From a virus, in the IMG/VR virus record IMGVR_UViG_3300011126_000093: a stretch of DNA of 38,861 nt. One strand, written 5' to 3'. This document shows, in pieces, positions 1 to 38,861 of this stretch (position 1 is its first letter; every line of letters begins with the position of its first letter). A program made the position numbers and the translations under genes. The notes beneath the pieces are model-generated. The model saw nothing but the letters and a program-made list of their open reading frames with translations. It was not told the DNA's origin and did no database searches.

Positions 1-21
1 AGATATTAGGCATCCGACCTG
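1..21. repeat. 21-bp terminal direct repeat, copy 1 (identical to 38841-38861); circular or circularly permuted assembly overlap
   Basis: agatattaggcatccgacctg is read at both ends of the window. Confidence 0.95.
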
Positions 22-162
22 CATGACTGGCACCTTTCGGCGTTACAGTCTGGAGCGGTAACAATCGTTCTACAGCGTTTTTGACTTGGTGCCCGTTGGC
101 TTGCCCGATACCCAAGGCATTAAGGAAGGAACGAATAGCTATAAGTGTAATCCCCGGCACAC

Positions 163-221
163 TCTAGCGGGAGTTTAAAACTACGCCAGAGACTACCTTA
201 TAACCACTCGCACCCGCTAGA
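163..221 (-). promoter_or_regulatory. Perfect 9-bp inverted repeat (TCTAGCGGG / CCCGCTAGA) around a 41-nt spacer, downstream of the last early gene
   Basis: Arms at 163-171 and 213-221. The spacer contains the palindrome AGTTTAAAACT. No U-run follows, so it is not a canonical intrinsic terminator. Confidence 0.4.
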
Positions 222-260
222 ATGCCCAGAAATAATACCATGATTAATCAATTAATAAAA

Positions 261-479
261 TCAGTGTATTACCGATCCGGCAGCGAACAGCCAATCAGTA
301 TTAACATGCTCATCACTAGCATCTTCCTCTTTTTCAGAAAGACTCCTAGAACCACAAAGGCGGCACTCAAAATAATTATAATCATCCGTATCAAAAGAAA
401 AGACCCAATCATGGTGCCCTGAACACTCTTCCCATCCAGCAACTATTAAACCTTCTATAACTTTATTATTCACTGTCAT
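261..479 (-). CDS. hypothetical protein, Cys/His-containing (last gene of the leftward early operon)
   Basis: ORF track 261..494. The ATG at 479 (MTVNNK) overlaps the upstream gene end by 13 nt. Contains HHD...CRLC. Confidence 0.5.
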   Translation of the reverse strand: MTVNNKVIEGLIVAGWEECSGHHDWVFSFDTDDYNYFECRLCGSRSLSEKEEDASDEHVNTDWLFAAGSVIH

Positions 480-666
480 TTTGTTCAACCGCATCTATTT
501 GTAGAGTTAACTCGACTTGGTTAAACCACCCACCACTTTCCATATGCCACCCACCAACTGAAGCATCTAAGCAAATAAGGCCGTACTCTTTAGTCAAATC
601 TTCAAGAACAGCTTCAATTTTCTTTTCAGCTTCTCGCTTTATCTCTTTTGGTTTCATAATTACCAT
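466..666 (-). CDS. hypothetical protein (66 aa)
   Basis: ORF track; co-oriented with its neighbours and preceded by hairpin element 681-730. Confidence 0.5.
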   Translation of the reverse strand: MVIMKPKEIKREAEKKIEAVLEDLTKEYGLICLDASVGGWHMESGGWFNQVELTLQIDAVEQNDSE

Positions 667-680
667 CCAATAAATAAATT

Positions 681-730
681 TAATAACACAGCGTAGCGTT
701 AGACCTTCGGCTAACGTACTGCGCGTTATA
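681..730 (-). repeat. Intercistronic hairpin element, subfamily 1 (TAATAACACA...AGACCTTCGGCT...GCGCGTTATA)
   Basis: Imperfect long stem (CGTTAG/CTAACG core). The distal arm includes the TAA stop of gene 726..971. Shares flanks and centre with 8514-8563. Confidence 0.6.
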
Positions 731-971
731 TTTTGTCTTGCATTTCATATCTTGCGCACATCCACACAGAATACGCAGAGGCAGCTATAAACATCAGTGC
801 AATAAATGGGTCAGCCCAGTGTAAAAACCTATCACCAAAAATAAGCCTCTCCAACTGAGACTCTAATAAATTAAACATCACGTAAAACAGCATTACTGTA
901 ATCACAGACAGAAACGGGTTCCCTTTTGATGCTGTTGCCAGGGCCCAAAACCACAGTTCAATTTTTTTCAT
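726..971 (-). CDS. small membrane protein (about 3 hydrophobic segments)
   Basis: ORF track 726..980 starts at TTG. The ATG at 971 gives MKKIELWFWALA. Hydrophobic stretches are visible. Confidence 0.5.
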   Translation of the reverse strand: MKKIELWFWALATASKGNPFLSVITVMLFYVMFNLLESQLERLIFGDRFLHWADPFIALMFIAASAYSVWMCARYEMQDKI

Positions 972-987
972 ACCTATCAACCATCAA

Positions 988-1066
988 ATATAACAATGTA
1001 AATCACGGCGACTCACTACACGCCGCCTCGCTCTGTTTCGTTCCCGCGTGTTTACGGGGTTATTAA
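988..1066 (-). repeat. Intercistronic hairpin element (ATATAACA...GTAAATCACGGCG / CGCGTGTTTAC...GGTTATTA)
   Basis: Inverted arms were read by eye. The upstream gene's TAA stop lies in the TAATAAC arm. Confidence 0.5.
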
Positions 1067-1254
1067 GTCTTGCCTCGCTCTTCGTCCATCTTCTTCTGGT
1101 TTTCGAGAGCTGATTCCAGCTCTATTCTGTTAAACATGTGGATTTCAGCCTCTAGCGTTTTTCTTTTAGCTTCATCATTGGCTTTGTCTTGCGCTACCTT
1201 TAAGCGGCCAATTTCTTCTTCGATAAACGCATAAGGCTTTGTCATATTAGGCAT
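1063..1254 (-). CDS. hypothetical coiled-coil protein (63 aa)
   Basis: ORF track; SD TAGGGGG lies 6 nt before the ATG. Confidence 0.55.
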   Translation of the reverse strand: MPNMTKPYAFIEEEIGRLKVAQDKANDEAKRKTLEAEIHMFNRIELESALENQKKMDEERGKT

Positions 1255-1271
1255 TTAAACCCCCTAAGGCT

Positions 1272-1326
1272 TAATAACAATAATTTCAAAATGGACGGCT
1301 TCGCCGCCGGTTAAATTCGGGTTATC
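1272..1326 (-). repeat. Intercistronic hairpin element (TAATAACA...GGGTTATC) inside a 158-bp noncoding spacer
   Basis: AATAAC/GTTAT flanks and an internal CGGC-TTC-GCCG stem. Spacer 1255-1412 holds no ORF. Confidence 0.4.
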
Positions 1327-1412
1327 AGTGCCCCATCACGCTTCCCAGCGGCTTAGGCAATGCCGGTCGCTACGTCGGCTTTAGCGTATCACCTCCGGTT
1401 AGAGGGTGTTCT

Positions 1413-1661
1413 TTAAACCTCGTAAACATCAGCTTCACGCAACACGGAATGATCAACATTGCCCTGACTGGTTCCTTTCGGAAACATTCCCCACTCTTCA
1501 ATCTCTGCGCTTTTCGCCTCAGTGTCGTCGTCGTTATATGGAATTACTTCAAGACGCACATTCAACTGTGTCATTTTCCTAATCGCTTCCTCTTTCGTCT
1601 CAGCTTCTATCTGAGCACAAAGATTTGCAGATACCGGCATGTTTACTATAAATGTTTTCAT
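1413..1661 (-). CDS. hypothetical acidic protein (82 aa)
   Basis: ORF track. Its 27-nt leader is nearly identical to that of gene 1718..1924. Confidence 0.55.
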   Translation of the reverse strand: MKTFIVNMPVSANLCAQIEAETKEEAIRKMTQLNVRLEVIPYNDDDTEAKSAEIEEWGMFPKGTSQGNVDHSVLREADVYEV

Positions 1662-1717
1662 AAATTCCCCTTTAATTAAAAATACTTTGCTAATGATGCA
1701 ATAAACAATGAAGGCAG

Positions 1718-1924
1718 TTATAAGCTTTCAATGATTGGAGCCATTTCATCATAAACAACGTCATCAGATACGGCATTGAACGCTTCTGCAAGCGCTGTTT
1801 GCAGTTCAATCATAGAGCCTACTTCGGTTGTTGCAAAGTCGCCATCCTCAGTAGTTACATCTCCAGCTCTATCACTTACCACTTCAAGTGCTGCAAGCAA
1901 AACTTTCTTAATTGATTCGTTCAT
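1718..1924 (-). CDS. hypothetical strongly acidic protein (68 aa, about 15 D/E vs 3 K/R)
   Basis: ORF track; conserved leader GTATTTTTAATTACAGGGGGATTTATG. Confidence 0.55.
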   Translation of the reverse strand: MNESIKKVLLAALEVVSDRAGDVTTEDGDFATTEVGSMIELQTALAEAFNAVSDDVVYDEMAPIIESL

Positions 1925-1966
1925 AAATCCCCCTGTAATTAAAAATACGCACCGGGTTAGTGTGAT

Positions 1967-2000
1967 CGACTAAAACCGACTAACGCCTGATTTCGACTAA
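1967..2000. repeat. Three direct CGACTAA repeats (1967, 1977, 1994)
   Basis: Read directly. Noncoding, and adjacent to the tRNA-like element. Confidence 0.6.
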
Positions 2001-2022
2001 ATCAAGATGGTGCGTATTAGGG

Positions 2023-2136
2023 TGGTGACTGGCTGGGATTCGAACCCGTTAACCAGACTTGCGCCTCAGTGGGTTATCATCCTCACTGAATTTTGATTGA
2101 CTTGATTAGAGCCTTAGCTCAAGCCGTCCAATCACC
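2023..2136 (-). ncRNA. tRNA-like element (non-canonical, about 114 nt); possibly a degenerate tRNA or a relic of a tRNA-type attachment site
   Basis: The minus strand ends ...GGGTTCGAATCCCAGCCAGTCACCA. GGTGATTGG pairs with CCAGTCACC. An internal hairpin has the 7-nt loop ATGATAA. However the T-stem is imperfect (ACGGG/CCCAG) and the length is too great for a tRNA. Confidence 0.35.
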
Positions 2137-2190
2137 ACTCTGATACACACTAAAGCCCCCGCCGTAAACTACACCGCGACGGGTCGGCTA

Positions 2191-2379
2191 TTAACCAAGA
2201 TTTACAGTGCGAACATTGCCGCGCTCAACTGCGTTAACGTAAGACTGAGAAGCTGAATTTGCCCAGTACTCCTCAAAACTATTATCTTTAACTAGTTCAA
2301 CGCCATATTCTGCCAAGTCGCTAAGATCAATATTCTTAGTAGCGGCATCGACTCTTGCTTGTAGCTCTGATTTAGTCAT
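2191..2379 (-). CDS. hypothetical protein (62 aa)
   Basis: ORF track; box promoter 2424-2467 lies upstream. Confidence 0.55.
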   Translation of the reverse strand: MTKSELQARVDAATKNIDLSDLAEYGVELVKDNSFEEYWANSASQSYVNAVERGNVRTVNLG

Positions 2380-2423
2380 TTTTTATTCCTTATCTTTGTT
2401 TGCTTCGTTTACTTTATGTTTTA

Positions 2424-2467
2424 ACTATACCTGACCTGTTTTGTTTGTGTAGGACACTATGCGCCAA
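2424..2467 (-). promoter_or_regulatory. Box-type promoter (TTGGCGC-N5-GTCCTAC, 19 bp, TATAGT)
   Basis: Minus strand reads TTGGCGCATAGTGTCCTAC-N19-TATAGT, about 45 nt upstream of the ATG at 2379. Confidence 0.6.
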
Positions 2468-3050
2468 TTCGCTCTTTATGTTTCGCAACTTCAGCCTTTG
2501 CCGTTTTAATGAAATCATCATAATCCTGAGTGCTTCGCTTAACCGTTGTTTTTTTAACGTCTTGCATATGTATTACAAACTCTTCGCCAAACTCTCGAAT
2601 CATAAACAAAGTATAGAGCGATTCCCTGCCGTCGAATTTCATCCCGTTACCGTTGCAAGGTTTACACTGCGGCCAGATATTACGCGTGTCTAGCATCCAG
2701 TACGAGCTACTGCCTTTAGCTATGTAGTGACCGCCGTCGAACCCATCATTCCATCGCCCTACATGGCCACACGTTACGCATGTGCAAAAGCCGTTGTCAT
2801 CAGCACGCGAAATCCTAGCCAGCTCTTGAGCAACGATTAAAGCCTCAGCCCGTGGGTTTCGTCTAACCTTCTTTAATTGCTCCCTGTGCGCCGCTTTCCT
2901 GACCTTTTCGCCGTTAGCCTTGCCGTTAGTCGTCCTTACCCATTCCGTAGCGTGCTCAGGTGTACAGAAGGCGCCAGCGGGAACCGCTATCATAGATTGG
3001 GCTTCGAAGTAGCCTTTACAGTGCTTGCATCGCTTTTTACTATTCGCCAA
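2457..3050 (-). CDS. ninG: NinG/Rap-like recombination endonuclease
   Basis: N-terminal CKHC...C..EH zinc motif and C-terminal CVTCG...GGHY...CKPCN, as in lambda NinG (recalled from memory). Confidence 0.7.
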   Translation of the reverse strand: MANSKKRCKHCKGYFEAQSMIAVPAGAFCTPEHATEWVRTTNGKANGEKVRKAAHREQLKKVRRNPRAEALIVAQELARISRADDNGFCTCVTCGHVGRWNDGFDGGHYIAKGSSSYWMLDTRNIWPQCKPCNGNGMKFDGRESLYTLFMIREFGEEFVIHMQDVKKTTVKRSTQDYDDFIKTAKAEVAKHKERIGA

Positions 3051-3234
3051 TTTCCTGCCATCCCTTTTCAGTCAGAACCACACTGCCGAACTTTACTGTC
3101 ACTAGGTCTAGTGCAATAAGCTGCTTTACCATCGTCTTATGCCAATCTGCGCTAAAGCCTTTGCGTGTCTTGGTTGGTGTTTGAGTGTACTTTGCAATCT
3201 CAAATAGCCGTTCTTTTTGTAGTGTTGTTGTCAT
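3040..3234 (-). CDS. hypothetical protein (64 aa)
   Basis: ORF track; overlaps both neighbours by a few nt. Confidence 0.5.
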   Translation of the reverse strand: MTTTLQKERLFEIAKYTQTPTKTRKGFSADWHKTMVKQLIALDLVTVKFGSVVLTEKGWQEIGE

Positions 3235-3235
3235 T

Positions 3236-3424
3236 TTAGGCTCTTCTATTCCAATATTTAAAGTCGAAATTTCCGCCTTTATCTTTATATATCGTCATTG
3301 AAGGATTAGGACATAGCATAGAGACTCTGCCGCAACTAACTATTAAAAACTCTTCAGTATGTCGAATTACCACAGCCTTACTCCCACAAAACGGACACGG
3401 CTTTAACTCTTCTTTATTACTCAT
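3236..3424 (-). CDS. Lar-family restriction-alleviation-like protein
   Basis: ELKPCPFCGS at the N-terminus and YWNRRA at the C-terminus match the Lar-family pattern (CPFCG ... WNRRA). Confidence 0.6.
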   Translation of the reverse strand: MSNKEELKPCPFCGSKAVVIRHTEEFLIVSCGRVSMLCPNPSMTIYKDKGGNFDFKYWNRRA

Positions 3425-3821
3425 GTAACCCCCTAGACGGCCAAGGTACGTGTATGCCGTGCTCTGATAGCTTTCTATTTATGTGTTCATATATGAGCGA
3501 GTATTGCTCTCGCTTCGGCTTAGTGGTGCTTTCTTGATCGGTTACAGCCAGCTGTACTGGTCGCCAGATGTTGTCTTTTACAGTGCGCTCATTCCATTGA
3601 ACTTGAAATCCCGGCTTGAAGAATACCTGCTGCTCTATGCCTGCGTCGTTCATTGCATCCGATACCATCCTGCAGTACAAGTGCAATGCGCCGTTCTGAG
3701 TGAGTGTGCGCTGCTTGCCAGTGCTTACCTTAACCTTCAGGTATCTATCAGCTTCATAAGCCGCTGTAAGCTCTTGTATTGCTTCCTGCAAGCTTTGGTC
3801 ACTGTTTATAAGTAGTTCCAT
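3417..3821 (-). CDS. ninB: NinB/Orf-like recombination mediator
   Basis: RTLTQNGALHLYCRMVS resembles lambda NinB RSLDQNRKLWACLGDVS. The STTKPKREQY...HGIHVPW tail also fits. Confidence 0.65.
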   Translation of the reverse strand: MELLINSDQSLQEAIQELTAAYEADRYLKVKVSTGKQRTLTQNGALHLYCRMVSDAMNDAGIEQQVFFKPGFQVQWNERTVKDNIWRPVQLAVTDQESTTKPKREQYSLIYEHINRKLSEHGIHVPWPSRGLHE

Positions 3822-3862
3822 GCTAAGCCCAGTATGTTTTTTTCGTTTTCCGTGATTATCAT
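3806..3862 (-). CDS. possible 18-aa upstream ORF with a strong SD, overlapping the ninB start by 16 nt
   Basis: AAGGGGGTTAAGATG... encodes MIITENEKNILGLAWNYL*. The ninB ATG itself has no SD. Confidence 0.25.
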   Translation of the reverse strand: MIITENEKNILGLAWNYL

Positions 3863-3873
3863 CTTAACCCCCT

Positions 3874-3927
3874 TAATAACACCTCGTAGCGCGCGACTCG
3901 TGCCTCGCACGCGTACTCTTTGTTATT
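3874..3927 (-). repeat. Intercistronic hairpin element, subfamily 2 (about 75% identical to 10677-10731)
   Basis: TAATAACACCTCGTAGCGCGCGACTCGTGCCTCGCACGCGTACTCTTTGTTATT, with stem GCGCGCGA/TCGCACGC. Confidence 0.65.
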
Positions 3928-3929
3928 CA

Positions 3930-4097
3930 TCATCGGCAATGATTAATCTCATCGCACCACCAATCTGCCCACTCTTCAGGCGTCCATCCATTGTCGTTCT
4001 GCGCTTTCGGCATGTCTGTAGAGAAGTCATTGAACTGGTCAGGAATGCCTCTCTCTGCGCACCGCTTATTAAAGCGTTTAACAAAATCATCACTCAT
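3930..4097 (-). CDS. hypothetical protein (55 aa; below the ORF-track length cut-off)
   Basis: GGAGAGTACAGACTATG start; MSDDFVKRFNKRCAERGIPDQ...WWCDEINHCR. Co-oriented, and replaces the antisense track ORF 3834..4115. Confidence 0.5.
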   Translation of the reverse strand: MSDDFVKRFNKRCAERGIPDQFNDFSTDMPKAQNDNGWTPEEWADWWCDEINHCR

Positions 4098-4171
4098 AGT
4101 CTGTACTCTCCATGAATAACAAACATTTAAAATTGGACTGTCGCTAGCGCTCCAGCCCGTTAAAATTGGGG

Positions 4172-4387
4172 TTATGTGTATGCACTACCTTGCTGTCCAG
4201 TATCATTACTGCCAGAACAGTAGTTTCTATGGTTGTTTGCTTTCGGGCACCGCTTATTTCCACATTCTGGGCAAAGTATCATTCGATCAATTATTAAGTC
4301 ATTATCCCTATTGCATTGCCAACAACCACATAACAAGTCGCTTTTGTCGGACTTGCCTTGCTCGGTAGCTTCTTGTTTATCATTCAT
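4172..4387 (-). CDS. Cys-rich zinc-ribbon-like protein (71 aa)
   Basis: CGCWQC ... CPECGNKRC motifs. Confidence 0.55.
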   Translation of the reverse strand: MNDKQEATEQGKSDKSDLLCGCWQCNRDNDLIIDRMILCPECGNKRCPKANNHRNYCSGSNDTGQQGSAYT

Positions 4388-4452
4388 ACTGCTAAAACTC
4401 CGTTGTCTATCAAACTTCGCGTTTTATTGACGTCAAGCCGCAAAGCTTTGGG

Positions 4453-4755
4453 TTAAACATAATCCTGAAGCGCTGCTTTAAGCACCTGCGCTATGCGGCC
4501 ATCAGGATTAGCTTTGATATTCTCAGCTATTCCCGCGTCAAACTCCCGCGCCTTTTCCTTGCCTGAGTCAAAAGCCACTTCGATAATGTCTGACATCAGA
4601 TCCAAGTCATCGCAAGCCATACCGATCAAAGTATCAACGCGAGAGCATTGGTTCATCGCTGCGTCTAAGTGTCTGCGCTCTAATCCCGGCATAGGAAAGT
4701 CATCCCGCTCGTTCGTTTTATTTAGTAGTGCGTTAAAATCAAGTACGTTGTTCAT
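4453..4755 (-). CDS. hypothetical protein (100 aa)
   Basis: ORF track; box promoter 4779-4821 lies directly upstream. Confidence 0.55.
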   Translation of the reverse strand: MNNVLDFNALLNKTNERDDFPMPGLERRHLDAAMNQCSRVDTLIGMACDDLDLMSDIIEVAFDSGKEKAREFDAGIAENIKANPDGRIAQVLKAALQDYV

Positions 4756-4778
4756 CTCATTCCCTCAGTTTTTTATAG

Positions 4779-4821
4779 TCTATACCGTGCCTTCCTTGGC
4801 AGGTAGGACACTTAGCGCCAA
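4779..4821 (-). promoter_or_regulatory. Box-type promoter (TTGGCGC-N5-GTCCTAC, 18 bp, TATAGA)
   Basis: Minus strand reads TTGGCGCTAAGTGTCCTAC-N18-TATAGA. It begins right after the stop codon at 4822. Confidence 0.6.
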
Positions 4822-5031
4822 TTACAGGTCTTCAGACTTGATAAAAACGCCGTCAACTGTTTCACCAGTACGGTCTTTGATCTCAAGCCATGCTGCAAGC
4901 AAGCACTCGTTAAGAGTCATGCCGTTTTGCATAGCCAATATAATTAGAGTAACAACAACGTCGCCAATTCCGTCCTGTAGCTCGTCACGTTTGCCTACAC
5001 GCTTCAATCGCTTTGATTAAATCATCTGTAT
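4822..5031 (-). pseudogene. MazG-like pyrophosphohydrolase remnant, split or truncated
   Basis: The C-terminal part DGIGDVVVTLIILA...EIKDRTGETVDGVFIKSEDL is MazG-like, but it begins at TTG. A 16-aa ATG ORF (MNTDDLIKAIEACRQT*) sits in another frame. The EExxE region is missing. Confidence 0.45.
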
Positions 5032-5388
5032 TCATTCTTTATTTTCCTGTTTTTTGCTGTGCATAAAGTCTAAAACCGTCTCAGAGAACCATTGTGCAAG
5101 ATACGCAACGCTTTCATTGTTGTCTGGAGTTGGGTTTAATCCGCTTATCTTTGCTACGCCCATCGCAGCGTGTAGGCATTCGTGGACAAGGTGCGGAATA
5201 AGTAAACCCCCTTTTTCCTCTGGCAACCACATTACAATCTTTGGCTTCGCAACATCGACAAAAATCCAGCCGCCAAGCTCAGCATATTCATCATCAAACG
5301 GCCCAAACTTTCTTTTTAATTCATCTTCATTGGTACCAAAAAAGAAATCTAAATTGTAAATTGGCAGTCTTCTTTTATGTATCGTCAT
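5032..5388 (-). CDS. putative zinc metallopeptidase-like protein (HExxH)
   Basis: HECLH motif. Start taken at ATG 5388 (GGAAGCGAATAAGATG), which forms an ATGA overlap with the upstream small ORF. Confidence 0.45.
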   Translation of the reverse strand: MTIHKRRLPIYNLDFFFGTNEDELKRKFGPFDDEYAELGGWIFVDVAKPKIVMWLPEEKGGLLIPHLVHECLHAAMGVAKISGLNPTPDNNESVAYLAQWFSETVLDFMHSKKQENKE

Positions 5389-5552
5389 CTTATTCGCTTC
5401 CTTATTAGCTGCCAGCCTAGACAGTTTGCGCATTTAATCAAGCCGACTGACTGGAAGAATATGCCACCCGTGCCGATTAATTTATGGTCACAGGCGCATT
5501 CCGTTGGTTTAATCGCGCCGAGTTTCTCAGCGCGGGTTAGTAGGTCAGACAT
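5385..5552 (-). CDS. zinc-ribbon protein (55 aa; below the ORF-track length cut-off)
   Basis: MSDLLTRAEKLGAIKPTECACDH...CANCLGWQ. TAATG overlap with the upstream gene and ATGA overlap with the downstream gene. Confidence 0.55.
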   Translation of the reverse strand: MSDLLTRAEKLGAIKPTECACDHKLIGTGGIFFQSVGLIKCANCLGWQLIRKRIR

Positions 5553-5893
5553 TAACGTCGCTGGCCCGGAGGTGCCGGTTGTTGTTGATTGTATCCGCCT
5601 TGCTGGATCGGCTGTTGCGGCGCATATCCTTGCGGTGGCTGCTGGTATTGAGCGGGCTGCTGTTGTGGTTGCTGCTGGCCCTGCTCTTTTGGCTCAAACA
5701 ACGAGCACAATACAGTGTCGCGGTTATCTTCGTTAGGCACACCAGCCGGGTTAAAAGTGCGTTTCAGCATCAGGTATGGGCCGTTATCACCTTGCATCAT
5801 AACGCCAATGTTTTCGTACCGGCCTTTTGGCTGGCCTTGCGCGTCAGTGTATGAGCCTGTCTTTACTGTTACGTCGTATAGTTTGTGAGCCAT
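5552..5893 (-). CDS. hypothetical protein with a Q/P-rich C-terminal tail; possibly SSB-like, judged from position only
   Basis: Sits directly downstream of exo-recT. The tail QQQPQQQPAQYQQPPQGYAPQQP resembles an SSB linker, but there is no acidic tip. Confidence 0.3.
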   Translation of the reverse strand: MAHKLYDVTVKTGSYTDAQGQPKGRYENIGVMMQGDNGPYLMLKRTFNPAGVPNEDNRDTVLCSLFEPKEQGQQQPQQQPAQYQQPPQGYAPQQPIQQGGYNQQQPAPPGQRR

Positions 5894-6609
5894 TATTTGG
5901 CCTCCTTATGGTTTTTTAGGTATTCCCAGTGCTGACCAAACGTCACACCGATTGAATTTAGCGCCTGATCCATATCGCTGATAAATTGCGGAACGGCGTC
6001 GGCTAGTGTTTTCTGATCCGCTTCATTAATTTCTGTCTCGACGTAATGAAGACTATTAGCAAGTACAGACCGAGGTTCATACTGTGCGAAAATATGACGT
6101 TCAGCATCAGATGAAAATATCTGAAATTGAGACTGCCAGCGCCATGCTTTTTTGTTTTCCTTGAAGCACGCGAACTTAAAGAAGTTCTCACCGTTGTAAG
6201 GTGCTTTGATTTCAAAGACTGTCTTTTCGTGTACGCCATCAGGTGAGTTGCCATAGCGCATATCTTCATCGGCATAGATAAAGGGCAGCTCTTGAATATC
6301 AATAAAGCCCAGCGCAACGCTTAGCGCATCACGGGCTTCAGGTTCGTATAGACTGCCATGTTCTAACTGTTTGAACGGTAGCTCGTCAGGTATCTTGCAT
6401 GTGCAAATCTGGCTTATAAGGCTTGCCATATACGTTTGACGCCCTATTGAGTCACGCTTAGCGACAATCTTATCGGCATTGCTAGCAGACAAGACGCCCT
6501 GCTTCATTATATGCCACTCAGTAGAACCCTGCTCTATCTTCATAGGGTCAAATCCGAATACATCACTAAGACCTAACAGTCTATCTACTGCGTTTTGATA
6601 AATGCTCAT
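5893..6609 (-). CDS. YqaJ-type recombination exonuclease
   Basis: EQGSTEWHIMKQGVLSASNADKI N-terminal motif; adjacent to and overlapping recT. Confidence 0.7.
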   Translation of the reverse strand: MSIYQNAVDRLLGLSDVFGFDPMKIEQGSTEWHIMKQGVLSASNADKIVAKRDSIGRQTYMASLISQICTCKIPDELPFKQLEHGSLYEPEARDALSVALGFIDIQELPFIYADEDMRYGNSPDGVHEKTVFEIKAPYNGENFFKFACFKENKKAWRWQSQFQIFSSDAERHIFAQYEPRSVLANSLHYVETEINEADQKTLADAVPQFISDMDQALNSIGVTFGQHWEYLKNHKEAK

Positions 6610-7484
6610 TTAACACCGCCGTTACTTTTAACCGTAAGCGCCTGTATCGCGCTCTGTGCTGATTCCTCAGTAAGTTCTGACACTGGCATACCTAGCCATC
6701 TATCGAAGCGCTCTAGCGCCTCAGGAGGCACGTTGTCACGATATTGATTCAACCAACCTGCCGTCTCTGGCTGAATTGGCGTTACATCCCTAACGGCTTC
6801 ATCACTTTCAATTCCTTCATCACCTTCTGAATTCAGGTAATCAATCGCATGATTTAGGCGGTCAACCTTCGGCCAGTACTTTGACGCTCGCTTTACCACT
6901 GTCTTACGGCACATTTCCTCAAAATCGGTCATCCATGGGCCTTTGTTCTTCTTGCCTGATTCGCTTCTTGCTTTAATTGCATTAAGCTGAGCTATGCTCA
7001 TTTCTTCCGTCAGATAGGCACCTGTCGAAGTCTTAACAGTGCAGTAAGCGCCAATAATGGAACCACGGTCACCAAAGCTATTGCACTTATGTACAGGCGC
7101 TTTATCAATACCTTGATTTTCGTAAAAGTCAGCTTCATAGACTAGTTTCGACTGCCCCCACTCAATAGAGCCGGTAGACTGCGCCAAATGAAGCAAACCC
7201 ATGTATGAAATATCAAGGCATATTAAGCCTTTGCGTGGGACAAGATAAGCGTGCTTTCCTGCCGGGTTTAAGCTAATACCAATGGCTGAGGCATTGCGCA
7301 AAGCATTCTGTACGCTTACAGGGTTCTGCCTTGCCACATCAGCCGAGTAATCGTTAGCCAATAAAAGCTGTGTTGCGTAGTTCATTTCCGCTTGAATATT
7401 AATAGACTTGTGGCTCTGTATTAGCTGCACACACTCGGGCTCTACGCCTCTGATTATGTCTGGCACTTGCATTACTTTGTTCAT
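6606..7484 (-). CDS. recT: RecT-family single-strand annealing protein
   Basis: NPVSVQNALRNASAIGISLNP...AYLVPR is RecT-like. Start taken at ATG 7484 (AGGGGATTGATATG), because the track's GTG at 7511 lies inside the promoter -10. Confidence 0.75.
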   Translation of the reverse strand: MNKVMQVPDIIRGVEPECVQLIQSHKSINIQAEMNYATQLLLANDYSADVARQNPVSVQNALRNASAIGISLNPAGKHAYLVPRKGLICLDISYMGLLHLAQSTGSIEWGQSKLVYEADFYENQGIDKAPVHKCNSFGDRGSIIGAYCTVKTSTGAYLTEEMSIAQLNAIKARSESGKKNKGPWMTDFEEMCRKTVVKRASKYWPKVDRLNHAIDYLNSEGDEGIESDEAVRDVTPIQPETAGWLNQYRDNVPPEALERFDRWLGMPVSELTEESAQSAIQALTVKSNGGVK

Positions 7485-7509
7485 ATCAATCCCCTGTGTT
7501 GATAACCCC

Positions 7510-7554
7510 ACTATAGCTAAGCTGGGGGTTTTTGGTAGGACATTACGCGCCTAG
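7510..7554 (-). promoter_or_regulatory. Box-type promoter (TAGGCGC-N5-GTCCTAC, 19 bp, TATAGT)
   Basis: Minus strand reads CTAGGCGCGTAATGTCCTAC-N19-TATAGT, upstream of recT. Confidence 0.6.
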
Positions 7555-7555
7555 T

Positions 7556-8326
7556 TTACTTGATCAGCTCGAATTCTTTCTCAGACCATCGCGCCATATA
7601 ATCTGCCATTTTTGCGACCTCAATATGTACCGGGTCTTTCTTGCCTAAGCGGTTGTTGTACTTATTGACCATTTCCCACATCAGCACGCGGGCTACTTCC
7701 GGCTCGTACTTATTCCACCATTCGTCAATCAGGTCGGTTCCGTCCTTGCGTTTGTGATGGCTAACGTCGTGAGTTGTTTCTGGCTTTTCGTAATGCTCGC
7801 CATCGTTACCGTTTTGACCTACAACATCCTGGCGGCCTTCGGGCCATTCTTCACTTTCTTTAGGTAGTAGGGTGAATTTCAAATCATTGTGGTAGTTTTC
7901 ACCCACAGACCTGCCGTCGTGGCGAAGCGGGCCTACAACGCCATCTGCATCTCTGCCTATCACATAAAGCTCATCATCATAAAACCCCCAGAAGCCATAC
8001 TCTCCCGTAATATACCCATCAAACCTCACCTTGCGCCCTATCAAGTCCTCACTCACCGGCCACTCTAGCGGCTGCTCTTTGTTGTCCGTGCTTAGTGCGT
8101 CTAGCAGGGTGAAGTCGATCTCAAATACGCGCCCGTTACTCCATCCGATAGGTTTTTCTGTCCCAGTACACCACCCTGATGAGCTATTACCCCAGTAACT
8201 ATACCTATTAAGACCAATATCAATATCTCTGTAGTAGTCTATTTCCGATCCATTATTAATTAGCCTGCAACAATCCGCCCCTATCTCCCGCGCAAACTTC
8301 AGCTGTTCAATCGTTAAATCTTGCAT
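7556..8326 (-). CDS. hypothetical protein (256 aa); C-terminus possibly DUF3310-like
   Basis: C-terminal HY...DLIDEWW...MVNKYNNRLGKKD...AKMADYMARW is reminiscent of DUF3310 (from memory, weak). Confidence 0.5.
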   Translation of the reverse strand: MQDLTIEQLKFAREIGADCCRLINNGSEIDYYRDIDIGLNRYSYWGNSSSGWCTGTEKPIGWSNGRVFEIDFTLLDALSTDNKEQPLEWPVSEDLIGRKVRFDGYITGEYGFWGFYDDELYVIGRDADGVVGPLRHDGRSVGENYHNDLKFTLLPKESEEWPEGRQDVVGQNGNDGEHYEKPETTHDVSHHKRKDGTDLIDEWWNKYEPEVARVLMWEMVNKYNNRLGKKDPVHIEVAKMADYMARWSEKEFELIK

Positions 8327-8501
8327 TGTCTATCCCCTCGCTTTCGTAATATTCAGCCAGACTTATATACTGGCGTTCCGGTTTACTCTCATTTAGCGCG
8401 TTTAATCCGATTGTCATAGACGCTATGCAAATCGTAAACGCTGCCGATACTCCAAGCCCTACAAAGAGGCTTTTTATTTGATACTGTATAAATTGTTTCA
8501 T
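8307..8501 (-). CDS. small single-pass membrane protein (64 aa)
   Basis: Start at ATG 8501 (AAGAGGTAAAACAATG); hydrophobic LFVGLGVSAAFTICIASMTIGL. Confidence 0.5.
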   Translation of the reverse strand: MKQFIQYQIKSLFVGLGVSAAFTICIASMTIGLNALNESKPERQYISLAEYYESEGIDNARFND

Positions 8502-8513
8502 TGTTTTACCTCT

Positions 8514-8563
8514 TAATAACACACGCCAGCATAAGACCTTCGGCTCACGCGTGCGGCGTTAGG
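8514..8563 (-). repeat. Intercistronic hairpin element, subfamily 1
   Basis: TAATAACACACGCCAGCATAAGACCTTCGGCTCACGCGTGCGGCGTTAGG. Shares TAATAACACA and AGACCTTCGGCT with 681-730. Confidence 0.55.
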
Positions 8564-8750
8564 CGCTCAACTCTTTCGCTTCTTTGATAATTTCTGCTTG
8601 ATTGAAATTGCCGCCTGCAACTGCCTCGGCCAGTAATTGAAATCTGCGCCATTTTTCAACAGCCTCACAAACTACTTCATTGCCCATCGGGTCGTAGTCT
8701 CGCTCTTTTTCCCGCGTAACGTATCCAACCCTATAAACATGTTCAATCAT
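8559..8750 (-). CDS. hypothetical protein (63 aa)
   Basis: ORF track 8559..8774; preferred start is ATG 8750 after GGGAGAA. Confidence 0.5.
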   Translation of the reverse strand: MIEHVYRVGYVTREKERDYDPMGNEVVCEAVEKWRRFQLLAEAVAGGNFNQAEIIKEAKELSA

Positions 8751-8829
8751 TGTGGTTTCTCCCGCGCCTAACAAGGCGCTGTAAGTTTATTTCGCTGGCG
8801 ATCAAAATTAATCGCCGGGTTATTAATTA

Positions 8830-8874
8830 ATCTTACCAACTCCACACAATCACGCTAGGACACTTTGCGCCTAG
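8830..8874 (-). promoter_or_regulatory. Box-type promoter (perfect dyad CTAGG-N10-CCTAG, 19 bp, TAAGAT)
   Basis: Minus strand reads CTAGGCGCAAAGTGTCCTAG-N19-TAAGAT; overlaps the dnaB stop. Confidence 0.6.
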
Positions 8875-10211
8875 TTTTGGCTCTGGAATGAATCGCTTAG
8901 GTTTCCAAATCGACTAAAACGCAAGTCGTCTTTCATGTAAGCCGTTCCCAGTTCACCGTCTCGACTCTTACTAATAATAGCCTCTGCAACGCCTTTATAC
9001 TCTGTGTCCGGGTTGTATATCTCATCACGATAAACACCTATAACAGCATCCAAATCAGCCTCAATTTTACCAGAATCTCGAATATCGTGTTTCATCGGCC
9101 TGCGGTCTGGCCGGTTTGTTATGCCTCGGTTTACTTGGAATAGCGGAAGAATACAAACGCCGGTTTCCAGCGCTAAGAATTTCAACCCTTTCGATATATT
9201 ACCCAGCTCATTAACGATGTCCTTGCCCGGAATGCTCATTAAGTGAACGTGGTCAACGACAACTAAAAGCCGCTCCGTGTGGCCTTCTGCCTTCATCTTG
9301 CGCACCCAAGCCTTAATCCTTGCAGTTAGTGTTGATATGGTCTGCCGTGCTCCACCGTCAATAGTTAGCGGTAAGCCTTTCAGCTTTTGCGTTCCTGCCG
9401 CCAGTCGTGGCCATTGCTCGTCAGGATTAGCAAAGCCGCGCGGGTCTCTTAGAAAGTCACGGTTGACATCGCCAGCAGATGATATAAAACGATTCATCAT
9501 TTGCGCTGGCGGCATTTCCATCGTCGCGTAAAAAACAGGGATGCCCATATTTAAACTGGTTTCCGCTGCTGTTTGAGCAAGTGTGGATTTCCCCGAACTT
9601 GTCGCACCGATAATCCCGATAACTCGGCTTGGTTCAGGTACTAGCATCTTATCAAGCTGGTCTATTCCAAACGTCCAATCATCACCCTCGAAGTTAAATC
9701 GCTCATCAATGCGAGTAATTGCAAGCCTGAGAGCGTCGTCACCGCTGATAATGTCGCCAGTGTTGCAGTCATCATCCATTCTCTGCAACTGTGTGGCCGT
9801 GTAATCCTTTACCTCCTCCGTCTCCGCCCCTTCGTCAATCTTCGCGCGAATATCGCCTGACAGGGCCACTAAGGAGCGCCTGCGCGAACGATCTATGATA
9901 ATTTCGGCGTATGCCTTGGCGTTGTCGATTGACGGCGTTATATCGACCATGCGAGACAGATAAGCCGCCCCACTCGCCGCCTCTAGCTTCCCGGTTAACT
10001 CTAGCCGCTCCGCAACAGTCACAACGTCCGTCGGCTGCGCACTCTCTGACAAGTGCGTGATTGCTTCAAAAACTAGCTTGTGATTCCCGCCGTAAAAGTG
10101 GCTAGCTTGAAGCCCTACCTCTGTCACGATGTCGAAAGCTATCTCATCTAACATGATAGCCCCAAGAACGCTTTGCTCAGCTTCTTGACTGTACAACTTG
10201 CTATCGTTCAT
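8871..10211 (-). CDS. dnaB: DnaB-family replicative helicase
   Basis: N-terminal SQEAEQSVLGAIMLDE, Walker A GATSSGKST and a length of 446 aa. Confidence 0.85.
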   Translation of the reverse strand: MNDSKLYSQEAEQSVLGAIMLDEIAFDIVTEVGLQASHFYGGNHKLVFEAITHLSESAQPTDVVTVAERLELTGKLEAASGAAYLSRMVDITPSIDNAKAYAEIIIDRSRRRSLVALSGDIRAKIDEGAETEEVKDYTATQLQRMDDDCNTGDIISGDDALRLAITRIDERFNFEGDDWTFGIDQLDKMLVPEPSRVIGIIGATSSGKSTLAQTAAETSLNMGIPVFYATMEMPPAQMMNRFISSAGDVNRDFLRDPRGFANPDEQWPRLAAGTQKLKGLPLTIDGGARQTISTLTARIKAWVRKMKAEGHTERLLVVVDHVHLMSIPGKDIVNELGNISKGLKFLALETGVCILPLFQVNRGITNRPDRRPMKHDIRDSGKIEADLDAVIGVYRDEIYNPDTEYKGVAEAIISKSRDGELGTAYMKDDLRFSRFGNLSDSFQSQN

Positions 10212-10245
10212 TAATCCCCCTGATTATTATTAGTGCGCTGTATTG

Positions 10246-10500
10246 CTATTTATTGTCTTTCTTAACAACCTTCTTTTTTACCAGTTCATATTCACAAAGC
10301 ACCGACTCAAGTGCATTTTTAATAGCTTTCGCATGATTTATTCTTCCAGCCTCACCCCATGGTACGCCATCCCACCTTGATGGATGGCGCTTTTCGGCAT
10401 AAGCCTTACTTGCTCGCTCTATCATTTCATTTGTAACTTTCACACCTACCTCCCCGCGCCGTGGCGCTTTGTTATTCGCTGAAAATCCGATCAAACTCAT
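10246..10500 (-). CDS. hypothetical protein (the start may be GTG 10443, after GGGGAGGTAGGT)
   Basis: ORF track; an alternative strong SD lies before the internal GTG. Confidence 0.5.
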   Translation of the reverse strand: MSLIGFSANNKAPRRGEVGVKVTNEMIERASKAYAEKRHPSRWDGVPWGEAGRINHAKAIKNALESVLCEYELVKKKVVKKDNK

Positions 10501-10654
10501 CTACAGCCATTTTAGCTCTAGAGGCTGCGACGTTCCCACCATACTTCCTGATTTCACCCTGATTTAAAACATAAACCTCTTTGTATAACTGCATGCGAAT
10601 AATAAGTCGCTGCTGGTCGGACTCTTGAACACCATGCTGTTTTTCATCTGCCAT
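10472..10654 (-). CDS. hypothetical protein (60 aa)
   Basis: ORF track; SD GGAGAGGG lies before the ATG. Confidence 0.55.
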   Translation of the reverse strand: MADEKQHGVQESDQQRLIIRMQLYKEVYVLNQGEIRKYGGNVAASRAKMAVDEFDRIFSE

Positions 10655-10676
10655 AACCCTCTCCTGCTTGTTGTTT

Positions 10677-10731
10677 CATAACACCTCATGCGCGGCGATC
10701 TCGTACCTCGACGCGCGTCCTCTTTGTTATT
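10677..10731 (-). repeat. Intercistronic hairpin element, subfamily 2
   Basis: CATAACACCTCATGCGCGGCGATCTCGTACCTCGACGCGCGTCCTCTTTGTTATT. Stem GCGCGGCGA/TCGACGCGC. The upstream TAA stop lies inside the AATAACA arm. Confidence 0.65.
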
Positions 10732-10909
10732 TTGCGTTCAGTGAATTCCAAAGTTTAAATGCCCAAGGGGATATGCTTGATCTAGTCATGTTTTCACAGC
10801 ATGAATACATATAATCTCCGCGTGGGCGACTTAGCGCTGGTTTCTCGCCACAAGTCTTGCAAACTAACAATTCACTCAAATCGGACTCGCTTTTTTTCGC
10901 ATTACTCAT
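10727..10909 (-). CDS. zinc-ribbon protein, weakly Lar-like (60 aa)
   Basis: CKTCGEKP...SCC...AFKLWNSLNA loosely parallels the CPFCG...WNRRA pattern. Confidence 0.45.
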   Translation of the reverse strand: MSNAKKSESDLSELLVCKTCGEKPALSRPRGDYMYSCCENMTRSSISPWAFKLWNSLNAK

Positions 10910-10933
10910 AAATTCTCTCCGTTTAGCTCTGGG

Positions 10934-11137
10934 TTATGTGTTTAATAGTTTATCAACGTCCCCCATCCATCGGATAACATCTTTAGCGTGCATGTTTTTT
11001 ATTGTTACAGCCTCTTTACCGTCATCTTTAGAGAAATAAGTTCTCATTTCACGCAAAAGCTCACACATAACAAGTGCGTCAACGCGACCGCCTAACTCTG
11101 TGCTTACTTCTGGTTTCTCTGTTTCGTTATCCATCAT
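10934..11137 (-). CDS. hypothetical protein (67 aa)
   Basis: ORF track; SD TGGAG lies before the ATG. Confidence 0.55.
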   Translation of the reverse strand: MMDNETEKPEVSTELGGRVDALVMCELLREMRTYFSKDDGKEAVTIKNMHAKDVIRWMGDVDKLLNT

Positions 11138-11185
11138 ATTTGCTCCAATATTTGTTTAATTAATGCGGCACGTTACCCAAGGGCC

Positions 11186-11231
11186 ATAAAACCACACTCA
11201 CCGCCCAAGCCATAGGACTGTTTGCGCCTAT
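11186..11231 (-). promoter_or_regulatory. Box-type promoter, weaker (perfect dyad ATAGG-N10-CCTAT, 20 bp, TTTTAT)
   Basis: Minus strand reads ATAGGCGCAAACAGTCCTAT-N20-TTTTAT. The -10 element is poor. Confidence 0.4.
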
Positions 11232-11254
11232 CTGTCAGCCCACTGTGTAGCGGC

Positions 11255-11425
11255 TTACCAGTCGTCCCACTTGTCATTTATTACAGACAACTTGTAGTCT
11301 TCACCACTCCTAACCATTAATCGGCTTACAAACTCATCATCGACTGAGGGCGACCTTAGCTTTAGTTTTCTAATCGTGTGGGCCTCAAACGCATCACGGC
11401 TTGTCTGCTCTTGTTTGTTAGTCAT
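11255..11425 (-). CDS. hypothetical protein (56 aa; below the ORF-track length cut-off)
   Basis: TAATG overlap with gene 11425..11706; MTNKQEQTSRDAFEAHTIRK...DKWDDW. Confidence 0.5.
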   Translation of the reverse strand: MTNKQEQTSRDAFEAHTIRKLKLRSPSVDDEFVSRLMVRSGEDYKLSVINDKWDDW

Positions 11426-11706
11426 TATTCACCCTCCGCGTTTTTAATTGCGTCACGAATCCTATCCGCAACATGCAACTGTTTTACGTGCCGATTAGCA
11501 CCACCATCTCTAGCGCTTAAGGTTGGCACCATTTCGCAGTCCACCGCCTCTTTCAAAGCCGCTAATAACTCATCACGCTGCTGTTTTAGCATGTCAATCT
11601 CGCTTTGCTGCTGAACCGCGTACCAGTTATCATGGTGGAAACATTCGGTCGCTTTGCATATTTCAATATCACCGCGCAATATGCAGTGCTTGCATTGATC
11701 AGTCAT
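11425..11706 (-). CDS. Cys-rich N-terminus plus coiled-coil protein (93 aa)
   Basis: Start at ATG 11706 after GGAGGGG; CKHC...C...C motifs. Confidence 0.55.
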   Translation of the reverse strand: MTDQCKHCILRGDIEICKATECFHHDNWYAVQQQSEIDMLKQQRDELLAALKEAVDCEMVPTLSARDGGANRHVKQLHVADRIRDAIKNAEGE

Positions 11707-11983
11707 TCCCCGCCCCTCCAATCTTAATGAAAATATTAGTGTTACTACCAATTATTGAGTCATCAACAGTTACGCCATCTATACAGACTTTTACGCCTTT
11801 CGTATTGTCTATATAAAAACAAGAGCCTTCGTTAAGCATGAGTACGCAATTTCCTATCAATTCAACATCGCACCCAAATTTGAGCCTGTGCTGTAATTTC
11901 TTACGCTCAACTCTCACCAGCCAACGTGGTACGCACTGGCCTTTTTTATACATATTCGATGGTAGCTTTCTTTTTTTACTCAT
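11699..11983 (-). CDS. hypothetical basic protein (94 aa)
   Basis: Start at ATG 11983 after GGAGGGG (the track start is TTG 11995). Confidence 0.5.
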   Translation of the reverse strand: MSKKRKLPSNMYKKGQCVPRWLVRVERKKLQHRLKFGCDVELIGNCVLMLNEGSCFYIDNTKGVKVCIDGVTVDDSIIGSNTNIFIKIGGAGND

Positions 11984-12099
11984 AATCCCCTCCAATTCTC
12001 ATAAGCCAAGTAAAAACCGATAACCAGCGCCATTACGCCAACAATCACAACAGCCGATCCTACATGCAGTGCGATTAGCTCTAGTGTTAGTGCGCTCAT
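11983..12099 (-). CDS. small membrane peptide (38 aa; below the ORF-track length cut-off)
   Basis: AGAGGGTTGATATG start; MSALTLELIALHVGSAVVIVGVMALVIGFYLAYENWRGL. ATGA overlap with the next gene. Confidence 0.45.
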
Positions 12100-12100
12100 A

Positions 12101-13036
12101 TCAACCCTCTTTAAACATGTTTAACAGGTTAGCAGCCTGCTCCTGATTTCGCTTCAGTTGCTCCGGCGTAGACTCTTGTCTTCTAACCGCTCTTGGCGAC
12201 ATCGCTGCATCTACGTCAACTTTAGTATTGTTCTGGTTGGTTTGGTAGGACGCATTGGGCCAAGTTAAAGGAACCTTCCAAGTTTCTTCAGTCAGATACT
12301 TAGTTATTCCGGGAACAAACCCGTTTCTCCAGCTTTCAGTCAGCTTCCGTTTTTTAACGTCTTCCAGCATTGCTGCAAAGTCGTCTTCAGTGAGACGCAT
12401 CTTCTTAGCTTTCTCCCACGGCGTTGCATCAGAACCACCGCGTCTGTTGGCTGGGTATTCAGCGTAAAACTGTTTCCAGTTGTCAGACTTCTTCAGTCTT
12501 GGCTTTTTTGGTTTCTCAGGTTTAGAGGTTTCTTTGTCTTCTGGAATCAAATCACACTGACCACCGTCGTCGCTAGACGCGAAATCTGTATTATTATTTT
12601 CTGTTCTATTCTCTTCTAATCTATTCTCTTCTAGAGGGTCTTTCTCGGATTTTGTCGGACTTTCTAGGACTCCTTTATTTTCAATGACTTGCGGCTTTTT
12701 TGCTGGATTGTCACTCCGTATTAGTTTTGCAGTGTAATCATCTGAAACCCTAGCCATTTTCAAGCAAGTGATAGTGCCTTGACTGTTTTCAAACAATCCA
12801 ATATCAACAAACTTCGTCATCATTTCCTGAACGCGCTGAGGTGTTGAGCCTGTATTTCTGGCTATAATTCTACAGTCATGCTCTAGCTCAAAAGTAAGAT
12901 TTCCCGGCTCTACCTTTCCAGCCACAAGCTCTAAGCAGTACCAGTACAGTCCGTAACCCTCAAGACCATAATCAAGTAAGACCTCTTGGAGTTTTGCGTC
13001 CATATTTGCTGTTGATTCGTGCTTAAACCATTTCAT
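12101..13036 (-). CDS. replisome organizer / replication initiator-like protein (DUF4373-type N-terminus)
   Basis: MKWFKHESTANMDAKLQEVLLDYGLEGYGLYWYCLELV matches the Lin1244/DUF4373 N-terminal pattern. Iterons lie in the central linker. Confidence 0.6.
   Translation of the reverse strand: MKWFKHESTANMDAKLQEVLLDYGLEGYGLYWYCLELVAGKVEPGNLTFELEHDCRIIARNTGSTPQRVQEMMTKFVDIGLFENSQGTITCLKMARVSDDYTAKLIRSDNPAKKPQVIENKGVLESPTKSEKDPLEENRLEENRTENNNTDFASSDDGGQCDLIPEDKETSKPEKPKKPRLKKSDNWKQFYAEYPANRRGGSDATPWEKAKKMRLTEDDFAAMLEDVKKRKLTESWRNGFVPGITKYLTEETWKVPLTWPNASYQTNQNNTKVDVDAAMSPRAVRRQESTPEQLKRNQEQAANLLNMFKEG
12222..12263 (-). promoter_or_regulatory. Box-type promoter-like site inside a CDS (TTGGCCC-N5-GTCCTAC, 17 bp, TACTAA)
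   Basis: Minus strand reads TTGGCCCAATGCGTCCTAC-N17-TACTAA, within the 3' end of the organizer gene. Confidence 0.35.
12606..12633. repeat. 2 x 13-bp direct repeat CTATTCTCTTCTA (15-bp period) beside an AT-rich tract; candidate origin iterons
   Basis: Copies at 12606-12618 and 12621-12633. Preceded by gtattattattttctgtt. Encodes LEENRLEENR. Confidence 0.5.
12641..12670. repeat. 3 x 10-bp tandem repeat TTT(C/G)T(C/A)GGA(T/C); candidate origin iterons
   Basis: TTTCTCGGAT TTTGTCGGAC TTTCTAGGAC read directly. Confidence 0.5.
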
Positions 13037-13725
13037 TGCAATGTATCCCCTTCATTAATTTTATTATTATGCTCAATAAACTGAGCGCTTATATTGTGTG
13101 ACACTTTTTCAAGCCACAACTTGAAAAATCTACCACCGTTCAGGTATAGAAAAAAACCTTCATACATGTTTTTTGCATAACCTAGTTGCCAAAGCATCAA
13201 GCCTCCATAGCAGAAATCCTCGTAACCGTATGTTCGCAATATAGCTAAATTCTCAATATCTCCACTCATCATATCGACGTGCTGAATTATTGATTCCTGC
13301 TTAATATGATCATCAGACAATTCTGACATTACGCAAAACATGCGTTCAGCCCCGCCATCAGGAAGGCAAATAACGTTCTCTACTTTTTTGTACACTTGGT
13401 CTATATCAAGGTAGGATTCACAAACCGCAAGCATTTTTGTAGCTACGTGAGCTATAGCTATCTCATCAGACTCGAACCGAAAGAATTCTTTATTACTAAC
13501 CCTTATCGAGTCGAATTCCCTATGTAGCATCTGCTCAACAACTTCTGGCTGAACAAAAAACTTAAAATAAGCATGATACAGACATTCAAAATCAGTAGGG
13601 ACGCCAGTACTTTTGCTTAGCTGACTAGTACGCTCGCTAACATCTTTTGTTGTAAAGCCTATTTTATATAAACCCGGCATTGATTCGTTTTTTAGAAGGT
13701 AAACGTAACCTGATTGTAATGACAT
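13033..13725 (-). CDS. T5orf172 (GIY-YIG superfamily) domain protein with an unknown C-terminal domain
   Basis: GYVYLLKNESMPGLYKIGFTTKDVSERTSQLSKSTGVPTDFE. The gene is visibly AT-rich (hand counts of 33-40% GC). Confidence 0.65.
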   Translation of the reverse strand: MSLQSGYVYLLKNESMPGLYKIGFTTKDVSERTSQLSKSTGVPTDFECLYHAYFKFFVQPEVVEQMLHREFDSIRVSNKEFFRFESDEIAIAHVATKMLAVCESYLDIDQVYKKVENVICLPDGGAERMFCVMSELSDDHIKQESIIQHVDMMSGDIENLAILRTYGYEDFCYGGLMLWQLGYAKNMYEGFFLYLNGGRFFKLWLEKVSHNISAQFIEHNNKINEGDTLQ

Positions 13726-13861
13726 AATGAAATCGCTTTTGTTAGGGCGGGGTACTCAGGGTAGGAACGCAGTAAACAAGTCAAACCGCAGACCTTTTCC
13801 CCCATAACAAACTCTTGTTTGGCTGATTCGTGACTCGGTTCCTACGCCTAATCACAATATA

Positions 13862-13889
13862 ATTATAGCAATACCCCTCAAAATGTAAA
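13862..13889 (-). promoter_or_regulatory. sigma70-consensus-like promoter (TTTACA-16-TATAAT)
   Basis: Minus strand reads TTTACATTTTGAGGGGTATTGCTATAAT. About 140 nt upstream of the T5orf172 ATG. Confidence 0.6.
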
Positions 13890-13910
13890 ACTAATATTTG
13901 TTTAAGGAGT

Positions 13911-13936
13911 GCCCCTAGCAGCATAGCTACTGGGGC
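13911..13936 (-). promoter_or_regulatory. Stem-loop after the early operon (GCCCC..TAGC / GCTA..GGGGC, with a 2-nt bulge)
   Basis: Read by eye. No U-run follows, so termination function is uncertain. Confidence 0.3.
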
Positions 13937-13967
13937 GGACGGCTAGGGTGCCGTGGTAGGAGTTTTA

Positions 13968-14159
13968 CTATAACACTGACTTTAGTGAATTCAAAAGCTC
14001 AAGCATCCTTGCTTCTTTTTCGATAATAGCTTCGTAAGTGAGCGGAACTTGCTTCTGACATTCAATGCGAACGTCGGCAGGACACAAGCGGCAGTTTGTT
14101 AAGCCGTACTTATCCTTGCCTACGCTCTCGCAGTGTTCGAAGATTGTGATGTGAGTCAC
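13968..14159 (-). CDS. hypothetical Cys-containing protein (63 aa, GTG start)
   Basis: GTGA overlap with the upstream small ORF; SD AAAGGAGG. Confidence 0.55.
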   Translation of the reverse strand: MTHITIFEHCESVGKDKYGLTNCRLCPADVRIECQKQVPLTYEAIIEKEARMLELLNSLKSVL

Positions 14160-14308
14160 TTTACAGCCTCCTTTTTCCCGGCGTCGGGAATATGGTTTAC
14201 AGCCTTTTTGTTGTGTACCCAGCGCTTAACGCCGTTTTTATCAATGTACCAGCGGCGCAATAGTCCGCTTTCAATGTCGTAAGTGTAGCCAAAGCCGCCT
14301 GTGATCAT
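14156..14308 (-). CDS. hypothetical protein (50 aa; below the ORF-track length cut-off)
   Basis: ATGA overlap with gene 14305..14640; MITGGFGYTYDIESGLLRRWYIDKNGVKRW... Confidence 0.5.
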   Translation of the reverse strand: MITGGFGYTYDIESGLLRRWYIDKNGVKRWVHNKKAVNHIPDAGKKEAVK

Positions 14309-14640
14309 GCCACACCCTTCCTTAAGCGTCGGTTTACGCAGTACTTAATACTGATAGCGGTGGTGTTATAAATTGTCGCTATCTCGGCCCATGTCAGTCC
14401 GTGCCCTGAGTTCTTAAGCTCGCAGATAGCCGCTATTTCATCGTCAGAGTATATGGCCCCGTAGGGTTTGCTTTTGTCAACAACAGACACTCCGTGACGC
14501 TTAGCATGTCGTCTGATTTGTATCTCAGTCATCCACGGTAGGCGATCCATCATCACCTGCAAGCCCAAACCTTCACACTCTTTCAATGTGCGCAGCTCTG
14601 GGGCTTTTAAAATATGGTACTTGCGTTTGTTATCACTCAT
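14305..14640 (-). CDS. putative helix-turn-helix DNA-binding protein (111 aa)
   Basis: C-terminal GLTWAEIATIYNTTAISIKYCVNRRLRKG looks like an HTH. Confidence 0.45.
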   Translation of the reverse strand: MSDNKRKYHILKAPELRTLKECEGLGLQVMMDRLPWMTEIQIRRHAKRHGVSVVDKSKPYGAIYSDDEIAAICELKNSGHGLTWAEIATIYNTTAISIKYCVNRRLRKGVA

Positions 14641-15049
14641 AAGGATTTTCCCCGCGCAGAGCCTTAGCGTTAGCTATAGAATCTTCTTCTGATAGCCAGA
14701 TGCCGTGTCGGAGGGCGCATTGATCTGTATTGGTATTTCTCCACACCTCTTTAGTTATCCCGCAATCAACCCAAGGATTGAGCGCCCAGAAATTAACCCC
14801 AACTTCAGGCGCTTCAGTCTCAGGCGCTGGCACGTCGTAGCCGTTTAGCGTGTGGGTGCGTGGTGCTAGGCGGAATTTATATTTATCGGATCCTATTGAG
14901 CTTACAGTCGCCGATTCTGGCAGCTCCATCCAGCCATTTGACCATCCGATTCCGCCGCTAAGAATCTGCAACCCATCAACGGGACTCTTACCCGCTCGCA
15001 TATTATCAGCCATGTGCTGGAATACTTGTGCTTTTGTTAGTGTTTTCAT
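14633..15049 (-). CDS. hypothetical protein (138 aa)
   Basis: ORF track; overlaps the downstream gene by 8 nt. Confidence 0.55.
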   Translation of the reverse strand: MKTLTKAQVFQHMADNMRAGKSPVDGLQILSGGIGWSNGWMELPESATVSSIGSDKYKFRLAPRTHTLNGYDVPAPETEAPEVGVNFWALNPWVDCGITKEVWRNTNTDQCALRHGIWLSEEDSIANAKALRGENPYE

Positions 15050-15051
15050 GT

Positions 15052-15264
15052 TTATTCTCCTTCCATTTCCTGAAACATTGCGTCTATCTGGTCTCTGATC
15101 TCAGGCCAGCTTTCTTTTCGTAGGTATACGAAATCTTCTTCTTGCTTCAGTGATACCGTTGGATCGTCGTCACCGTCTGGCGATTTGCTGATAGTTGTTT
15201 CTGTCGTCGTTTGGTCGTCCCATATGTGCGAAACGGTAACTGATTTTACTCTTGATCTTTTCAT
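15052..15264 (-). CDS. hypothetical acidic protein (70 aa)
   Basis: Start at ATG 15264 after GGGAGG (the track start is GTG 15276). Confidence 0.5.
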   Translation of the reverse strand: MKRSRVKSVTVSHIWDDQTTTETTISKSPDGDDDPTVSLKQEEDFVYLRKESWPEIRDQIDAMFQEMEGE

Positions 15265-15281
15265 GATTCCTCCCACGCCGT

Positions 15282-15509
15282 CTAAGTGTATTTTTGAATT
15301 ACATTTTGAACTTCTACCATCATTGTTTTGTACGTCTGCTCTTTTAAGTCTTGCCGTTTTTTTTGGTATTCGACTTCTTTTCTAACCTTCTCCACCTCGA
15401 GGCACAACGTTTGGATTACTTCGCAAGCTTCTAATAAACTTGGCTTTCTTAGCATTGCCCTAGTTCTATCCCAGTCTTTAGATATAGAGCTTATTTCTAT
15501 TTCACTCAT
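15282..15509 (-). CDS. hypothetical protein (75 aa)
   Basis: ORF track; ATGA-type overlap with the upstream gene. Confidence 0.55.
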   Translation of the reverse strand: MSEIEISSISKDWDRTRAMLRKPSLLEACEVIQTLCLEVEKVRKEVEYQKKRQDLKEQTYKTMMVEVQNVIQKYT

Positions 15510-15742
15510 CCGTAGTACGCCTCAAACATTTCTAGATCGCTACCTTTAACAAAGAAGTACTCACGAACAGTTGTTGATTTGTCGTGAACCTTGCGGATTA
15601 CAGACCCCCAAAGCCTGAAGAATGTTGTTTGTATTTCCATTTCATCGCCTTGATTAAATCCGGCGGATTTTACAGGTACTGCAACGCCATTTTCTATCTG
15701 GGTTTCAATGTCTACTACAGTGTAGTTTTTGTTGATTTTCAT
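15506..15742 (-). CDS. hypothetical protein (78 aa), first gene of the leftward early operon
   Basis: ORF track; SD GGGGAAG; box promoter lies 35 nt upstream. Confidence 0.55.
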   Translation of the reverse strand: MKINKNYTVVDIETQIENGVAVPVKSAGFNQGDEMEIQTTFFRLWGSVIRKVHDKSTTVREYFFVKGSDLEMFEAYYG

Positions 15743-15775
15743 TTTGCTTCCCCGCTGTTGTTAGTTGATGTATCT

Positions 15776-15820
15776 ATATTAGCTAACTGATTAAGCGGAG
15801 GGTAGGACGGAACGGGCCAA
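15776..15820 (-). promoter_or_regulatory. Box-type promoter, leftward early (TTGGCCC-N5-GTCCTAC, 20 bp, TAATAT)
   Basis: Minus strand reads TTGGCCCGTTCCGTCCTAC-N20-TAATAT. Confidence 0.55.
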
Positions 15821-15831
15821 CTTGCAGGCAT

Positions 15832-15853
15832 AAAAAAGCCCCAGTTAAGGGGC
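15832..15853 (-). terminator. Rho-independent terminator (minus strand) between the divergent promoters
   Basis: Minus strand reads GCCCC-TTAACT-GGGGC followed by TTTTTT. Confidence 0.65.
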
Positions 15854-15891
15854 AAGGTGTCGAAGGGGATCAACGGGGAAAATATAGCATG

Positions 15892-15935
15892 TTGGCGTGA
15901 AGTGTCCTACAAATTTATTTACGGGGCGGTATAGT
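15892..15935 (+). promoter_or_regulatory. Box-type promoter, rightward (TTGGCGT-N5-GTCCTAC, 19 bp, TATAGT)
   Basis: Plus strand reads TTGGCGTGAAGTGTCCTAC-N19-TATAGT, 25 nt before the ATG at 15961. Confidence 0.6.
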
Positions 15936-15960
15936 TAGTAAAAACTAAGAGGGCAACACT

Positions 15961-16272
15961 ATGAGCTATGACGACATCATCGAGAAACGCAGACTAGACG
16001 CGATTGACGCGAGAGAGGCTGCCAAAAAGGCGCTAGAAGCTCGTGCCGATGAAATATACGCAGACAGTAATATGGTTGGCGATATGATGTTAAGCATCGC
16101 TGATACTCACTCAAAGACTTACGATATTAACGACGACAATATCGTTCACGAGCTAGTTATTAGTACGATACTGAATGAAAACGATCCAGTGAAGCTTGCA
16201 GTAGCAATCGAGAAGTTTCGCGGGATTTATTACAAACACTCTTATGCCTTGGCTGAAAAGGAGAATAAATAA
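15961..16272 (+). CDS. hypothetical protein (103 aa)
   Basis: ORF track; SD AGAGGG. Confidence 0.6.
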   Translation: MSYDDIIEKRRLDAIDAREAAKKALEARADEIYADSNMVGDMMLSIADTHSKTYDINDDNIVHELVISTILNENDPVKLAVAIEKFRGIYYKHSYALAEKENK

Positions 16273-16907
16273 TGACTAAACTAGTCGAATGCTACGTTGC
16301 AAACCCTACACACGATGAAGCTGTTGAGATTATCGAGCGGCTGATTGCTAATGGGGCGCCCACTCATGATGTTGTTGGTGTGATGGATGTTTATGGCATC
16401 AAATATGCCTATGACGAGCGCAATTGTTGGGGATATTATTCAGAGTTTGGAACTTACACGCACGACACGAATTCCGACTGGGCTAGACGATCCAAGCAAC
16501 TAACAATGCCAGAATTCCGCGCGGCTTTTCCTTGTGATAAGTATGATGAGGTTAATTCGGGGTTACAGGTAGGTGAAATCATGGAGCTGGTAGAAGATAC
16601 TGACTTTTTCTCTGCACAAACTGGCGAATCAACAACACTTAAAACCGGTCATAAAGTTGTTATCGCTGGAGTTGCTACACGCTACGACAATAACGCGACA
16701 TGCGCAGTTGTACAGTCAACAACAAATACAAGTTGTGGTTTTTGCGTCCTAAATCCTGATTTCTTACGCCCTGTTAAATCAGGCCGCGATAAGTTTGTTA
16801 AGGCTGCAAAGAAACCACTCGAAGAAATGCAGGTATCAAGTGGAAACGCTGAACGCATGGCAGAAGCTCTCTACGACGCTGGATTCAAAGCACCGGAGGC
16901 TAAATAA
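16272..16907 (+). CDS. hypothetical protein (211 aa)
   Basis: ORF track; TAATG overlap with the upstream gene. Confidence 0.6.
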   Translation: MTKLVECYVANPTHDEAVEIIERLIANGAPTHDVVGVMDVYGIKYAYDERNCWGYYSEFGTYTHDTNSDWARRSKQLTMPEFRAAFPCDKYDEVNSGLQVGEIMELVEDTDFFSAQTGESTTLKTGHKVVIAGVATRYDNNATCAVVQSTTNTSCGFCVLNPDFLRPVKSGRDKFVKAAKKPLEEMQVSSGNAERMAEALYDAGFKAPEAK

Positions 16908-17023
16908 TGACAACATTACTAGCTTATTTACTGCTAACCAATTTCAGTCCAGAGCATTCGGGATGGCTTTATGTTCTGCCTGTGTTATTTGATCTTGTAA
17001 TAATTGGAAGAATTCAAAAATGA
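16907..17023 (+). CDS. small hydrophobic peptide (38 aa; below the ORF-track length cut-off)
   Basis: GGAGGCTAAATAATG start; MTTLLAYLLLTNFSPEHSGWLYVLPVLFDLVIIGRIQK. Overlaps both neighbours. Confidence 0.5.
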   Translation: MTTLLAYLLLTNFSPEHSGWLYVLPVLFDLVIIGRIQK

Positions 17024-17121
17024 CTGCTTACAAACTATCGCTGTTAGTTCTACTCGTTGTCGTGCTCGTTATATCTAACGAGATGATCTTTCAAGACTGC
17101 GTTCAATTCGGAGTGTGTTAA
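17020..17121 (+). CDS. small hydrophobic peptide (33 aa; below the ORF-track length cut-off)
   Basis: ATGA overlap; MTAYKLSLLVLLVVVLVISNEMIFQDCVQFGVC. TAATG overlap with the next gene. Confidence 0.5.
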   Translation: MTAYKLSLLVLLVVVLVISNEMIFQDCVQFGVC

Positions 17122-17297
17122 TGACTACAATGATGCCCTATTACGTTTATGTGCGCGACGATACCGGCTGGCACGTTGCGCGGTATTACCCGAAGATGGA
17201 CGAGTACTATCTAACCGGAAATCCTGATCCTATCGAAGCTGAGGATTTCCACTTTATCGGTAATAAGGTTGACATGACAAAAGGCGGTGAGGCATGA
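17121..17297 (+). CDS. hypothetical protein (58 aa)
   Basis: ATG 17121 after GGAG (the track start is GTG 17115). Confidence 0.55.
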   Translation: MTTMMPYYVYVRDDTGWHVARYYPKMDEYYLTGNPDPIEAEDFHFIGNKVDMTKGGEA

Positions 17298-17770
17298 AGA
17301 TCTACGGGCACGACGGCAAGCATTACAAAGTTTACATGACATCGCCGCTTAATCAGGTAGAGCATTGGATTATTAGATTCAAGAATCAGCTGATGTATCG
17401 CGGGCCTGACAAGAAAATACGCTTTGTTGTGGAAGAAATCGACGGCAAGAAAACCACGGTTCACAATGTCGATTATGAATTAAAGAGTGGCTACAAATGG
17501 GATGGCGCAAGCATCCCTAAGCGTACCCAGTGGCTAATAGGAAAGCCCACAGACCCGGAGTTTCGCGTAGCTAGCTTATTCCACGACTTAGGCTATGAAA
17601 ACCGATCACGGCGCGTTCTGCAAGATGTGGTGTTCTATTTCCTACTTTGCAAGTCGCCGGTTCCGAGATGGAAAGCGGACTTAATGTACAAGGCCGTGCG
17701 AGCGGGAGGCCACATATACTACGCCTCTGACACTAGCAAGTTCTGGCGCAAAGTGCGGGGTTGGCTATGA
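17294..17770 (+). CDS. DUF1353-like protein
   Basis: YKWDGASIPKRTQW...ASLFHDLGY...MYKAVRAGG matches the DUF1353 pattern (DGASIP / HD). Confidence 0.6.
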   Translation: MKIYGHDGKHYKVYMTSPLNQVEHWIIRFKNQLMYRGPDKKIRFVVEEIDGKKTTVHNVDYELKSGYKWDGASIPKRTQWLIGKPTDPEFRVASLFHDLGYENRSRRVLQDVVFYFLLCKSPVPRWKADLMYKAVRAGGHIYYASDTSKFWRKVRGWL

Positions 17771-17982
17771 GTTGTGAGATTCATCCCAACAAAATGGCAT
17801 TTCCTGATAAGGCAAGCGCCATGACTCATATTAAAGTAGGGAGGGCCAGCAAGAGTAGTCTAGGAAGTAAAAAGTTGCGGCCCTACTTGTGCTCTAGCTG
17901 CGACCAATGGCACTTAACATCAGTGAGCAAGGTAACAGCTAGAAACATAAGAAAGGCGCTAAGAAAGCAGGCTACGGATTGA
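17767..17982 (+). CDS. zinc-ribbon protein (71 aa) with a Y-x-C-x2-C-x2-WHLTS motif
   Basis: ATGA overlap start. CEIHP...YLCSSCDQWHLTS. The 3' end overlaps the convergent endolysin gene by 11 nt. Confidence 0.55.
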   Translation: MSCEIHPNKMAFPDKASAMTHIKVGRASKSSLGSKKLRPYLCSSCDQWHLTSVSKVTARNIRKALRKQATD

Positions 17983-18394
17983 AAAAATAAAGGTGACTCT
18001 GGCCGGTTGGTTTCGTGTCGATATGAAGCCAGCTAACTTTATTTTCTACTCGTGTGAAATAAGGAATGTCATTACCTTGAGCCTGATATTCTGCTAAGTC
18101 GTCGCGTATTTCCTGCGCTGTTTTGTGCTTGAATTTTAGATCAAGAGCGCAGCCGCTAGAGTGCTGAGACGTTGCAGAATAATACTCTGAATCAGTAGTT
18201 CTAATACCAGATTGAGTAAAGTTACCGCCCCATTTCCAGTCATTAATAGTAGCAGGCCCGTAACGCTCTCTAAGCCAGTCAGCGGCTTTTAATACGTTAG
18301 GGTCGAACATACGCCACAACGCGTCTTCATTAAGCATGACAAACAGCTCTGGCGGGACTAGCTCTTCAATTTCAAAGTGTTTGCATTTGTACAT
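17972..18394 (-). CDS. Peptidase M15-family endolysin
   Basis: SQHSSGCALDLKF and WLHID metal-binding motifs. Start at ATG 18394 after TAGGA (the track start is GTG 18442). Confidence 0.8.
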   Translation of the reverse strand: MYKCKHFEIEELVPPELFVMLNEDALWRMFDPNVLKAADWLRERYGPATINDWKWGGNFTQSGIRTTDSEYYSATSQHSSGCALDLKFKHKTAQEIRDDLAEYQAQGNDIPYFTRVENKVSWLHIDTKPTGQSHLYFFNP

Positions 18395-18520
18395 GATAGT
18401 CCTAAGCCGCACAACAGTGCGGCGTTTACGCCTGCGTGGCACTAGGCCACGAGGCAGCGTGGGAGGCGCTTGTGGGGTGGTTAGGTGACTGATCCAGTCG
18501 GGGATTATTGTAATTTGATA

Positions 18521-20620
18521 TCATGTCTTTTCTATGAATCCAGAGGACTCTAATTTTTCTAGCAGATTATTAAATTTATCTTCAGCTGTAGAGTCCGTCC
18601 AACCGGTCGCTGTGCTGATTGACGGCGCAGTACCGATAAAATTAGTAGCTAGGTTTGCGGATATACCTAGACTGCCGTCCCCATCAACATTCCTAAGTGC
18701 GCCATTTGTTACTGTCGCTTGTATCCGAGCGGCATAAACTTGCGACCCAGAGGACGGCATTGATACACCGTCGATGCTGGCATTGGTTGTGCCAAGTATT
18801 TCTACCGCCGCGTCACTTCCGACTAATACGTTATCCCTACCTTTTATCGCTCCACCACTGACATTAAGCAGACCGTTTATATAAACAGCGGAACCATCAT
18901 TATTTGATGCGCTCACGCCATTTATAGTTACTTCACCAGCGCCGGGATTGTAGCTAGTATTTACTATGTCAACTGCTCTTCCGGTGTTACCAGACGACGA
19001 GAAATTAGATGACAGAGTTACGCTCTGTGCGCCGCGCACCATTAAACCCCGTCCGCCTGATCCTGTTATCCGTGCATTAGTTTCTAGCCCGATAAATTTT
19101 GTAGACCCTAGTGCATATATTCCGTTTTTAGCAGCGTCTGAAATTTCTAAATCACAGACTAAATCATCAGCATTCAATATAGTGACACCGTTACCGTAAA
19201 AATCGGGGTTAGCTCCTGCCCACGTTATTGACACCCCATCCGATGTGCATTTGTCGTCAATGTGTACCCCGTCTCCAGTTACGAAAAAGTCCGAATTAAT
19301 ATTCTGGCTAGCGTTACATCCAAAAAAACCACCGCGTTTATAATTTTTAACATTTGGTGTGGCATTGTCGTCCTCGTATGAAAAACCGCCGCCCTCCGGC
19401 ACTGATAGATGCCCTAGGTTTGTACCGTTTCCAAAAGACTCACAATGGATAAATTTGACAGCGGTCGCGTCAAAGGCCGCCGCCCCAAAATCCTCGTTAT
19501 CTCTCATTGCACAGTTGATCATTTTAGAACGGTTCCATGTCTCCATGTCCGCCGCGTCATAATTATCAGGGTCTCTGGAGATGCCTACCCCATTGTCGTG
19601 TACTGCTTCCGCAAACTCCCCATCATACCACCGCCCATTCGGTGATTTAAATGCGCTAAAAGTGTTACATAGCCCATTCCGTACCGTCCCGCCGTACCCG
19701 CGCCATTTGTTTACATACTCGAATCGTATGGCGGCATAAGCTGTGTCGCTAGTGGAGTATGTATAGCCGACAACATTACTACCGTTTCCGTCTATTTCAA
19801 CACCCGGCTCCAGACGAATTTCAGCGCCATCAAGCGGAGCAAGAGAAGTACCGGCAAATAAAAACAAACAACTTTTTGACGTTTTCGTCAGAGCCATGCT
19901 TGTTTTAATTAGTGTTTTGCTACCCGAGTGATTTATGTCTATCTGATCCGAGCAGGATATTTGACTGGATCCGCTGATCTCAACGAAACATGAGGTGTTA
20001 GTAGATTGATAAGCATACGCAGATTGCAGTGCTCCATGTATATCGCCTGTCCCGATCCACCCAAACATCTCCGGCGTCACATAGCCATTCAGTCGGCGCT
20101 TCAACACCCCCACACTAGCATCTACGCCATCAAGTTCAACGTAAACGCCTTCCATCGTATCCGCTGCTACTTCTGCGCTGTAGTCGCCAACCAAGTATTC
20201 AAACAGCCCAGAGCGGCCTCCTTCGGATAGGTAGACGACATCGCCAGCGGTTAGGCCGGTGGCTGCCTTCATGGCAGTGCGCCCAGCATATTGAGCTACG
20301 GCAATGTCCTTTACGGCTCCGTTAATATCGGCGGCCTTGTAAAGCTTTGCGGTTGTATCTGTGCCTGTAATTATCTGAGCTTTAGTTCCAACCGGAATGG
20401 CTCCGGTATTTAATGAATCCTTAAGCTCTTTATCGGAATACATCTTAAGCGCGGTACTGGTTCCGTCAGCAATAGAGGCGGCTGTACCCGCTACAATGTC
20501 GCCACGGAATATCTTTTCGCCCACTGCGTTAGTTGAGCGGTAGGTTACAACCGTATCGCCACCAGACAATGCTCCTGTTTCGTACTCGCCTAGCGTTTTT
20601 TTCTTTGTTAGATCAACCAT
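18521..20620 (-). CDS. Tailspike / receptor-binding protein with a right-handed beta-helix (pectate-lyase-like) body
   Basis: GGRSGLFEY..GDYS...GYVTPEMFGW.GTGD entry motif and repetitive G/N/S/T-rich beta-helix turns. The N-terminus MVDLTKK is shared with gene 26911..28365. Confidence 0.75.
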   Translation of the reverse strand: MVDLTKKKTLGEYETGALSGGDTVVTYRSTNAVGEKIFRGDIVAGTAASIADGTSTALKMYSDKELKDSLNTGAIPVGTKAQIITGTDTTAKLYKAADINGAVKDIAVAQYAGRTAMKAATGLTAGDVVYLSEGGRSGLFEYLVGDYSAEVAADTMEGVYVELDGVDASVGVLKRRLNGYVTPEMFGWIGTGDIHGALQSAYAYQSTNTSCFVEISGSSQISCSDQIDINHSGSKTLIKTSMALTKTSKSCLFLFAGTSLAPLDGAEIRLEPGVEIDGNGSNVVGYTYSTSDTAYAAIRFEYVNKWRGYGGTVRNGLCNTFSAFKSPNGRWYDGEFAEAVHDNGVGISRDPDNYDAADMETWNRSKMINCAMRDNEDFGAAAFDATAVKFIHCESFGNGTNLGHLSVPEGGGFSYEDDNATPNVKNYKRGGFFGCNASQNINSDFFVTGDGVHIDDKCTSDGVSITWAGANPDFYGNGVTILNADDLVCDLEISDAAKNGIYALGSTKFIGLETNARITGSGGRGLMVRGAQSVTLSSNFSSSGNTGRAVDIVNTSYNPGAGEVTINGVSASNNDGSAVYINGLLNVSGGAIKGRDNVLVGSDAAVEILGTTNASIDGVSMPSSGSQVYAARIQATVTNGALRNVDGDGSLGISANLATNFIGTAPSISTATGWTDSTAEDKFNNLLEKLESSGFIEKT

Positions 20621-22614
20621 TACCGTTCCTCTTCACTCATAGTTTCAACCGCTACACCAAGGCCGATTCCCGCACCTAGTCTAGGATATTGTTTTTCAAT
20701 CAACTTAATCAGGTCAGTATTAGGCTTGTAGCCCTGCACCGCCCGATTAGCCATTGACGCTGCTTTAGCACTACGCCCCATCTCTTGTACTTGGTTGCCG
20801 ATAATCGGCCCAACGGTAGGGATTTTATTTAGCAGCGAAAAGACGCCAAGCTTAGCCATGCTATCAATAAAAAATCCAGCAGAACCTTTAGGGATAGCGC
20901 CTGCCGGTGGTATTAAATCTTCAGCCTGCTTGCGCATTAGCTTTAGCTTTGCAAACTCTTCAGGCGTGAATACTTTTTTAAGCTTTGGCTCTAACTGGTC
21001 GTAGCGCTTAACAAAAGCATTAGCCCCAAATGTGCGTTCTCCCTGAATCTTTCGGCTAGAAGCTCCGTAACCTGAATCCATTAAATCTAGGATAAACTCT
21101 GCCTTCATTGAATTCTTTGCGAATCGCCCACGGCTTCCAGCTCTATCTAGCGACTTGATAACTTTATCAAACTGCTCAATAGGTGTGGACTTGGCCACCA
21201 GCTTAGAGTAAACCTGACTCTCTTCAATGCTTGGCACTCTGCTCTTAAATGACTTATCCGCTATTAGCTGAGAAACCAGAGCCTTATCGTCAAACTCTGT
21301 CTTTAGTGCGACATGAGACAAGCGGGCATTCTTAGCAGCTAAAGCAACATCCGGCGCGCCTGTTTTTTCTAATGCGCTAGATGCAAGCTCAAACTCAGAA
21401 TCCAAAGCCTTTCTAATCGGGCCTACAATCCTAGACGTTGCTCCGGTAGGGTCGCCAGCTTCAATAGAAGCCAACCGCTTTCGGAATCGCTCTTGATTTG
21501 AAATAGATAGGTTTTCGACTGGTATCTTTCCATCACCCTTTATAATTCCAAACTCTTCCATCAACCCCTTCAAGGCGTTGTACTCACCTGTTTTCGTGGT
21601 GGCAAAGTCTCTGAATTCACCAGGTTCAGGGAAGGCGTCCAAGATCGGGCGCTTAGACAATTCAACATCAATATCTTTAGTTACTTCAGCAAGCGTATCG
21701 TAAGCTTGGGCGCGCTTGAATCGTGCCGAGTTCTCGCGTAATTTGATAGCGTCCTTCACTGCTGCGCCAACTTCGCCAGCCTGTTCTGGGGAAATATCTT
21801 CCAGATACTTCTTAATCTCACGGCTCTGATTTAGCTTAAAAGCTCGCATCGTGTCGCCAGCTTCGCCAGATTGCTCTAACAAGAATTGTTCTTGCTTTAG
21901 CTTATCAAAACCGGATTGTGTTGATTTTAAAGCCTCACCTTCAGTAATTGGTATCCCTGATTTCTCAGCTTGAATAACCTCAACTGGCTTTTCTTTAGGT
22001 CTAATAGGCTTCGTGGCTTTGCCTGCCAAATCAGCAGCCTTAACGGCTTGCGGTGTCGCCCTTGCAACTTGCCCAATTGCCGCCAATTGACCACCAAAAC
22101 CAGCTAACGGCGCTAATGCCTCGCCAGCTTCACCAAGAGCCCGTACATACTCTTGGCCGACCTCGGTACGCGGAGCATAAGTTAGCGCCTGCGAGTATTC
22201 AGCAGCTAAGTTCTCAATGCGGTCGGCAGCGTCTTGCGTTCCGAATTTGCCTGAACGAATTTCATCAGCCAAACCTTTAAGGGTTCCGCCAAACATTCCA
22301 AGCGTGCCGCCTGTAGCGCCCGTAGCGGTTGTTAATGCAGCTTCGCCAACACCTAGTGCCTTTTGACCAATACCAGCCTCTGGCTTAGGCTGAGACGGCG
22401 CAATAAGCCCTTCAATGTCAGGTTGGTCTCCGTACATATCAGCGAATTGTTCTGGAGTTAGGCTGCCTTTGGCTGGCGTCTCAGTAGAGGCTTGCACACC
22501 AAAATCTTCAGCAGTAGCTAACCCGGCAGATATGGCTTTCTGCATTATCTGATCTTTAGTGGTGCCCTCTGGAACACCTTCGATAATCGTTCCGTTCGGT
22601 AGCTGCACTCTCAT
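20620..22614 (-). CDS. internal virion / DNA-ejection protein (P22 gp16 position)
   Basis: Synteny with the P22 order 4-10-26-14-7-20-16-9. A/G/K-rich and 664 aa long. Confidence 0.5.
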   Translation of the reverse strand: MRVQLPNGTIIEGVPEGTTKDQIMQKAISAGLATAEDFGVQASTETPAKGSLTPEQFADMYGDQPDIEGLIAPSQPKPEAGIGQKALGVGEAALTTATGATGGTLGMFGGTLKGLADEIRSGKFGTQDAADRIENLAAEYSQALTYAPRTEVGQEYVRALGEAGEALAPLAGFGGQLAAIGQVARATPQAVKAADLAGKATKPIRPKEKPVEVIQAEKSGIPITEGEALKSTQSGFDKLKQEQFLLEQSGEAGDTMRAFKLNQSREIKKYLEDISPEQAGEVGAAVKDAIKLRENSARFKRAQAYDTLAEVTKDIDVELSKRPILDAFPEPGEFRDFATTKTGEYNALKGLMEEFGIIKGDGKIPVENLSISNQERFRKRLASIEAGDPTGATSRIVGPIRKALDSEFELASSALEKTGAPDVALAAKNARLSHVALKTEFDDKALVSQLIADKSFKSRVPSIEESQVYSKLVAKSTPIEQFDKVIKSLDRAGSRGRFAKNSMKAEFILDLMDSGYGASSRKIQGERTFGANAFVKRYDQLEPKLKKVFTPEEFAKLKLMRKQAEDLIPPAGAIPKGSAGFFIDSMAKLGVFSLLNKIPTVGPIIGNQVQEMGRSAKAASMANRAVQGYKPNTDLIKLIEKQYPRLGAGIGLGVAVETMSEEER

Positions 22615-23651
22615 TACATGCTATCCCATGAAATAATAGTTTCTGATTGCTGCTCTTGTGGCTGACTTTCGGCACCAAGTTCACGCTCTTTAACTTCAAT
22701 CTCTCTGACTTTATTTTCAATGAATGAGTTTAGCTGAGCTATTTTAGCCTCTGCGCTAGCGTCTGGATCACCCATCGTTTTCTTTAGGGCTTCACCTTCC
22801 GTTGCCGTAAATGCAGCGCCAAATGTTTGCTTTAGTAGCGGTAAAACTTGGTTATCAATAATCGCGATAAACTTAGCTCTAGCCTCTGCACCTTTCGTTG
22901 CTCCAAATCCAGCCTCTTTAGCCAAGAAATCAAAAGCCTTTCCTGAATAAGTATTGGTAGCCACAGGCGCAAGAGTTTTCAGGGAATCAACAACCCCAAT
23001 CAGACTTGGAAGCGCAGCCTTTGCTGAATCAAGCTGAGTCACGCTTTCGCCCTTGCTCTTACCTTGCACTTCGGCAGCTTTAACCGCTCGTGCAATATCA
23101 GCCTTGGCCTTGCCTACGATATTAGAAGTGGTTGAAATGCCACGGGACTTGCCTTCTTCGGCAGCTTGAGCTTTGGCCCCAGCTATAATTGATTCAGATT
23201 CGGCAACTTCCCCAGCTTTACCAGTATCTGATATTGTCATCGCGCTAGAACCTACAGCTCTTGGAGCCAAGCCAAGCTTAATGCGGCGTGCCTGCTCTTT
23301 TTCTTCAGGCGTCATCCCGGCGGTTAGTTGCTCGAACTCTTGCTGACTTAGGCTTGATACATTGCCTTGCGCCTCGCGTCGCTGCTTCATCATCCCAGTT
23401 ACCTGCGATACAAACTCAGGAGCAATCTGAATGGCTTGCATAAACGCTTGCTGTGAGGCTTGCGGATCGGTATCAGATAGCTGCGAGGCTTGGTCTAGTA
23501 GCTGCATAGCTTGCTGCTGCTTCTGCGTGTTAGCTTCAGCGGCCTGTTTGTTTTGATATCCTTGAGCTAGCGCTTCAATACCTTGGCCAATCGCATTTGA
23601 GCGATTCTGGCCAGCCTGAATGAATCCGCCAAACATATTGCCGTTAGCCAT
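22614..23651 (-). CDS. internal virion / DNA-ejection protein (P22 gp20 position)
   Basis: Synteny; Q/A-rich; TAATG-coupled to both neighbours. Confidence 0.45.
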   Translation of the reverse strand: MANGNMFGGFIQAGQNRSNAIGQGIEALAQGYQNKQAAEANTQKQQQAMQLLDQASQLSDTDPQASQQAFMQAIQIAPEFVSQVTGMMKQRREAQGNVSSLSQQEFEQLTAGMTPEEKEQARRIKLGLAPRAVGSSAMTISDTGKAGEVAESESIIAGAKAQAAEEGKSRGISTTSNIVGKAKADIARAVKAAEVQGKSKGESVTQLDSAKAALPSLIGVVDSLKTLAPVATNTYSGKAFDFLAKEAGFGATKGAEARAKFIAIIDNQVLPLLKQTFGAAFTATEGEALKKTMGDPDASAEAKIAQLNSFIENKVREIEVKERELGAESQPQEQQSETIISWDSM

Positions 23652-24379
23652 TAGATGTTGCTCCCGATATTATAGCCAAGACCAATTCCAGCAGCGCCAG
23701 CACCGGGTATTAGAGCTGCCAAACCTGCACCAGCCAAGCCACCAAGCATATTAGGCTGCATAGCCGCCGCATTAGCCGCCTGTAGGTTTATATTCGCAAT
23801 GTTACCCAGTGCTCCAGCCTGTCCAGCAGTAGTGCTCTGAAGGCCTTGGAGTTGTGTACCCATTGCGCCCAGACCAAGATTTACACCTTGGCCTAGCTCA
23901 TTAAGCCGGTTTTGGTATGATTGGTTGGCGTAGTTAGTCGCAAGCTGCCCAGTATTGCTAAGTACGTCACGCTGAATACCAGAAGATAAGCGATTTCCGA
24001 GAGCTGCTGAGTTAGAAACCAACTGATCTGTTGCCGCGCCTGCAATGTTCTGGAACTCCTGACCCTCAAGAGCGCGCTGCATGTAGCCTTCCCTGCCACC
24101 GCTAGTCAGTAGTTCTTGGAATTCAGGGAGGAATGATTCTCCCGCCTCCCGGTATGGCGCGGTCATTTCAAGGAAGCCTTGATACTGCTGAGCGTATAAG
24201 TCTGATATTTCTTGCTGAGTGGCAGCCGCTTCCTTCGCTGCATCCTCAAGTGAATCATCAGGCTCAAGAGCGGAGGCTGGGTCTGTCATTCCACCAACTA
24301 TCCCGCCAAGACCAATATTCGTTAAACCTTGGTCGGTTGTTGGGTCGATACTAGATAGCCCATCCTTTACTTTTCCCAT
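23651..24379 (-). CDS. internal virion / DNA-ejection protein (P22 gp7 position), with a Gly/Ala-rich C-terminus
   Basis: Synteny; C-terminal GGLAGAGLAALIPGAGAAGIGLGYNIG. Confidence 0.45.
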   Translation of the reverse strand: MGKVKDGLSSIDPTTDQGLTNIGLGGIVGGMTDPASALEPDDSLEDAAKEAAATQQEISDLYAQQYQGFLEMTAPYREAGESFLPEFQELLTSGGREGYMQRALEGQEFQNIAGAATDQLVSNSAALGNRLSSGIQRDVLSNTGQLATNYANQSYQNRLNELGQGVNLGLGAMGTQLQGLQSTTAGQAGALGNIANINLQAANAAAMQPNMLGGLAGAGLAALIPGAGAAGIGLGYNIGSNI

Positions 24380-24849
24380 TACAATAGCCTCTCGATTTCT
24401 TTTCTTGTTGCACCTAGGCGCATTCTGTCTAATAGTTTACCACCTTTGAGTATTGACTTTCTATCAATGCCCTCAATGATTAAGCCAAACTTCAAGCAAA
24501 ACCCAATAACATCCGGGTAGCAAACTGGAACGCAAGCATTAACCTTCAAGATGCTAGGGTAGGATTTAAACAATTTTATAGCCGCCATATTGACAAGGCT
24601 GTGTGCGTGCTCCCTTTTGCCACTCAAGAAGTTACAATGAACACTTACCGTGATTGAACTTTCTGGCTCGAAAATAACAACTCCGCACAAATCACTACCA
24701 TAAAAACAACCATATATAACCTCAGAGGCGGAAAAGCTTATTGTTAAGTTAGGATCGTTACACTTGTCGTTTCCGATTCTCTCGAACAATTCAGGGTCTG
24801 ACATTATCTCTATGGCTTCGTCTTGCGATATAGTTTTAATTGAGTACAT
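24379..24849 (-). CDS. GNAT-like acetyltransferase-fold protein (P22 gp14 position)
   Basis: C-terminal ...KVNACVPVCYPDVIGFCLKFGLIIEGIDRKSILKGGKLLDRMRLG fits the GNAT beta-alpha-beta ending (N..s..l..k.GF..EG..r). GC content is lower than the flanking genes. Confidence 0.5.
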   Translation of the reverse strand: MYSIKTISQDEAIEIMSDPELFERIGNDKCNDPNLTISFSASEVIYGCFYGSDLCGVVIFEPESSITVSVHCNFLSGKREHAHSLVNMAAIKLFKSYPSILKVNACVPVCYPDVIGFCLKFGLIIEGIDRKSILKGGKLLDRMRLGATRKEIERLL

Positions 24850-25367
24850 TACCCCACCCTTATGAAGTCGCCAGCTTCACCGTTTGATATTTTTGCGAAT
24901 GAATACCAGCTTGTTCCAATAGATGGGTTTCCAGTAGGGTCTGCCGTTATCCCGGTACTTTGCAATCTCACACCTTGAAGACCTGTACTTGGAACTGTTG
25001 TGCCGCTATTTATTGTTGCACCTGTATTGTTGAATAGAACACGAGTAGTGCCAATCGGGGTAGTTGTGTAGTCAACCGGAGGTACTGATGCGAATGATGA
25101 TGGTATTGCATCGCCAACAGAAAAGGCCTGCCCGCCCCTTAGTGAGTGCCATTCTGTATCTTTTAGGTATATATCAAAGCCAAGGTAGATGGCTGTATAT
25201 TCGTCCGAGTCAGGAAAGGTTGTACCCTCAAGATCTTCATAGTGAACAACCTCCGGCAAGGATATTAGCTGTTGCTGAGCAAGCCTTAGCCAGTCAACCA
25301 TTTCAGGGCCAAACCCTGTAAGTAATCGAAACGCTTCATCAGGAAGCTGTATCTGACCTCTGATCAC
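24849..25367 (-). CDS. tail needle/plug-position protein (P22 gp26 position), 172 aa
   Basis: Called from synteny only; no motif recognised. Confidence 0.35.
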   Translation of the reverse strand: MIRGQIQLPDEAFRLLTGFGPEMVDWLRLAQQQLISLPEVVHYEDLEGTTFPDSDEYTAIYLGFDIYLKDTEWHSLRGGQAFSVGDAIPSSFASVPPVDYTTTPIGTTRVLFNNTGATINSGTTVPSTGLQGVRLQSTGITADPTGNPSIGTSWYSFAKISNGEAGDFIRVG

Positions 25368-26911
25368 TGTTCGCGACCTCCTGATTTTATCCTACTCATT
25401 AGTTTGATAATTTTTGAAGGGAAAGCATTTTCGAACCGCAATTTAATAACAACAGCTTGTCGGAATAATCCCCAGTTTAAAAAGCGAGTTCGTGCGCTAT
25501 CAGAGCTAACAACTGAGTTTCTTTCTGCTCCGTAGGTGCCGCCAAAGTCCTTAGATACTGCAACGTAAACGCTTTGATCTGTATCACCATCAATCGAACA
25601 TATTGGCTCAAGCTCTGAAACCTTAATATTTTGCTGATTGGCATTTATTGGCCCGGTCTCACAGAACCGATCCGGAGTTAATCCAAACTCCTGCCCAGAG
25701 CTAGAAATAGGCTTTGAAAGCTCAAATGAAATAAGGCCGCCACCAACCGTGACATTACTTCCAACAAAAAGATCTTGACCGTAAGCCGTGCCATAACCAG
25801 TAACTGACCAACGGTCTCCGTCACTACTCATTTCAAACCAGCGCTTATCTGTAATGTTGTAGCAGAATGTCAGGTCATCGACACTCACTGACAGAATGTC
25901 ACGTCCCTTATCACGATAACCGAAAAGCTTAACTTTCCTTAGTATGTCAAATGAGTCCAAGCCTTTGATTTTTTCATTGATAGCATAATCAACTGCTGGC
26001 GTTGATACGCGGACAGAACCAATAGCTACTACAGAATAAGACCCGCTTTCTGTTCGCCCTAAAACGAATAGCGAGCCTTTAACTTCTGCTTTTGCATGTG
26101 GGCCTGCGCACCCAATAGGAAGCGTTGCCGACCTCTGCCATTGGAATGGCGTGCTTGCTGAGCTGGTAATTGTGAACAGGAAAGCATTGTCAGCATCAAA
26201 AACCCATAAAGCCCCGTTTAAATTATGCGCCCCGGTCAGCCTTGAGACAGAGTTGTCAGGACTGAAAAACTGAGTAGCCTTTGGGAGTGTCGCGCCAATG
26301 TCAGAATAATAGCAGCGGAAACGATCTGAACCTGTATCGTCATAACTAACCCAGATTATCCGACCGCCAGCAAAAACAATATCGTGAAATTTAGGATTCA
26401 ATGGGAACTCAGATAACACATTAATGGCCGAAGCACTAGTTCCGGGATATGAAATCTCGCAGTATGAACCGTTGCTTGAAACACCAGCAGCGTAAGCCGG
26501 TGAGCATATAATAATATCATCCTGAGATAGTGCTATCCGCGCATAATCAAATCCGTCAGCAAAATCCAGCTTTGTTGGCTTACCTGCATCGCCACGATAA
26601 AACATAGCGTAGGTCTGATAAGGAACCAGTACAGCATCGCCAGCGCTAGCGGTTGCCAAGGCATTTGGTGACACTGAAACAGTGGTTGATTGAGAGGTAA
26701 TCACACCAGCGGTTGCAGATGAATAGTCCTGAGTTGCTGAACCGCTTGTAGCGGTTTGGTCGGCTATTAAATCCAACCCTGATGGGCACTCAAGCATATT
26801 GGTAGACAGTGAGCCGTTAGGTTCATTAATCGGAATCAGGTTAACGCAACGACGCGCACTGTTCTTTAGCGTAGTCGATTCATAGAAGCCGTTTAGTGGG
26901 ATTTCTTGCAT
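25364..26911 (-). CDS. gp10-like tail hub protein
   Basis: The N-terminus MQEIPLNGFYES...VNLIP and the C-terminus ...FLNWGLFRQAVVIKLRFEN...KIIKLMSRIK parallel P22 gp10 (MPIQQLP...; ...RVGRIRRLIGFKLRV). Confidence 0.6.
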   Translation of the reverse strand: MQEIPLNGFYESTTLKNSARRCVNLIPINEPNGSLSTNMLECPSGLDLIADQTATSGSATQDYSSATAGVITSQSTTVSVSPNALATASAGDAVLVPYQTYAMFYRGDAGKPTKLDFADGFDYARIALSQDDIIICSPAYAAGVSSNGSYCEISYPGTSASAINVLSEFPLNPKFHDIVFAGGRIIWVSYDDTGSDRFRCYYSDIGATLPKATQFFSPDNSVSRLTGAHNLNGALWVFDADNAFLFTITSSASTPFQWQRSATLPIGCAGPHAKAEVKGSLFVLGRTESGSYSVVAIGSVRVSTPAVDYAINEKIKGLDSFDILRKVKLFGYRDKGRDILSVSVDDLTFCYNITDKRWFEMSSDGDRWSVTGYGTAYGQDLFVGSNVTVGGGLISFELSKPISSSGQEFGLTPDRFCETGPINANQQNIKVSELEPICSIDGDTDQSVYVAVSKDFGGTYGAERNSVVSSDSARTRFLNWGLFRQAVVIKLRFENAFPSKIIKLMSRIKSGGREQ

Positions 26912-28365
26912 TATCGTTTACTCAGAAACAGGAATGATTCAGTGTCAGCCGTAACATTTGTTGTGTCAGATAGATTTGCCACTTGCAGCTTAAGGTAATC
27001 ACCATCGTCCAAATCAACCGGGACGACATTGACAAAAAACACACGGTCAGCCGTTAAAACCCTGTTTTCTATAACTTCAGTCTGAGAGGCCACATCAACA
27101 AAGGAAGAAGCCGACTCATCCCATTTGACCAGTTTTATAGTTACCTCATCACCGTTGCCGCCGATCAAGTCAATATTGTAGTTTGCAGAATATTCCTGTG
27201 GGCTTGACGTGTCATGCCTTATCTGACCATTTGCTGGGGAGCTAAAATGGTCTAGGTTGCTCGCAGCCCAAGTTCCAGCCAAGTCGTAAAAAGTACCGGA
27301 AGAAGCTATTGAGGTGGCAGAGCTAGATGATACAGAAAGCTTTCCGCCTTGCGATGTGTTGCGAATGCCTACGCAGCCCTCCCACTTTGAACACAGGTTT
27401 GTCTGATCCATATTAGGGGTGATGGTGGTGTCAGATGGGTCAAAAACGCCATTCCGCTGAAGCTGAGCGCCATTAAGCTGTACTGTATTGTCATTAGGGA
27501 ACATCGCTGGCGTGAAATCAAAGAAGGCCGCAGTAGAGCCTAAATCTGCATTTATATCAGAGAAGAATCGGTTCTGCATTGAGAAGCCGGGGCCCGCTTT
27601 AAAGAGCGGGTCGGTCATTGCGTCACTTATTCCAAATACATTTGTCGTACTGATACGATAGCCGCCAGACCATGCCCCGGTAAGCGTTAGTGATGGAGTG
27701 CTACCAAACATACCACAACCAACCTCAAGACCCTGACGATAACCGTCTATTTCGCCTCTGTTTGTGCATCCAACAAAATTGACCTTGTTAAATTCAATCG
27801 CGCTATTTCCATCCACTGAAACAAGATCAAAAACCTGCGACCCAGAACCGTCCGTGGTTACATACAAATCCTGAAGAAAGACATTCCCAGAGCCACCAAC
27901 TGGTGAGGTGAACATGGTGTAGCTATCGTCATTACAGATTAGTCCGAAGTTATCCAGCGAAAATCCGACAATACTCAAGCCGCCTAAGGGAACTTCGATT
28001 GATACACCTGTGCCAGTAAGGTCAATAACTCCATCCACCGCATATACAACATTGCTTGATAGGGTGCCGGATAGGTCGCCAGCTGTTTTGACTACTGATA
28101 AATATTCAAAAGTCTTGCCGTTAAGCGTGATTATGTCTGATTGAGCGGCTGCCAATCCAGACTCGACCGCATCCATTTCAGACTGTAGCTCTGCAATATC
28201 ATCATAAGCTTCTTGATCAAGCGATATAATGGATTCACGCAACGGAACCCGCGCCATTCTGTTTCCTTCAGCCGCAATAGGATCATACACAATAGCCTGC
28301 GCAGTCGAGGACAGTGATTTTTCTTCAATCTGGCTGGCATTACGCTTTTTCGTTAAATCAACCAC
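26911..28365 (-). CDS. second tail-fibre/spike-like protein (484 aa, GTG start)
   Basis: The N-terminus MVDLTKKRNASQIEE..LSS...IVYD..A.EGNRMARV parallels the tailspike N-terminus. SD GAGGAG. Inserted between the gp4-like and gp10-like genes. Confidence 0.55.
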   Translation of the reverse strand: MVDLTKKRNASQIEEKSLSSTAQAIVYDPIAAEGNRMARVPLRESIISLDQEAYDDIAELQSEMDAVESGLAAAQSDIITLNGKTFEYLSVVKTAGDLSGTLSSNVVYAVDGVIDLTGTGVSIEVPLGGLSIVGFSLDNFGLICNDDSYTMFTSPVGGSGNVFLQDLYVTTDGSGSQVFDLVSVDGNSAIEFNKVNFVGCTNRGEIDGYRQGLEVGCGMFGSTPSLTLTGAWSGGYRISTTNVFGISDAMTDPLFKAGPGFSMQNRFFSDINADLGSTAAFFDFTPAMFPNDNTVQLNGAQLQRNGVFDPSDTTITPNMDQTNLCSKWEGCVGIRNTSQGGKLSVSSSSATSIASSGTFYDLAGTWAASNLDHFSSPANGQIRHDTSSPQEYSANYNIDLIGGNGDEVTIKLVKWDESASSFVDVASQTEVIENRVLTADRVFFVNVVPVDLDDGDYLKLQVANLSDTTNVTADTESFLFLSKR

Positions 28366-28368
28366 GCG

Positions 28369-28860
28369 TTACTCCTCAAAGCTAATTATAAAGCCGTCAT
28401 CATCAGTGATGGATACATCAGCATCAGTTGTTAGGTCTTCAATGTAGTCCGTACCTAAGTTCTGATACTGCGCATAAGTATTACACCCGCGAGTATTGCC
28501 AGCACCAAGCGGCATGTAAGGGTTGCTAATGCTACGAGGTGGGATAATGCTAAACAGCGCCTTGTAGGCGTTACCGGCGTTCAGGCGGTAAGTTGGCGAA
28601 ATAAACAAATCTAATTGATCCGCAAGCTCGCAGGCTAGGTTCATGCGAGTTACTTTTAAGAACTGAACTAACAGCCCGGATTCATCAGTAATGGCAGTGG
28701 TCTCATCTTGAAGGTATCCAATATCAATACCCTCATTCAGCCATGCCGCCATCATTTGATCTAGCGTACGAAGGCCACGCGCAAGCAAAGACGCATCATA
28801 GTCGCCATTGAATGAAATATCATCTAAAGCTTGCTCTATGATCGTCTGCTTTGTTGTCAT
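28369..28860 (-). CDS. gp4-like head-to-tail adaptor
   Basis: TLDQMMAAWLNEGIDIGY, NLACELAD and YMPLGAGNTRG parallel P22 gp4 (DLEAMMAEWYQDG, NLACRIAPDY, MPTGSGN). Confidence 0.6.
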   Translation of the reverse strand: MTTKQTIIEQALDDISFNGDYDASLLARGLRTLDQMMAAWLNEGIDIGYLQDETTAITDESGLLVQFLKVTRMNLACELADQLDLFISPTYRLNAGNAYKALFSIIPPRSISNPYMPLGAGNTRGCNTYAQYQNLGTDYIEDLTTDADVSITDDDGFIISFEE

Positions 28861-29157
28861 TTACTCAATACCTACTTCTGCTTTAGCTTCGGCTTCTGCA
28901 AGCTGCTTTTCCATCGTCTCGATTTTAGCACGACCGCCCGGATTAATTCCGTATGACTTTAGCTTCTCGCGAATCTCTCGCTCATAGTCGCCACCATCAA
29001 CGCCAGCGCCTTCTACTTCGGCTTTTACTTCATCTAACGACGAAACCCAGCCATCAGCTAAGTATTCGGCCTTTAGCTTACTTTCAATGGCTTTTACTGT
29101 GTAGCTAGTACCGTCTTTAGTGACCCAATCGCCACCGGCTTTAAATACGTGAATCAT
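28861..29157 (-). CDS. hypothetical virion-module protein (98 aa)
   Basis: ORF track; lies between the coat-gene terminator and the adaptor gene. Confidence 0.5.
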   Translation of the reverse strand: MIHVFKAGGDWVTKDGTSYTVKAIESKLKAEYLADGWVSSLDEVKAEVEGAGVDGGDYEREIREKLKSYGINPGGRAKIETMEKQLAEAEAKAEVGIE

Positions 29158-29166
29158 AGATAGTCC

Positions 29167-29190
29167 TCAAAAAAGGGGCCGAAGCCCCTT
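29167..29190 (-). terminator. Rho-independent terminator after the major capsid gene
   Basis: Minus strand reads AAGGGGC-TTCG-GCCCCTT followed by TTTTTG. Confidence 0.7.
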
Positions 29191-29196
29191 GTTAGG

Positions 29197-30417
29197 TTAC
29201 TGACCAGTTAAGCAAACCGCGATGCGTTCAGGGTGCTTAGCAACTACATCAAAGTAAGCAACGCCTTTACAGTGCATATCACCAGTATGGAAGTCTTTTT
29301 CCATGGTCATCACTAAAGGAATGCCGTTTTCAGTAGTTGTAACAACCTCATCCACACCCGGCCCACCAAGAGGCAGCTGTCCCGGCACCAATAGCAGAGA
29401 CTCAGGAGTGTAGAAGATTGACGGTGCTGAAGTGGTAGTGTTCAGAATTGTTACCGCAGCCGTGTCAGCCGCTACAGCGTCACAGTTGGCGTAAGGGCCA
29501 GTAGTAACAATAGCCGGACTAATGGTTAATGCTGAAGCCGTACCACCGATTACCGTAAAGGTCTGAAGGCTGCCGGTAGACTCGCGCGTTTCAGGGTTCA
29601 ATGCAAACACGTTAGCGATTGTGAACTTAGTGCCTCGCGGCATGTTAGTAATCGTTCCGGTATTAACATTTAGAGTCATACGGCGGTTGTCGTAGAACTC
29701 AGTAGTTGAACCTGTAACGTAAGTCTGCGGTGTGTGAGACTGAGCACCATTAACCGTTACGCCAGTCTGACTGTTACCAGCTAAGGTTTTGCGGTAGTCA
29801 GCGCGCATGGTATCAAACGTCTGAAGCATAGGAAGTTTTGCACGAGTAAGTGCGTCCTTCGGAATGCCGTCAGTATATTGATAAGCACCAAGCTGCTGAG
29901 CCACGCCAGAGTAGTCAGGCAAAGAAAGGAATGCTTTCTTGTTGTAACCACCTAAGCCACGATCTGCCATTAGTACTTCGACATCAGCAGCAGTCTGCCA
30001 TTCAAAAGCAGAAGCAGAAGAGTACACTAGCGCACCTTCTTCAATCGCCGTTTCATAAGCCGCTACGTCAATAGCGTTGCGAATATCACGAGCGATACCC
30101 TCACCAGCCATTTTCAGTAGTCGCGGGTCACGCATTTCTTTCGCTGATATTTTGAAAAGAACGCGCTTAACTTTAGTGCGGTCAATCTTAATCATACGAT
30201 CAATCAAGTCTTGGAAGTCAGAGTCTGAAGACGTTAGACCATCCTGAACATTGAAACGGTATTCCTGCGGTAGGTATACTTGATCGTCAGTTCGCGCACC
30301 TTCAACTTCACCCATGTTGAAATTTTCAAGGGCTTTTGAGAGTGTGCAGTTAATGTCAGTGGTAGACGCTACGTCGTCCCACATTACCTTGATTTCGTTA
30401 CCGATTTCGTTAGCCAT
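29197..30417 (-). CDS. major capsid (coat) protein
   Basis: Position after the scaffold gene, 406 aa, a dedicated promoter upstream of scaffold and a terminator directly downstream. Confidence 0.7.
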   Translation of the reverse strand: MANEIGNEIKVMWDDVASTTDINCTLSKALENFNMGEVEGARTDDQVYLPQEYRFNVQDGLTSSDSDFQDLIDRMIKIDRTKVKRVLFKISAKEMRDPRLLKMAGEGIARDIRNAIDVAAYETAIEEGALVYSSASAFEWQTAADVEVLMADRGLGGYNKKAFLSLPDYSGVAQQLGAYQYTDGIPKDALTRAKLPMLQTFDTMRADYRKTLAGNSQTGVTVNGAQSHTPQTYVTGSTTEFYDNRRMTLNVNTGTITNMPRGTKFTIANVFALNPETRESTGSLQTFTVIGGTASALTISPAIVTTGPYANCDAVAADTAAVTILNTTTSAPSIFYTPESLLLVPGQLPLGGPGVDEVVTTTENGIPLVMTMEKDFHTGDMHCKGVAYFDVVAKHPERIAVCLTGQ

Positions 30418-30428
30418 TTTATATCACC

Positions 30429-31304
30429 TTAATCTTTTTGGGCGGCTCTATATTTGCGATGATTCTCTAAGCTAGGATTTGCCAGCCATTCTTTTTTAGC
30501 CGTTTCAATCCGCTTAGACTTTGCATCAATAGAACCAGTGTTTTTAAATTCGGGTTCTGGTTTAGTTTCGATTTTACGCTTCGGGCTAACCTTAACCTTT
30601 TGCGAAGCCTTGCGAAGATGACGAACAATAGCTCTCTCGTTCTGAGCATCGTTAGCCACTTGTTCAAACACTCCCGGAATTTCCGCTAGCGCTAAAACAG
30701 AAGTAGCGTAATCAATGCCATACGTTGCGCAGATTTCAGCAATACCGTAAGAGACCTGCTCAAAATCAGCACCTGCCTCGGTTACTTTCGACCTAAGCTT
30801 GTCTTCTGATTTATCGTAGGTTTTCAACTGTGAGCGCATACGTTCCGCGCTTTCTAGCTGTTCCTCAAGTACGCCGTCATCAATATTAAAAGCATTACTC
30901 GACTGCTCTTTAGTCACCACCTGACTGGATTCCCACTCACGAATCGCCTTTGCATAATTCTCAGGCTCTCCGTAGTAGTCATCAGCCTTTGGCTTTGACT
31001 TCTCAAGCAACTGAGCTTCCATGCGCTTAATACGCTGTTCAAGCTCTGTCTTTTCACGCTCCACCTTTTCACGGGCTTCGCGTTGCTTCTTAAACTTCGC
31101 TGCTTTCGCCTTAGCTACAGCTTCCCAATTCGTACTATCTTTTGCCGTTTCAGTATCTGGCTCGGCTTCAACTGTTAATTCGTACTCATCTTGATCGGTA
31201 TCAGCGTCTTGTGGTGTAACGCCTTCCTCTACTTCAGCCACCACAGCTTCGGTAGGTTGCTCAATTTCGTTCTTATCTTCAGTCATAATTCCAGAATCAC
31301 CCAT
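30429..31304 (-). CDS. scaffolding protein
   Basis: Acidic, charged, coiled-coil-type sequence (EKVEREKTELEQRIKRMEAQLLEK), located directly before the coat gene. Confidence 0.6.
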   Translation of the reverse strand: MGDSGIMTEDKNEIEQPTEAVVAEVEEGVTPQDADTDQDEYELTVEAEPDTETAKDSTNWEAVAKAKAAKFKKQREAREKVEREKTELEQRIKRMEAQLLEKSKPKADDYYGEPENYAKAIREWESSQVVTKEQSSNAFNIDDGVLEEQLESAERMRSQLKTYDKSEDKLRSKVTEAGADFEQVSYGIAEICATYGIDYATSVLALAEIPGVFEQVANDAQNERAIVRHLRKASQKVKVSPKRKIETKPEPEFKNTGSIDAKSKRIETAKKEWLANPSLENHRKYRAAQKD

Positions 31305-31362
31305 TTGAATTCTCCGTCAGGTGGTAACGTAAACACGGTAAAGCACCGTGGGGCCTATGGAC

Positions 31363-31392
31363 ATTTTACGACACTATCATTGACAAGTGCAA
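31363..31392 (-). promoter_or_regulatory. sigma70-like promoter for scaffold and coat (TTGCAC-18-TAAAAT)
   Basis: Minus strand reads TTGCACTTGTCAATGATAGTGTCGTAAAAT. The 5' UTR carries the hairpin CACGGT-GCTTT-ACCGTG. Confidence 0.5.
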
Positions 31393-31408
31393 CTTTTGAC
31401 TATAAACG

Positions 31409-31430
31409 AAAAAACCGGCACGTGGCCGGT
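31409..31430 (-). terminator. Rho-independent terminator after the 335-aa gene
   Basis: Minus strand reads ACCGGC-CACGT-GCCGGT followed by TTTTTT. Confidence 0.7.
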
Positions 31431-31451
31431 CTTCTTATTAGCTGGTTGGGG

Positions 31452-32459
31452 TTACTCGCTTAAATCATAATCCCGATAAACAACCTCATAATCAGGGCTA
31501 TAGTTATGGGGGATCAAAACACTAATCCCTGTTTCGTCTTTCATTTCCACCGCATCAAAACCTTGTCTTTTTGCGAGAATACCTCTAAGTCTCTGCGCCT
31601 CATACTCAGGCACCTCACCATATCGAGATAACACCTCACTTATTTCTGGGTTATTTAACACTATATTCCCATCGTCATTTGCAATAACCTCATATAAATC
31701 ATCAAATAAACCTTCATCAACATCATCAAAACTATCTTTTATAAACTCCATTGACTTATCAAAATCAAAATCAACATCACCCTCCCTAGCTATCCTACCT
31801 TGATCTATGGAAAAGGTTGTCTGCTTAGAGTCAGAACCTAAACCACTACTAGATCTATCGCCATATTTGCCAAACAAACCACCAAAATTAGGATCGTCAA
31901 GAATGCCTTTAATTTCACCCCCTTCATGAGTAACAATCTTCCGCCCGCTATCTTCCAGCTTTTTCCACAAATCAGGATCTATAGCACTCTGCTTGGCCGA
32001 TACTTTAGTAGGTGCCTTTCCGGTTGGCAAAATCTCAAAAGCTGCCGTAGGAAGTGTGGCGGCGGCCGCGGCTAGCTCTGGACTATCTGTTGCATCTAAA
32101 ACCTTATCGCCAAGATAACCAGAAAAATTATCTACAGCCTCTCCTATTTTTCCAATAGTAGAACCTAAATAACCTATTCCTTTTTTTCCTGCTTCAGTCC
32201 TTGGTTCGTATGTCATTCTGTTTTGTATACTTTCAATATCACCAGTTGCGCTGTCTAAATCCTGAAATACCAGAGAACCCAACCCATAAAGACCACTAGC
32301 AGGCTCAGCCACTGCTCCGCTAATCATAGACAAGCCAACCTCACCAACGCCTATAGCAACATCAACAACGGTATTAAAACCACGGTCAATCAACTCCTCA
32401 GCTGCTGCTATCTGATCTTCATTCAATCTACGGCTATTTATAAGGCTTGATAGTTTCAC
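31452..32459 (-). CDS. unknown 335-aa protein inserted between portal and scaffold (candidate virion cargo protein)
   Basis: Absent from the P22 gene order. AT-rich (about 33% GC in a hand count). G/A-rich hydrophobic N-terminus and a C-terminal ...AKRQGFDAVEMKDETGISVLIPHN. Confidence 0.55.
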   Translation of the reverse strand: MKLSSLINSRRLNEDQIAAAEELIDRGFNTVVDVAIGVGEVGLSMISGAVAEPASGLYGLGSLVFQDLDSATGDIESIQNRMTYEPRTEAGKKGIGYLGSTIGKIGEAVDNFSGYLGDKVLDATDSPELAAAAATLPTAAFEILPTGKAPTKVSAKQSAIDPDLWKKLEDSGRKIVTHEGGEIKGILDDPNFGGLFGKYGDRSSSGLGSDSKQTTFSIDQGRIAREGDVDFDFDKSMEFIKDSFDDVDEGLFDDLYEVIANDDGNIVLNNPEISEVLSRYGEVPEYEAQRLRGILAKRQGFDAVEMKDETGISVLIPHNYSPDYEVVYRDYDLSE

Positions 32460-34633
32460 GATGCAATAACCCTCAGTAGGTCCTCGTTGCTCATTCCTCT
32501 AGCGGCACTCCTCAAGGTTGCCTTTCGCATCTCTTGAACTTTAGCCATATTATCAAGTTGCTGGCCTTCGATCTCGGTCATGGTCTTATTGACGTCCATT
32601 CCTGACTTCTGCGCTTTCTGTATTGCTTCAAAGCGCTTAGTTTCAGCATTGAACATATCGACCTGCTTATCGACCATAGCCGCTTGACCTTCCATCATGC
32701 GAGCCTGTCCTTCCATTGCCATGGCTTGCGCTTGTGGGTTCTGCTGCTGCTGAGCCTGCATGACCTGCTGGATAGTGATTTGCATAATGGCTAGCTCTTC
32801 TTCAGAGCGGATGCCTAGCTTTTCAGGTGGGTAGCCGTTCATCAGCAACGGTAGCGACTGCTGCACCAGTGACTGAATCTGCTGAATGCGTGCCAGTGTC
32901 CGCATATCTTGCATACCTTCGCCAGTGGTGTTCGTGATTGCGCTCAGTAGTGCCATCTGCCCCAGCGGCGTACCAGAGTCGGCGTATTGAAGAATCTCAA
33001 TAGCCGCGTTTCTCTCGGCATCCTTCTTTGTTCTGTAGCTCTCGCCTTGCTTAATAGATACATCATAACGCCCGCGTGCTGTGTTCTTTGTTGCGCCGTA
33101 TACATCGCGCTGTTGATCGTATGACGGAACCATGGTTTCAATCTGGACGTAGTTACCATCCTCCTCCATACCTCGACGCTTGCGGGGATTAGTGAAGTAC
33201 AGCTTCTGCGCTGCTGGTATCCACGTTCGACATGCAACACGGATAGAACTTGAGGCAGAAGTCATTAATGGAAGGAACGCATCGTCAGTACGCTCGTTTA
33301 CTTGCTGAATTGCAGAGGCACTTGAATTGCTTGGTAGTGTCGCCTGCCCATTGGCTGACTGCTCTTGAATGTTCTGCGATAAGAACTGCAAGCTCGTAAC
33401 AAGCCCGGAACGTGCCTCTGGTGGATCATACCGACCAATTGGGCCAACGTGTCTAATAGAGCCGTCAGCTTCTCGTACTGGGTCACTTAGCAGGAATGGG
33501 CGGTTTATTACTGACTGCTCCGCTCTTGCTTGACCGTGTCGCTCCATTTGCTCTGGTAGGTATTCAGGCTTAGATACTTGCGGCTCTGACAGAATTTCCA
33601 TTAACGCACCAAAGCCCATGTTTAGAAATCGCTGCGAGTCACGCTGACGGCATACTTCACCGCAATAGAACTCAATACCGTTGATTTCGTGGTGATAGCC
33701 GTACATCGGAATCAATGGAATATTCTTAAACGGCAGTTTGGCTGGCTTAGTCAGATACTTATCACCTGACATAATCGCGTACTCAACGAACTTAACCTTA
33801 CGGCGCTTTTCGTCGTATTCGTTTATTTCAAGTATTAAATCAACGTCGTCCTTGTCGATTCGCTCACCATCCGGGCCAATGTATTTGCGGCCATCTTTAG
33901 TGATTAAGAAAGTACCGCCATCGGCATCGTAAACCGAATACTCGACAATAGTCTTAGTGACTAACTCATAGTAGTGAGCAATATAAACATCGCGGCCACC
34001 ATCGCCACACGTCCAAGAGAAGTCACCGTTAGACATTGTGCCGGCAGGAAACGAGCTGAAATCAACGCCGTATTCTTCTTCTGTCTTCTCACGATTAACG
34101 CGCTGCAAGTGCCAACCTTGAACGGCGTCCGTCTTATCACGACGCAAGGCACCAGCATTGAAGAACACACTAGACGCAGCGGAGCCGATCATTTCAAAGG
34201 ATAGGTATTGCTGGTCATCTTGCGGGTCTTCTTCATCTTCGTACTTGGCCACCTCTTTGTACGCACCGAATCCACCGAAGGCGGCTTCCTCAAACGCTTT
34301 ATTGATAGCATCTGCGCCATCAGAGCCATTAAAGTCGTTGCGCCATAGCTTCTGCAATGTCTCAGCATCGTCATCAGTGGCTTCATCGCTTGCGCTTGAA
34401 ATCTTTGCGCCAAATTCAGCTTCTTGGAATCGTCCGATGATGGCCATGATATTTTTAAAGAGTTTGTTGTTTTCTGGCTTCGGTTTATTCGCCCACTGCT
34501 TACCATCCGAGCCTACCCACTGCTTGCCGGGAATGAGCGCGAACTCTAAATCAGCTATGACTTGTTGACGCAGGTCATACTCGCTTGAGTAAGCCTTTCG
34601 GAAATCTGTTAGCGTTTCTGTAGCTGCTCTCAT
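32456..34633 (-). CDS. portal protein (P22-type, with a C-terminal helical barrel)
   Basis: 725 aa, directly downstream of TerL. Long Q/M/A-rich helical C-terminus (QQVMQAQQQQNPQAQAMAMEGQARMMEGQ...). Confidence 0.8.
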   Translation of the reverse strand: MRAATETLTDFRKAYSSEYDLRQQVIADLEFALIPGKQWVGSDGKQWANKPKPENNKLFKNIMAIIGRFQEAEFGAKISSASDEATDDDAETLQKLWRNDFNGSDGADAINKAFEEAAFGGFGAYKEVAKYEDEEDPQDDQQYLSFEMIGSAASSVFFNAGALRRDKTDAVQGWHLQRVNREKTEEEYGVDFSSFPAGTMSNGDFSWTCGDGGRDVYIAHYYELVTKTIVEYSVYDADGGTFLITKDGRKYIGPDGERIDKDDVDLILEINEYDEKRRKVKFVEYAIMSGDKYLTKPAKLPFKNIPLIPMYGYHHEINGIEFYCGEVCRQRDSQRFLNMGFGALMEILSEPQVSKPEYLPEQMERHGQARAEQSVINRPFLLSDPVREADGSIRHVGPIGRYDPPEARSGLVTSLQFLSQNIQEQSANGQATLPSNSSASAIQQVNERTDDAFLPLMTSASSSIRVACRTWIPAAQKLYFTNPRKRRGMEEDGNYVQIETMVPSYDQQRDVYGATKNTARGRYDVSIKQGESYRTKKDAERNAAIEILQYADSGTPLGQMALLSAITNTTGEGMQDMRTLARIQQIQSLVQQSLPLLMNGYPPEKLGIRSEEELAIMQITIQQVMQAQQQQNPQAQAMAMEGQARMMEGQAAMVDKQVDMFNAETKRFEAIQKAQKSGMDVNKTMTEIEGQQLDNMAKVQEMRKATLRSAARGMSNEDLLRVIAS

Positions 34634-34637
34634 TATC

Positions 34638-36323
34638 TCACCAATAGTTCACGGGATTGACATAGACCGAATCTAACGGCTTTTCTTCCCTATGAATGAT
34701 ATTACAATCATTGTCAAATGAAATTATAACTGAATCAAAAAGGTTTGGCGACGGTATTACCATTCGCTTTCCGTCAGGCATTATGACGCCCTTCCTCATT
34801 TCCGGCTTGGTGTAAAATTGAACCGTAGGGCCAGACTTGACAGGAACCTTGCACGCTTCAGCCTTAAGCTTTTGCATCATGCGCGGCTCTATCGTTTCAG
34901 AATCGAAGCTAACTAATGTTTCAGGGTCGTAATACTTACCCTCTACCACGGCCTCATATGTTCTATAAACACGGTCGGCAAACTCGGTGATGTTCTGAGC
35001 TTTCTTGTTCTTTAGTACGTCTTTAATCAATAAACGCTTAGCATTGTTATTCAGATTAGACACCTGAGACTTAAACTCGCCATCTGGATTGTGAGGCGTC
35101 TCAGAACCTTTGTATGCGTTTATCTTTACGCTCTTGCCATTGAATGCCGCTGATACATTATCCCGAAGCGTTGCACCTAGTCCGTCTGCATCATATCCGA
35201 ATGAATCAACCTGATTTAACACTGCCAGCTTGCAGGCTTCGTCCATCTTGCGATTGCCGTTCTCGCCATCAATCTCTTGAATGTGACTAAATACAACACC
35301 AGTCCGTATACTGAATCCGAATGGGTCGGTACCAACATCAGAAGGGTCGGCAGTGGCAACACTCAAGCCGCGACCCTCAAAGCCTAATTTCTTATGAGCA
35401 TCAATACACGCTTCAAACCAGTCTTCCTGAATAATTGAAGTCGCGCAATTATCGTTAAAGTCACCATTCCAGATACCGTTAAACCTTGCTTTGCTCATAA
35501 TGCGCTTTTTAACCTTTTCGCGGTCTTTGCTTATTTCAGCTTGAAGGGATTCGTCATGCTCAAACCACGGATTATCCTTGTACGTTAGTTTAACAATATA
35601 GTGGTATTCGTCCTCGTAGAATCCATCGCGGTCTAAAGCGGCTTGATAAGGCGTAATGAATTCTTTTGACATCGGGTCTTCAGAGCTTGCGGTATTCCAC
35701 AAATACCAGAGTTCAGCGCCTTGCACATCCCTAAGCGTTGGACCTAATGTGTCGATAGTGTTCTGGCTTGTTTTCTCTGACTCTTCCATCAAAAAGTATT
35801 TAAAGTCTGACGTTCCTTTCATGTCGATGATATTTTGCATACCACCAAACACGAACTTCCCTTTTGACGAATGGCGTATCTCCCAACGAGAAGGAACGGG
35901 AAGGAAGCCGCCAACGTTCATTTTTTTGATAGTTGTTTCAATACCAGAGTAGATAGATTCTTTGAGCGCTGTCATTCGCTCCCTAAGTGCGTATGCCTTG
36001 CATCCAGTGGATGATACCTGACTAACCATTACATTTTGTGCGAAGCGCGTCTTCATGCCGCCACGACCGCCAAACAGGCACTTATACTTTTTGTGCTTCA
36101 GTATCAGGGGTTCCAATTTCTCAACCAGAAGAACGTCAGGCTCTTCATCGGTTGGAACCATTTCACCTATCTTTCCCTTCCAGCATCTAATGACATTTGG
36201 CACTAGCTCGCCGTCTATTTTATCAACACGGTCAATAACACCATAAACGGCAGGCTTTAGGTTTCCTGACATCGCATTGGCCAGAACTTCAATATTGTCT
36301 AAGCGCTTGCTAAGACTGAGCAT
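34638..36323 (-). CDS. terminase large subunit
   Basis: Walker A FGGRGGMKT, Walker B-like YFLMEE and 561 aa, following the small subunit. Confidence 0.85.
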   Translation of the reverse strand: MLSLSKRLDNIEVLANAMSGNLKPAVYGVIDRVDKIDGELVPNVIRCWKGKIGEMVPTDEEPDVLLVEKLEPLILKHKKYKCLFGGRGGMKTRFAQNVMVSQVSSTGCKAYALRERMTALKESIYSGIETTIKKMNVGGFLPVPSRWEIRHSSKGKFVFGGMQNIIDMKGTSDFKYFLMEESEKTSQNTIDTLGPTLRDVQGAELWYLWNTASSEDPMSKEFITPYQAALDRDGFYEDEYHYIVKLTYKDNPWFEHDESLQAEISKDREKVKKRIMSKARFNGIWNGDFNDNCATSIIQEDWFEACIDAHKKLGFEGRGLSVATADPSDVGTDPFGFSIRTGVVFSHIQEIDGENGNRKMDEACKLAVLNQVDSFGYDADGLGATLRDNVSAAFNGKSVKINAYKGSETPHNPDGEFKSQVSNLNNNAKRLLIKDVLKNKKAQNITEFADRVYRTYEAVVEGKYYDPETLVSFDSETIEPRMMQKLKAEACKVPVKSGPTVQFYTKPEMRKGVIMPDGKRMVIPSPNLFDSVIISFDNDCNIIHREEKPLDSVYVNPVNYW

Positions 36324-36792
36324 TCAACGACTCTTCAATCTTAGCAATGCGTCCTTGCAGATCTGTCACCTCTTCAATCTTAGCAACGTGCGCCAATGCC
36401 GAAAGCAAGTTAACGCCTGTATCAGGGGATATTTCACCGCTTGCGATGGCTTTCTCAATAGCTGCTGATTTTTCTGTCAATGTTCCACTCTCTGGATAAT
36501 CAAACTCAACAGGCGGGGATAAGGCTTTCATGCTAGACCAGCCTTTATCCATCATAGCCTTAAGCAGCATAGCTCCGTTCTTCTCATCGACTACAGATTG
36601 ACGTGCGACGTGCTCCCAGTACTTTAGCTCTACTAGCTCGCGCACCTCACTGTCTCGCTTGCCCTCTGTATCTATGTCTTCAACACCCATGACAGCAGCA
36701 GCACGAATACCTTCTAAGATTCGCGTCTTATTGCTTTTGCCTCGGCCAGGAAGGTTGTCACCCGGCTTTAGAGTTGTGCTATTAGTAGTCAT
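36310..36792 (-). CDS. terminase small subunit
   Basis: LKPGDNLPGRGKSNKTR resembles the GQSGNPxGRPKG TerS N-terminal motif. Overlaps TerL by 14 nt. Confidence 0.6.
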   Translation of the reverse strand: MTTNSTTLKPGDNLPGRGKSNKTRILEGIRAAAVMGVEDIDTEGKRDSEVRELVELKYWEHVARQSVVDEKNGAMLLKAMMDKGWSSMKALSPPVEFDYPESGTLTEKSAAIEKAIASGEISPDTGVNLLSALAHVAKIEEVTDLQGRIAKIEESLNAQS

Positions 36793-36821
36793 AACGCCTT
36801 ATTCTTGCCTTATCTAATACA

Positions 36822-36850
36822 AATATACACCAATTCACGCCACGTTTGAA
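36822..36850 (-). promoter_or_regulatory. sigma70-like promoter upstream of terS (TTCAAA-17-TATATT)
   Basis: Minus strand reads TTCAAACGTGGCGTGAATTGGTGTATATT. Back-to-back with plus-strand box promoter 36862-36906. Confidence 0.45.
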
Positions 36851-36861
36851 TATATCTTGAT

Positions 36862-36906
36862 GTGGCCCATTGTGTCCTACCCTGCCTAGCAATGCGTTGC
36901 TATTAT
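36862..36906 (+). promoter_or_regulatory. Box-type promoter for the plus-strand two-gene cassette (GTGGCCC-N5-GTCCTAC, 20 bp, TATTAT)
   Basis: Plus strand reads GTGGCCCATTGTGTCCTAC-N20-TATTAT. Confidence 0.5.
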
Positions 36907-36940
36907 AGATACATAAGCTAAACAACAGAGAGAAAACAAC

Positions 36941-37093
36941 ATGAAAAATTTTAAAGTGACAATAAAAGGCCAATCTGGATCAATTAGCTACGAAGTTAGA
37001 AAAACCCATAAAGGCGCACTCGGGTTAGGCAAGCGAGTTGCCAACGAAGCGTTTTTTGGTGAAGAAGTAGAAATAACAATTGAGGAAATATAA
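36941..37093 (+). CDS. hypothetical protein (50 aa; below the ORF-track length cut-off)
   Basis: MKNFKVTIKGQSGSISYEVRKTHKGALGLGKRVANEAFFGEEVEITIEEI. TAATG overlap with gene 37093..37305. The SD is weak. Confidence 0.45.
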   Translation: MKNFKVTIKGQSGSISYEVRKTHKGALGLGKRVANEAFFGEEVEITIEEI

Positions 37094-37305
37094 TGGAAGC
37101 TGGCAATCAAATCAAAAAAACAGTCCCGGTTTCAACGCTAAAGGCCGGTGACACTGTTGAAGTAGATGGAAAGCTAGAAACGGTGTCCCGCCATCATCTA
37201 AAAAAAGGCTTTACAGGCAACACCTACAAGGGAAACCCCTATAGAAATGGGATAACTAAGATTGTCTTTAAGGTTCAGGTCGCGAACGGATACAGGTATC
37301 AATAA
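37093..37305 (+). CDS. hypothetical protein (70 aa)
   Basis: ORF track; followed immediately by a terminator. Confidence 0.55.
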   Translation: MEAGNQIKKTVPVSTLKAGDTVEVDGKLETVSRHHLKKGFTGNTYKGNPYRNGITKIVFKVQVANGYRYQ

Positions 37306-37328
37306 ACCCGGCTCAGTCCGGGTTTTCT
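37305..37328. terminator. Bidirectional rho-independent terminator between convergent genes
   Basis: AACCCGG-CTCAGT-CCGGGTT, followed by TTTTCT on the plus strand and TTTATT on the minus strand. Confidence 0.65.
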
Positions 37329-37537
37329 AGCTTCTCAATTTCTAACTTCTTCCGCCGTATGTCCAATCTGTGTTGCTCGTTTCTCTGAACTCTCTCTTCA
37401 AGATACTTCGCTAGCATAATAACAAAGCCACCTACCGCTACCGCCATCGTTACAAATTCAGTAGGGTTGTCAATTATCCATGTTCCGATCATTCCGAGTG
37501 CGGTTAGCGCGCCTCCTGTCTGATACCTTTCGTCCAT
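37313..37537 (-). CDS. holin-like protein (2 TMDs plus a highly charged C-terminus)
   Basis: GGALTALGMIGTWII and FVTMAVAVGGFVIMLA, followed by a K/R/E-rich tail. Located just before the packaging genes. Confidence 0.45.
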   Translation of the reverse strand: MDERYQTGGALTALGMIGTWIIDNPTEFVTMAVAVGGFVIMLAKYLEERVQRNEQHRLDIRRKKLEIEKLENPD

Positions 37538-37542
37538 TCCTT

Positions 37543-37992
37543 TCAGCCCTCGCGGTGTGAATGACGGCGCTGACGATAACTCCCGTTACGAATAGTATCA
37601 GCAGTGAGTCTAAAATCAGTCCATACACTTCGGCACCCGTCCATAGACATCAGGAGCATCAACTCTACTACAGACATGCCAGCTAGAATATAGCCTTGCG
37701 CGACAGTAGTGGAAAAGGCATAAGAGCCGGTAATAGCAAGGAATCCAAGATAAAGCCACATGAGGGAGCGTGAAAGGTCTGTGTGGTGCTTTCTATACTC
37801 GACTACAGCAATCGAAAATACAGAGAAATTAAGAATCATCATGCTAATTACAGCGGCTTCATAACTGAACGTCTCCACGCTGCGAGTCGATATGAACTGC
37901 GCAATAAAGAACGCTATCGAAGAGACTAGCGCTAAACGCTTAGCGGTGAATATGAATATCACCAAAGCAATAATTGCAAAGAATAAAATCAT
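37543..37992 (-). CDS. polytopic membrane protein (about 5 TMDs, 149 aa)
   Basis: Multiple hydrophobic segments and a basic C-terminus. Confidence 0.55.
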   Translation of the reverse strand: MILFFAIIALVIFIFTAKRLALVSSIAFFIAQFISTRSVETFSYEAAVISMMILNFSVFSIAVVEYRKHHTDLSRSLMWLYLGFLAITGSYAFSTTVAQGYILAGMSVVELMLLMSMDGCRSVWTDFRLTADTIRNGSYRQRRHSHREG

Positions 37993-38120
37993 GCTACTTT
38001 CCGGCGCTTAGTGATATTTGAATCAAAACCGCCTGCAACCTTTTTAGCTTTCTTCTTTGGCTTCTTTGGCTTCTTTGGCTTCTTCGGCTTGTAGTTGCTT
38101 GCCTTCGCTTTAGTCTTCAT
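37989..38120 (-). CDS. lysine-rich 43-aa protein with a (KPK)K repeat (below the ORF-track length cut-off)
   Basis: MKTKAKASNYKPKKPKKPKKPKKKAKKVAGGFDSNITKRRKVA. ATGA overlap with the downstream gene. Encoded by a 4 x 9-bp tandem repeat. Confidence 0.45.
   Translation of the reverse strand: MKTKAKASNYKPKKPKKPKKPKKKAKKVAGGFDSNITKRRKVA
38052..38087. repeat. 4 x 9-bp tandem repeat CTTCTTTGG (last copy CTTCTTCGG)
   Basis: Read directly; it is the coding sequence for the KPKK repeats on the minus strand. Confidence 0.85.
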
Positions 38121-38325
38121 TTTCAGCCCCGACAATATCAACTAACGCCTCGTATGACTCTTGATCTAAGAAAATACTAGCTGTTTCATCATCACCAATT
38201 CCAACTAGCGCTTCTCGCATCGTACCGCAGTAACGAATAGTCTCAGGAGCCTGCCCAAGACCTCCAGAGCGCTCAATCAATTCAGCCAGAAGTTCTTCTT
38301 GTGTTGCATCTTTAAGTAGTTTCAT
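38110..38325 (-). CDS. hypothetical acidic protein (71 aa)
   Basis: ORF track; ATGA overlap with the upstream gene. Confidence 0.55.
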   Translation of the reverse strand: MKLLKDATQEELLAELIERSGGLGQAPETIRYCGTMREALVGIGDDETASIFLDQESYEALVDIVGAENED

Positions 38326-38567
38326 AATTTTACGCTCTTCAGTTTAGTTTTAAGTTTAGTTACCGACTCTATGGCTTCTTTAGCCTTGCCGATCTCAGCT
38401 TTTGCGCTCTCATAGTCTTCAGACTCGAATAGAACCTTCTTACTCTTGAGCTTATCTAGCGCACGTTCCTCCATCATTTCTAGCCATTTTCGAGCAGCTT
38501 TCGCGATAACTGGAACCAGTATTTCAGCTAGTAACAATCTAATAAACGACTTTAAAAATGCTTTCAT
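38322..38567 (-). CDS. hypothetical protein with a hydrophobic N-terminal helix and a K/E-rich coiled coil (81 aa)
   Basis: ORF track; SD GAGGG; sigma70-like promoter about 25 nt upstream. Confidence 0.55.
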   Translation of the reverse strand: MKAFLKSFIRLLLAEILVPVIAKAARKWLEMMEERALDKLKSKKVLFESEDYESAKAEIGKAKEAIESVTKLKTKLKSVKL

Positions 38568-38588
38568 AAACTACCCTCGTTTTACTAG

Positions 38589-38616
38589 ATTGTACCATTG
38601 AGTGAAATTTAGGCAA
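38589..38616 (-). promoter_or_regulatory. sigma70-like promoter (TTGCCT-16-TACAAT)
   Basis: Minus strand reads TTGCCTAAATTTCACTCAATGGTACAAT, followed by CTAGTAAAACGAGGGTAGTTTATG. Confidence 0.55.
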
Positions 38617-38840
38617 TAGTGGTCATTAGATGGGGTTGGTGGCCTATACTTAGAACGCCGTCCCATTTATTAAATCTTCTTAACTAGCTGATTCCAATTG
38701 TTACACTTATCAGGATACAGTTTCTGTTCTTGCCGGAACCTATCTCAGCCCTAAAAATCAGGGAAAGCCACCTTACCACCTGTTTATGCCCAGACCACTA
38801 CTAGCTAAGGTCTGTCCACTCCCCATCTTGTACACAGTTC

Positions 38841-38861
38841 AGATATTAGGCATCCGACCTG
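38841..38861. repeat. 21-bp terminal direct repeat, copy 2 (identical to 1-21)
   Basis: agatattaggcatccgacctg. Confidence 0.95.

Follow-up and report, generated by a model that had tools for sequence, protein, structure and literature searches.

The window, the whole 38,861-nt stretch of viral DNA that we analysed, comes from a marine P22-like phage in which hairpins separate the small early genes. We found eight copies, every one on the minus (gene-sense) strand, which fall into four subtypes (A, B, C and D) with TAAC...GTTA ends constant in all. An initial annotation had counted at least six, and these six lie where it placed them on that strand; two overlooked copies, at 4114-4177 and 8766-8825, bring the number to eight. 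The copies are listed here with their scores under two covariance models, of which one (R1) is our own model from 30 bacterial attC sites plus aadA7 and the other (R2) was built from the relatives' hairpins alone.

681..731, minus strand: A1, attC-like hairpin (R2 32.7 bits, E 5.6e-6; R1 11.7 bits)
988..1066, minus strand: D, longer attC-like hairpin with a branched central part (no match with R1 or R2)
1272..1327, minus strand: C1, attC-like hairpin with bulges TT[G]AAA and GCCG[T]CC (R1 21.1 bits, E 1.3e-3; R2 23.6 bits)
3874..3928, minus strand: B1, attC-like hairpin (folding z -3.97; R2 32.2 bits on the minus strand, 19.1 on the plus strand)
4114..4177, minus strand: C2, attC-like hairpin, absent from the initial annotation (R2 16.1 bits); its TAA ends gene 4387..4172
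8514..8564, minus strand: A2, attC-like hairpin with 5' arm GCCTAAC (R2 23.7 bits)
8766..8825, minus strand: C3, attC-like hairpin, absent from the initial annotation (R1 17.2 bits, E 0.017; R2 19.1 bits)
10434..10476, minus strand: possible remnant read from the sequence, a B-type 5' arm AATAACAAAG and a short GC hairpin
10676..10732, minus strand: B2, attC-like hairpin with the weakest fold (R2 15.9 bits); its TAA ends gene 10909..10727

Hairpins between the early genes

The likeness between 3874-3927 and 10677-10731, previously put at about 75%, is that of a related pair (B1 and B2) with 82% identity. The proposed kinship of 681-730 with 8514-8563 also holds, A1 and A2 being 77% identical, and C2 (4114-4177) is 73% identical to C1 (1272-1326). 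D, which follows the tandem stops TAATAA of gene 1254..1063, has an 81% identical copy at another location in the relative L001. After B1 come an SD and a short ORF, which lie before a NinB-like gene. C3, a copy detected by covariance model that terminates in GTTAG, has a promoter-like motif (8856-8871) on one side and the start of gene 8750..8559 on the other. The remnant, whose GC hairpin extends into the next gene's SD, is uncertain because neither R1 nor R2 matches there. Three further ATAAC...GTTAT matches (9040-9122, 11067-11130 and 11565-11630), all within coding sequence, were set aside as chance. Against Rfam 15 the whole window had no match at gathering score, and 1250-2500 had none up to E 1.

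Position and fold on the transcribed strand

The TAA of the 5' arm had been proposed to serve usually as the upstream gene's stop, and it does so in frame for B2, A2, C2 and A1; in C1 and D two stops stand in tandem and TAAC supplies the second, in B1 the assignment is ambiguous, and C3 has no upstream ORF. The 3' arm does end just before an SD, at a spacing of 3-14 nt and not the 5-20 nt given earlier. As had been claimed, no copy carries a T-run terminator tail after the hairpin, and among 17 terminator-like sites in 1-12400 none overlaps a minus-strand hairpin. Because they lack U-tracts, the hairpins would not terminate transcription. We found no sigma-70-like or motif promoter within them, and they are restricted to early operons.

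Single-sequence folding, one of the checks suggested for the family, gave z-scores of -0.6 to -4.0, which is only moderate, whereas the family-level evidence for pairing is strong. Mosaic relatives and further marine viral contigs yielded dozens of additional copies, whose stems covary strongly. In the A-type stems (22 copies from 16 contigs), 98.2% of cells are paired, compared with 78% after shuffling and 29-43% with slid partners, and 7 pairs have changed on both sides. Pairs read on the gene-sense strand include 21 G.U and 0 A.C. The covariation, the G.U bias and the missing T-runs thus bear out the original description of a conserved hairpin family that folds in the transcribed sense between stop and SD and is not a terminator.

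These same observations (a transcribed-sense fold with 21 G.U and 0 A.C pairs, a place after a stop codon and 3-14 nt ahead of an SD, confinement to early operons, and no U-tracts at which transcription would end) would suit hairpins that act chiefly in mRNA, as RNase III-type processing sites, as 3'-end stabilisers or by bringing a terminating ribosome near the next SD. Phage T7 has RNase III processing hairpins between its early genes, and like those of the window they are imperfect, 50-60 nt long, interrupted by internal loops and placed between early cistrons on the mRNA strand. To our knowledge, the T7 sites lack both a TAAC/GTTA closing box and bulges fixed at positions 16 and 23, and do not mark gene-swap junctions. 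Integron attC sites, moreover, are reported to affect translation of downstream cassettes. An attC bottom strand lying on the coding strand predicts the strand asymmetry and the G.U pairs equally, however, and a role in mRNA sits poorly with C3, which occupies a 5' leader without an upstream cistron, and with a relative's hairpin (L001_11705) that lies directly upstream of a promoter-like motif of this kind.

Geometry in common with integron attC sites

The extrahelical bases of an attC site are confined to one arm, where they occupy position 16 and position 23/24 (the latter a conserved T) and are separated by a 6-bp stem (Nivina 2016, PMC5027507). Read along the gene-sense strand, the hairpins follow the order of an attC bottom strand: the R box (TAAC/GTTA) comes first, an unpaired spacer of ~5 nt next and a 3-bp L box third. 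Inward of the L box, the base at position 16 is extrahelical, a 6-bp stem separates it from the extrahelical T of position 23, and the loop is often GAA. Both single-base bulges are on the 3' arm, counted 16 and 23 from the 3' end with 6 bp between. A1, A2 and B1 fit the layout R'(TAAC)-UCS 5-L 3-stem 6-loop-[T]-stem 6-[N]-L 3-UCS 5-R''(GTTA), the same as that of the aadA7 bottom strand. A1 reads TAAC-GCGCA-GTA-CGTTAG-CCGAAGG-[T]-CTAACG-[C]-TAC-GCTGT-GTTA, with bulges at positions 16 and 23, an L box paired 3/3 and a stem paired 6/6, and its TAA ends gene 971..726. B1 reads TAAC-AAAGA-GTA-CGCGTG-...-[T]-CGCGCG-[C]-TAC-GAGGT-GTTA. The bulges of C1-C3 fit approximately, at 16/17 and 24; D has the layout TAAC-CCC-GTAAA-...-[A]-TTTAC-ATT-GTTA, and the canonical layout is a poor match for B2, C2, D and the remnant at 10434-10476.

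Across the family, the full layout is present in only 16 of 53 intergenic hairpins on the gene-sense strand (15 of these 16 with the inner T) and in none of the 53 on the antisense strand. TAAC and GTTA are present and paired in 8/8 window copies and in 44/44 elements from relatives, an invariance that beyond close relatives is partly by construction, the search patterns having contained these letters. In an end-anchored alignment of the 44 elements, the L box and stem are 64.6% paired in the canonical register, compared with ~40% when slid. The resemblance has its departures: the outer extrahelical base is mostly C here where the usual attC base is G, and the flanks beyond TAAC/GTTA differ from RYYYAAC/GTTRRRY. 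With 7-nt R boxes the sites measure ~51 nt (A), ~55-57 nt (B), ~56-65 nt (C) and ~80 nt (D), set against a quoted attC range of 57-141 bp; five bacterial arrays (L182, L184, L187, L202 and L232) also contain sites of 45-46 nt from TAAC to GTTA.

Reciprocal covariance-model matches

Searched against the window, R1 matched C1 and C3 significantly; its matches to A1 (E 0.64), A2 (10.2 bits, E 1.7) and C2 (8.0 bits, E 7.5) were at the level of the R box alone, and B1, B2 and D went without a match. R1 also matched a relative's hairpin (L001_7863) at E 1e-4, and it gave the attC sites of Pseudoalteromonas phage H101 30-38 bits versus 8-21 bits for the matched window copies. In the other direction, R2 matched IntI1-validated attC sites of H101 (30.3, 28.1 and 24.6 bits) and 13 attC sites of bacterial integron arrays, always in the bottom-strand orientation, against a background of 7 matches of at least 18 bits in 825 kb of control viral DNA. 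When bacterial genomes were searched for a TAAC-loop-TGTTAT pattern, structured matches were confined to integron arrays or prophage-like DNA, unlike a REP/MITE-like host repeat with its many copies dispersed over a bacterial chromosome.

Processing sites, mRNA stabilisers, attenuators and coupling devices had been the suggested roles of the hairpins. As the main reading these are unsupported, since they leave unexplained the invariant TAAC/GTTA, the two 3'-arm bulges 6 bp apart with their conserved T, and the reciprocal matches with attC sites. Nor do they account for hairpins that are 80-100% identical among unrelated genes, and we consider a chiefly mRNA-level function unlikely. An additional effect at the RNA level is possible, since the strand that folds is also that of the mRNA.

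Homology breakpoints and gene swapping

The hairpins border the variable genes, and they make up 5.3% of the region yet carry 12 of the 64 homology-block ends defined against three relatives, and hairpins with 80-100% identity sit between genes that are unrelated. Blocks shared with L001 and L003 stop at 8820 and 8829, at the 5' edge of C3, and A1 forms a homology island flanked on both sides by junctions. Five window genes have confirmed hairpins on both sides; four of them (8750, 4097, 1254 and 971) are without a homologue in the relatives, and the fifth (8326..7556) has one, as do most core genes (DnaB, SSB, NinB and NinG). Homologues of gene 8750..8559 in other phages have no flanking hairpins. 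Linkage with the downstream gene was seen twice: A2 and the 64-aa gene downstream of it are kept together in three genomes (the window, L001 and L003) that have different genes upstream, and a second such linkage joins L001_12652 with L002_14421. Linkage with the upstream gene was seen in 0 of 17 cases.

The promoter-like motif carries 7 of the 64 block ends, and the segment 8856-7557 of the window, which is missing in L002, lies between two copies of the motif. Because breakpoints fall there too, any conserved intergenic sequence may act as a junction. The hairpins could accordingly be conserved linkers that serve as homology patches for phage recombination of the RecT/YqaJ type, with no site-specific enzyme involved; the window has genes for RecT and a YqaJ exonuclease, the unrelated motif is likewise found at block ends, and the A1 island has junctions on both sides. 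There is also a precedent in the PeSLs of T4-type phages, composite early promoter and terminator motifs that are thought to work through homologous recombination (PMC2839356, PMC4122927) and that, like the hairpins, are repeated between variable early genes at junctions of insertion, deletion and replacement. We rejected PeSL-type cassettes as the identity of the hairpins, which lack a promoter and a U-tract and show attC geometry instead; the association with junctions they do share. Homology patches require no fold, yet compensatory changes keep the structure of the hairpins while their sequence drifts, and the attC-specific bulge geometry and the R box would be left unexplained. The idea is compatible with attC sites and does not replace them, and as a full account we regard it as rather improbable. 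The promoter-like motif itself, as a separate matter, behaves more like a PeSL than the hairpins do.

With attC geometry and a location at the relatives' gene swaps, the hairpins look like gene-cassette boundaries and not RNA-processing signals. The comparison of sequences suggests that they are probably integron-type attC recombination sites, which would make the early region a CALIN-like cluster of attC sites without an integrase, its units being small accessory genes.

Cassette orientation and a proposed mechanism

A Pfam scan of the 20 larger window ORFs and 6 ORFs of relatives found no tyrosine recombinase, so the array can be CALIN-like at most; a complete integron has an intI gene and an attI site beside the array, and the window has neither. 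The orientation also differs from that of integrons. The coding strand is the bottom-strand-like strand at 8/8 window sites, whereas the bacterial cassettes that we checked have the ORF on the strand opposite the attC bottom strand (24/24), and the usual arrangement, with the ORF on the top strand and attC downstream of it, does not occur in the window.

The lack of an integrase, together with the poor layout of B2, C2, D and the remnant at 10434-10476, might be expected if the hairpins were inactive attC relics, brought in with cassettes from a host integron and now drifting. Covariation and the bulge spacing kept in diverged copies on many contigs, which indicate purifying selection, and an ORF orientation that is the reverse of that in integron cassettes and ill-suited to simple capture make such relics quite improbable.

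If the hairpins are functional attC-type sites, the coding strand, when single-stranded in replication or recombination intermediates, would fold into the hairpin, and a host integron integrase would bind the R and L boxes with the extrahelical bases guiding it. The cut would fall between A and C of TAA/C, followed by strand exchange with another attC or attI site and resolution of the junction by replication. Since the coding strand serves as the bottom strand, each mobile unit would take the form C-hairpin-SD-ORF-TAA; the hairpin would move with the gene downstream of it, and the preceding gene would have its stop codon at the crossover point. More speculatively, many marine phages may run an integrase-less cassette system of their own, in which every accessory ORF is preceded by an attC-type site on the coding strand and the TAA/C crossover also acts as the stop of the gene before. 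Phages that infect the same cell might then trade cassettes of the form hairpin-SD-ORF-TAA with one another and perhaps with host integrons (in which the cassettes would be silent, facing Pc), through the integron integrase of the host or a phage enzyme as yet unrecognised. Were this true, site-specific recombination of single-stranded DNA would be a main driver of mosaicism in the early region.

Relation to known systems

The window sites share with bacterial integron attC sites (aadA7 and arrays of Pseudomonas, Alcanivorax, Spongiibacteraceae and the BD1-7 clade) the R box, the unpaired spacer and the L box, as well as the extrahelical bases at 16 and 23/24, the GAA loop and a G.T pair beside the R box. 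Unlike bacterial integrons, the window has no integrase or attI and carries its ORFs on the bottom-strand side; its A-type sites are shorter than 57 bp, the outer extrahelical base of its sites is usually C and not G, and TAA/C doubles as the upstream stop codon.

Integrase-less attC clusters are known in phages, and IntI1 recombined 5 of 6 phage sites tested (Qi 2023, PMC9892861); phage CALIN-like arrays are thus of a kind already reported in 2023. Pseudoalteromonas phage H101/PH101 (PMC9892861) likewise has intergenic attC-type hairpins, small co-directional genes and no integrase, and its attC bottom strand, that of the validated sites included, is on the coding strand. Unlike H101, the window has at least four subtypes and sites that abut a stop codon and an SD, and comparative data place its sites at gene-swap junctions.

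Eight strand-specific hairpins in the early region

The window is a phage genome of ~39 kb (45.5% G+C) in which the minus strand carries nearly all genes. Its Pfam identifications include P22-type portal and coat proteins, a large terminase, DnaB, RecT, a YqaJ exonuclease, NinG and a T5orf172 protein, with no integrase among them, and tRNA and Rfam searches of the window returned no match. Megablast of the early region gave no DNA-level match to named phages, and the nearest named relatives of the portal protein belong to Vibrio and Aeromonas phages (~44% identity). From IMG/VR we obtained one near-identical fragment (L004) and three mosaic relatives (L001–L003), whose DnaB is 97–99% identical to that of the window.

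All six hairpins that the initial annotation had placed between early genes were present, on the minus (gene-sense) strand, but the full count is eight: a scan for ATAAC...GTTAT added C2 as a seventh copy, and a covariance model added C3, which has GTTAG as its 3′ end. Identity within a type is 73–82%.

Intergenic hairpins of the window
681-731, minus strand, A1 (A type)
8514-8564, minus strand, A2 (A type)
3874-3928, minus strand, B1 (B type)
10676-10732, minus strand, B2 (B type)
1272-1327, minus strand, C1 (C type)
4114-4177, minus strand, C2 (C type)
8766-8825, minus strand, C3 (C type)
988-1066, minus strand, D (D type)

The initial annotation had usually located the upstream stop codon in the 5′ arm, which holds for most copies (the TAA of TAAC being that stop or a member of tandem stops), and an SD beyond the 3′ arm, which we found at a spacing of 3–14 nt. 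It was also correct that these are not simple terminators, as a terminator tail is absent from all of the hairpins; when tested as terminators, REP/MITE elements or PeSLs, the window hairpins did not qualify. Folded singly, they had only a moderate advantage over shuffled sequences (z = -0.6 to -4.0).

Comparison beyond the window was more informative. L001–L003 carry many further TAAC...GTTAT hairpins with differing stems, and the pattern TAAC-N-GCCGAAGGTC-N-TGTTAT matched 33 stretches of viral contigs, with about two thirds of the matches folding as the same two-stem hairpin. Across 22 aligned A-type copies, pairing was kept in 98.2% of cells, compared with 78% after shuffling and 29–43% with the partners slid, and seven pairs had double-sided changes; the non-Watson-Crick pairs on the gene-sense strand were G.U in 21 cases and A.C in none. 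These statistics satisfy the covariation check proposed in the initial annotation and identify the sense strand as the folding strand, and because of the covariation it is unlikely that the hairpins are drifting relics. A B-type copy in contig L165 had appeared to be inverted, but the gene block around it is oppositely oriented, so that its own orientation relative to the genes is conserved. A looser pattern, TAACAA...GARGTGTTAT, matched viral contigs mostly by chance, and the loci it hit later served as a negative control. Filtering on folds computed with DNA energy parameters proved over-strict and lost real sites.

The hairpins have the architecture of attC sites

The bottom strand of an integron attC site has an R box, with AAC and GTT as the sole conserved triplets and cleavage separating the A from the C; an unpaired 5–6-nt spacer plus an L box; two extrahelical bases, one at position 16 that is usually G and one at 23/24 that is a conserved T, whose 6-bp separation is obligatory; extra G.T pairs; and, in many cases, a terminal GAA loop (Nivina et al., 2016; PMC5027507). 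The gene-sense strand of A1 reads TAAC|GCGCA|GTA|CGTTAG|CCGAAGG|[T]|CTAACG|[C]|TAC|GCTGT|GTTA, in the same register as the aadA7 attC, with bulges at positions 16 and 23. A2 and B1 match this layout, C1–C3 fit it approximately, and D fits a 3+5 variant that is found in bacterial arrays too. Among 53 intergenic hairpins of the family, the full attC layout was present on the sense strand in 16 (the inner bulge being T in 15) and on the antisense strand in none. When 44 elements from relatives were aligned end-anchored and ungapped, 64.6% of L-box and stem cells paired in the canonical register versus ~40% in any slid register, and all nine L-box and stem pairs showed double changes.

To examine recognition in both directions we used two covariance models, R1, trained on the bottom strands of 30 bacterial attC sites together with aadA7 (88.7% of cells paired), and R2, trained on hairpins of the relatives only. 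Within the window R1 recovered C1 (21.1 bits, E 1.3e-3) and C3 (17.2 bits, E 0.017), scored A1, A2 and C2 at the level of the R box alone, and did not find B1, B2 or D; elsewhere it scored sites of Pseudoalteromonas phage H101 at 30–38 bits and one hairpin of L001 (L001_7863) at 25.5 bits. R2 scored the window copies at 15.9–32.7 bits on the minus strand and three H101 sites at 24.6–30.3 bits, and found 13 bacterial attC sites, invariably as the bottom strand; on a control set of unrelated viral DNA (825 kb, enriched beforehand for TAAC...GTGTTAT) it gave 7 matches of at least 18 bits. Given the layout fits and this cross-recognition, the hairpins match attC sites in architecture and in reciprocal recognition; in ORF polarity and in the presence of an integrase they do not. 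Size (~51 nt for A-type sites, against a range of 57–141 bp given for attC) and the one-way scores of the bacterial model R1 decide neither way.

The B-type bottom strand was at first assigned to the antisense strand, from the RNAfold register and weak antisense R1 matches (15.7 and 10.6 bits), a reading that we dropped because on the sense strand B1 has the same L box (GTA/TAC) and the same bulges (C and T) as A1, and R2 scores higher there. An R2 match within coding sequence at 31626-31656 has the R box alone, with stems absent, and is a chance match. At 37417-37455 on the minus strand, inside a gene for a 74-aa membrane protein, lies an attC-like match (R1 12.4 bits, R2 15.7 bits) whose R1 alignment has partial L-box and stem pairing, the sole late-region match with some L-box pairing; it too is probably due to chance, with some uncertainty. 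In H101 (L237; NC_029094, 70529-82585) there is an additional attC-like site at L237 4599-4655 (36.6 bits).

In bacterial genomes (596 Gb), TAAC-N-GCCGAAGGTC-N-TGTTAT had 70 matches, mostly unstructured and due to chance. Those with structure fell into two groups: prophage-like copies in MAGs of Oceanospirillaceae and Amphritea, and sites within TAACGCC...CTTGTTA hairpin arrays (300–800 bp spacing) of Pseudomonas, Alcanivorax, Spongiibacteraceae and the BD1-7 clade. These arrays are classical integron cassette arrays. In 24/24 inter-site segments the longest ORF lay on the strand opposite to the TAACGC...TTGTTA reading, which Table S3 of Qi et al. (2023; PMC9892861), through its aadA7 control, identifies as the bottom strand, so that the ORF polarity of the 24 bacterial cassettes checked is the reverse of the window's. 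H101, in contrast, shares the window's polarity at IntI1-validated sites, the bottom strand being the coding strand of the flanking genes. That phages harbor attC clusters has been known since 2023, when integrase-less clusters were reported in 17 of 10,705 phage genomes, with IntI1 recombination at 5/6 of the phage sites assayed (Qi et al., 2023; PMC9892861).

Because the folding strand is also the mRNA strand, we retain a small probability for the roles proposed in the initial annotation, in which the hairpins would serve RNA processing, stabilization or translational coupling. Such roles leave the R box, the 16/23 bulges and the cross-recognition with attC sites unexplained, and are ill-suited to C3, which lies in a leader, and to L001_11705, a hairpin of L001 upstream of a promoter-like motif.

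Hairpins lie at the borders of variable genes

An old question in phage mosaicism is whether it arises at conserved 'linker' sequences or by illegitimate recombination and later selection. L001–L003 are highly mosaic with respect to the window. Within window 1-11,300, 12 of 64 homology-block ends fell within 10 nt of a hairpin, with hairpins plus margin making up 5.3% of the region (binomial p ~1e-4, for ends that are non-independent and gene borders that are favored in any phage). Another 7 fell at a separate promoter-like motif, and window 8856-7557, between two copies of this motif, is absent from L002. Since junctions occur at this motif too, conserved linkers probably contribute through homologous recombination aided by the phage RecT, but this does not explain the conserved fold.

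Window 1325-730 (C1, gene, D, gene) is missing in L001 and L002, which carry an A1-type hairpin directly after the conserved stretch upstream of C1 (window 1470/1413-1328), as if two [C...TAA] units had been inserted at TAA|C. A2 and the 64-aa gene downstream are kept in L001 and L003, with homology beginning at the T of TAAC and the upstream genes differing. Of the five genes with a confirmed hairpin on both sides, four (8750, 4097, 1254 and 971) have no homologue in L001–L003; the fifth, 8326..7556 (A2 upstream, C3 downstream), is common to the window, L001 and L003. Gene 10654, which follows B2 and is itself followed only by an uncertain remnant (10434-10476), likewise has no homologue there. 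Of the core genes, the relatives share DnaB, SSB, NinB and NinG; RecT had no match and the exonuclease only a weak one (27–29%). The relatives have, among their variable genes, DNA methyltransferases (N6_N4_Mtase; DUF4942 plus MTS) at L002 6788-7414, L001 1620-3220 and L003 2675-4339, a cargo class noted also in the phage attC clusters of Qi et al. (PMC9892861).

Hairpins that were 80–100% identical between contigs had homologous proteins upstream in 0/17 pairs and downstream in 1/19, much as similar attC sites lie beside unrelated genes in chromosomal integrons; with similar hairpins mostly beside unrelated genes, strict gene-plus-hairpin cassette linkage was not found. Homologues of gene 8750..8559 in other phage early regions lack flanking hairpins, indicating that gene and hairpin are separable; one such phage (L238) carries two hairpins of the family at other places.

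The window and its relatives contain a strand-specific hairpin under selection that has attC bottom-strand geometry, lies on the coding strand and borders variable genes. In the attC model, the coding strand would fold while single-stranded, the folded hairpin would be bound by a host integron integrase, and cutting at TAA|C would allow exchange with another attC or attI site. The hairpin would move together with its downstream ORF, which agrees with two observed cases of linkage.

The system merits pursuit for its site density (eight in 10 kb) and several subtypes, a predicted crossover point coinciding with the stop codon, the reversed ORF polarity, and comparative evidence that the sites match gene-swap positions. 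A site from a known recombination system, structured yet poor in sequence, borders exactly the genes that vary among close relatives, making the mosaicism question testable by integrase recombination assays and metagenome junction reads. With these data the 2023 report gains an uncultured P22-like lineage as well as many related viral contigs, and a polarity opposite to that in integrons bears on the expression or concealment of phage cassettes within bacterial integrons. For annotation, terminator or RNA-processing site should not be the default label for such hairpins.

Promoter-like motif and other intergenic elements

A second repeated element, (T/C)T(G/A)GGCGC-N5-GTCCTA(C) followed ~19 nt on by a TATAGT-like hexamer, had 10 matches versus 0.38 expected.

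Copies of the promoter-like motif
2450-2469, minus strand
4804-4823, minus strand
7536-7555, minus strand
8856-8875, minus strand
11213-11232, minus strand
12246-12261, minus strand, weaker
15803-15818, minus strand, weaker
15894-15909, plus strand
36864-36879, plus strand

From its position immediately behind stop codons, where gene blocks begin, the motif looks like a promoter or activator box specific to the phage. Sigma-70-like sites of the ordinary kind are depleted (6 versus 19.8 expected).

Five further minus-strand stretches stood out. Within a 260-nt non-coding gap (1925-2190), a tRNA-like fold at 2020-2195 (-58.9 kcal/mol, z -2.4) has an 11-bp acceptor-like stem, GUGGUGAUUGG/CCAGUCACCAC, around several arms that include a perfect T-arm, GGGUUCGAAUCCC, and then ACCACCC; it was not called by ARAGORN or Rfam and is partially conserved in L001 and L002. 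Between gene 1661..1413 and C1, 87 nt (1326-1412) with no convincing ORF are 85–93% conserved in L001 and L002 and could be a small RNA, leader or degenerate element. B1 is followed by a strong SD and an ATG at 3862 that opens an 18-codon ORF (3806-3862) with an A7 run, whose terminal TAA overlaps the out-of-frame ATG (3821) of a NinB-like gene; it could represent a leader peptide, a frameshift site or a sequencing error. At 4822-5036, a gene judged by eye to encode a MazG-like pyrophosphohydrolase seems split, since the ORF from ATG 5036 ends at ~17 codons and the reading frame of the C-terminal part opens no earlier than TTG 5007, which suggests a pseudogene or frameshift. Finally, intergenic 4395-4455 starts with TTAACCC, resembling a C-type 5′ arm, and has an 87% identical copy elsewhere in L001 (7791-7851, directly after dnaB); it is perhaps a junction element that has degenerated or is of another kind.

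Follow-up and report, generated by a model that had tools for sequence, protein, structure and literature searches.

Middle promoters of phage T4 carry the MotA box, (a/t)(a/t)(a/t)TGCTTtA, which has its centre near -30 and lies 11-13 bp from the -10 element. MotA itself has a double-wing DNA-binding domain, needs AsiA and is made from ordinary early promoters. The Mor and C proteins of phage Mu are small helix-turn-helix (HTH) activators that bind as dimers on dyad-symmetric sites at about -51 to -33 (centre -43.5), in promoters that have a -10 element but no -35. The CII protein of lambda is a tetramer that binds direct repeats (TTGC-N6-TTGC) at about -38 to -25 and acts at three lysogeny promoters. 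Class II marboxes, the sites of MarA, SoxS and Rob, are in the forward orientation and have their centre between -36 and -55 (PMC12052159).

Here we describe the promoters of an uncultured marine P22-like phage in a window of 38,861 nucleotides, the whole stretch of DNA that was analysed. Nine early and middle transcription units are predicted to start at promoters in which a 19 bp bipartite, asymmetric box, T-T/A-GGC-S-C-N5-GTCCTAC, stands in place of the -35 element. Its likeliest reader is gp111, as we call a small phage protein that had not been described before and that is modelled with two HTH domains.

As in T4, a phage-specific box is used for the -35 element, the sigma-70 -10 element is kept, there are many early and middle copies, and the factor would be phage-encoded. 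The analogy with MotA drawn in the preliminary description holds for this logic but not for sequence, position or protein fold. The box is unrelated to the MotA consensus, it ends 19-20 nt from the -10 element with its centre near -41, and the gene of the candidate factor is behind a box promoter; neither MotA nor AsiA was detected in family scans of the window ORFs. The Mor/C promoters are similar in that a phage HTH activator acts where a -10 element is present but a -35 element is not, but the box described here is asymmetric, and gp111 does not group with the Mor/C family (no Pfam Mor match at E <= 0.01; 1rr7 at rank 46 with a probability of 0.07). The CII protein of lambda and C1 of P22 share the lambdoid or P22-like background and a phage activator at a -35 region where the -35 element is weak or absent, but the box sequence is unrelated to theirs.

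The class II promoters of MarA, SoxS and Rob also have an asymmetric bipartite site of ~19-20 bp at which one two-HTH protein occupies two adjacent major grooves, in a fixed forward orientation that replaces the -35 element while the -10 element is read by sigma-70 (PMC12052159). The proximal half of the site is GTCCTAC here and RYYAAAY in the marbox, and gp111 has no AraC/XylS-family match (no Pfam match) and is modelled as two small bundles with a flexible linker. The system described here would be phage-encoded and serve the whole early and middle programme, whereas that of MarA serves a stress regulon. The box is not a marbox (AYnGCACnnWnnRYYAAAY, with an A-rich RE2): RE1 corresponds to GC(G/C)C in the window, with GCAC at one site only, in relatives, and RE2 corresponds to GTCCTAC, with C and T rather than A and A at positions 16-17 in all nine sites. 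The overall match of ~10/14 is not significant when offsets are allowed.

Nine box promoters

The nine copies claimed in the preliminary description were all found at their coordinates and strands (Table 1), and all match GGCS-N6-GTCCTA exactly. When one mismatch or fewer is allowed, the whole window contains 11 matches; dinucleotide shuffles gave 2.3 +/- 1.4 (maximum 6), and 11 or more were reached in 0/100 shuffles. The hexamer GTCCTA occurs 13 times in the window, nine of them inside the box, and an unbiased repeat search returned the box (families D1 and D2) as the top repeat family. A position weight matrix made from 31 distinct sites found exactly the nine sites at a cut-off of >=14 bits, with no weaker additions. 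Each copy was said to be aimed at the adjacent downstream gene, and this co-orientation was observed for all nine. Leaders of ~17-50 nt are predicted for eight of them; at site 6, located inside an ORF, the leader would be ~115 nt.

Table 1. Coordinates of the box promoters and associated features in the window
Feature	Coordinates	Strand	Box or motif	Gap or spacer (nt)	-10 hexamer	Context
Box promoter 1	2424..2467	-	TTGGCGCATAGTGTCCTAC	20	TATAGT	Would drive ORF 2191-2379 and small ORFs beyond; site has orthologues in L018, L038, L122 and L253
Box promoter 2	4779..4821	-	TTGGCGCTAAGTGTCCTAC	19	TATAGA	Would drive ORF 4453-4755, then NinB, Lar-like and NinG genes; site has orthologues in relatives
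Box promoter 3	7510..7553	-	TAGGCGCGTAATGTCCTAC	20	TATAGT	Would drive RecT-like gene (which probably begins at the ATG near 7484) and RecE-like exonuclease gene
Box promoter 4	8830..8873	-	TAGGCGCAAAGTGTCCTAG	20	TGG-TAAGAT (extended -10)	Directly follows DnaB-like gene
Box promoter 5	11186..11230	-	TAGGCGCAAACAGTCCTAT	21	TGG-TTTTAT (weak hexamer with TGn)	ORF 10934-11137 and DnaB-like gene downstream; orthologues read TTTTAT, TTTACT or TTTGAT
Box promoter 6	12219..12263	-	TTGGCCCAATGCGTCCTAC	21	TAAAGT	Within 3' end of O-like replication-initiator ORF 12101-13036; kept in window group and lineage B, with TAAAGT, TACAGT or TAATGT in relatives
Box promoter 7 (PL)	15776..15820	-	TTGGCCCGTTCCGTCCTAC	21	TAATAT	Head of leftward operon with ORF 14305-14640
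Box promoter 8 (PR)	15892..15935	+	TTGGCGTGAAGTGTCCTAC	20	TATAGT	Would drive ORFs 15961-17982; divergent from PL
Box promoter 9	36862..36906	+	GTGGCCCATTGTGTCCTAC	21	TGC-TATTAT	Would drive ORFs 36941-37305; divergent from TerS/late operon
Candidate factor gp111	14305..14640	-				111 aa, pI 9.5; candidate box-binding factor
Host-type promoter	13862..13889	-	TTTACA	16	TG-n-TATAAT	Upstream of T5orf172/GIY-YIG-like ORF 13033-13725
Intrinsic terminator (predicted)	15838..15853	-	GCCCCTTAACTGGGGC then T6			Upstream of PL

Site 6 was revised in two respects. The hexamer had been read as TACTAA, which is the poorer reading; TAAAGT at 12219-12224 is better, and relatives keep TAnnGT. Additionally, the site is within the 3' end of ORF 12101-13036 and not between genes.

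The window contains only one near-consensus host-type promoter (13862..13889), and the homologous cassette of L190 has TTGAAA, a 16 nt spacer and TGnTATAAT. Judged from its sequence, this promoter would be a contrast class showing that the host reads ordinary sigma-70 promoters. The terminator at 15838..15853 is predicted to insulate PL from minus-strand transcription upstream, and the same arrangement of terminator then box is found in L190 at 2541-2576.

Promoter architecture

The -10 element proposed in the preliminary description was borne out: a TAnnnT hexamer is located 18-21 nt downstream of GTCCTA at eight of the nine sites, compared to a background of 6.3% (binomial p = 2e-9), and the ninth site has an extended -10, TGG-TTTTAT. 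The best match to the -35 hexamer TTGACA at a spacing of 16-18 nt averages 2.7/6 over the nine sites vs 2.5 at random positions, and no site has one above chance. The same geometry is seen in relatives. Of the 52 distinct sites in lineage A, the best -10 match falls at a gap of 20-21 nt in 47 and reads TAnnnT in 41, and in lineages B and C all 20 distinct sites have TAnnnT at this gap. Over all 72 distinct sites, 53 have a G at -14 and 16 have the complete TGn. Counted only at positions that the search pattern left free, orthologues diverge by 0-0.07 next to the box and at three letters of the -10 element (T, A and final T), and by ~0.3 in the flanks and spacer.

With the -10 element set at -12 to -7, the 19-mer would be at about -50 to -32 with its centre at about -41. 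This is the position expected of a class II activator site that replaces the -35 element (centre near -41.5) and, on the assumed start site, agrees with the placement proposed in the preliminary description. The sites form the phage-specific promoter class that had been suggested, with the box in the -35 region, a true -10 element downstream and a constant orientation.

The dyad symmetry that had been attributed to the box was retained in part. The perfect 5+5 dyads at 8855-8874 and 11212-11231 are present, but across 72 sites the dyad is not a conserved feature and is incidental. What is conserved is an asymmetric core, TGGCSC-N5-GTCCTAC, with TGGC always distal to the -10 element in the 72 distinct sites of three lineages, which argues for a bipartite monomer and against a symmetric dimer.

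Relatives and spread of the box

The search of related phages that had been proposed found the box in three deeply diverged lineages, in the same orientation and with the same gap of 20-21 nt. These are uncultured P22-like podophages of ~38.7-39 kb whose DnaB proteins are 35-39% identical, and 13 positions of the box are invariant across them. Neither the box nor a protein of the candidate family was found in the box-less relatives L250, L251, L255, L001 and L002. Besides the candidate, the three box lineages have in common only DnaB, NinG, DUF1353, TerS and lysis genes, and every one of these is also found in at least one box-less relative. A near-consensus sigma-70 promoter was searched for in L249, L257, L252 and L253 and none was found.

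The strict pattern of box and -10 element occurs only three times in 596 Gb of bacterial genomes (185,579 species), with no occurrence in marine gammaproteobacteria; this search is a low-power test for host sites, which are usually degenerate. Among 241 million metagenome records, the pattern is confined to these phages and scattered single matches.

The candidate factor gp111

The AlphaFold model of gp111 contains two tri-helical HTH bundles (residues 13-49, with helices 13-21, 27-33 and 39-49, and residues 66-107, with helices 66-77, 84-90 and 95-107) that are connected by a flexible linker. The mean pLDDT is 75, with values of 70-85 in the bundles. The two units agree with a tandem-HTH protein of the homeodomain-like, psq, Myb or sigma-region-4-like type. 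Profile matches are to multi-HTH repeat proteins carrying HTH_23, HTH_38, Sigma70_r4 or Myb domains, and matches in BFVD are to small tandem-HTH phage proteins with Myb-like and psq-type HTHs. Local fold matches include sigma region 4 on -35 DNA (3n97, probability 0.90) and domain 4 of SigR and SigW. Over the whole chain, the bipartite DNA-binding domains of Tc3 and mariner-type (SETMAR) proteins are matched with a low probability of 0.16-0.20, and no E-value in the search of the PDB with the whole fold was significant (all >0.7). The ORF had been proposed earlier as an HTH protein and possible factor; it is the best candidate, given the two-HTH model and a family present in three lineages, but the Pfam scan returned no family at E <= 0.01 and no HTH call.

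The gp111 family is very rare, with four clusters among 5.8e9 proteins, and an exhaustive HMM search recovered only two representatives of full length. gp111 is the only early protein retained in all four close mosaic relatives, and a family member is present in each of the three box-bearing lineages, including the window group. The relative in lineage B is P0138, encoded on the 38.7-kb contig that also includes L249, and that in lineage C is L252:1834-2151 (E = 3.8e-11); pairwise identity across the three lineages is only 27-37%. In every lineage the gp111-type gene is behind a box promoter. In the window group it belongs to the first early operon, and in contig 3300006467_000144 it comes first after PL. 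We infer binding of the box by gp111 from the co-occurrence of the two, a correlation that shared ancestry confounds.

Proposed mechanism and alternatives

We propose, with about as much confidence as doubt, that the nine sites are sigma-70-type early and middle promoters in which the -35 element is replaced by a box read by gp111, resulting in class II activation. In the mechanism that we infer, which covers gp111 binding, activation rather than repression, polymerase contact and the start sites themselves, the promoters keep the -10 hexamer, usually with a G at -14, and do without a -35 element. One gp111 molecule would read the box with each of its HTH domains in one of two successive major grooves, the half-site centres being ~11.5 bp apart. 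Held there in one orientation, it would touch RNA polymerase (sigma region 4, alpha or both are the probable targets) and so make up for the -35 contact that is missing. Because the box keeps a single orientation and a distance to the -10 element that varies by only +/-1 nt, a stereospecific polymerase contact is favoured, and with it an activator over a repressor.

Several observations count against gp111. The box is invariant at 13 positions while the proteins differ as much as they do, an uncommon combination for a phage factor and the DNA it binds, and L254 and L256 have remote members of the family (E = 4e-7 and 7e-5) that share the GFDAYPxR tail without a box at >=14 bits. Additionally, since the factor gene is behind a box and no near-consensus sigma-70 promoter was found in L249, L257, L252 and L253, it is not obvious how a pure activator would set off transcription at time zero; this would take basal activity from the -10 element alone, virion-delivered protein or a host factor.

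The last of these leads to a reading that we consider unlikely, in which the promoter architecture is the same and the box is read by a recruited host protein, e.g. an abundant MarA/Rob-like AraC-family monomer, with gp111 acting, for example, as a modulator. Lineages B and C show no canonical sigma-70 promoter, so the box reader should precede phage gene expression, and the box is on every recognisable early promoter, the divergent PL/PR pair included. An invariant box beside divergent candidate proteins would also be expected of a host reader. The box frame fits the bipartite marbox loosely, and its position fits class II marboxes (PMC12052159). The rarity of the strict pattern in bacterial genomes, low-power as that test is, and its confinement in metagenomes to these phages and single matches speak against a host reader, which would also give no reason for the box and a very rare tandem-HTH family to stay together in early regions that are otherwise shuffled.

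Somewhat further down the scale of likelihood is an operator, with gp111 as a repressor similar to Cro or P1 C1 that would throttle or shut all early and middle promoters. In this case the host polymerase would read the promoters by the -10 element and the G at -14 or TGn alone. The gene is in the place of a Cro-type regulator, the time-zero problem is solved, and the frequencies of G at -14 and TGn given above fit. Operators dispersed over many promoters have precedents in those of P1 C1 and in the stoperators of gp71 of mycobacteriophage L5. A repressor, however, needs neither a fixed orientation nor a spacing held to +/-1 nt, whereas in the 72 distinct sites there is essentially no variation in either. 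Many of the hexamers are imperfect (e.g. TAAGAT, TTTTAT and TAAAGT), and with no -35 match and the full TGn mostly missing, factor-free activity should be weak.

It is highly improbable that the box is the core promoter of an alternative sigma factor, either sigma-54 (-24/-12, TGGCAC-N5-TTGC) or an ECF sigma, with TAnnnT irrelevant: (T)TGGC(G/C/A)C on the left would serve well as a -24 element (one site of the relatives reads TTGGCACG) and the N5 between the halves is the sigma-54 spacing, but the GG and GC exactly 10 nt apart are not found, the invariant -12 GC being replaced by CC in all copies of three lineages (GG-N10-CC), no enhancer-binding ATPase was found among the scanned ORFs of the window, orthologues keep the downstream T, A and final T at a set distance that a -24/-12 promoter would not need, and the -35 and -10 elements of an ECF promoter lie much more than 5 nt apart.

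With gp111 as the class II activator, the logic of the system would be that of MotA, Mor/C and MarA, and a two-HTH phage protein would take the place of the -35 contact at the early and middle promoters of these P22-like phages.

Occurrence and layout of the box

The preliminary description listed nine copies of a two-part box, written here as the 19-mer TTGGCSC-N5-GTCCTAC, and all nine were found with position and strand confirmed. The core GGCS-N6-GTCCTA has 11 matches in the window when up to one mismatch is allowed, nine of them exact, and dinucleotide-preserving shuffles gave 2.3 +/- 1.4 matches with none of the 100 shuffles reaching 11, so the motif does exceed chance. GTCCTA occurs 13 times in the window, in nine cases within a box, and a repeat finder run without prior knowledge of the box returned it as the top two families. 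A position weight matrix was built on 31 distinct sites; at a threshold of at least 14 bits it recovered precisely the nine window sites, and weaker copies were absent.

Each of the nine boxes is directed at the next gene, in line with the orientation first described, and the predicted leaders are ~17-50 nt at eight sites and ~115 nt at site 6. The box promoter at site 6, inside the initiator gene, is conserved in the group of the window and in a second lineage (B). In lambda, ori is located inside gene O, and by analogy this promoter could provide the transcriptional activation of an origin.

The window also contains other repeats. A 37-nt intergenic repeat (family D3) occurs in three copies. 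It contains a short hairpin rich in GC, with TTATTAA after it on the gene strand, and could be an intercistronic terminator or processing element. Separately, three overlapping 18-nt copies with a 9-nt spacing form four units of the 9-nt repeat CTTCTTTGG, which encodes a (KPK)n run in a small ORF.

Features of the window and corresponding features in related sequences (L-numbers are handles for sequences of relatives)
Feature	Sequence	Coordinates	Strand	Remarks
Leftward early/middle block, 15.7 kb	window			seven boxes along the block
Divergent rightward operon	window	15961-17982		one box at its head
Two-gene unit	window	36941-37305		one box at its head
Late operon	window	36792 down to 17972		box-free at >=14 bits
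PL, divergent box promoter (site 7)	window	15776-15820	-	
PR, divergent box promoter (site 8)	window	15892-15935	+	
Site 6	window	12219-12263	-	within 3' end of O-like replication-initiator gene
Box promoter inside initiator gene	L249	7096		
Box promoter inside initiator gene	L190	4903		
Hairpin at box promoter 3	window	7510-7535	-	AACCCC / 15-nt loop / GGGGTT; -10 of the promoter inside
Candidate factor ORF	window	14305-14640	-	111 aa, PL operon
Near-consensus sigma-70 promoter	window	13862-13889	-	TTTACA / 16-nt spacer / TGnTATAAT
GGGGCACTCCTTAAAC junction followed by box promoter	L122	3289		
GGGGCACTCCTTAAAC junction followed by box promoter	L124	4410		
GGGGCACTCCTTAAAC junction followed by box promoter	L193	11895		
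Strong intrinsic terminator	window	15838-15853	-	directly upstream of PL box
Terminator of the same unit	L190	2541-2556		
Region upstream of TerS	window	36820-36860	-	degenerate box-like GTGGCGTGAATTGGTGTA; weak TTCAAA / 17-nt spacer / TATATT
Extra ATGGCTGATAATGTCCTA box	L201	9839	+	
Extra ATGGCTGATAATGTCCTA box	L220	6580	+	
Extra ATGGCTGATAATGTCCTA box	L038	8277	+	
Distant 111-aa family member	L254	6545-6886		no box
Distant 111-aa family member	L256	4995-5330		no box
Segment spanning junction of window ends	L038	5383-5874		
D3 repeat	window	680-716, 3873-3909, 8513-8549		
Four units of CTTCTTTGG	window	38052-38087		
Small ORF with (KPK)n run	window	37989-38141		

The -10 hexamer, the missing -35 element and the register

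A TAnnnT hexamer had been claimed downstream of each box, and it is present at eight of the nine sites, 20 or 21 nt past GTCCTA (19 nt at one), against a background of 6.3% (binomial p = 2e-9). The hexamer of the ninth site is TTTTAT, preceded by TGG. A full TGn accompanies TAAGAT, TTTTAT and TATTAT, but compensation does not extend to all of the three weakest hexamers; across the lineages described below, G is found at -14 in 53 of 72 distinct sites. No element resembling a -35 is present: at a distance of 16-18 nt, TTGACA is matched at best at 2.7/6 positions on average, versus 2.5 at random positions. With the hexamer placed, by assumption, at -12 to -7, the 19-mer lies at ~-50 to -32 with its centre near -41, which agrees with the proposed class II position. 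At box promoter 3 the -10 sits inside a hairpin that is also found in relatives; L018 shows a compensatory change (AGCCCC...GGGGCT), and L122 has a G-T intermediate.

The proposed dyad symmetry was borne out only in part. Two perfect 5+5 dyads exist in the window, but the conserved object is oriented, bipartite and asymmetric. The halves TGGCSC and GTCCTAC differ in sequence, their order relative to the -10 is constant in the 72 distinct sites, and the half-site centres are ~11.5 bp apart. In lineage B a T invariably precedes GG while the base further out varies. An oriented bipartite site of 19 bp calls for a monomer with two HTH units.

The phage genome and conservation of the box in three lineages

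With its 38.9 kb the window is an entire phage genome in circularly permuted form, because its two ends, 1 and 38861, are contiguous in a relative (L038). It carries P22-like morphogenesis genes (TerL, portal, coat and Hc3-type head closure) and a non-structural set that resembles the lambdoid 'nin region', with an O-like initiator, DnaB, RecT, a RecE-like exonuclease, MazG-like, NinB, Lar-like and NinG proteins; no N- or Q-like antiterminator was found among its ORFs, and the tRNA and Rfam scans were both without matches. The closest cultured phages are Vibrio phages of the Nahant collection, which infect V. lentus and V. cyclitrophicus and whose TerL proteins are 52-62% identical; they have only structural genes in common with the window, and the box is not present in them. 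A megablast search with 25 kb of the window gave no nucleotide match among GenBank phages.

The search of related phage genomes that had been suggested was carried out by pattern scans of IMG/VR and a metagenome collection and by contig look-ups for homologues of DnaB and of the candidate factor, and three lineages carry the same box. Lineage A, the window group, consists of nine heavily mosaic contigs with 70-99% nucleotide identity in shared segments. Lineage B comprises IMG/VR 3300010430_000306 and the complete Logan contig SRR11646519_7706, with ~10 boxes and a DnaB 39% identical to that of the window. Lineage C is represented by ENA ERZ23500159 scaffold_45, with 4-5 boxes and a DnaB 35% identical to that of the window and 50% to that of lineage B.

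All 20 distinct sites of lineages B and C have TAnnnT at a gap of 20 or 21. In lineage A the best -10 match falls at gap 20-21 in 47 of 52 distinct sites, with TAnnnT in 41 of the 52. Among orthologous copies, counted only at positions left free by the search pattern, divergence is 0-0.07 beside the box and at three hexamer positions (T, A and the last T), versus ~0.3 in the flanks and spacer. Selection therefore acts on both box and hexamer and keeps their distance fixed, and the intervening DNA is free to vary. This pattern is the signature of a promoter with an upstream element read by a protein that has to be in register with polymerase. Three relatives have an additional box of more degenerate sequence (ATGGCTGATAATGTCCTA), followed at a gap of 21 by TAGGAT or TAGAAT. 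It overlaps the TerS stop codon and precedes an inserted ORF that separates TerS from TerL, and the window has neither this site nor this ORF.

The candidate reader of the box

The protein of ORF 14305-14640 had been named as a candidate factor. In a presence/absence matrix it is the sole early protein shared by all four of the close relatives whose sequence includes the region, and the early regions of these phages are almost wholly shuffled. The protein is basic (pI 9.5) and its AlphaFold2 model (mean pLDDT 75) predicts two bundles of three helices each, connected through a linker of ~16 residues. Locally the fold matches sigma region 4 on -35 DNA (3n97, probability 0.90) and domain 4 of SigR and SigW; over the whole chain the matches have low probability (0.16-0.20) and are with the bipartite DNA-binding domains of Tc3 and of the mariner type (SETMAR), and no global PDB match to the model was significant. 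In BFVD the matches are small tandem-HTH phage proteins, including Myb-like and psq-type ones (E ~4e-3). The family is very rare: four 90% clusters were found among 5.8 billion proteins, and an exhaustive HMM search of 1.84 billion proteins gave two full-length representatives, the other matches being generic multi-HTH repeat proteins.

Pfam and PHROG scans covered the ORFs called in three regions of the window (early, rightward and lysis) together with ~20 L190 ORFs, and gave no further DNA-binding candidate. Two other proteins were rejected as the common factor: the T5orf172/GIY-YIG-like protein is absent in most box-bearing relatives and the O-like initiator has no detectable counterpart in lineage C.

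Members of the candidate family are present in all three box lineages. The lineage B member, P0138, has 108 aa and shares 37% identity with the protein of the window (BLASTP E = 2e-10); it is encoded in the leftward operon of SRR11646519_7706, whose DnaB is 92% identical to that of 3300010430_000306, and the lineage C member has 105 aa (hmmsearch E = 3.8e-11). The contig 3300010430_000306 (L189, L190, L248), with six boxes and no family member in 29 kb, was rejected as a counter-example; it is incomplete, stopping exactly at the divergent promoter region so that the entire leftward operon is missing. Five relatives (L250, L251, L255, L001 and L002) have neither box nor protein. The further genes common to the three box lineages (DnaB, NinG, DUF1353, TerS and lysis) each occur in at least one box-less relative too. 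The candidacy is supported by the tandem-HTH model and by this distribution, but distant members occur without the box in two more P22-like lineages, represented by L254 and L256. These proteins have a C-terminal GFDAYPxR tail in common with those of lineages B and C, and repeat and gapped-dyad searches gave no convincing variant box in either sequence; they may have a different DNA specificity or may be a counter-example. Since all of these phages are relatives, the co-occurrence of box and protein is not independent evidence.

Mode of action and the start of infection

We favor class II-type activation by the tandem-HTH candidate, because an activator would need what these promoters show, an orientation and a spacing that are fixed and no -35 element, and a repressor would not. 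The hardest point for an activator is how infection starts. A box promoter stands in front of the factor gene in every lineage, and near-consensus sigma-70 promoters are absent from the early regions of L249, L257, L252 and L253. The single such promoter of the window is downstream of the factor gene, after a conserved junction (GGGGCACTCCTTAAAC), and drives the T5orf172/GIY-YIG-like ORF; in L190 the T5orf172 cassette likewise has its own promoter (TTGAAA / 16-nt spacer / TGnTATAAT). In three relatives a box promoter (TTGGCACGTCTTGTCCTACC) and another gene come after this junction, the gene in L193 being a methyltransferase located after ORFs of 77 and 138 aa. The arrangement looks like a swap of promoter modules. 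The terminator upstream of the PL box forms a unit with TTTTTTATGC and the box that is also found in the distant lineage B. Upstream of TerS the window has just a degenerate box-like stretch and a weak promoter-like sequence. Basal activity from the -10 and G-14 of the box promoters might suffice to bootstrap a positive loop, or the candidate protein might arrive with the virion.

One possibility for time zero is that a host factor reads the box. The strict box plus TAnnnT pattern has three unrelated matches in 596 Gb of genomes from 185,579 species and none in marine gammaproteobacteria, and in 241 million metagenome records it marks just these phages and scattered single matches. These counts speak against a host regulon built with equally stringent sites, but the test is weak as host sites are usually degenerate. 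Another possibility is that the candidate protein is a Cro-like repressor, although a repressor needs neither fixed orientation nor fixed spacing. A sigma-54 promoter was rejected; the left half resembles a -24 element, but CC stands in every copy at the -12 GC position (GG-N10-CC), and the conserved downstream -10 would go unexplained.

A bolder form of the activator reading, which we consider unlikely, is that the 111-aa protein belongs with its relatives to a new sigma-region-4-like tandem-HTH family of stand-alone '-35 readers'. Such a protein would attach to host RNA polymerase and divert it to promoters of a private class that serves the entire early and middle program, first-firing promoters included, and would be either self-bootstrapped from -10-only basal transcription or enter with the DNA. 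If true, it would mean sigma appropriation without an AsiA-like partner and without a host-type early promoter.

Comparison with known systems and significance

The logic of these promoters is like that of class II marboxes, of T4 MotA boxes, which differ in sequence, position and protein family, and of Mu Mor/C promoters, which differ in sequence, symmetry and protein family. CRP and CII differ from the box in symmetry. The box matches class II marboxes in position and resembles them in frame (PMC12052159), but the likeness is architectural only, as the proximal half differs in every copy. No earlier description of the box or of the 111-aa family was found in sequence and protein databases, and literature searches by sequence words returned noise.

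If confirmed, the 19-bp box with its -10 and the ~110-aa protein would be a compact orthogonal promoter-factor pair, and the protein would belong to a new family of bipartite HTH transcription factors. A lambdoid/P22-like gene set would then be run from many internal factor-dependent promoters, which poses the question of how a lytic phage starts when all of its recognizable early promoters, including that of the factor gene, need the factor.

Follow-up and report, generated by a model that had tools for sequence, protein, structure and literature searches.

A post-portal gene of a P22-type marine phage encodes a putative cargo protein with a predicted AcrIF11-family ADP-ribosyltransferase domain

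The gene between portal and scaffold

The DNA analyzed here, a stretch of 38,861 nt referred to as the window, comes from an uncultured phage found in a marine sediment metagenome. Between its P22-type portal gene (32456..34633, minus strand; PF16510, E=2e-92) and the gene for its scaffolding protein (30429..31304, minus strand; phrog_648), which is conserved in the related locus L003, lies an additional gene of 335 codons plus stop, ORF335 (31452-32459, minus strand). The coat gene located further downstream is also of the P22 type (PF11651). P22 itself has no gene in this slot, with 13 nt between its portal and scaffold genes, in line with the earlier statement, made in a sequence-only reading of this DNA, that P22-type modules go directly from portal to scaffold. 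ORF335 is translationally coupled to the portal gene, as its start codon (GTG, 32459-32457) overlaps the portal stop codon (TGA, 32458-32456), and this start is supported by the allele P0004, which has ATG at the same position. The overlap had therefore been recognized correctly, but the sequence reads GTGA and not ATGA, as had been claimed.

A protein cluster identical to ORF335 is on record (P0002). The whole protein had no match in Pfam, and in PHROGs it matched phrog_11282 alone, a family of unknown function. Likewise, megablast with the 7.4-kb module retrieved nothing from cultured phages, and no prophage relatives came up when bacterial genomes were scanned with ORF335 and, separately, with the portal.

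Directly 3' of ORF335, 17 nt after its stop codon, there is an intrinsic terminator (31409..31435, minus strand), consisting of a GC-rich stem followed by a run of six Ts. Its folding energy of -14.8 kcal/mol (z=-3.2) was not equaled by any of 200 shuffled sequences, in agreement with the strong terminator that had been noticed at this place. The fresh promoter for scaffold and coat, which had been proposed to follow it, is plausible, judging from a candidate sigma70-type element (31363..31392, minus strand) in which TTGCAC and TAAAAT are 18 nt apart. Both hexamers are kept in the related loci L003 and L004, with a different spacer, although a consensus scan called no promoter after the terminator.

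The base composition of ORF335 departs from that of its surroundings, with a GC content of 41.1% compared with 45.5% for the whole window, which places it among the lowest 4% of 1-kb windows. At third codon positions the value is 29.5%, compared with 40-51% in the neighboring genes, and the C-terminal half of the gene, with 38.9% GC, falls within the lowest 1.4% of windows. A lower GC content had been noticed and is indeed found, but the drop is modest, and far smaller than the hand-counted 33% implies.

The two domains of ORF335

The C-terminal domain of ORF335 (residues 170-321; 31497..31952, minus strand), modeled by AF2 with pLDDT above 90, was related to the anti-CRISPR protein AcrIF11 by several searches. 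A phmmer search of PDB with ORF335 retrieved AcrIF11 (6KYF, E=4.7e-4), and with a profile built from 15 homologs of the same architecture the E-values were 1.8e-20 for 6KYF and 1.2e-10 for 8DWQ. The same two structures were found by Foldseek with the AF2 model, 6KYF at E=4.9e-6 (probability 1.0, TM of 0.67 by target length) and 8DWQ as the second match (E=6.5e-3); ART toxins such as MbcT and cholix toxin were also listed, as weak matches with E above 0.2. Structural identity between this domain and AcrIF11 is only 24%. Residues 183-316 matched positions 11-142 of the 142-position NCBIfam model AcrIF11_anti (NF052490; E=4e-10), with 40.8 bits, which falls short of the equivalog cut-off of 50 bits, and a precomputed match to PF26151 (AcrIF11_ADP_ribosyl) is listed for P0002 and for the homologs P0044 and P0024.

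The residues expected of an active enzyme are in place. His178 (codon at 31926..31928, minus strand) is equivalent to H20 of AcrIF11(Pae2), whereas Asp308 and Glu309 (codons at 31533..31538, minus strand) are equivalent to D115/E116 of Pae1 and D146/E147 of Pae2, for which a role of H20 and mutagenesis of the two acidic pairs have been reported (10.1101/2024.08.26.609590). The conserved ART residues of ORF335 align with positions whose mutation kills AcrIF11 activity. H178, F192, G194, F196, Q289, R292, G293, D308 and E309 are invariant or nearly so among homologs, with D308/E309 invariant in the 15 of the same architecture. The C-terminal block that had been singled out from the letters alone is real, as it turned out to be the most conserved segment, the catalytic motif, which aligns with the AcrIF11 catalytic loop. 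By sequence and model, therefore, the C-terminal domain of ORF335 is an AcrIF11-family ADP-ribosyltransferase with intact catalytic residues, and an enzymatic activity is predicted for it.

AcrIF11 ADP-ribosylates residue N250 of Cas8f (Csy1) and thereby blocks type I-F CRISPR-Cas. In the case of ORF335 the target may well not be Cas8f, given the NF052490 score below cut-off and the 24% structural identity. Fold, catalytic His and Asp-Glu loop are common to ORF335 and AcrIF11 (6KYF, 8DWQ; PF26151, NF052490), and the AcrIF11 motif QRLRG...VEM-DE-G is almost identical in both. However, AcrIF11 stands alone as a small protein (130-170 aa) from early acr loci, whereas in ORF335 the domain is preceded by a 145-aa module and the gene belongs to the late structural operon. 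The two also differ in their helical insert, which in AcrIF11 has been proposed to be the element of target recognition (10.1101/2024.08.26.609590).

Relatives of the ART domain sit within polyvalent proteins of 1000-6850 aa, as the earlier description of the C-terminus as polyvalent-like would have it. ORF335 itself did not match the ART-PolyVal family (PF18760) at E up to 5, and its resemblance to this family is feature-based and structural only. When ten further proteins with the ART domain were searched for known delivery domains, the only matches were to methyltransferase, GNAT and ART-PolyVal. A homolog of 39% identity, consisting of N-terminal module plus ART, is also encoded directly behind a P22 portal gene.

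The N-terminal module, or N-module (residues 1-144; 32028..32459, minus strand), is all-helical in AF2 models, and its DNA is homologous to that of L003 and L004 throughout. It includes the hydrophobic, G/A-rich segment noticed previously (residues 30-66, 70% of which are G, A, V, L, I, M or F) and a motif of the general form TYxPRTxxG (TYEPRTEAG, residues 83-91), in which Y84, P86, T88 and G91 are invariant among 54 sequences. From the alignment used for modeling, two rows from annotated GenBank loci were left out.

Dozens of P22-like phages have the same module in the protein encoded at the position of gp16, the third ejection protein, close to its N-terminus. Vibrio phage 1.275.O and Pseudoalteromonas phage H6/1 provide such matches in the protein at this position, annotated there as 'putative ejection protein', and a further match is P0012, which is encoded after the gp7- and gp20-position genes. 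Among 80 IMG/VR loci, 33 N-module proteins come after a gp7 homolog, that is, in the ejection-gene block, and in 11 of the loci the module is at the extreme N-terminus of a protein whose gene immediately follows a P22 portal gene and precedes scaffold and coat. The phage studied here has both arrangements, with a second copy of the module (22000..22401, minus strand) at residues 72-205 of its 664-aa gp16-position protein (gene at 20620-22614). This copy has the motif TYAPRTEVG, and it was detected by BLASTP (E=2e-4) and by an HMM built from post-portal proteins only (E=2.4e-8).

No Pfam family matched the N-module in ORF335 and 56 relatives. LPD38 (PF18857) was considered as its identity and rejected, as none of 56 segments matched at E up to 0.01; P0012 reached a sub-threshold 21.4 bits (cut-off of 27). 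P22 gp16 was also rejected as a family member, with N-module HMMs giving E above 1. A third candidate, chain 9k3a_B of the cyanophage A4 pre-ejectosome, appeared with the full-length model only (E=0.04, rmsd of 16), and it was not recovered when the N-module was modeled alone, in which case the best structural match had E=3. As similarity to P22 gp16, LPD38 or a solved structure was not found, a role of the N-module in packaging and ejection is suggested by gene position and by annotation elsewhere.

Exchange of the C-terminal half and the apparent empty slot

The two domains are joined by a flexible linker (residues 144-155, LPTGKAPTKVSA; 31995..32030, minus strand) with pLDDT below 50, which coincides with a recombination breakpoint. 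From the portal gene through codon 150 of ORF335, relatives are 88-91% identical in DNA; this identity ends at 32005-32011, and homology restarts at 31422 or 31396. The swapped cassette thus delimited (31423..32004, minus strand), which has no DNA homology to these relatives, includes the upstream arm of the terminator stem in addition to the C-terminal domain and its stop codon. Consistent with this, runs X6 and X10 had zero depth over 31511-31914 with covered flanks, and in X6 contigs unlike sequence continues from 32011.

Proteins P0003 and P0004 keep the N-module and carry other C-termini, for which a protein atlas gave ParB-like and ART-PolyVal-like leads. That of P0004 has its ART-PolyVal lead from the atlas only, and its assignment to the ART family of ORF335 was rejected, as it was unsupported by BLASTP and by the ART HMM (E=1.6). 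Distant post-portal N-module proteins have GNAT, ART-PolyVal, LPD23 or Zn-peptidase-like domains. For ART-PolyVal (PF18760; gathering score of 31.2), the post-portal locus L034 scored 47.6 bits (E=3.7e-12), while L043 remained below the gathering score with 25.8 bits (E=2e-5). Next to the allele L004, the opposite strand carries an additional small gene.

In one metagenome contig, with a depth of 885, position 31456 is joined to 32558 through 49 nt, leaving the slot without a gene. Evidence for the empty site and for the alleles comes from metagenome contigs, which are possibly chimeric, and with this qualification there appear to be at least three alleles plus an empty state, the latter in one contig, in near-identical backbones. 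The gene is thus optional, its apparent empty state being that of a close relative, and the sequence-only reading was right in calling it an extra gene in this slot. The opposite possibility, that ORF335 is conserved in this lineage as a component of head maturation, is contradicted by the same apparent empty-site variant. Lateral acquisition, which had been proposed for the whole gene, would apply to the AT-richer, swapped C-terminal half, but not to the first 150 codons, which are conserved backbone.

Possible roles and relation to known systems

Taken together, these observations support the view of ORF335 as an extra, laterally acquired gene for a candidate packaged effector with a polyvalent-like C-terminus. 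We infer, with a probability of roughly 0.6, that it is a non-essential cargo protein that would be packaged into the virion and ejected from it. By analogy, our best reading is that the delivery module would be new, while the working mode would resemble that of MuF-effector fusions, polyvalent proteins or T4 Alt, which provide precedents for delivery (PMC5512222).

Each of these systems differs from ORF335 in some respect. Polyvalent proteins are encoded beside portal-terminase genes and predicted to travel with the DNA (PMC5512222), and one of them, gp47 of phi24B, has been detected in virions by proteomics (10.64898/2026.04.10.717836). They are recognized by at least two conflict domains, shuffling and packaging-gene neighbors, features that ORF335, with its two domains and its place beside the terminase and portal genes, also has, and their shuffled effector domains (ART, GNAT, LPD23, peptidase; PMC5512222) recur in ORF335 relatives. 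However, ORF335 has just two domains, an N-module that corresponds to no Pfam family, and no ART-PolyVal match. MuF fusions (SPP1 gp7 / Mu gp30) are, like ORF335, encoded directly after the portal gene and combine a constant, head-associated N-terminal module with variable C-terminal enzymes, but they have a MuF (Phage_Mu_F) domain, which Pfam did not find in ORF335. Moreover, MuF is a portal-binding minor head protein, whereas the phage of ORF335 is a P22-type podovirus and its module is common to gp16-position proteins. Homology to the N-terminal region of these proteins, in many marine P22-like phages, is not accompanied by their long C-terminal part (they have 500-730 aa), and ORF335 is encoded 9 kb away, post-portal, and not at the gp16-type position after gp7 and gp20 homologs and before the tailspike.

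T4 Alt serves as a functional model, with no sequence relationship to ORF335 detected, as it is a late-made ART that is carried in the capsid and acts when the following infection begins (PMC5512222). Alt is loaded by means of a capsid-targeting sequence and cut by the prohead protease, an enzyme that P22-type phages are not known to have.

Packaged cargo has to be weighed against three other roles. ORF335 could be a late-acting, unpackaged enzyme that, for instance, modifies host or phage proteins in the producing cell or blocks abortive infection, while the N-module is put to some other use, perhaps in targeting to a membrane or a complex. A late-operon gene coupled to the portal gene would suit this role, and phage ARTs such as T4 ModA and ModB do work without being packaged, but we consider it improbable, given that the N-module is shared specifically with ejection-block proteins, that the post-portal position is maintained down to 39% identity, and that the domains fused to it are of the kinds seen in polyvalent proteins, whose presence in virions has been predicted or observed.

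Even less probable, in our opinion, is that ORF335 belongs to the ejection channel as an accessory structural component, a short paralog of the gp16-position protein with a mainly mechanical role, for instance in docking to the inner membrane or to the channel at the gp20 position, its enzymatic domain being secondary or inactive. That the N-module is duplicated from, or shared with, the phage's own gp16-position protein would agree with this, as would the hydrophobic G/A-rich segment and the modeling of the P22 gp16 N-terminal region against the gp20 plinth (10.64898/2026.09.03.749273). However, a fixed structural role fits ill with C-terminal domains that swap freely, and the contig of a close relative that lacks the gene, together with the strict conservation of catalytic residues, also stands against it. 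We likewise give little credit to a MuF-type polymorphic toxin, directed at competing bacteria or phages or killing or arresting the host, in place of a specific anti-defence enzyme. The combination of a constant N-terminal module with variable C-terminal domains after the portal recalls MuF toxins (PMC5512222), the small opposite-strand gene beside the L004 allele might encode immunity, and ART toxins appeared, weakly, in the fold search. Nevertheless, no immunity-like ORF follows ORF335, where the terminator comes 17 nt past the stop; the closest characterized relative, AcrIF11, is a specific, non-toxic modifier of Cas8f of type I-F CRISPR-Cas (10.1101/2024.08.26.609590); and the other alleles, of GNAT, ParB-like and LPD type, have domains typical of anti-defence polyvalent proteins.

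If ORF335 is packaged cargo, the protein would be made late, through translational coupling to the portal, and its N-module would bring it into the procapsid by the route of the ejection proteins. At the next infection it would leave through the portal-tail channel, so that the ART enzyme would enter the new host with the DNA or ahead of it, preceding all phage gene expression. There it would spend NAD+ to ADP-ribosylate a host protein, most likely a component of a defence system, in a manner comparable to that of AcrIF11 on Cas8f. An inhibitor of defence expressed only from the late structural operon would be useless to the infection that produces it, yet it could help the next one if packaged. 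The effector half would be exchanged by recombination at the linker, and relatives would therefore carry different enzymes on one delivery module. It is tempting to go further and regard the TYxPRTxxG module of P22-like phages as a portable 'ejection tag', by which anything fused behind it would be loaded into the capsid and sent into the next host. In this phage, the tag would deliver, just as the DNA enters, an AcrIF11-type enzyme that disables CRISPR-Cas or some other defence, although we hold this more specific proposal to be doubtful.

To our knowledge, anti-CRISPR proteins are made only after DNA entry, so that the genome infecting first is left unprotected. A particle-borne enzyme of the AcrIF11 type, if real, would remove this gap in protection, and few copies would suffice because its action is catalytic. 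With an ejection tag, the cooperative, multi-infection strategy of unpackaged anti-CRISPRs would become unnecessary. The N-module, which belongs to no Pfam family, ties together two positions in P22-like genomes, the gp16 ejection protein and the post-portal cargo slot, and so offers a handle on how ejection proteins are recognized for packaging and exit, which in P22 has been called 'not known' (10.64898/2026.09.03.749273). The slot between portal and scaffold is thereby a place to seek new anti-defence enzymes in metagenomes, and, in laboratory strains, the N-module may serve for loading chosen proteins into P22-type capsids.

An extra gene between portal and scaffold

The window is a nearly complete genome of an uncultured phage; identical DNA is present in a marine sediment metagenome, and relatives occur in seawater metagenomes. 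Its late genes lie on the minus strand in P22 order, namely, large terminase (34638-36323), P22 portal (32456-34633; PF16510, E=2e-92), the 335-aa gene ORF335 (31452-32459), scaffold (30429-31304; phrog_648), P22 coat (29197-30417; PF11651), a gp4-like adaptor (28369-28860), a 484-aa gene (26911-28365; phrog_16509, E=1e-99), a gp10-like hub (25364-26911), a gp14-like gene (24379-24849; phrog_651, head morphogenesis), gp7 (23651-24379; PF25688), the gp20-position (345 aa, 22614-23651) and gp16-position (664 aa, 20620-22614) genes, and a beta-helix tailspike (18521-20620). Since just 13 nt separate the portal and scaffold genes in P22 itself, ORF335 is an extra gene. The 484-aa gene between adaptor and hub is a second one, and another deviation from P22 order. 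For the gp20-position protein, the match is to the C-terminal portion of phrog_26675 (profile positions 334-604, E=7e-20); this PHROG, annotated 'endolysin', may in fact include an ejection-protein module joined to a lysin. In the related contig L006, a 147-aa gene with GNAT Pfam hits (6419-6862) is placed like the gp14-position gene.

The sequence-only reading had described an ATGA-type overlap of ORF335 with the portal stop; the overlap is there, but ORF335 starts with GTG, which forms GTGA with the portal TGA, and it is the allele P0004, from contig L004, that has ATG at this place. The intrinsic terminator noted after the gene was recovered at 31435-31409 (dG -14.8 kcal/mol, z=-3.2). For the fresh scaffold-coat promoter proposed in that reading there is a candidate downstream of the terminator, TTGCAC-18-TAAAAT (31392-31363, minus strand), both hexamers of which are conserved in two related contigs (L003 and L004) with a different spacer, but our promoter scan did not call it. 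Between this candidate and the scaffold start codon, the 5' leader contains a hairpin, CACGGTG-CTT-TACCGTG (31334-31350, minus strand), kept in L003 and L004, which may be linked to post-transcriptional control of scaffold synthesis, known for P22. Sliding-window analysis also bore out the lower GC content, 41.1% for ORF335 versus 45.5% for the window, with a GC3 of 29.5% versus 40-51% in neighbouring genes; the drop falls mostly in the C-terminal half of the gene (38.9%, the lowest 1.4% of windows).

Two domains of different affinity

ORF335, whose translation is coupled to that of the portal, is a late-operon accessory protein with two domains. Its front half (N-module, residues 1-145) is a module found elsewhere in ejection proteins, and its back half (C-domain, residues 170-321) is an interchangeable enzyme whose ADP-ribosyltransferase (ART) active site is intact.

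Residues 30-175 have just two matches in cultured phages, proteins of 593 and 573 aa from Vibrio phage 1.275.O and Pseudoalteromonas phage H6/1. Both adjoin the tailspike on its upstream side, downstream of the gp7- and gp20-position genes, and in H6/1 the annotation reads 'putative ejection protein'. This placement is shared by metagenomic homologues (500-580 aa), one of which, P0012, is encoded by the third and last of three large genes downstream of a gp10-like gene. Scanning IMG/VR with the N-module alignment yielded 80 loci, which were grouped with the help of ORF prediction and of iterated HMMs of the portal, coat, gp7 and further genes. In 33 of them a gp7 homologue lies one or two genes upstream, so that the N-module protein falls within the ejection-gene block; most of these are 450-790-aa proteins at the gp16 position, in which the module begins at residue 35-110. 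At 11 loci the module occupies the extreme N-terminus of a protein encoded directly 3' of a P22 portal, ahead of scaffold-sized and coat genes. The gp16-position protein of this phage is itself matched (residues 85-186, E=2.4e-8) by an HMM made exclusively from post-portal proteins, and also by the ORF335 N-module in BLASTP (E=2e-4); therefore, this phage has two N-module copies.

The TYxPRTxxG motif is kept without exception in 54 sequences, and the module is predicted by AF2 to be all-helical (pLDDT 65-88). None of 56 members matched Pfam, a structure search found no solved relative, and the module was not detectable by HMM in P22 gp16. A further, tight group of ~520-aa proteins, from isolate-genome-derived IMG/VR contigs (L050-L082), has a weaker N-module at residues 55-205 (E ~1e-8 to 1e-10) in a neighbourhood that P22-based HMMs left unannotated; the module may extend past P22-like phages. 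Splitting or truncation affects the post-portal N-module genes of two loci (L083:3887-5163 and L012:3977-4516), probably through assembly or frameshift errors rather than as true short alleles; the L012 portal is fragmented too.

With regard to the C-domain, a search of ORF335 against a local Pfam copy gave no match, and a precomputed PF26151 match is listed for its identical protein cluster. In a protein atlas, this family is AcrIF11_ADP_ribosyl and the domain sits among ART-PolyVal and AcrIF11 clusters. Using phmmer on PDB sequences, ORF335 found AcrIF11 (6KYF) at E=4.7e-4, the C-terminal block singled out earlier aligning to the catalytic loop (EMKDETG versus EMEDEHG). A profile from 15 homologues of the same two-part architecture reached E=1.8e-20 for 6KYF and E=1.2e-10 for AcrIF11-Pae2 (8DWQ). 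An exhaustive search returned 138 representatives at E<=1e-3, 37 of them at E<=1e-10, many embedded in proteins of 1000-6850 aa. The AF2 model (mean pLDDT 80.5, above 90 for residues 160-320) and Foldseek, checks that the sequence-only reading had suggested, returned the AcrIF11 fold, 6KYF (E=4.9e-6, probability 1.0) ranking ahead of 8DWQ and both ahead of ART toxins and PARPs with weaker scores; in a viral library the hits were ART-PolyVal proteins. H178 aligns with Pae2 H20, and D308/E309 with Pae2 D146/E147 and Pae1 D115/E116, all invariant or nearly so across the family; mutation of these AcrIF11 residues abolished ADP-ribosylation of Csy1 and CRISPR inhibition (10.1101/2024.08.26.609590). 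Based on these sequence, profile, fold and catalytic-residue matches, we class the C-domain as a member of the AcrIF11/ART-PolyVal enzyme family, and probably an active one. Its score against the NCBIfam AcrIF11 equivalog model (E=4e-10, 40.8 bits) lies below the 50-bit cut-off, and on this sequence measure we do not class it as an equivalog. Type I-F Cas8f is a possible target by analogy with AcrIF11, made less certain by the low identity and by a score short of the cut-off.

A polymorphic slot

The gene is optional and the slot between portal and scaffold is polymorphic. At the DNA level, L003 and L004 are 88-91% identical to the window across the portal gene and the initial 150 codons of ORF335; similarity ends at 32005-32011, where AF2 predicts a disordered linker (residues 144-155), and is back at 31422 (L003) or 31396 (L004). 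The C-termini of their proteins, P0003 (282 aa) and P0004 (387 aa), are unrelated to that of ORF335, with atlas leads that are ParB-like and ART-PolyVal-like, respectively. In L004, P0004 is followed on the opposite strand by a 109-aa gene (2312-2641, minus strand), within ~640 nt of additional AT-rich DNA (2259-2900) ahead of the conserved scaffold promoter region. This gene had no family match (NCBIfam noise only); it may be an independent moron, or serve as an immunity or partner gene.

The slot was also checked against contigs from other public runs, with flanking pieces of 145-505 nt that are 95-98% identical. X4, an independent marine sample, carries 314 nt of the ART cassette (31576-31889) without a single difference, while the portal and scaffold pieces that flank it differ by 4-6%, a pattern that, in these short contigs, fits recent cassette transfer between backbones. 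X6 and X10 cover both flanks with zero depth across 31511-31914. In X10, a contig at depth 885 links 31456 with 32558 through 49 other letters, and is a portal-scaffold junction without a gene in the slot. All of these are assembled contigs, among which chimeras are possible.

More distant post-portal N-module proteins carry a GNAT acetyltransferase (L023, L013), ART-PolyVal (L034 exceeds the Pfam gathering score, and L043, at E=2e-5, falls short of it) or LPD23 (L051, L016, L019, L027, L048), L019 adding a weak, sub-threshold Zn-peptidase-like match; their sub-modules are shared in a mosaic pattern. A 39%-identical homologue with the N-module plus ART architecture likewise overlaps the end of a P22 portal gene, and at least ten more representatives (50% clustering level) have both domains.

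A putative packaged enzyme

We propose, as the most likely mode of action, that the N-module steers ORF335 into the procapsid, that the protein would exit through the portal-tail channel together with the ejection proteins, and that the ART would work in the next host as DNA enters. Packaging is suggested by the fusion partners of the N-module, which are polyvalent-protein domains, predicted to be packaged by Iyer et al. (PMC5512222); phi24B gp47, a polyvalent protein, has been found in virions. Timing also speaks for packaging, as an inhibitor made late helps little in the infection producing it. T4 Alt and MuF-effector fusions are precedents that operate in this manner.

That ORF335 is instead a late enzyme that stays unpackaged seems unlikely to us. 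Slimmer still, and equal, are the chances that it is an accessory part of the ejection channel with a structural role, or a polymorphic toxin.

In the literature searched we found no description of the N-module as a delivery module or of its tie to P22-like gp16-position ejection proteins, of a portal-scaffold cassette slot, or of an AcrIF11-family enzyme joined to a putative ejection module; packaged or fused forms go unmentioned in the AcrIF11 survey paper. As a packaged enzyme, ORF335 would belong to what is already known in concept, namely, enzymes carried in capsids, and a constant, head-associated post-portal module on which effector domains are exchanged.
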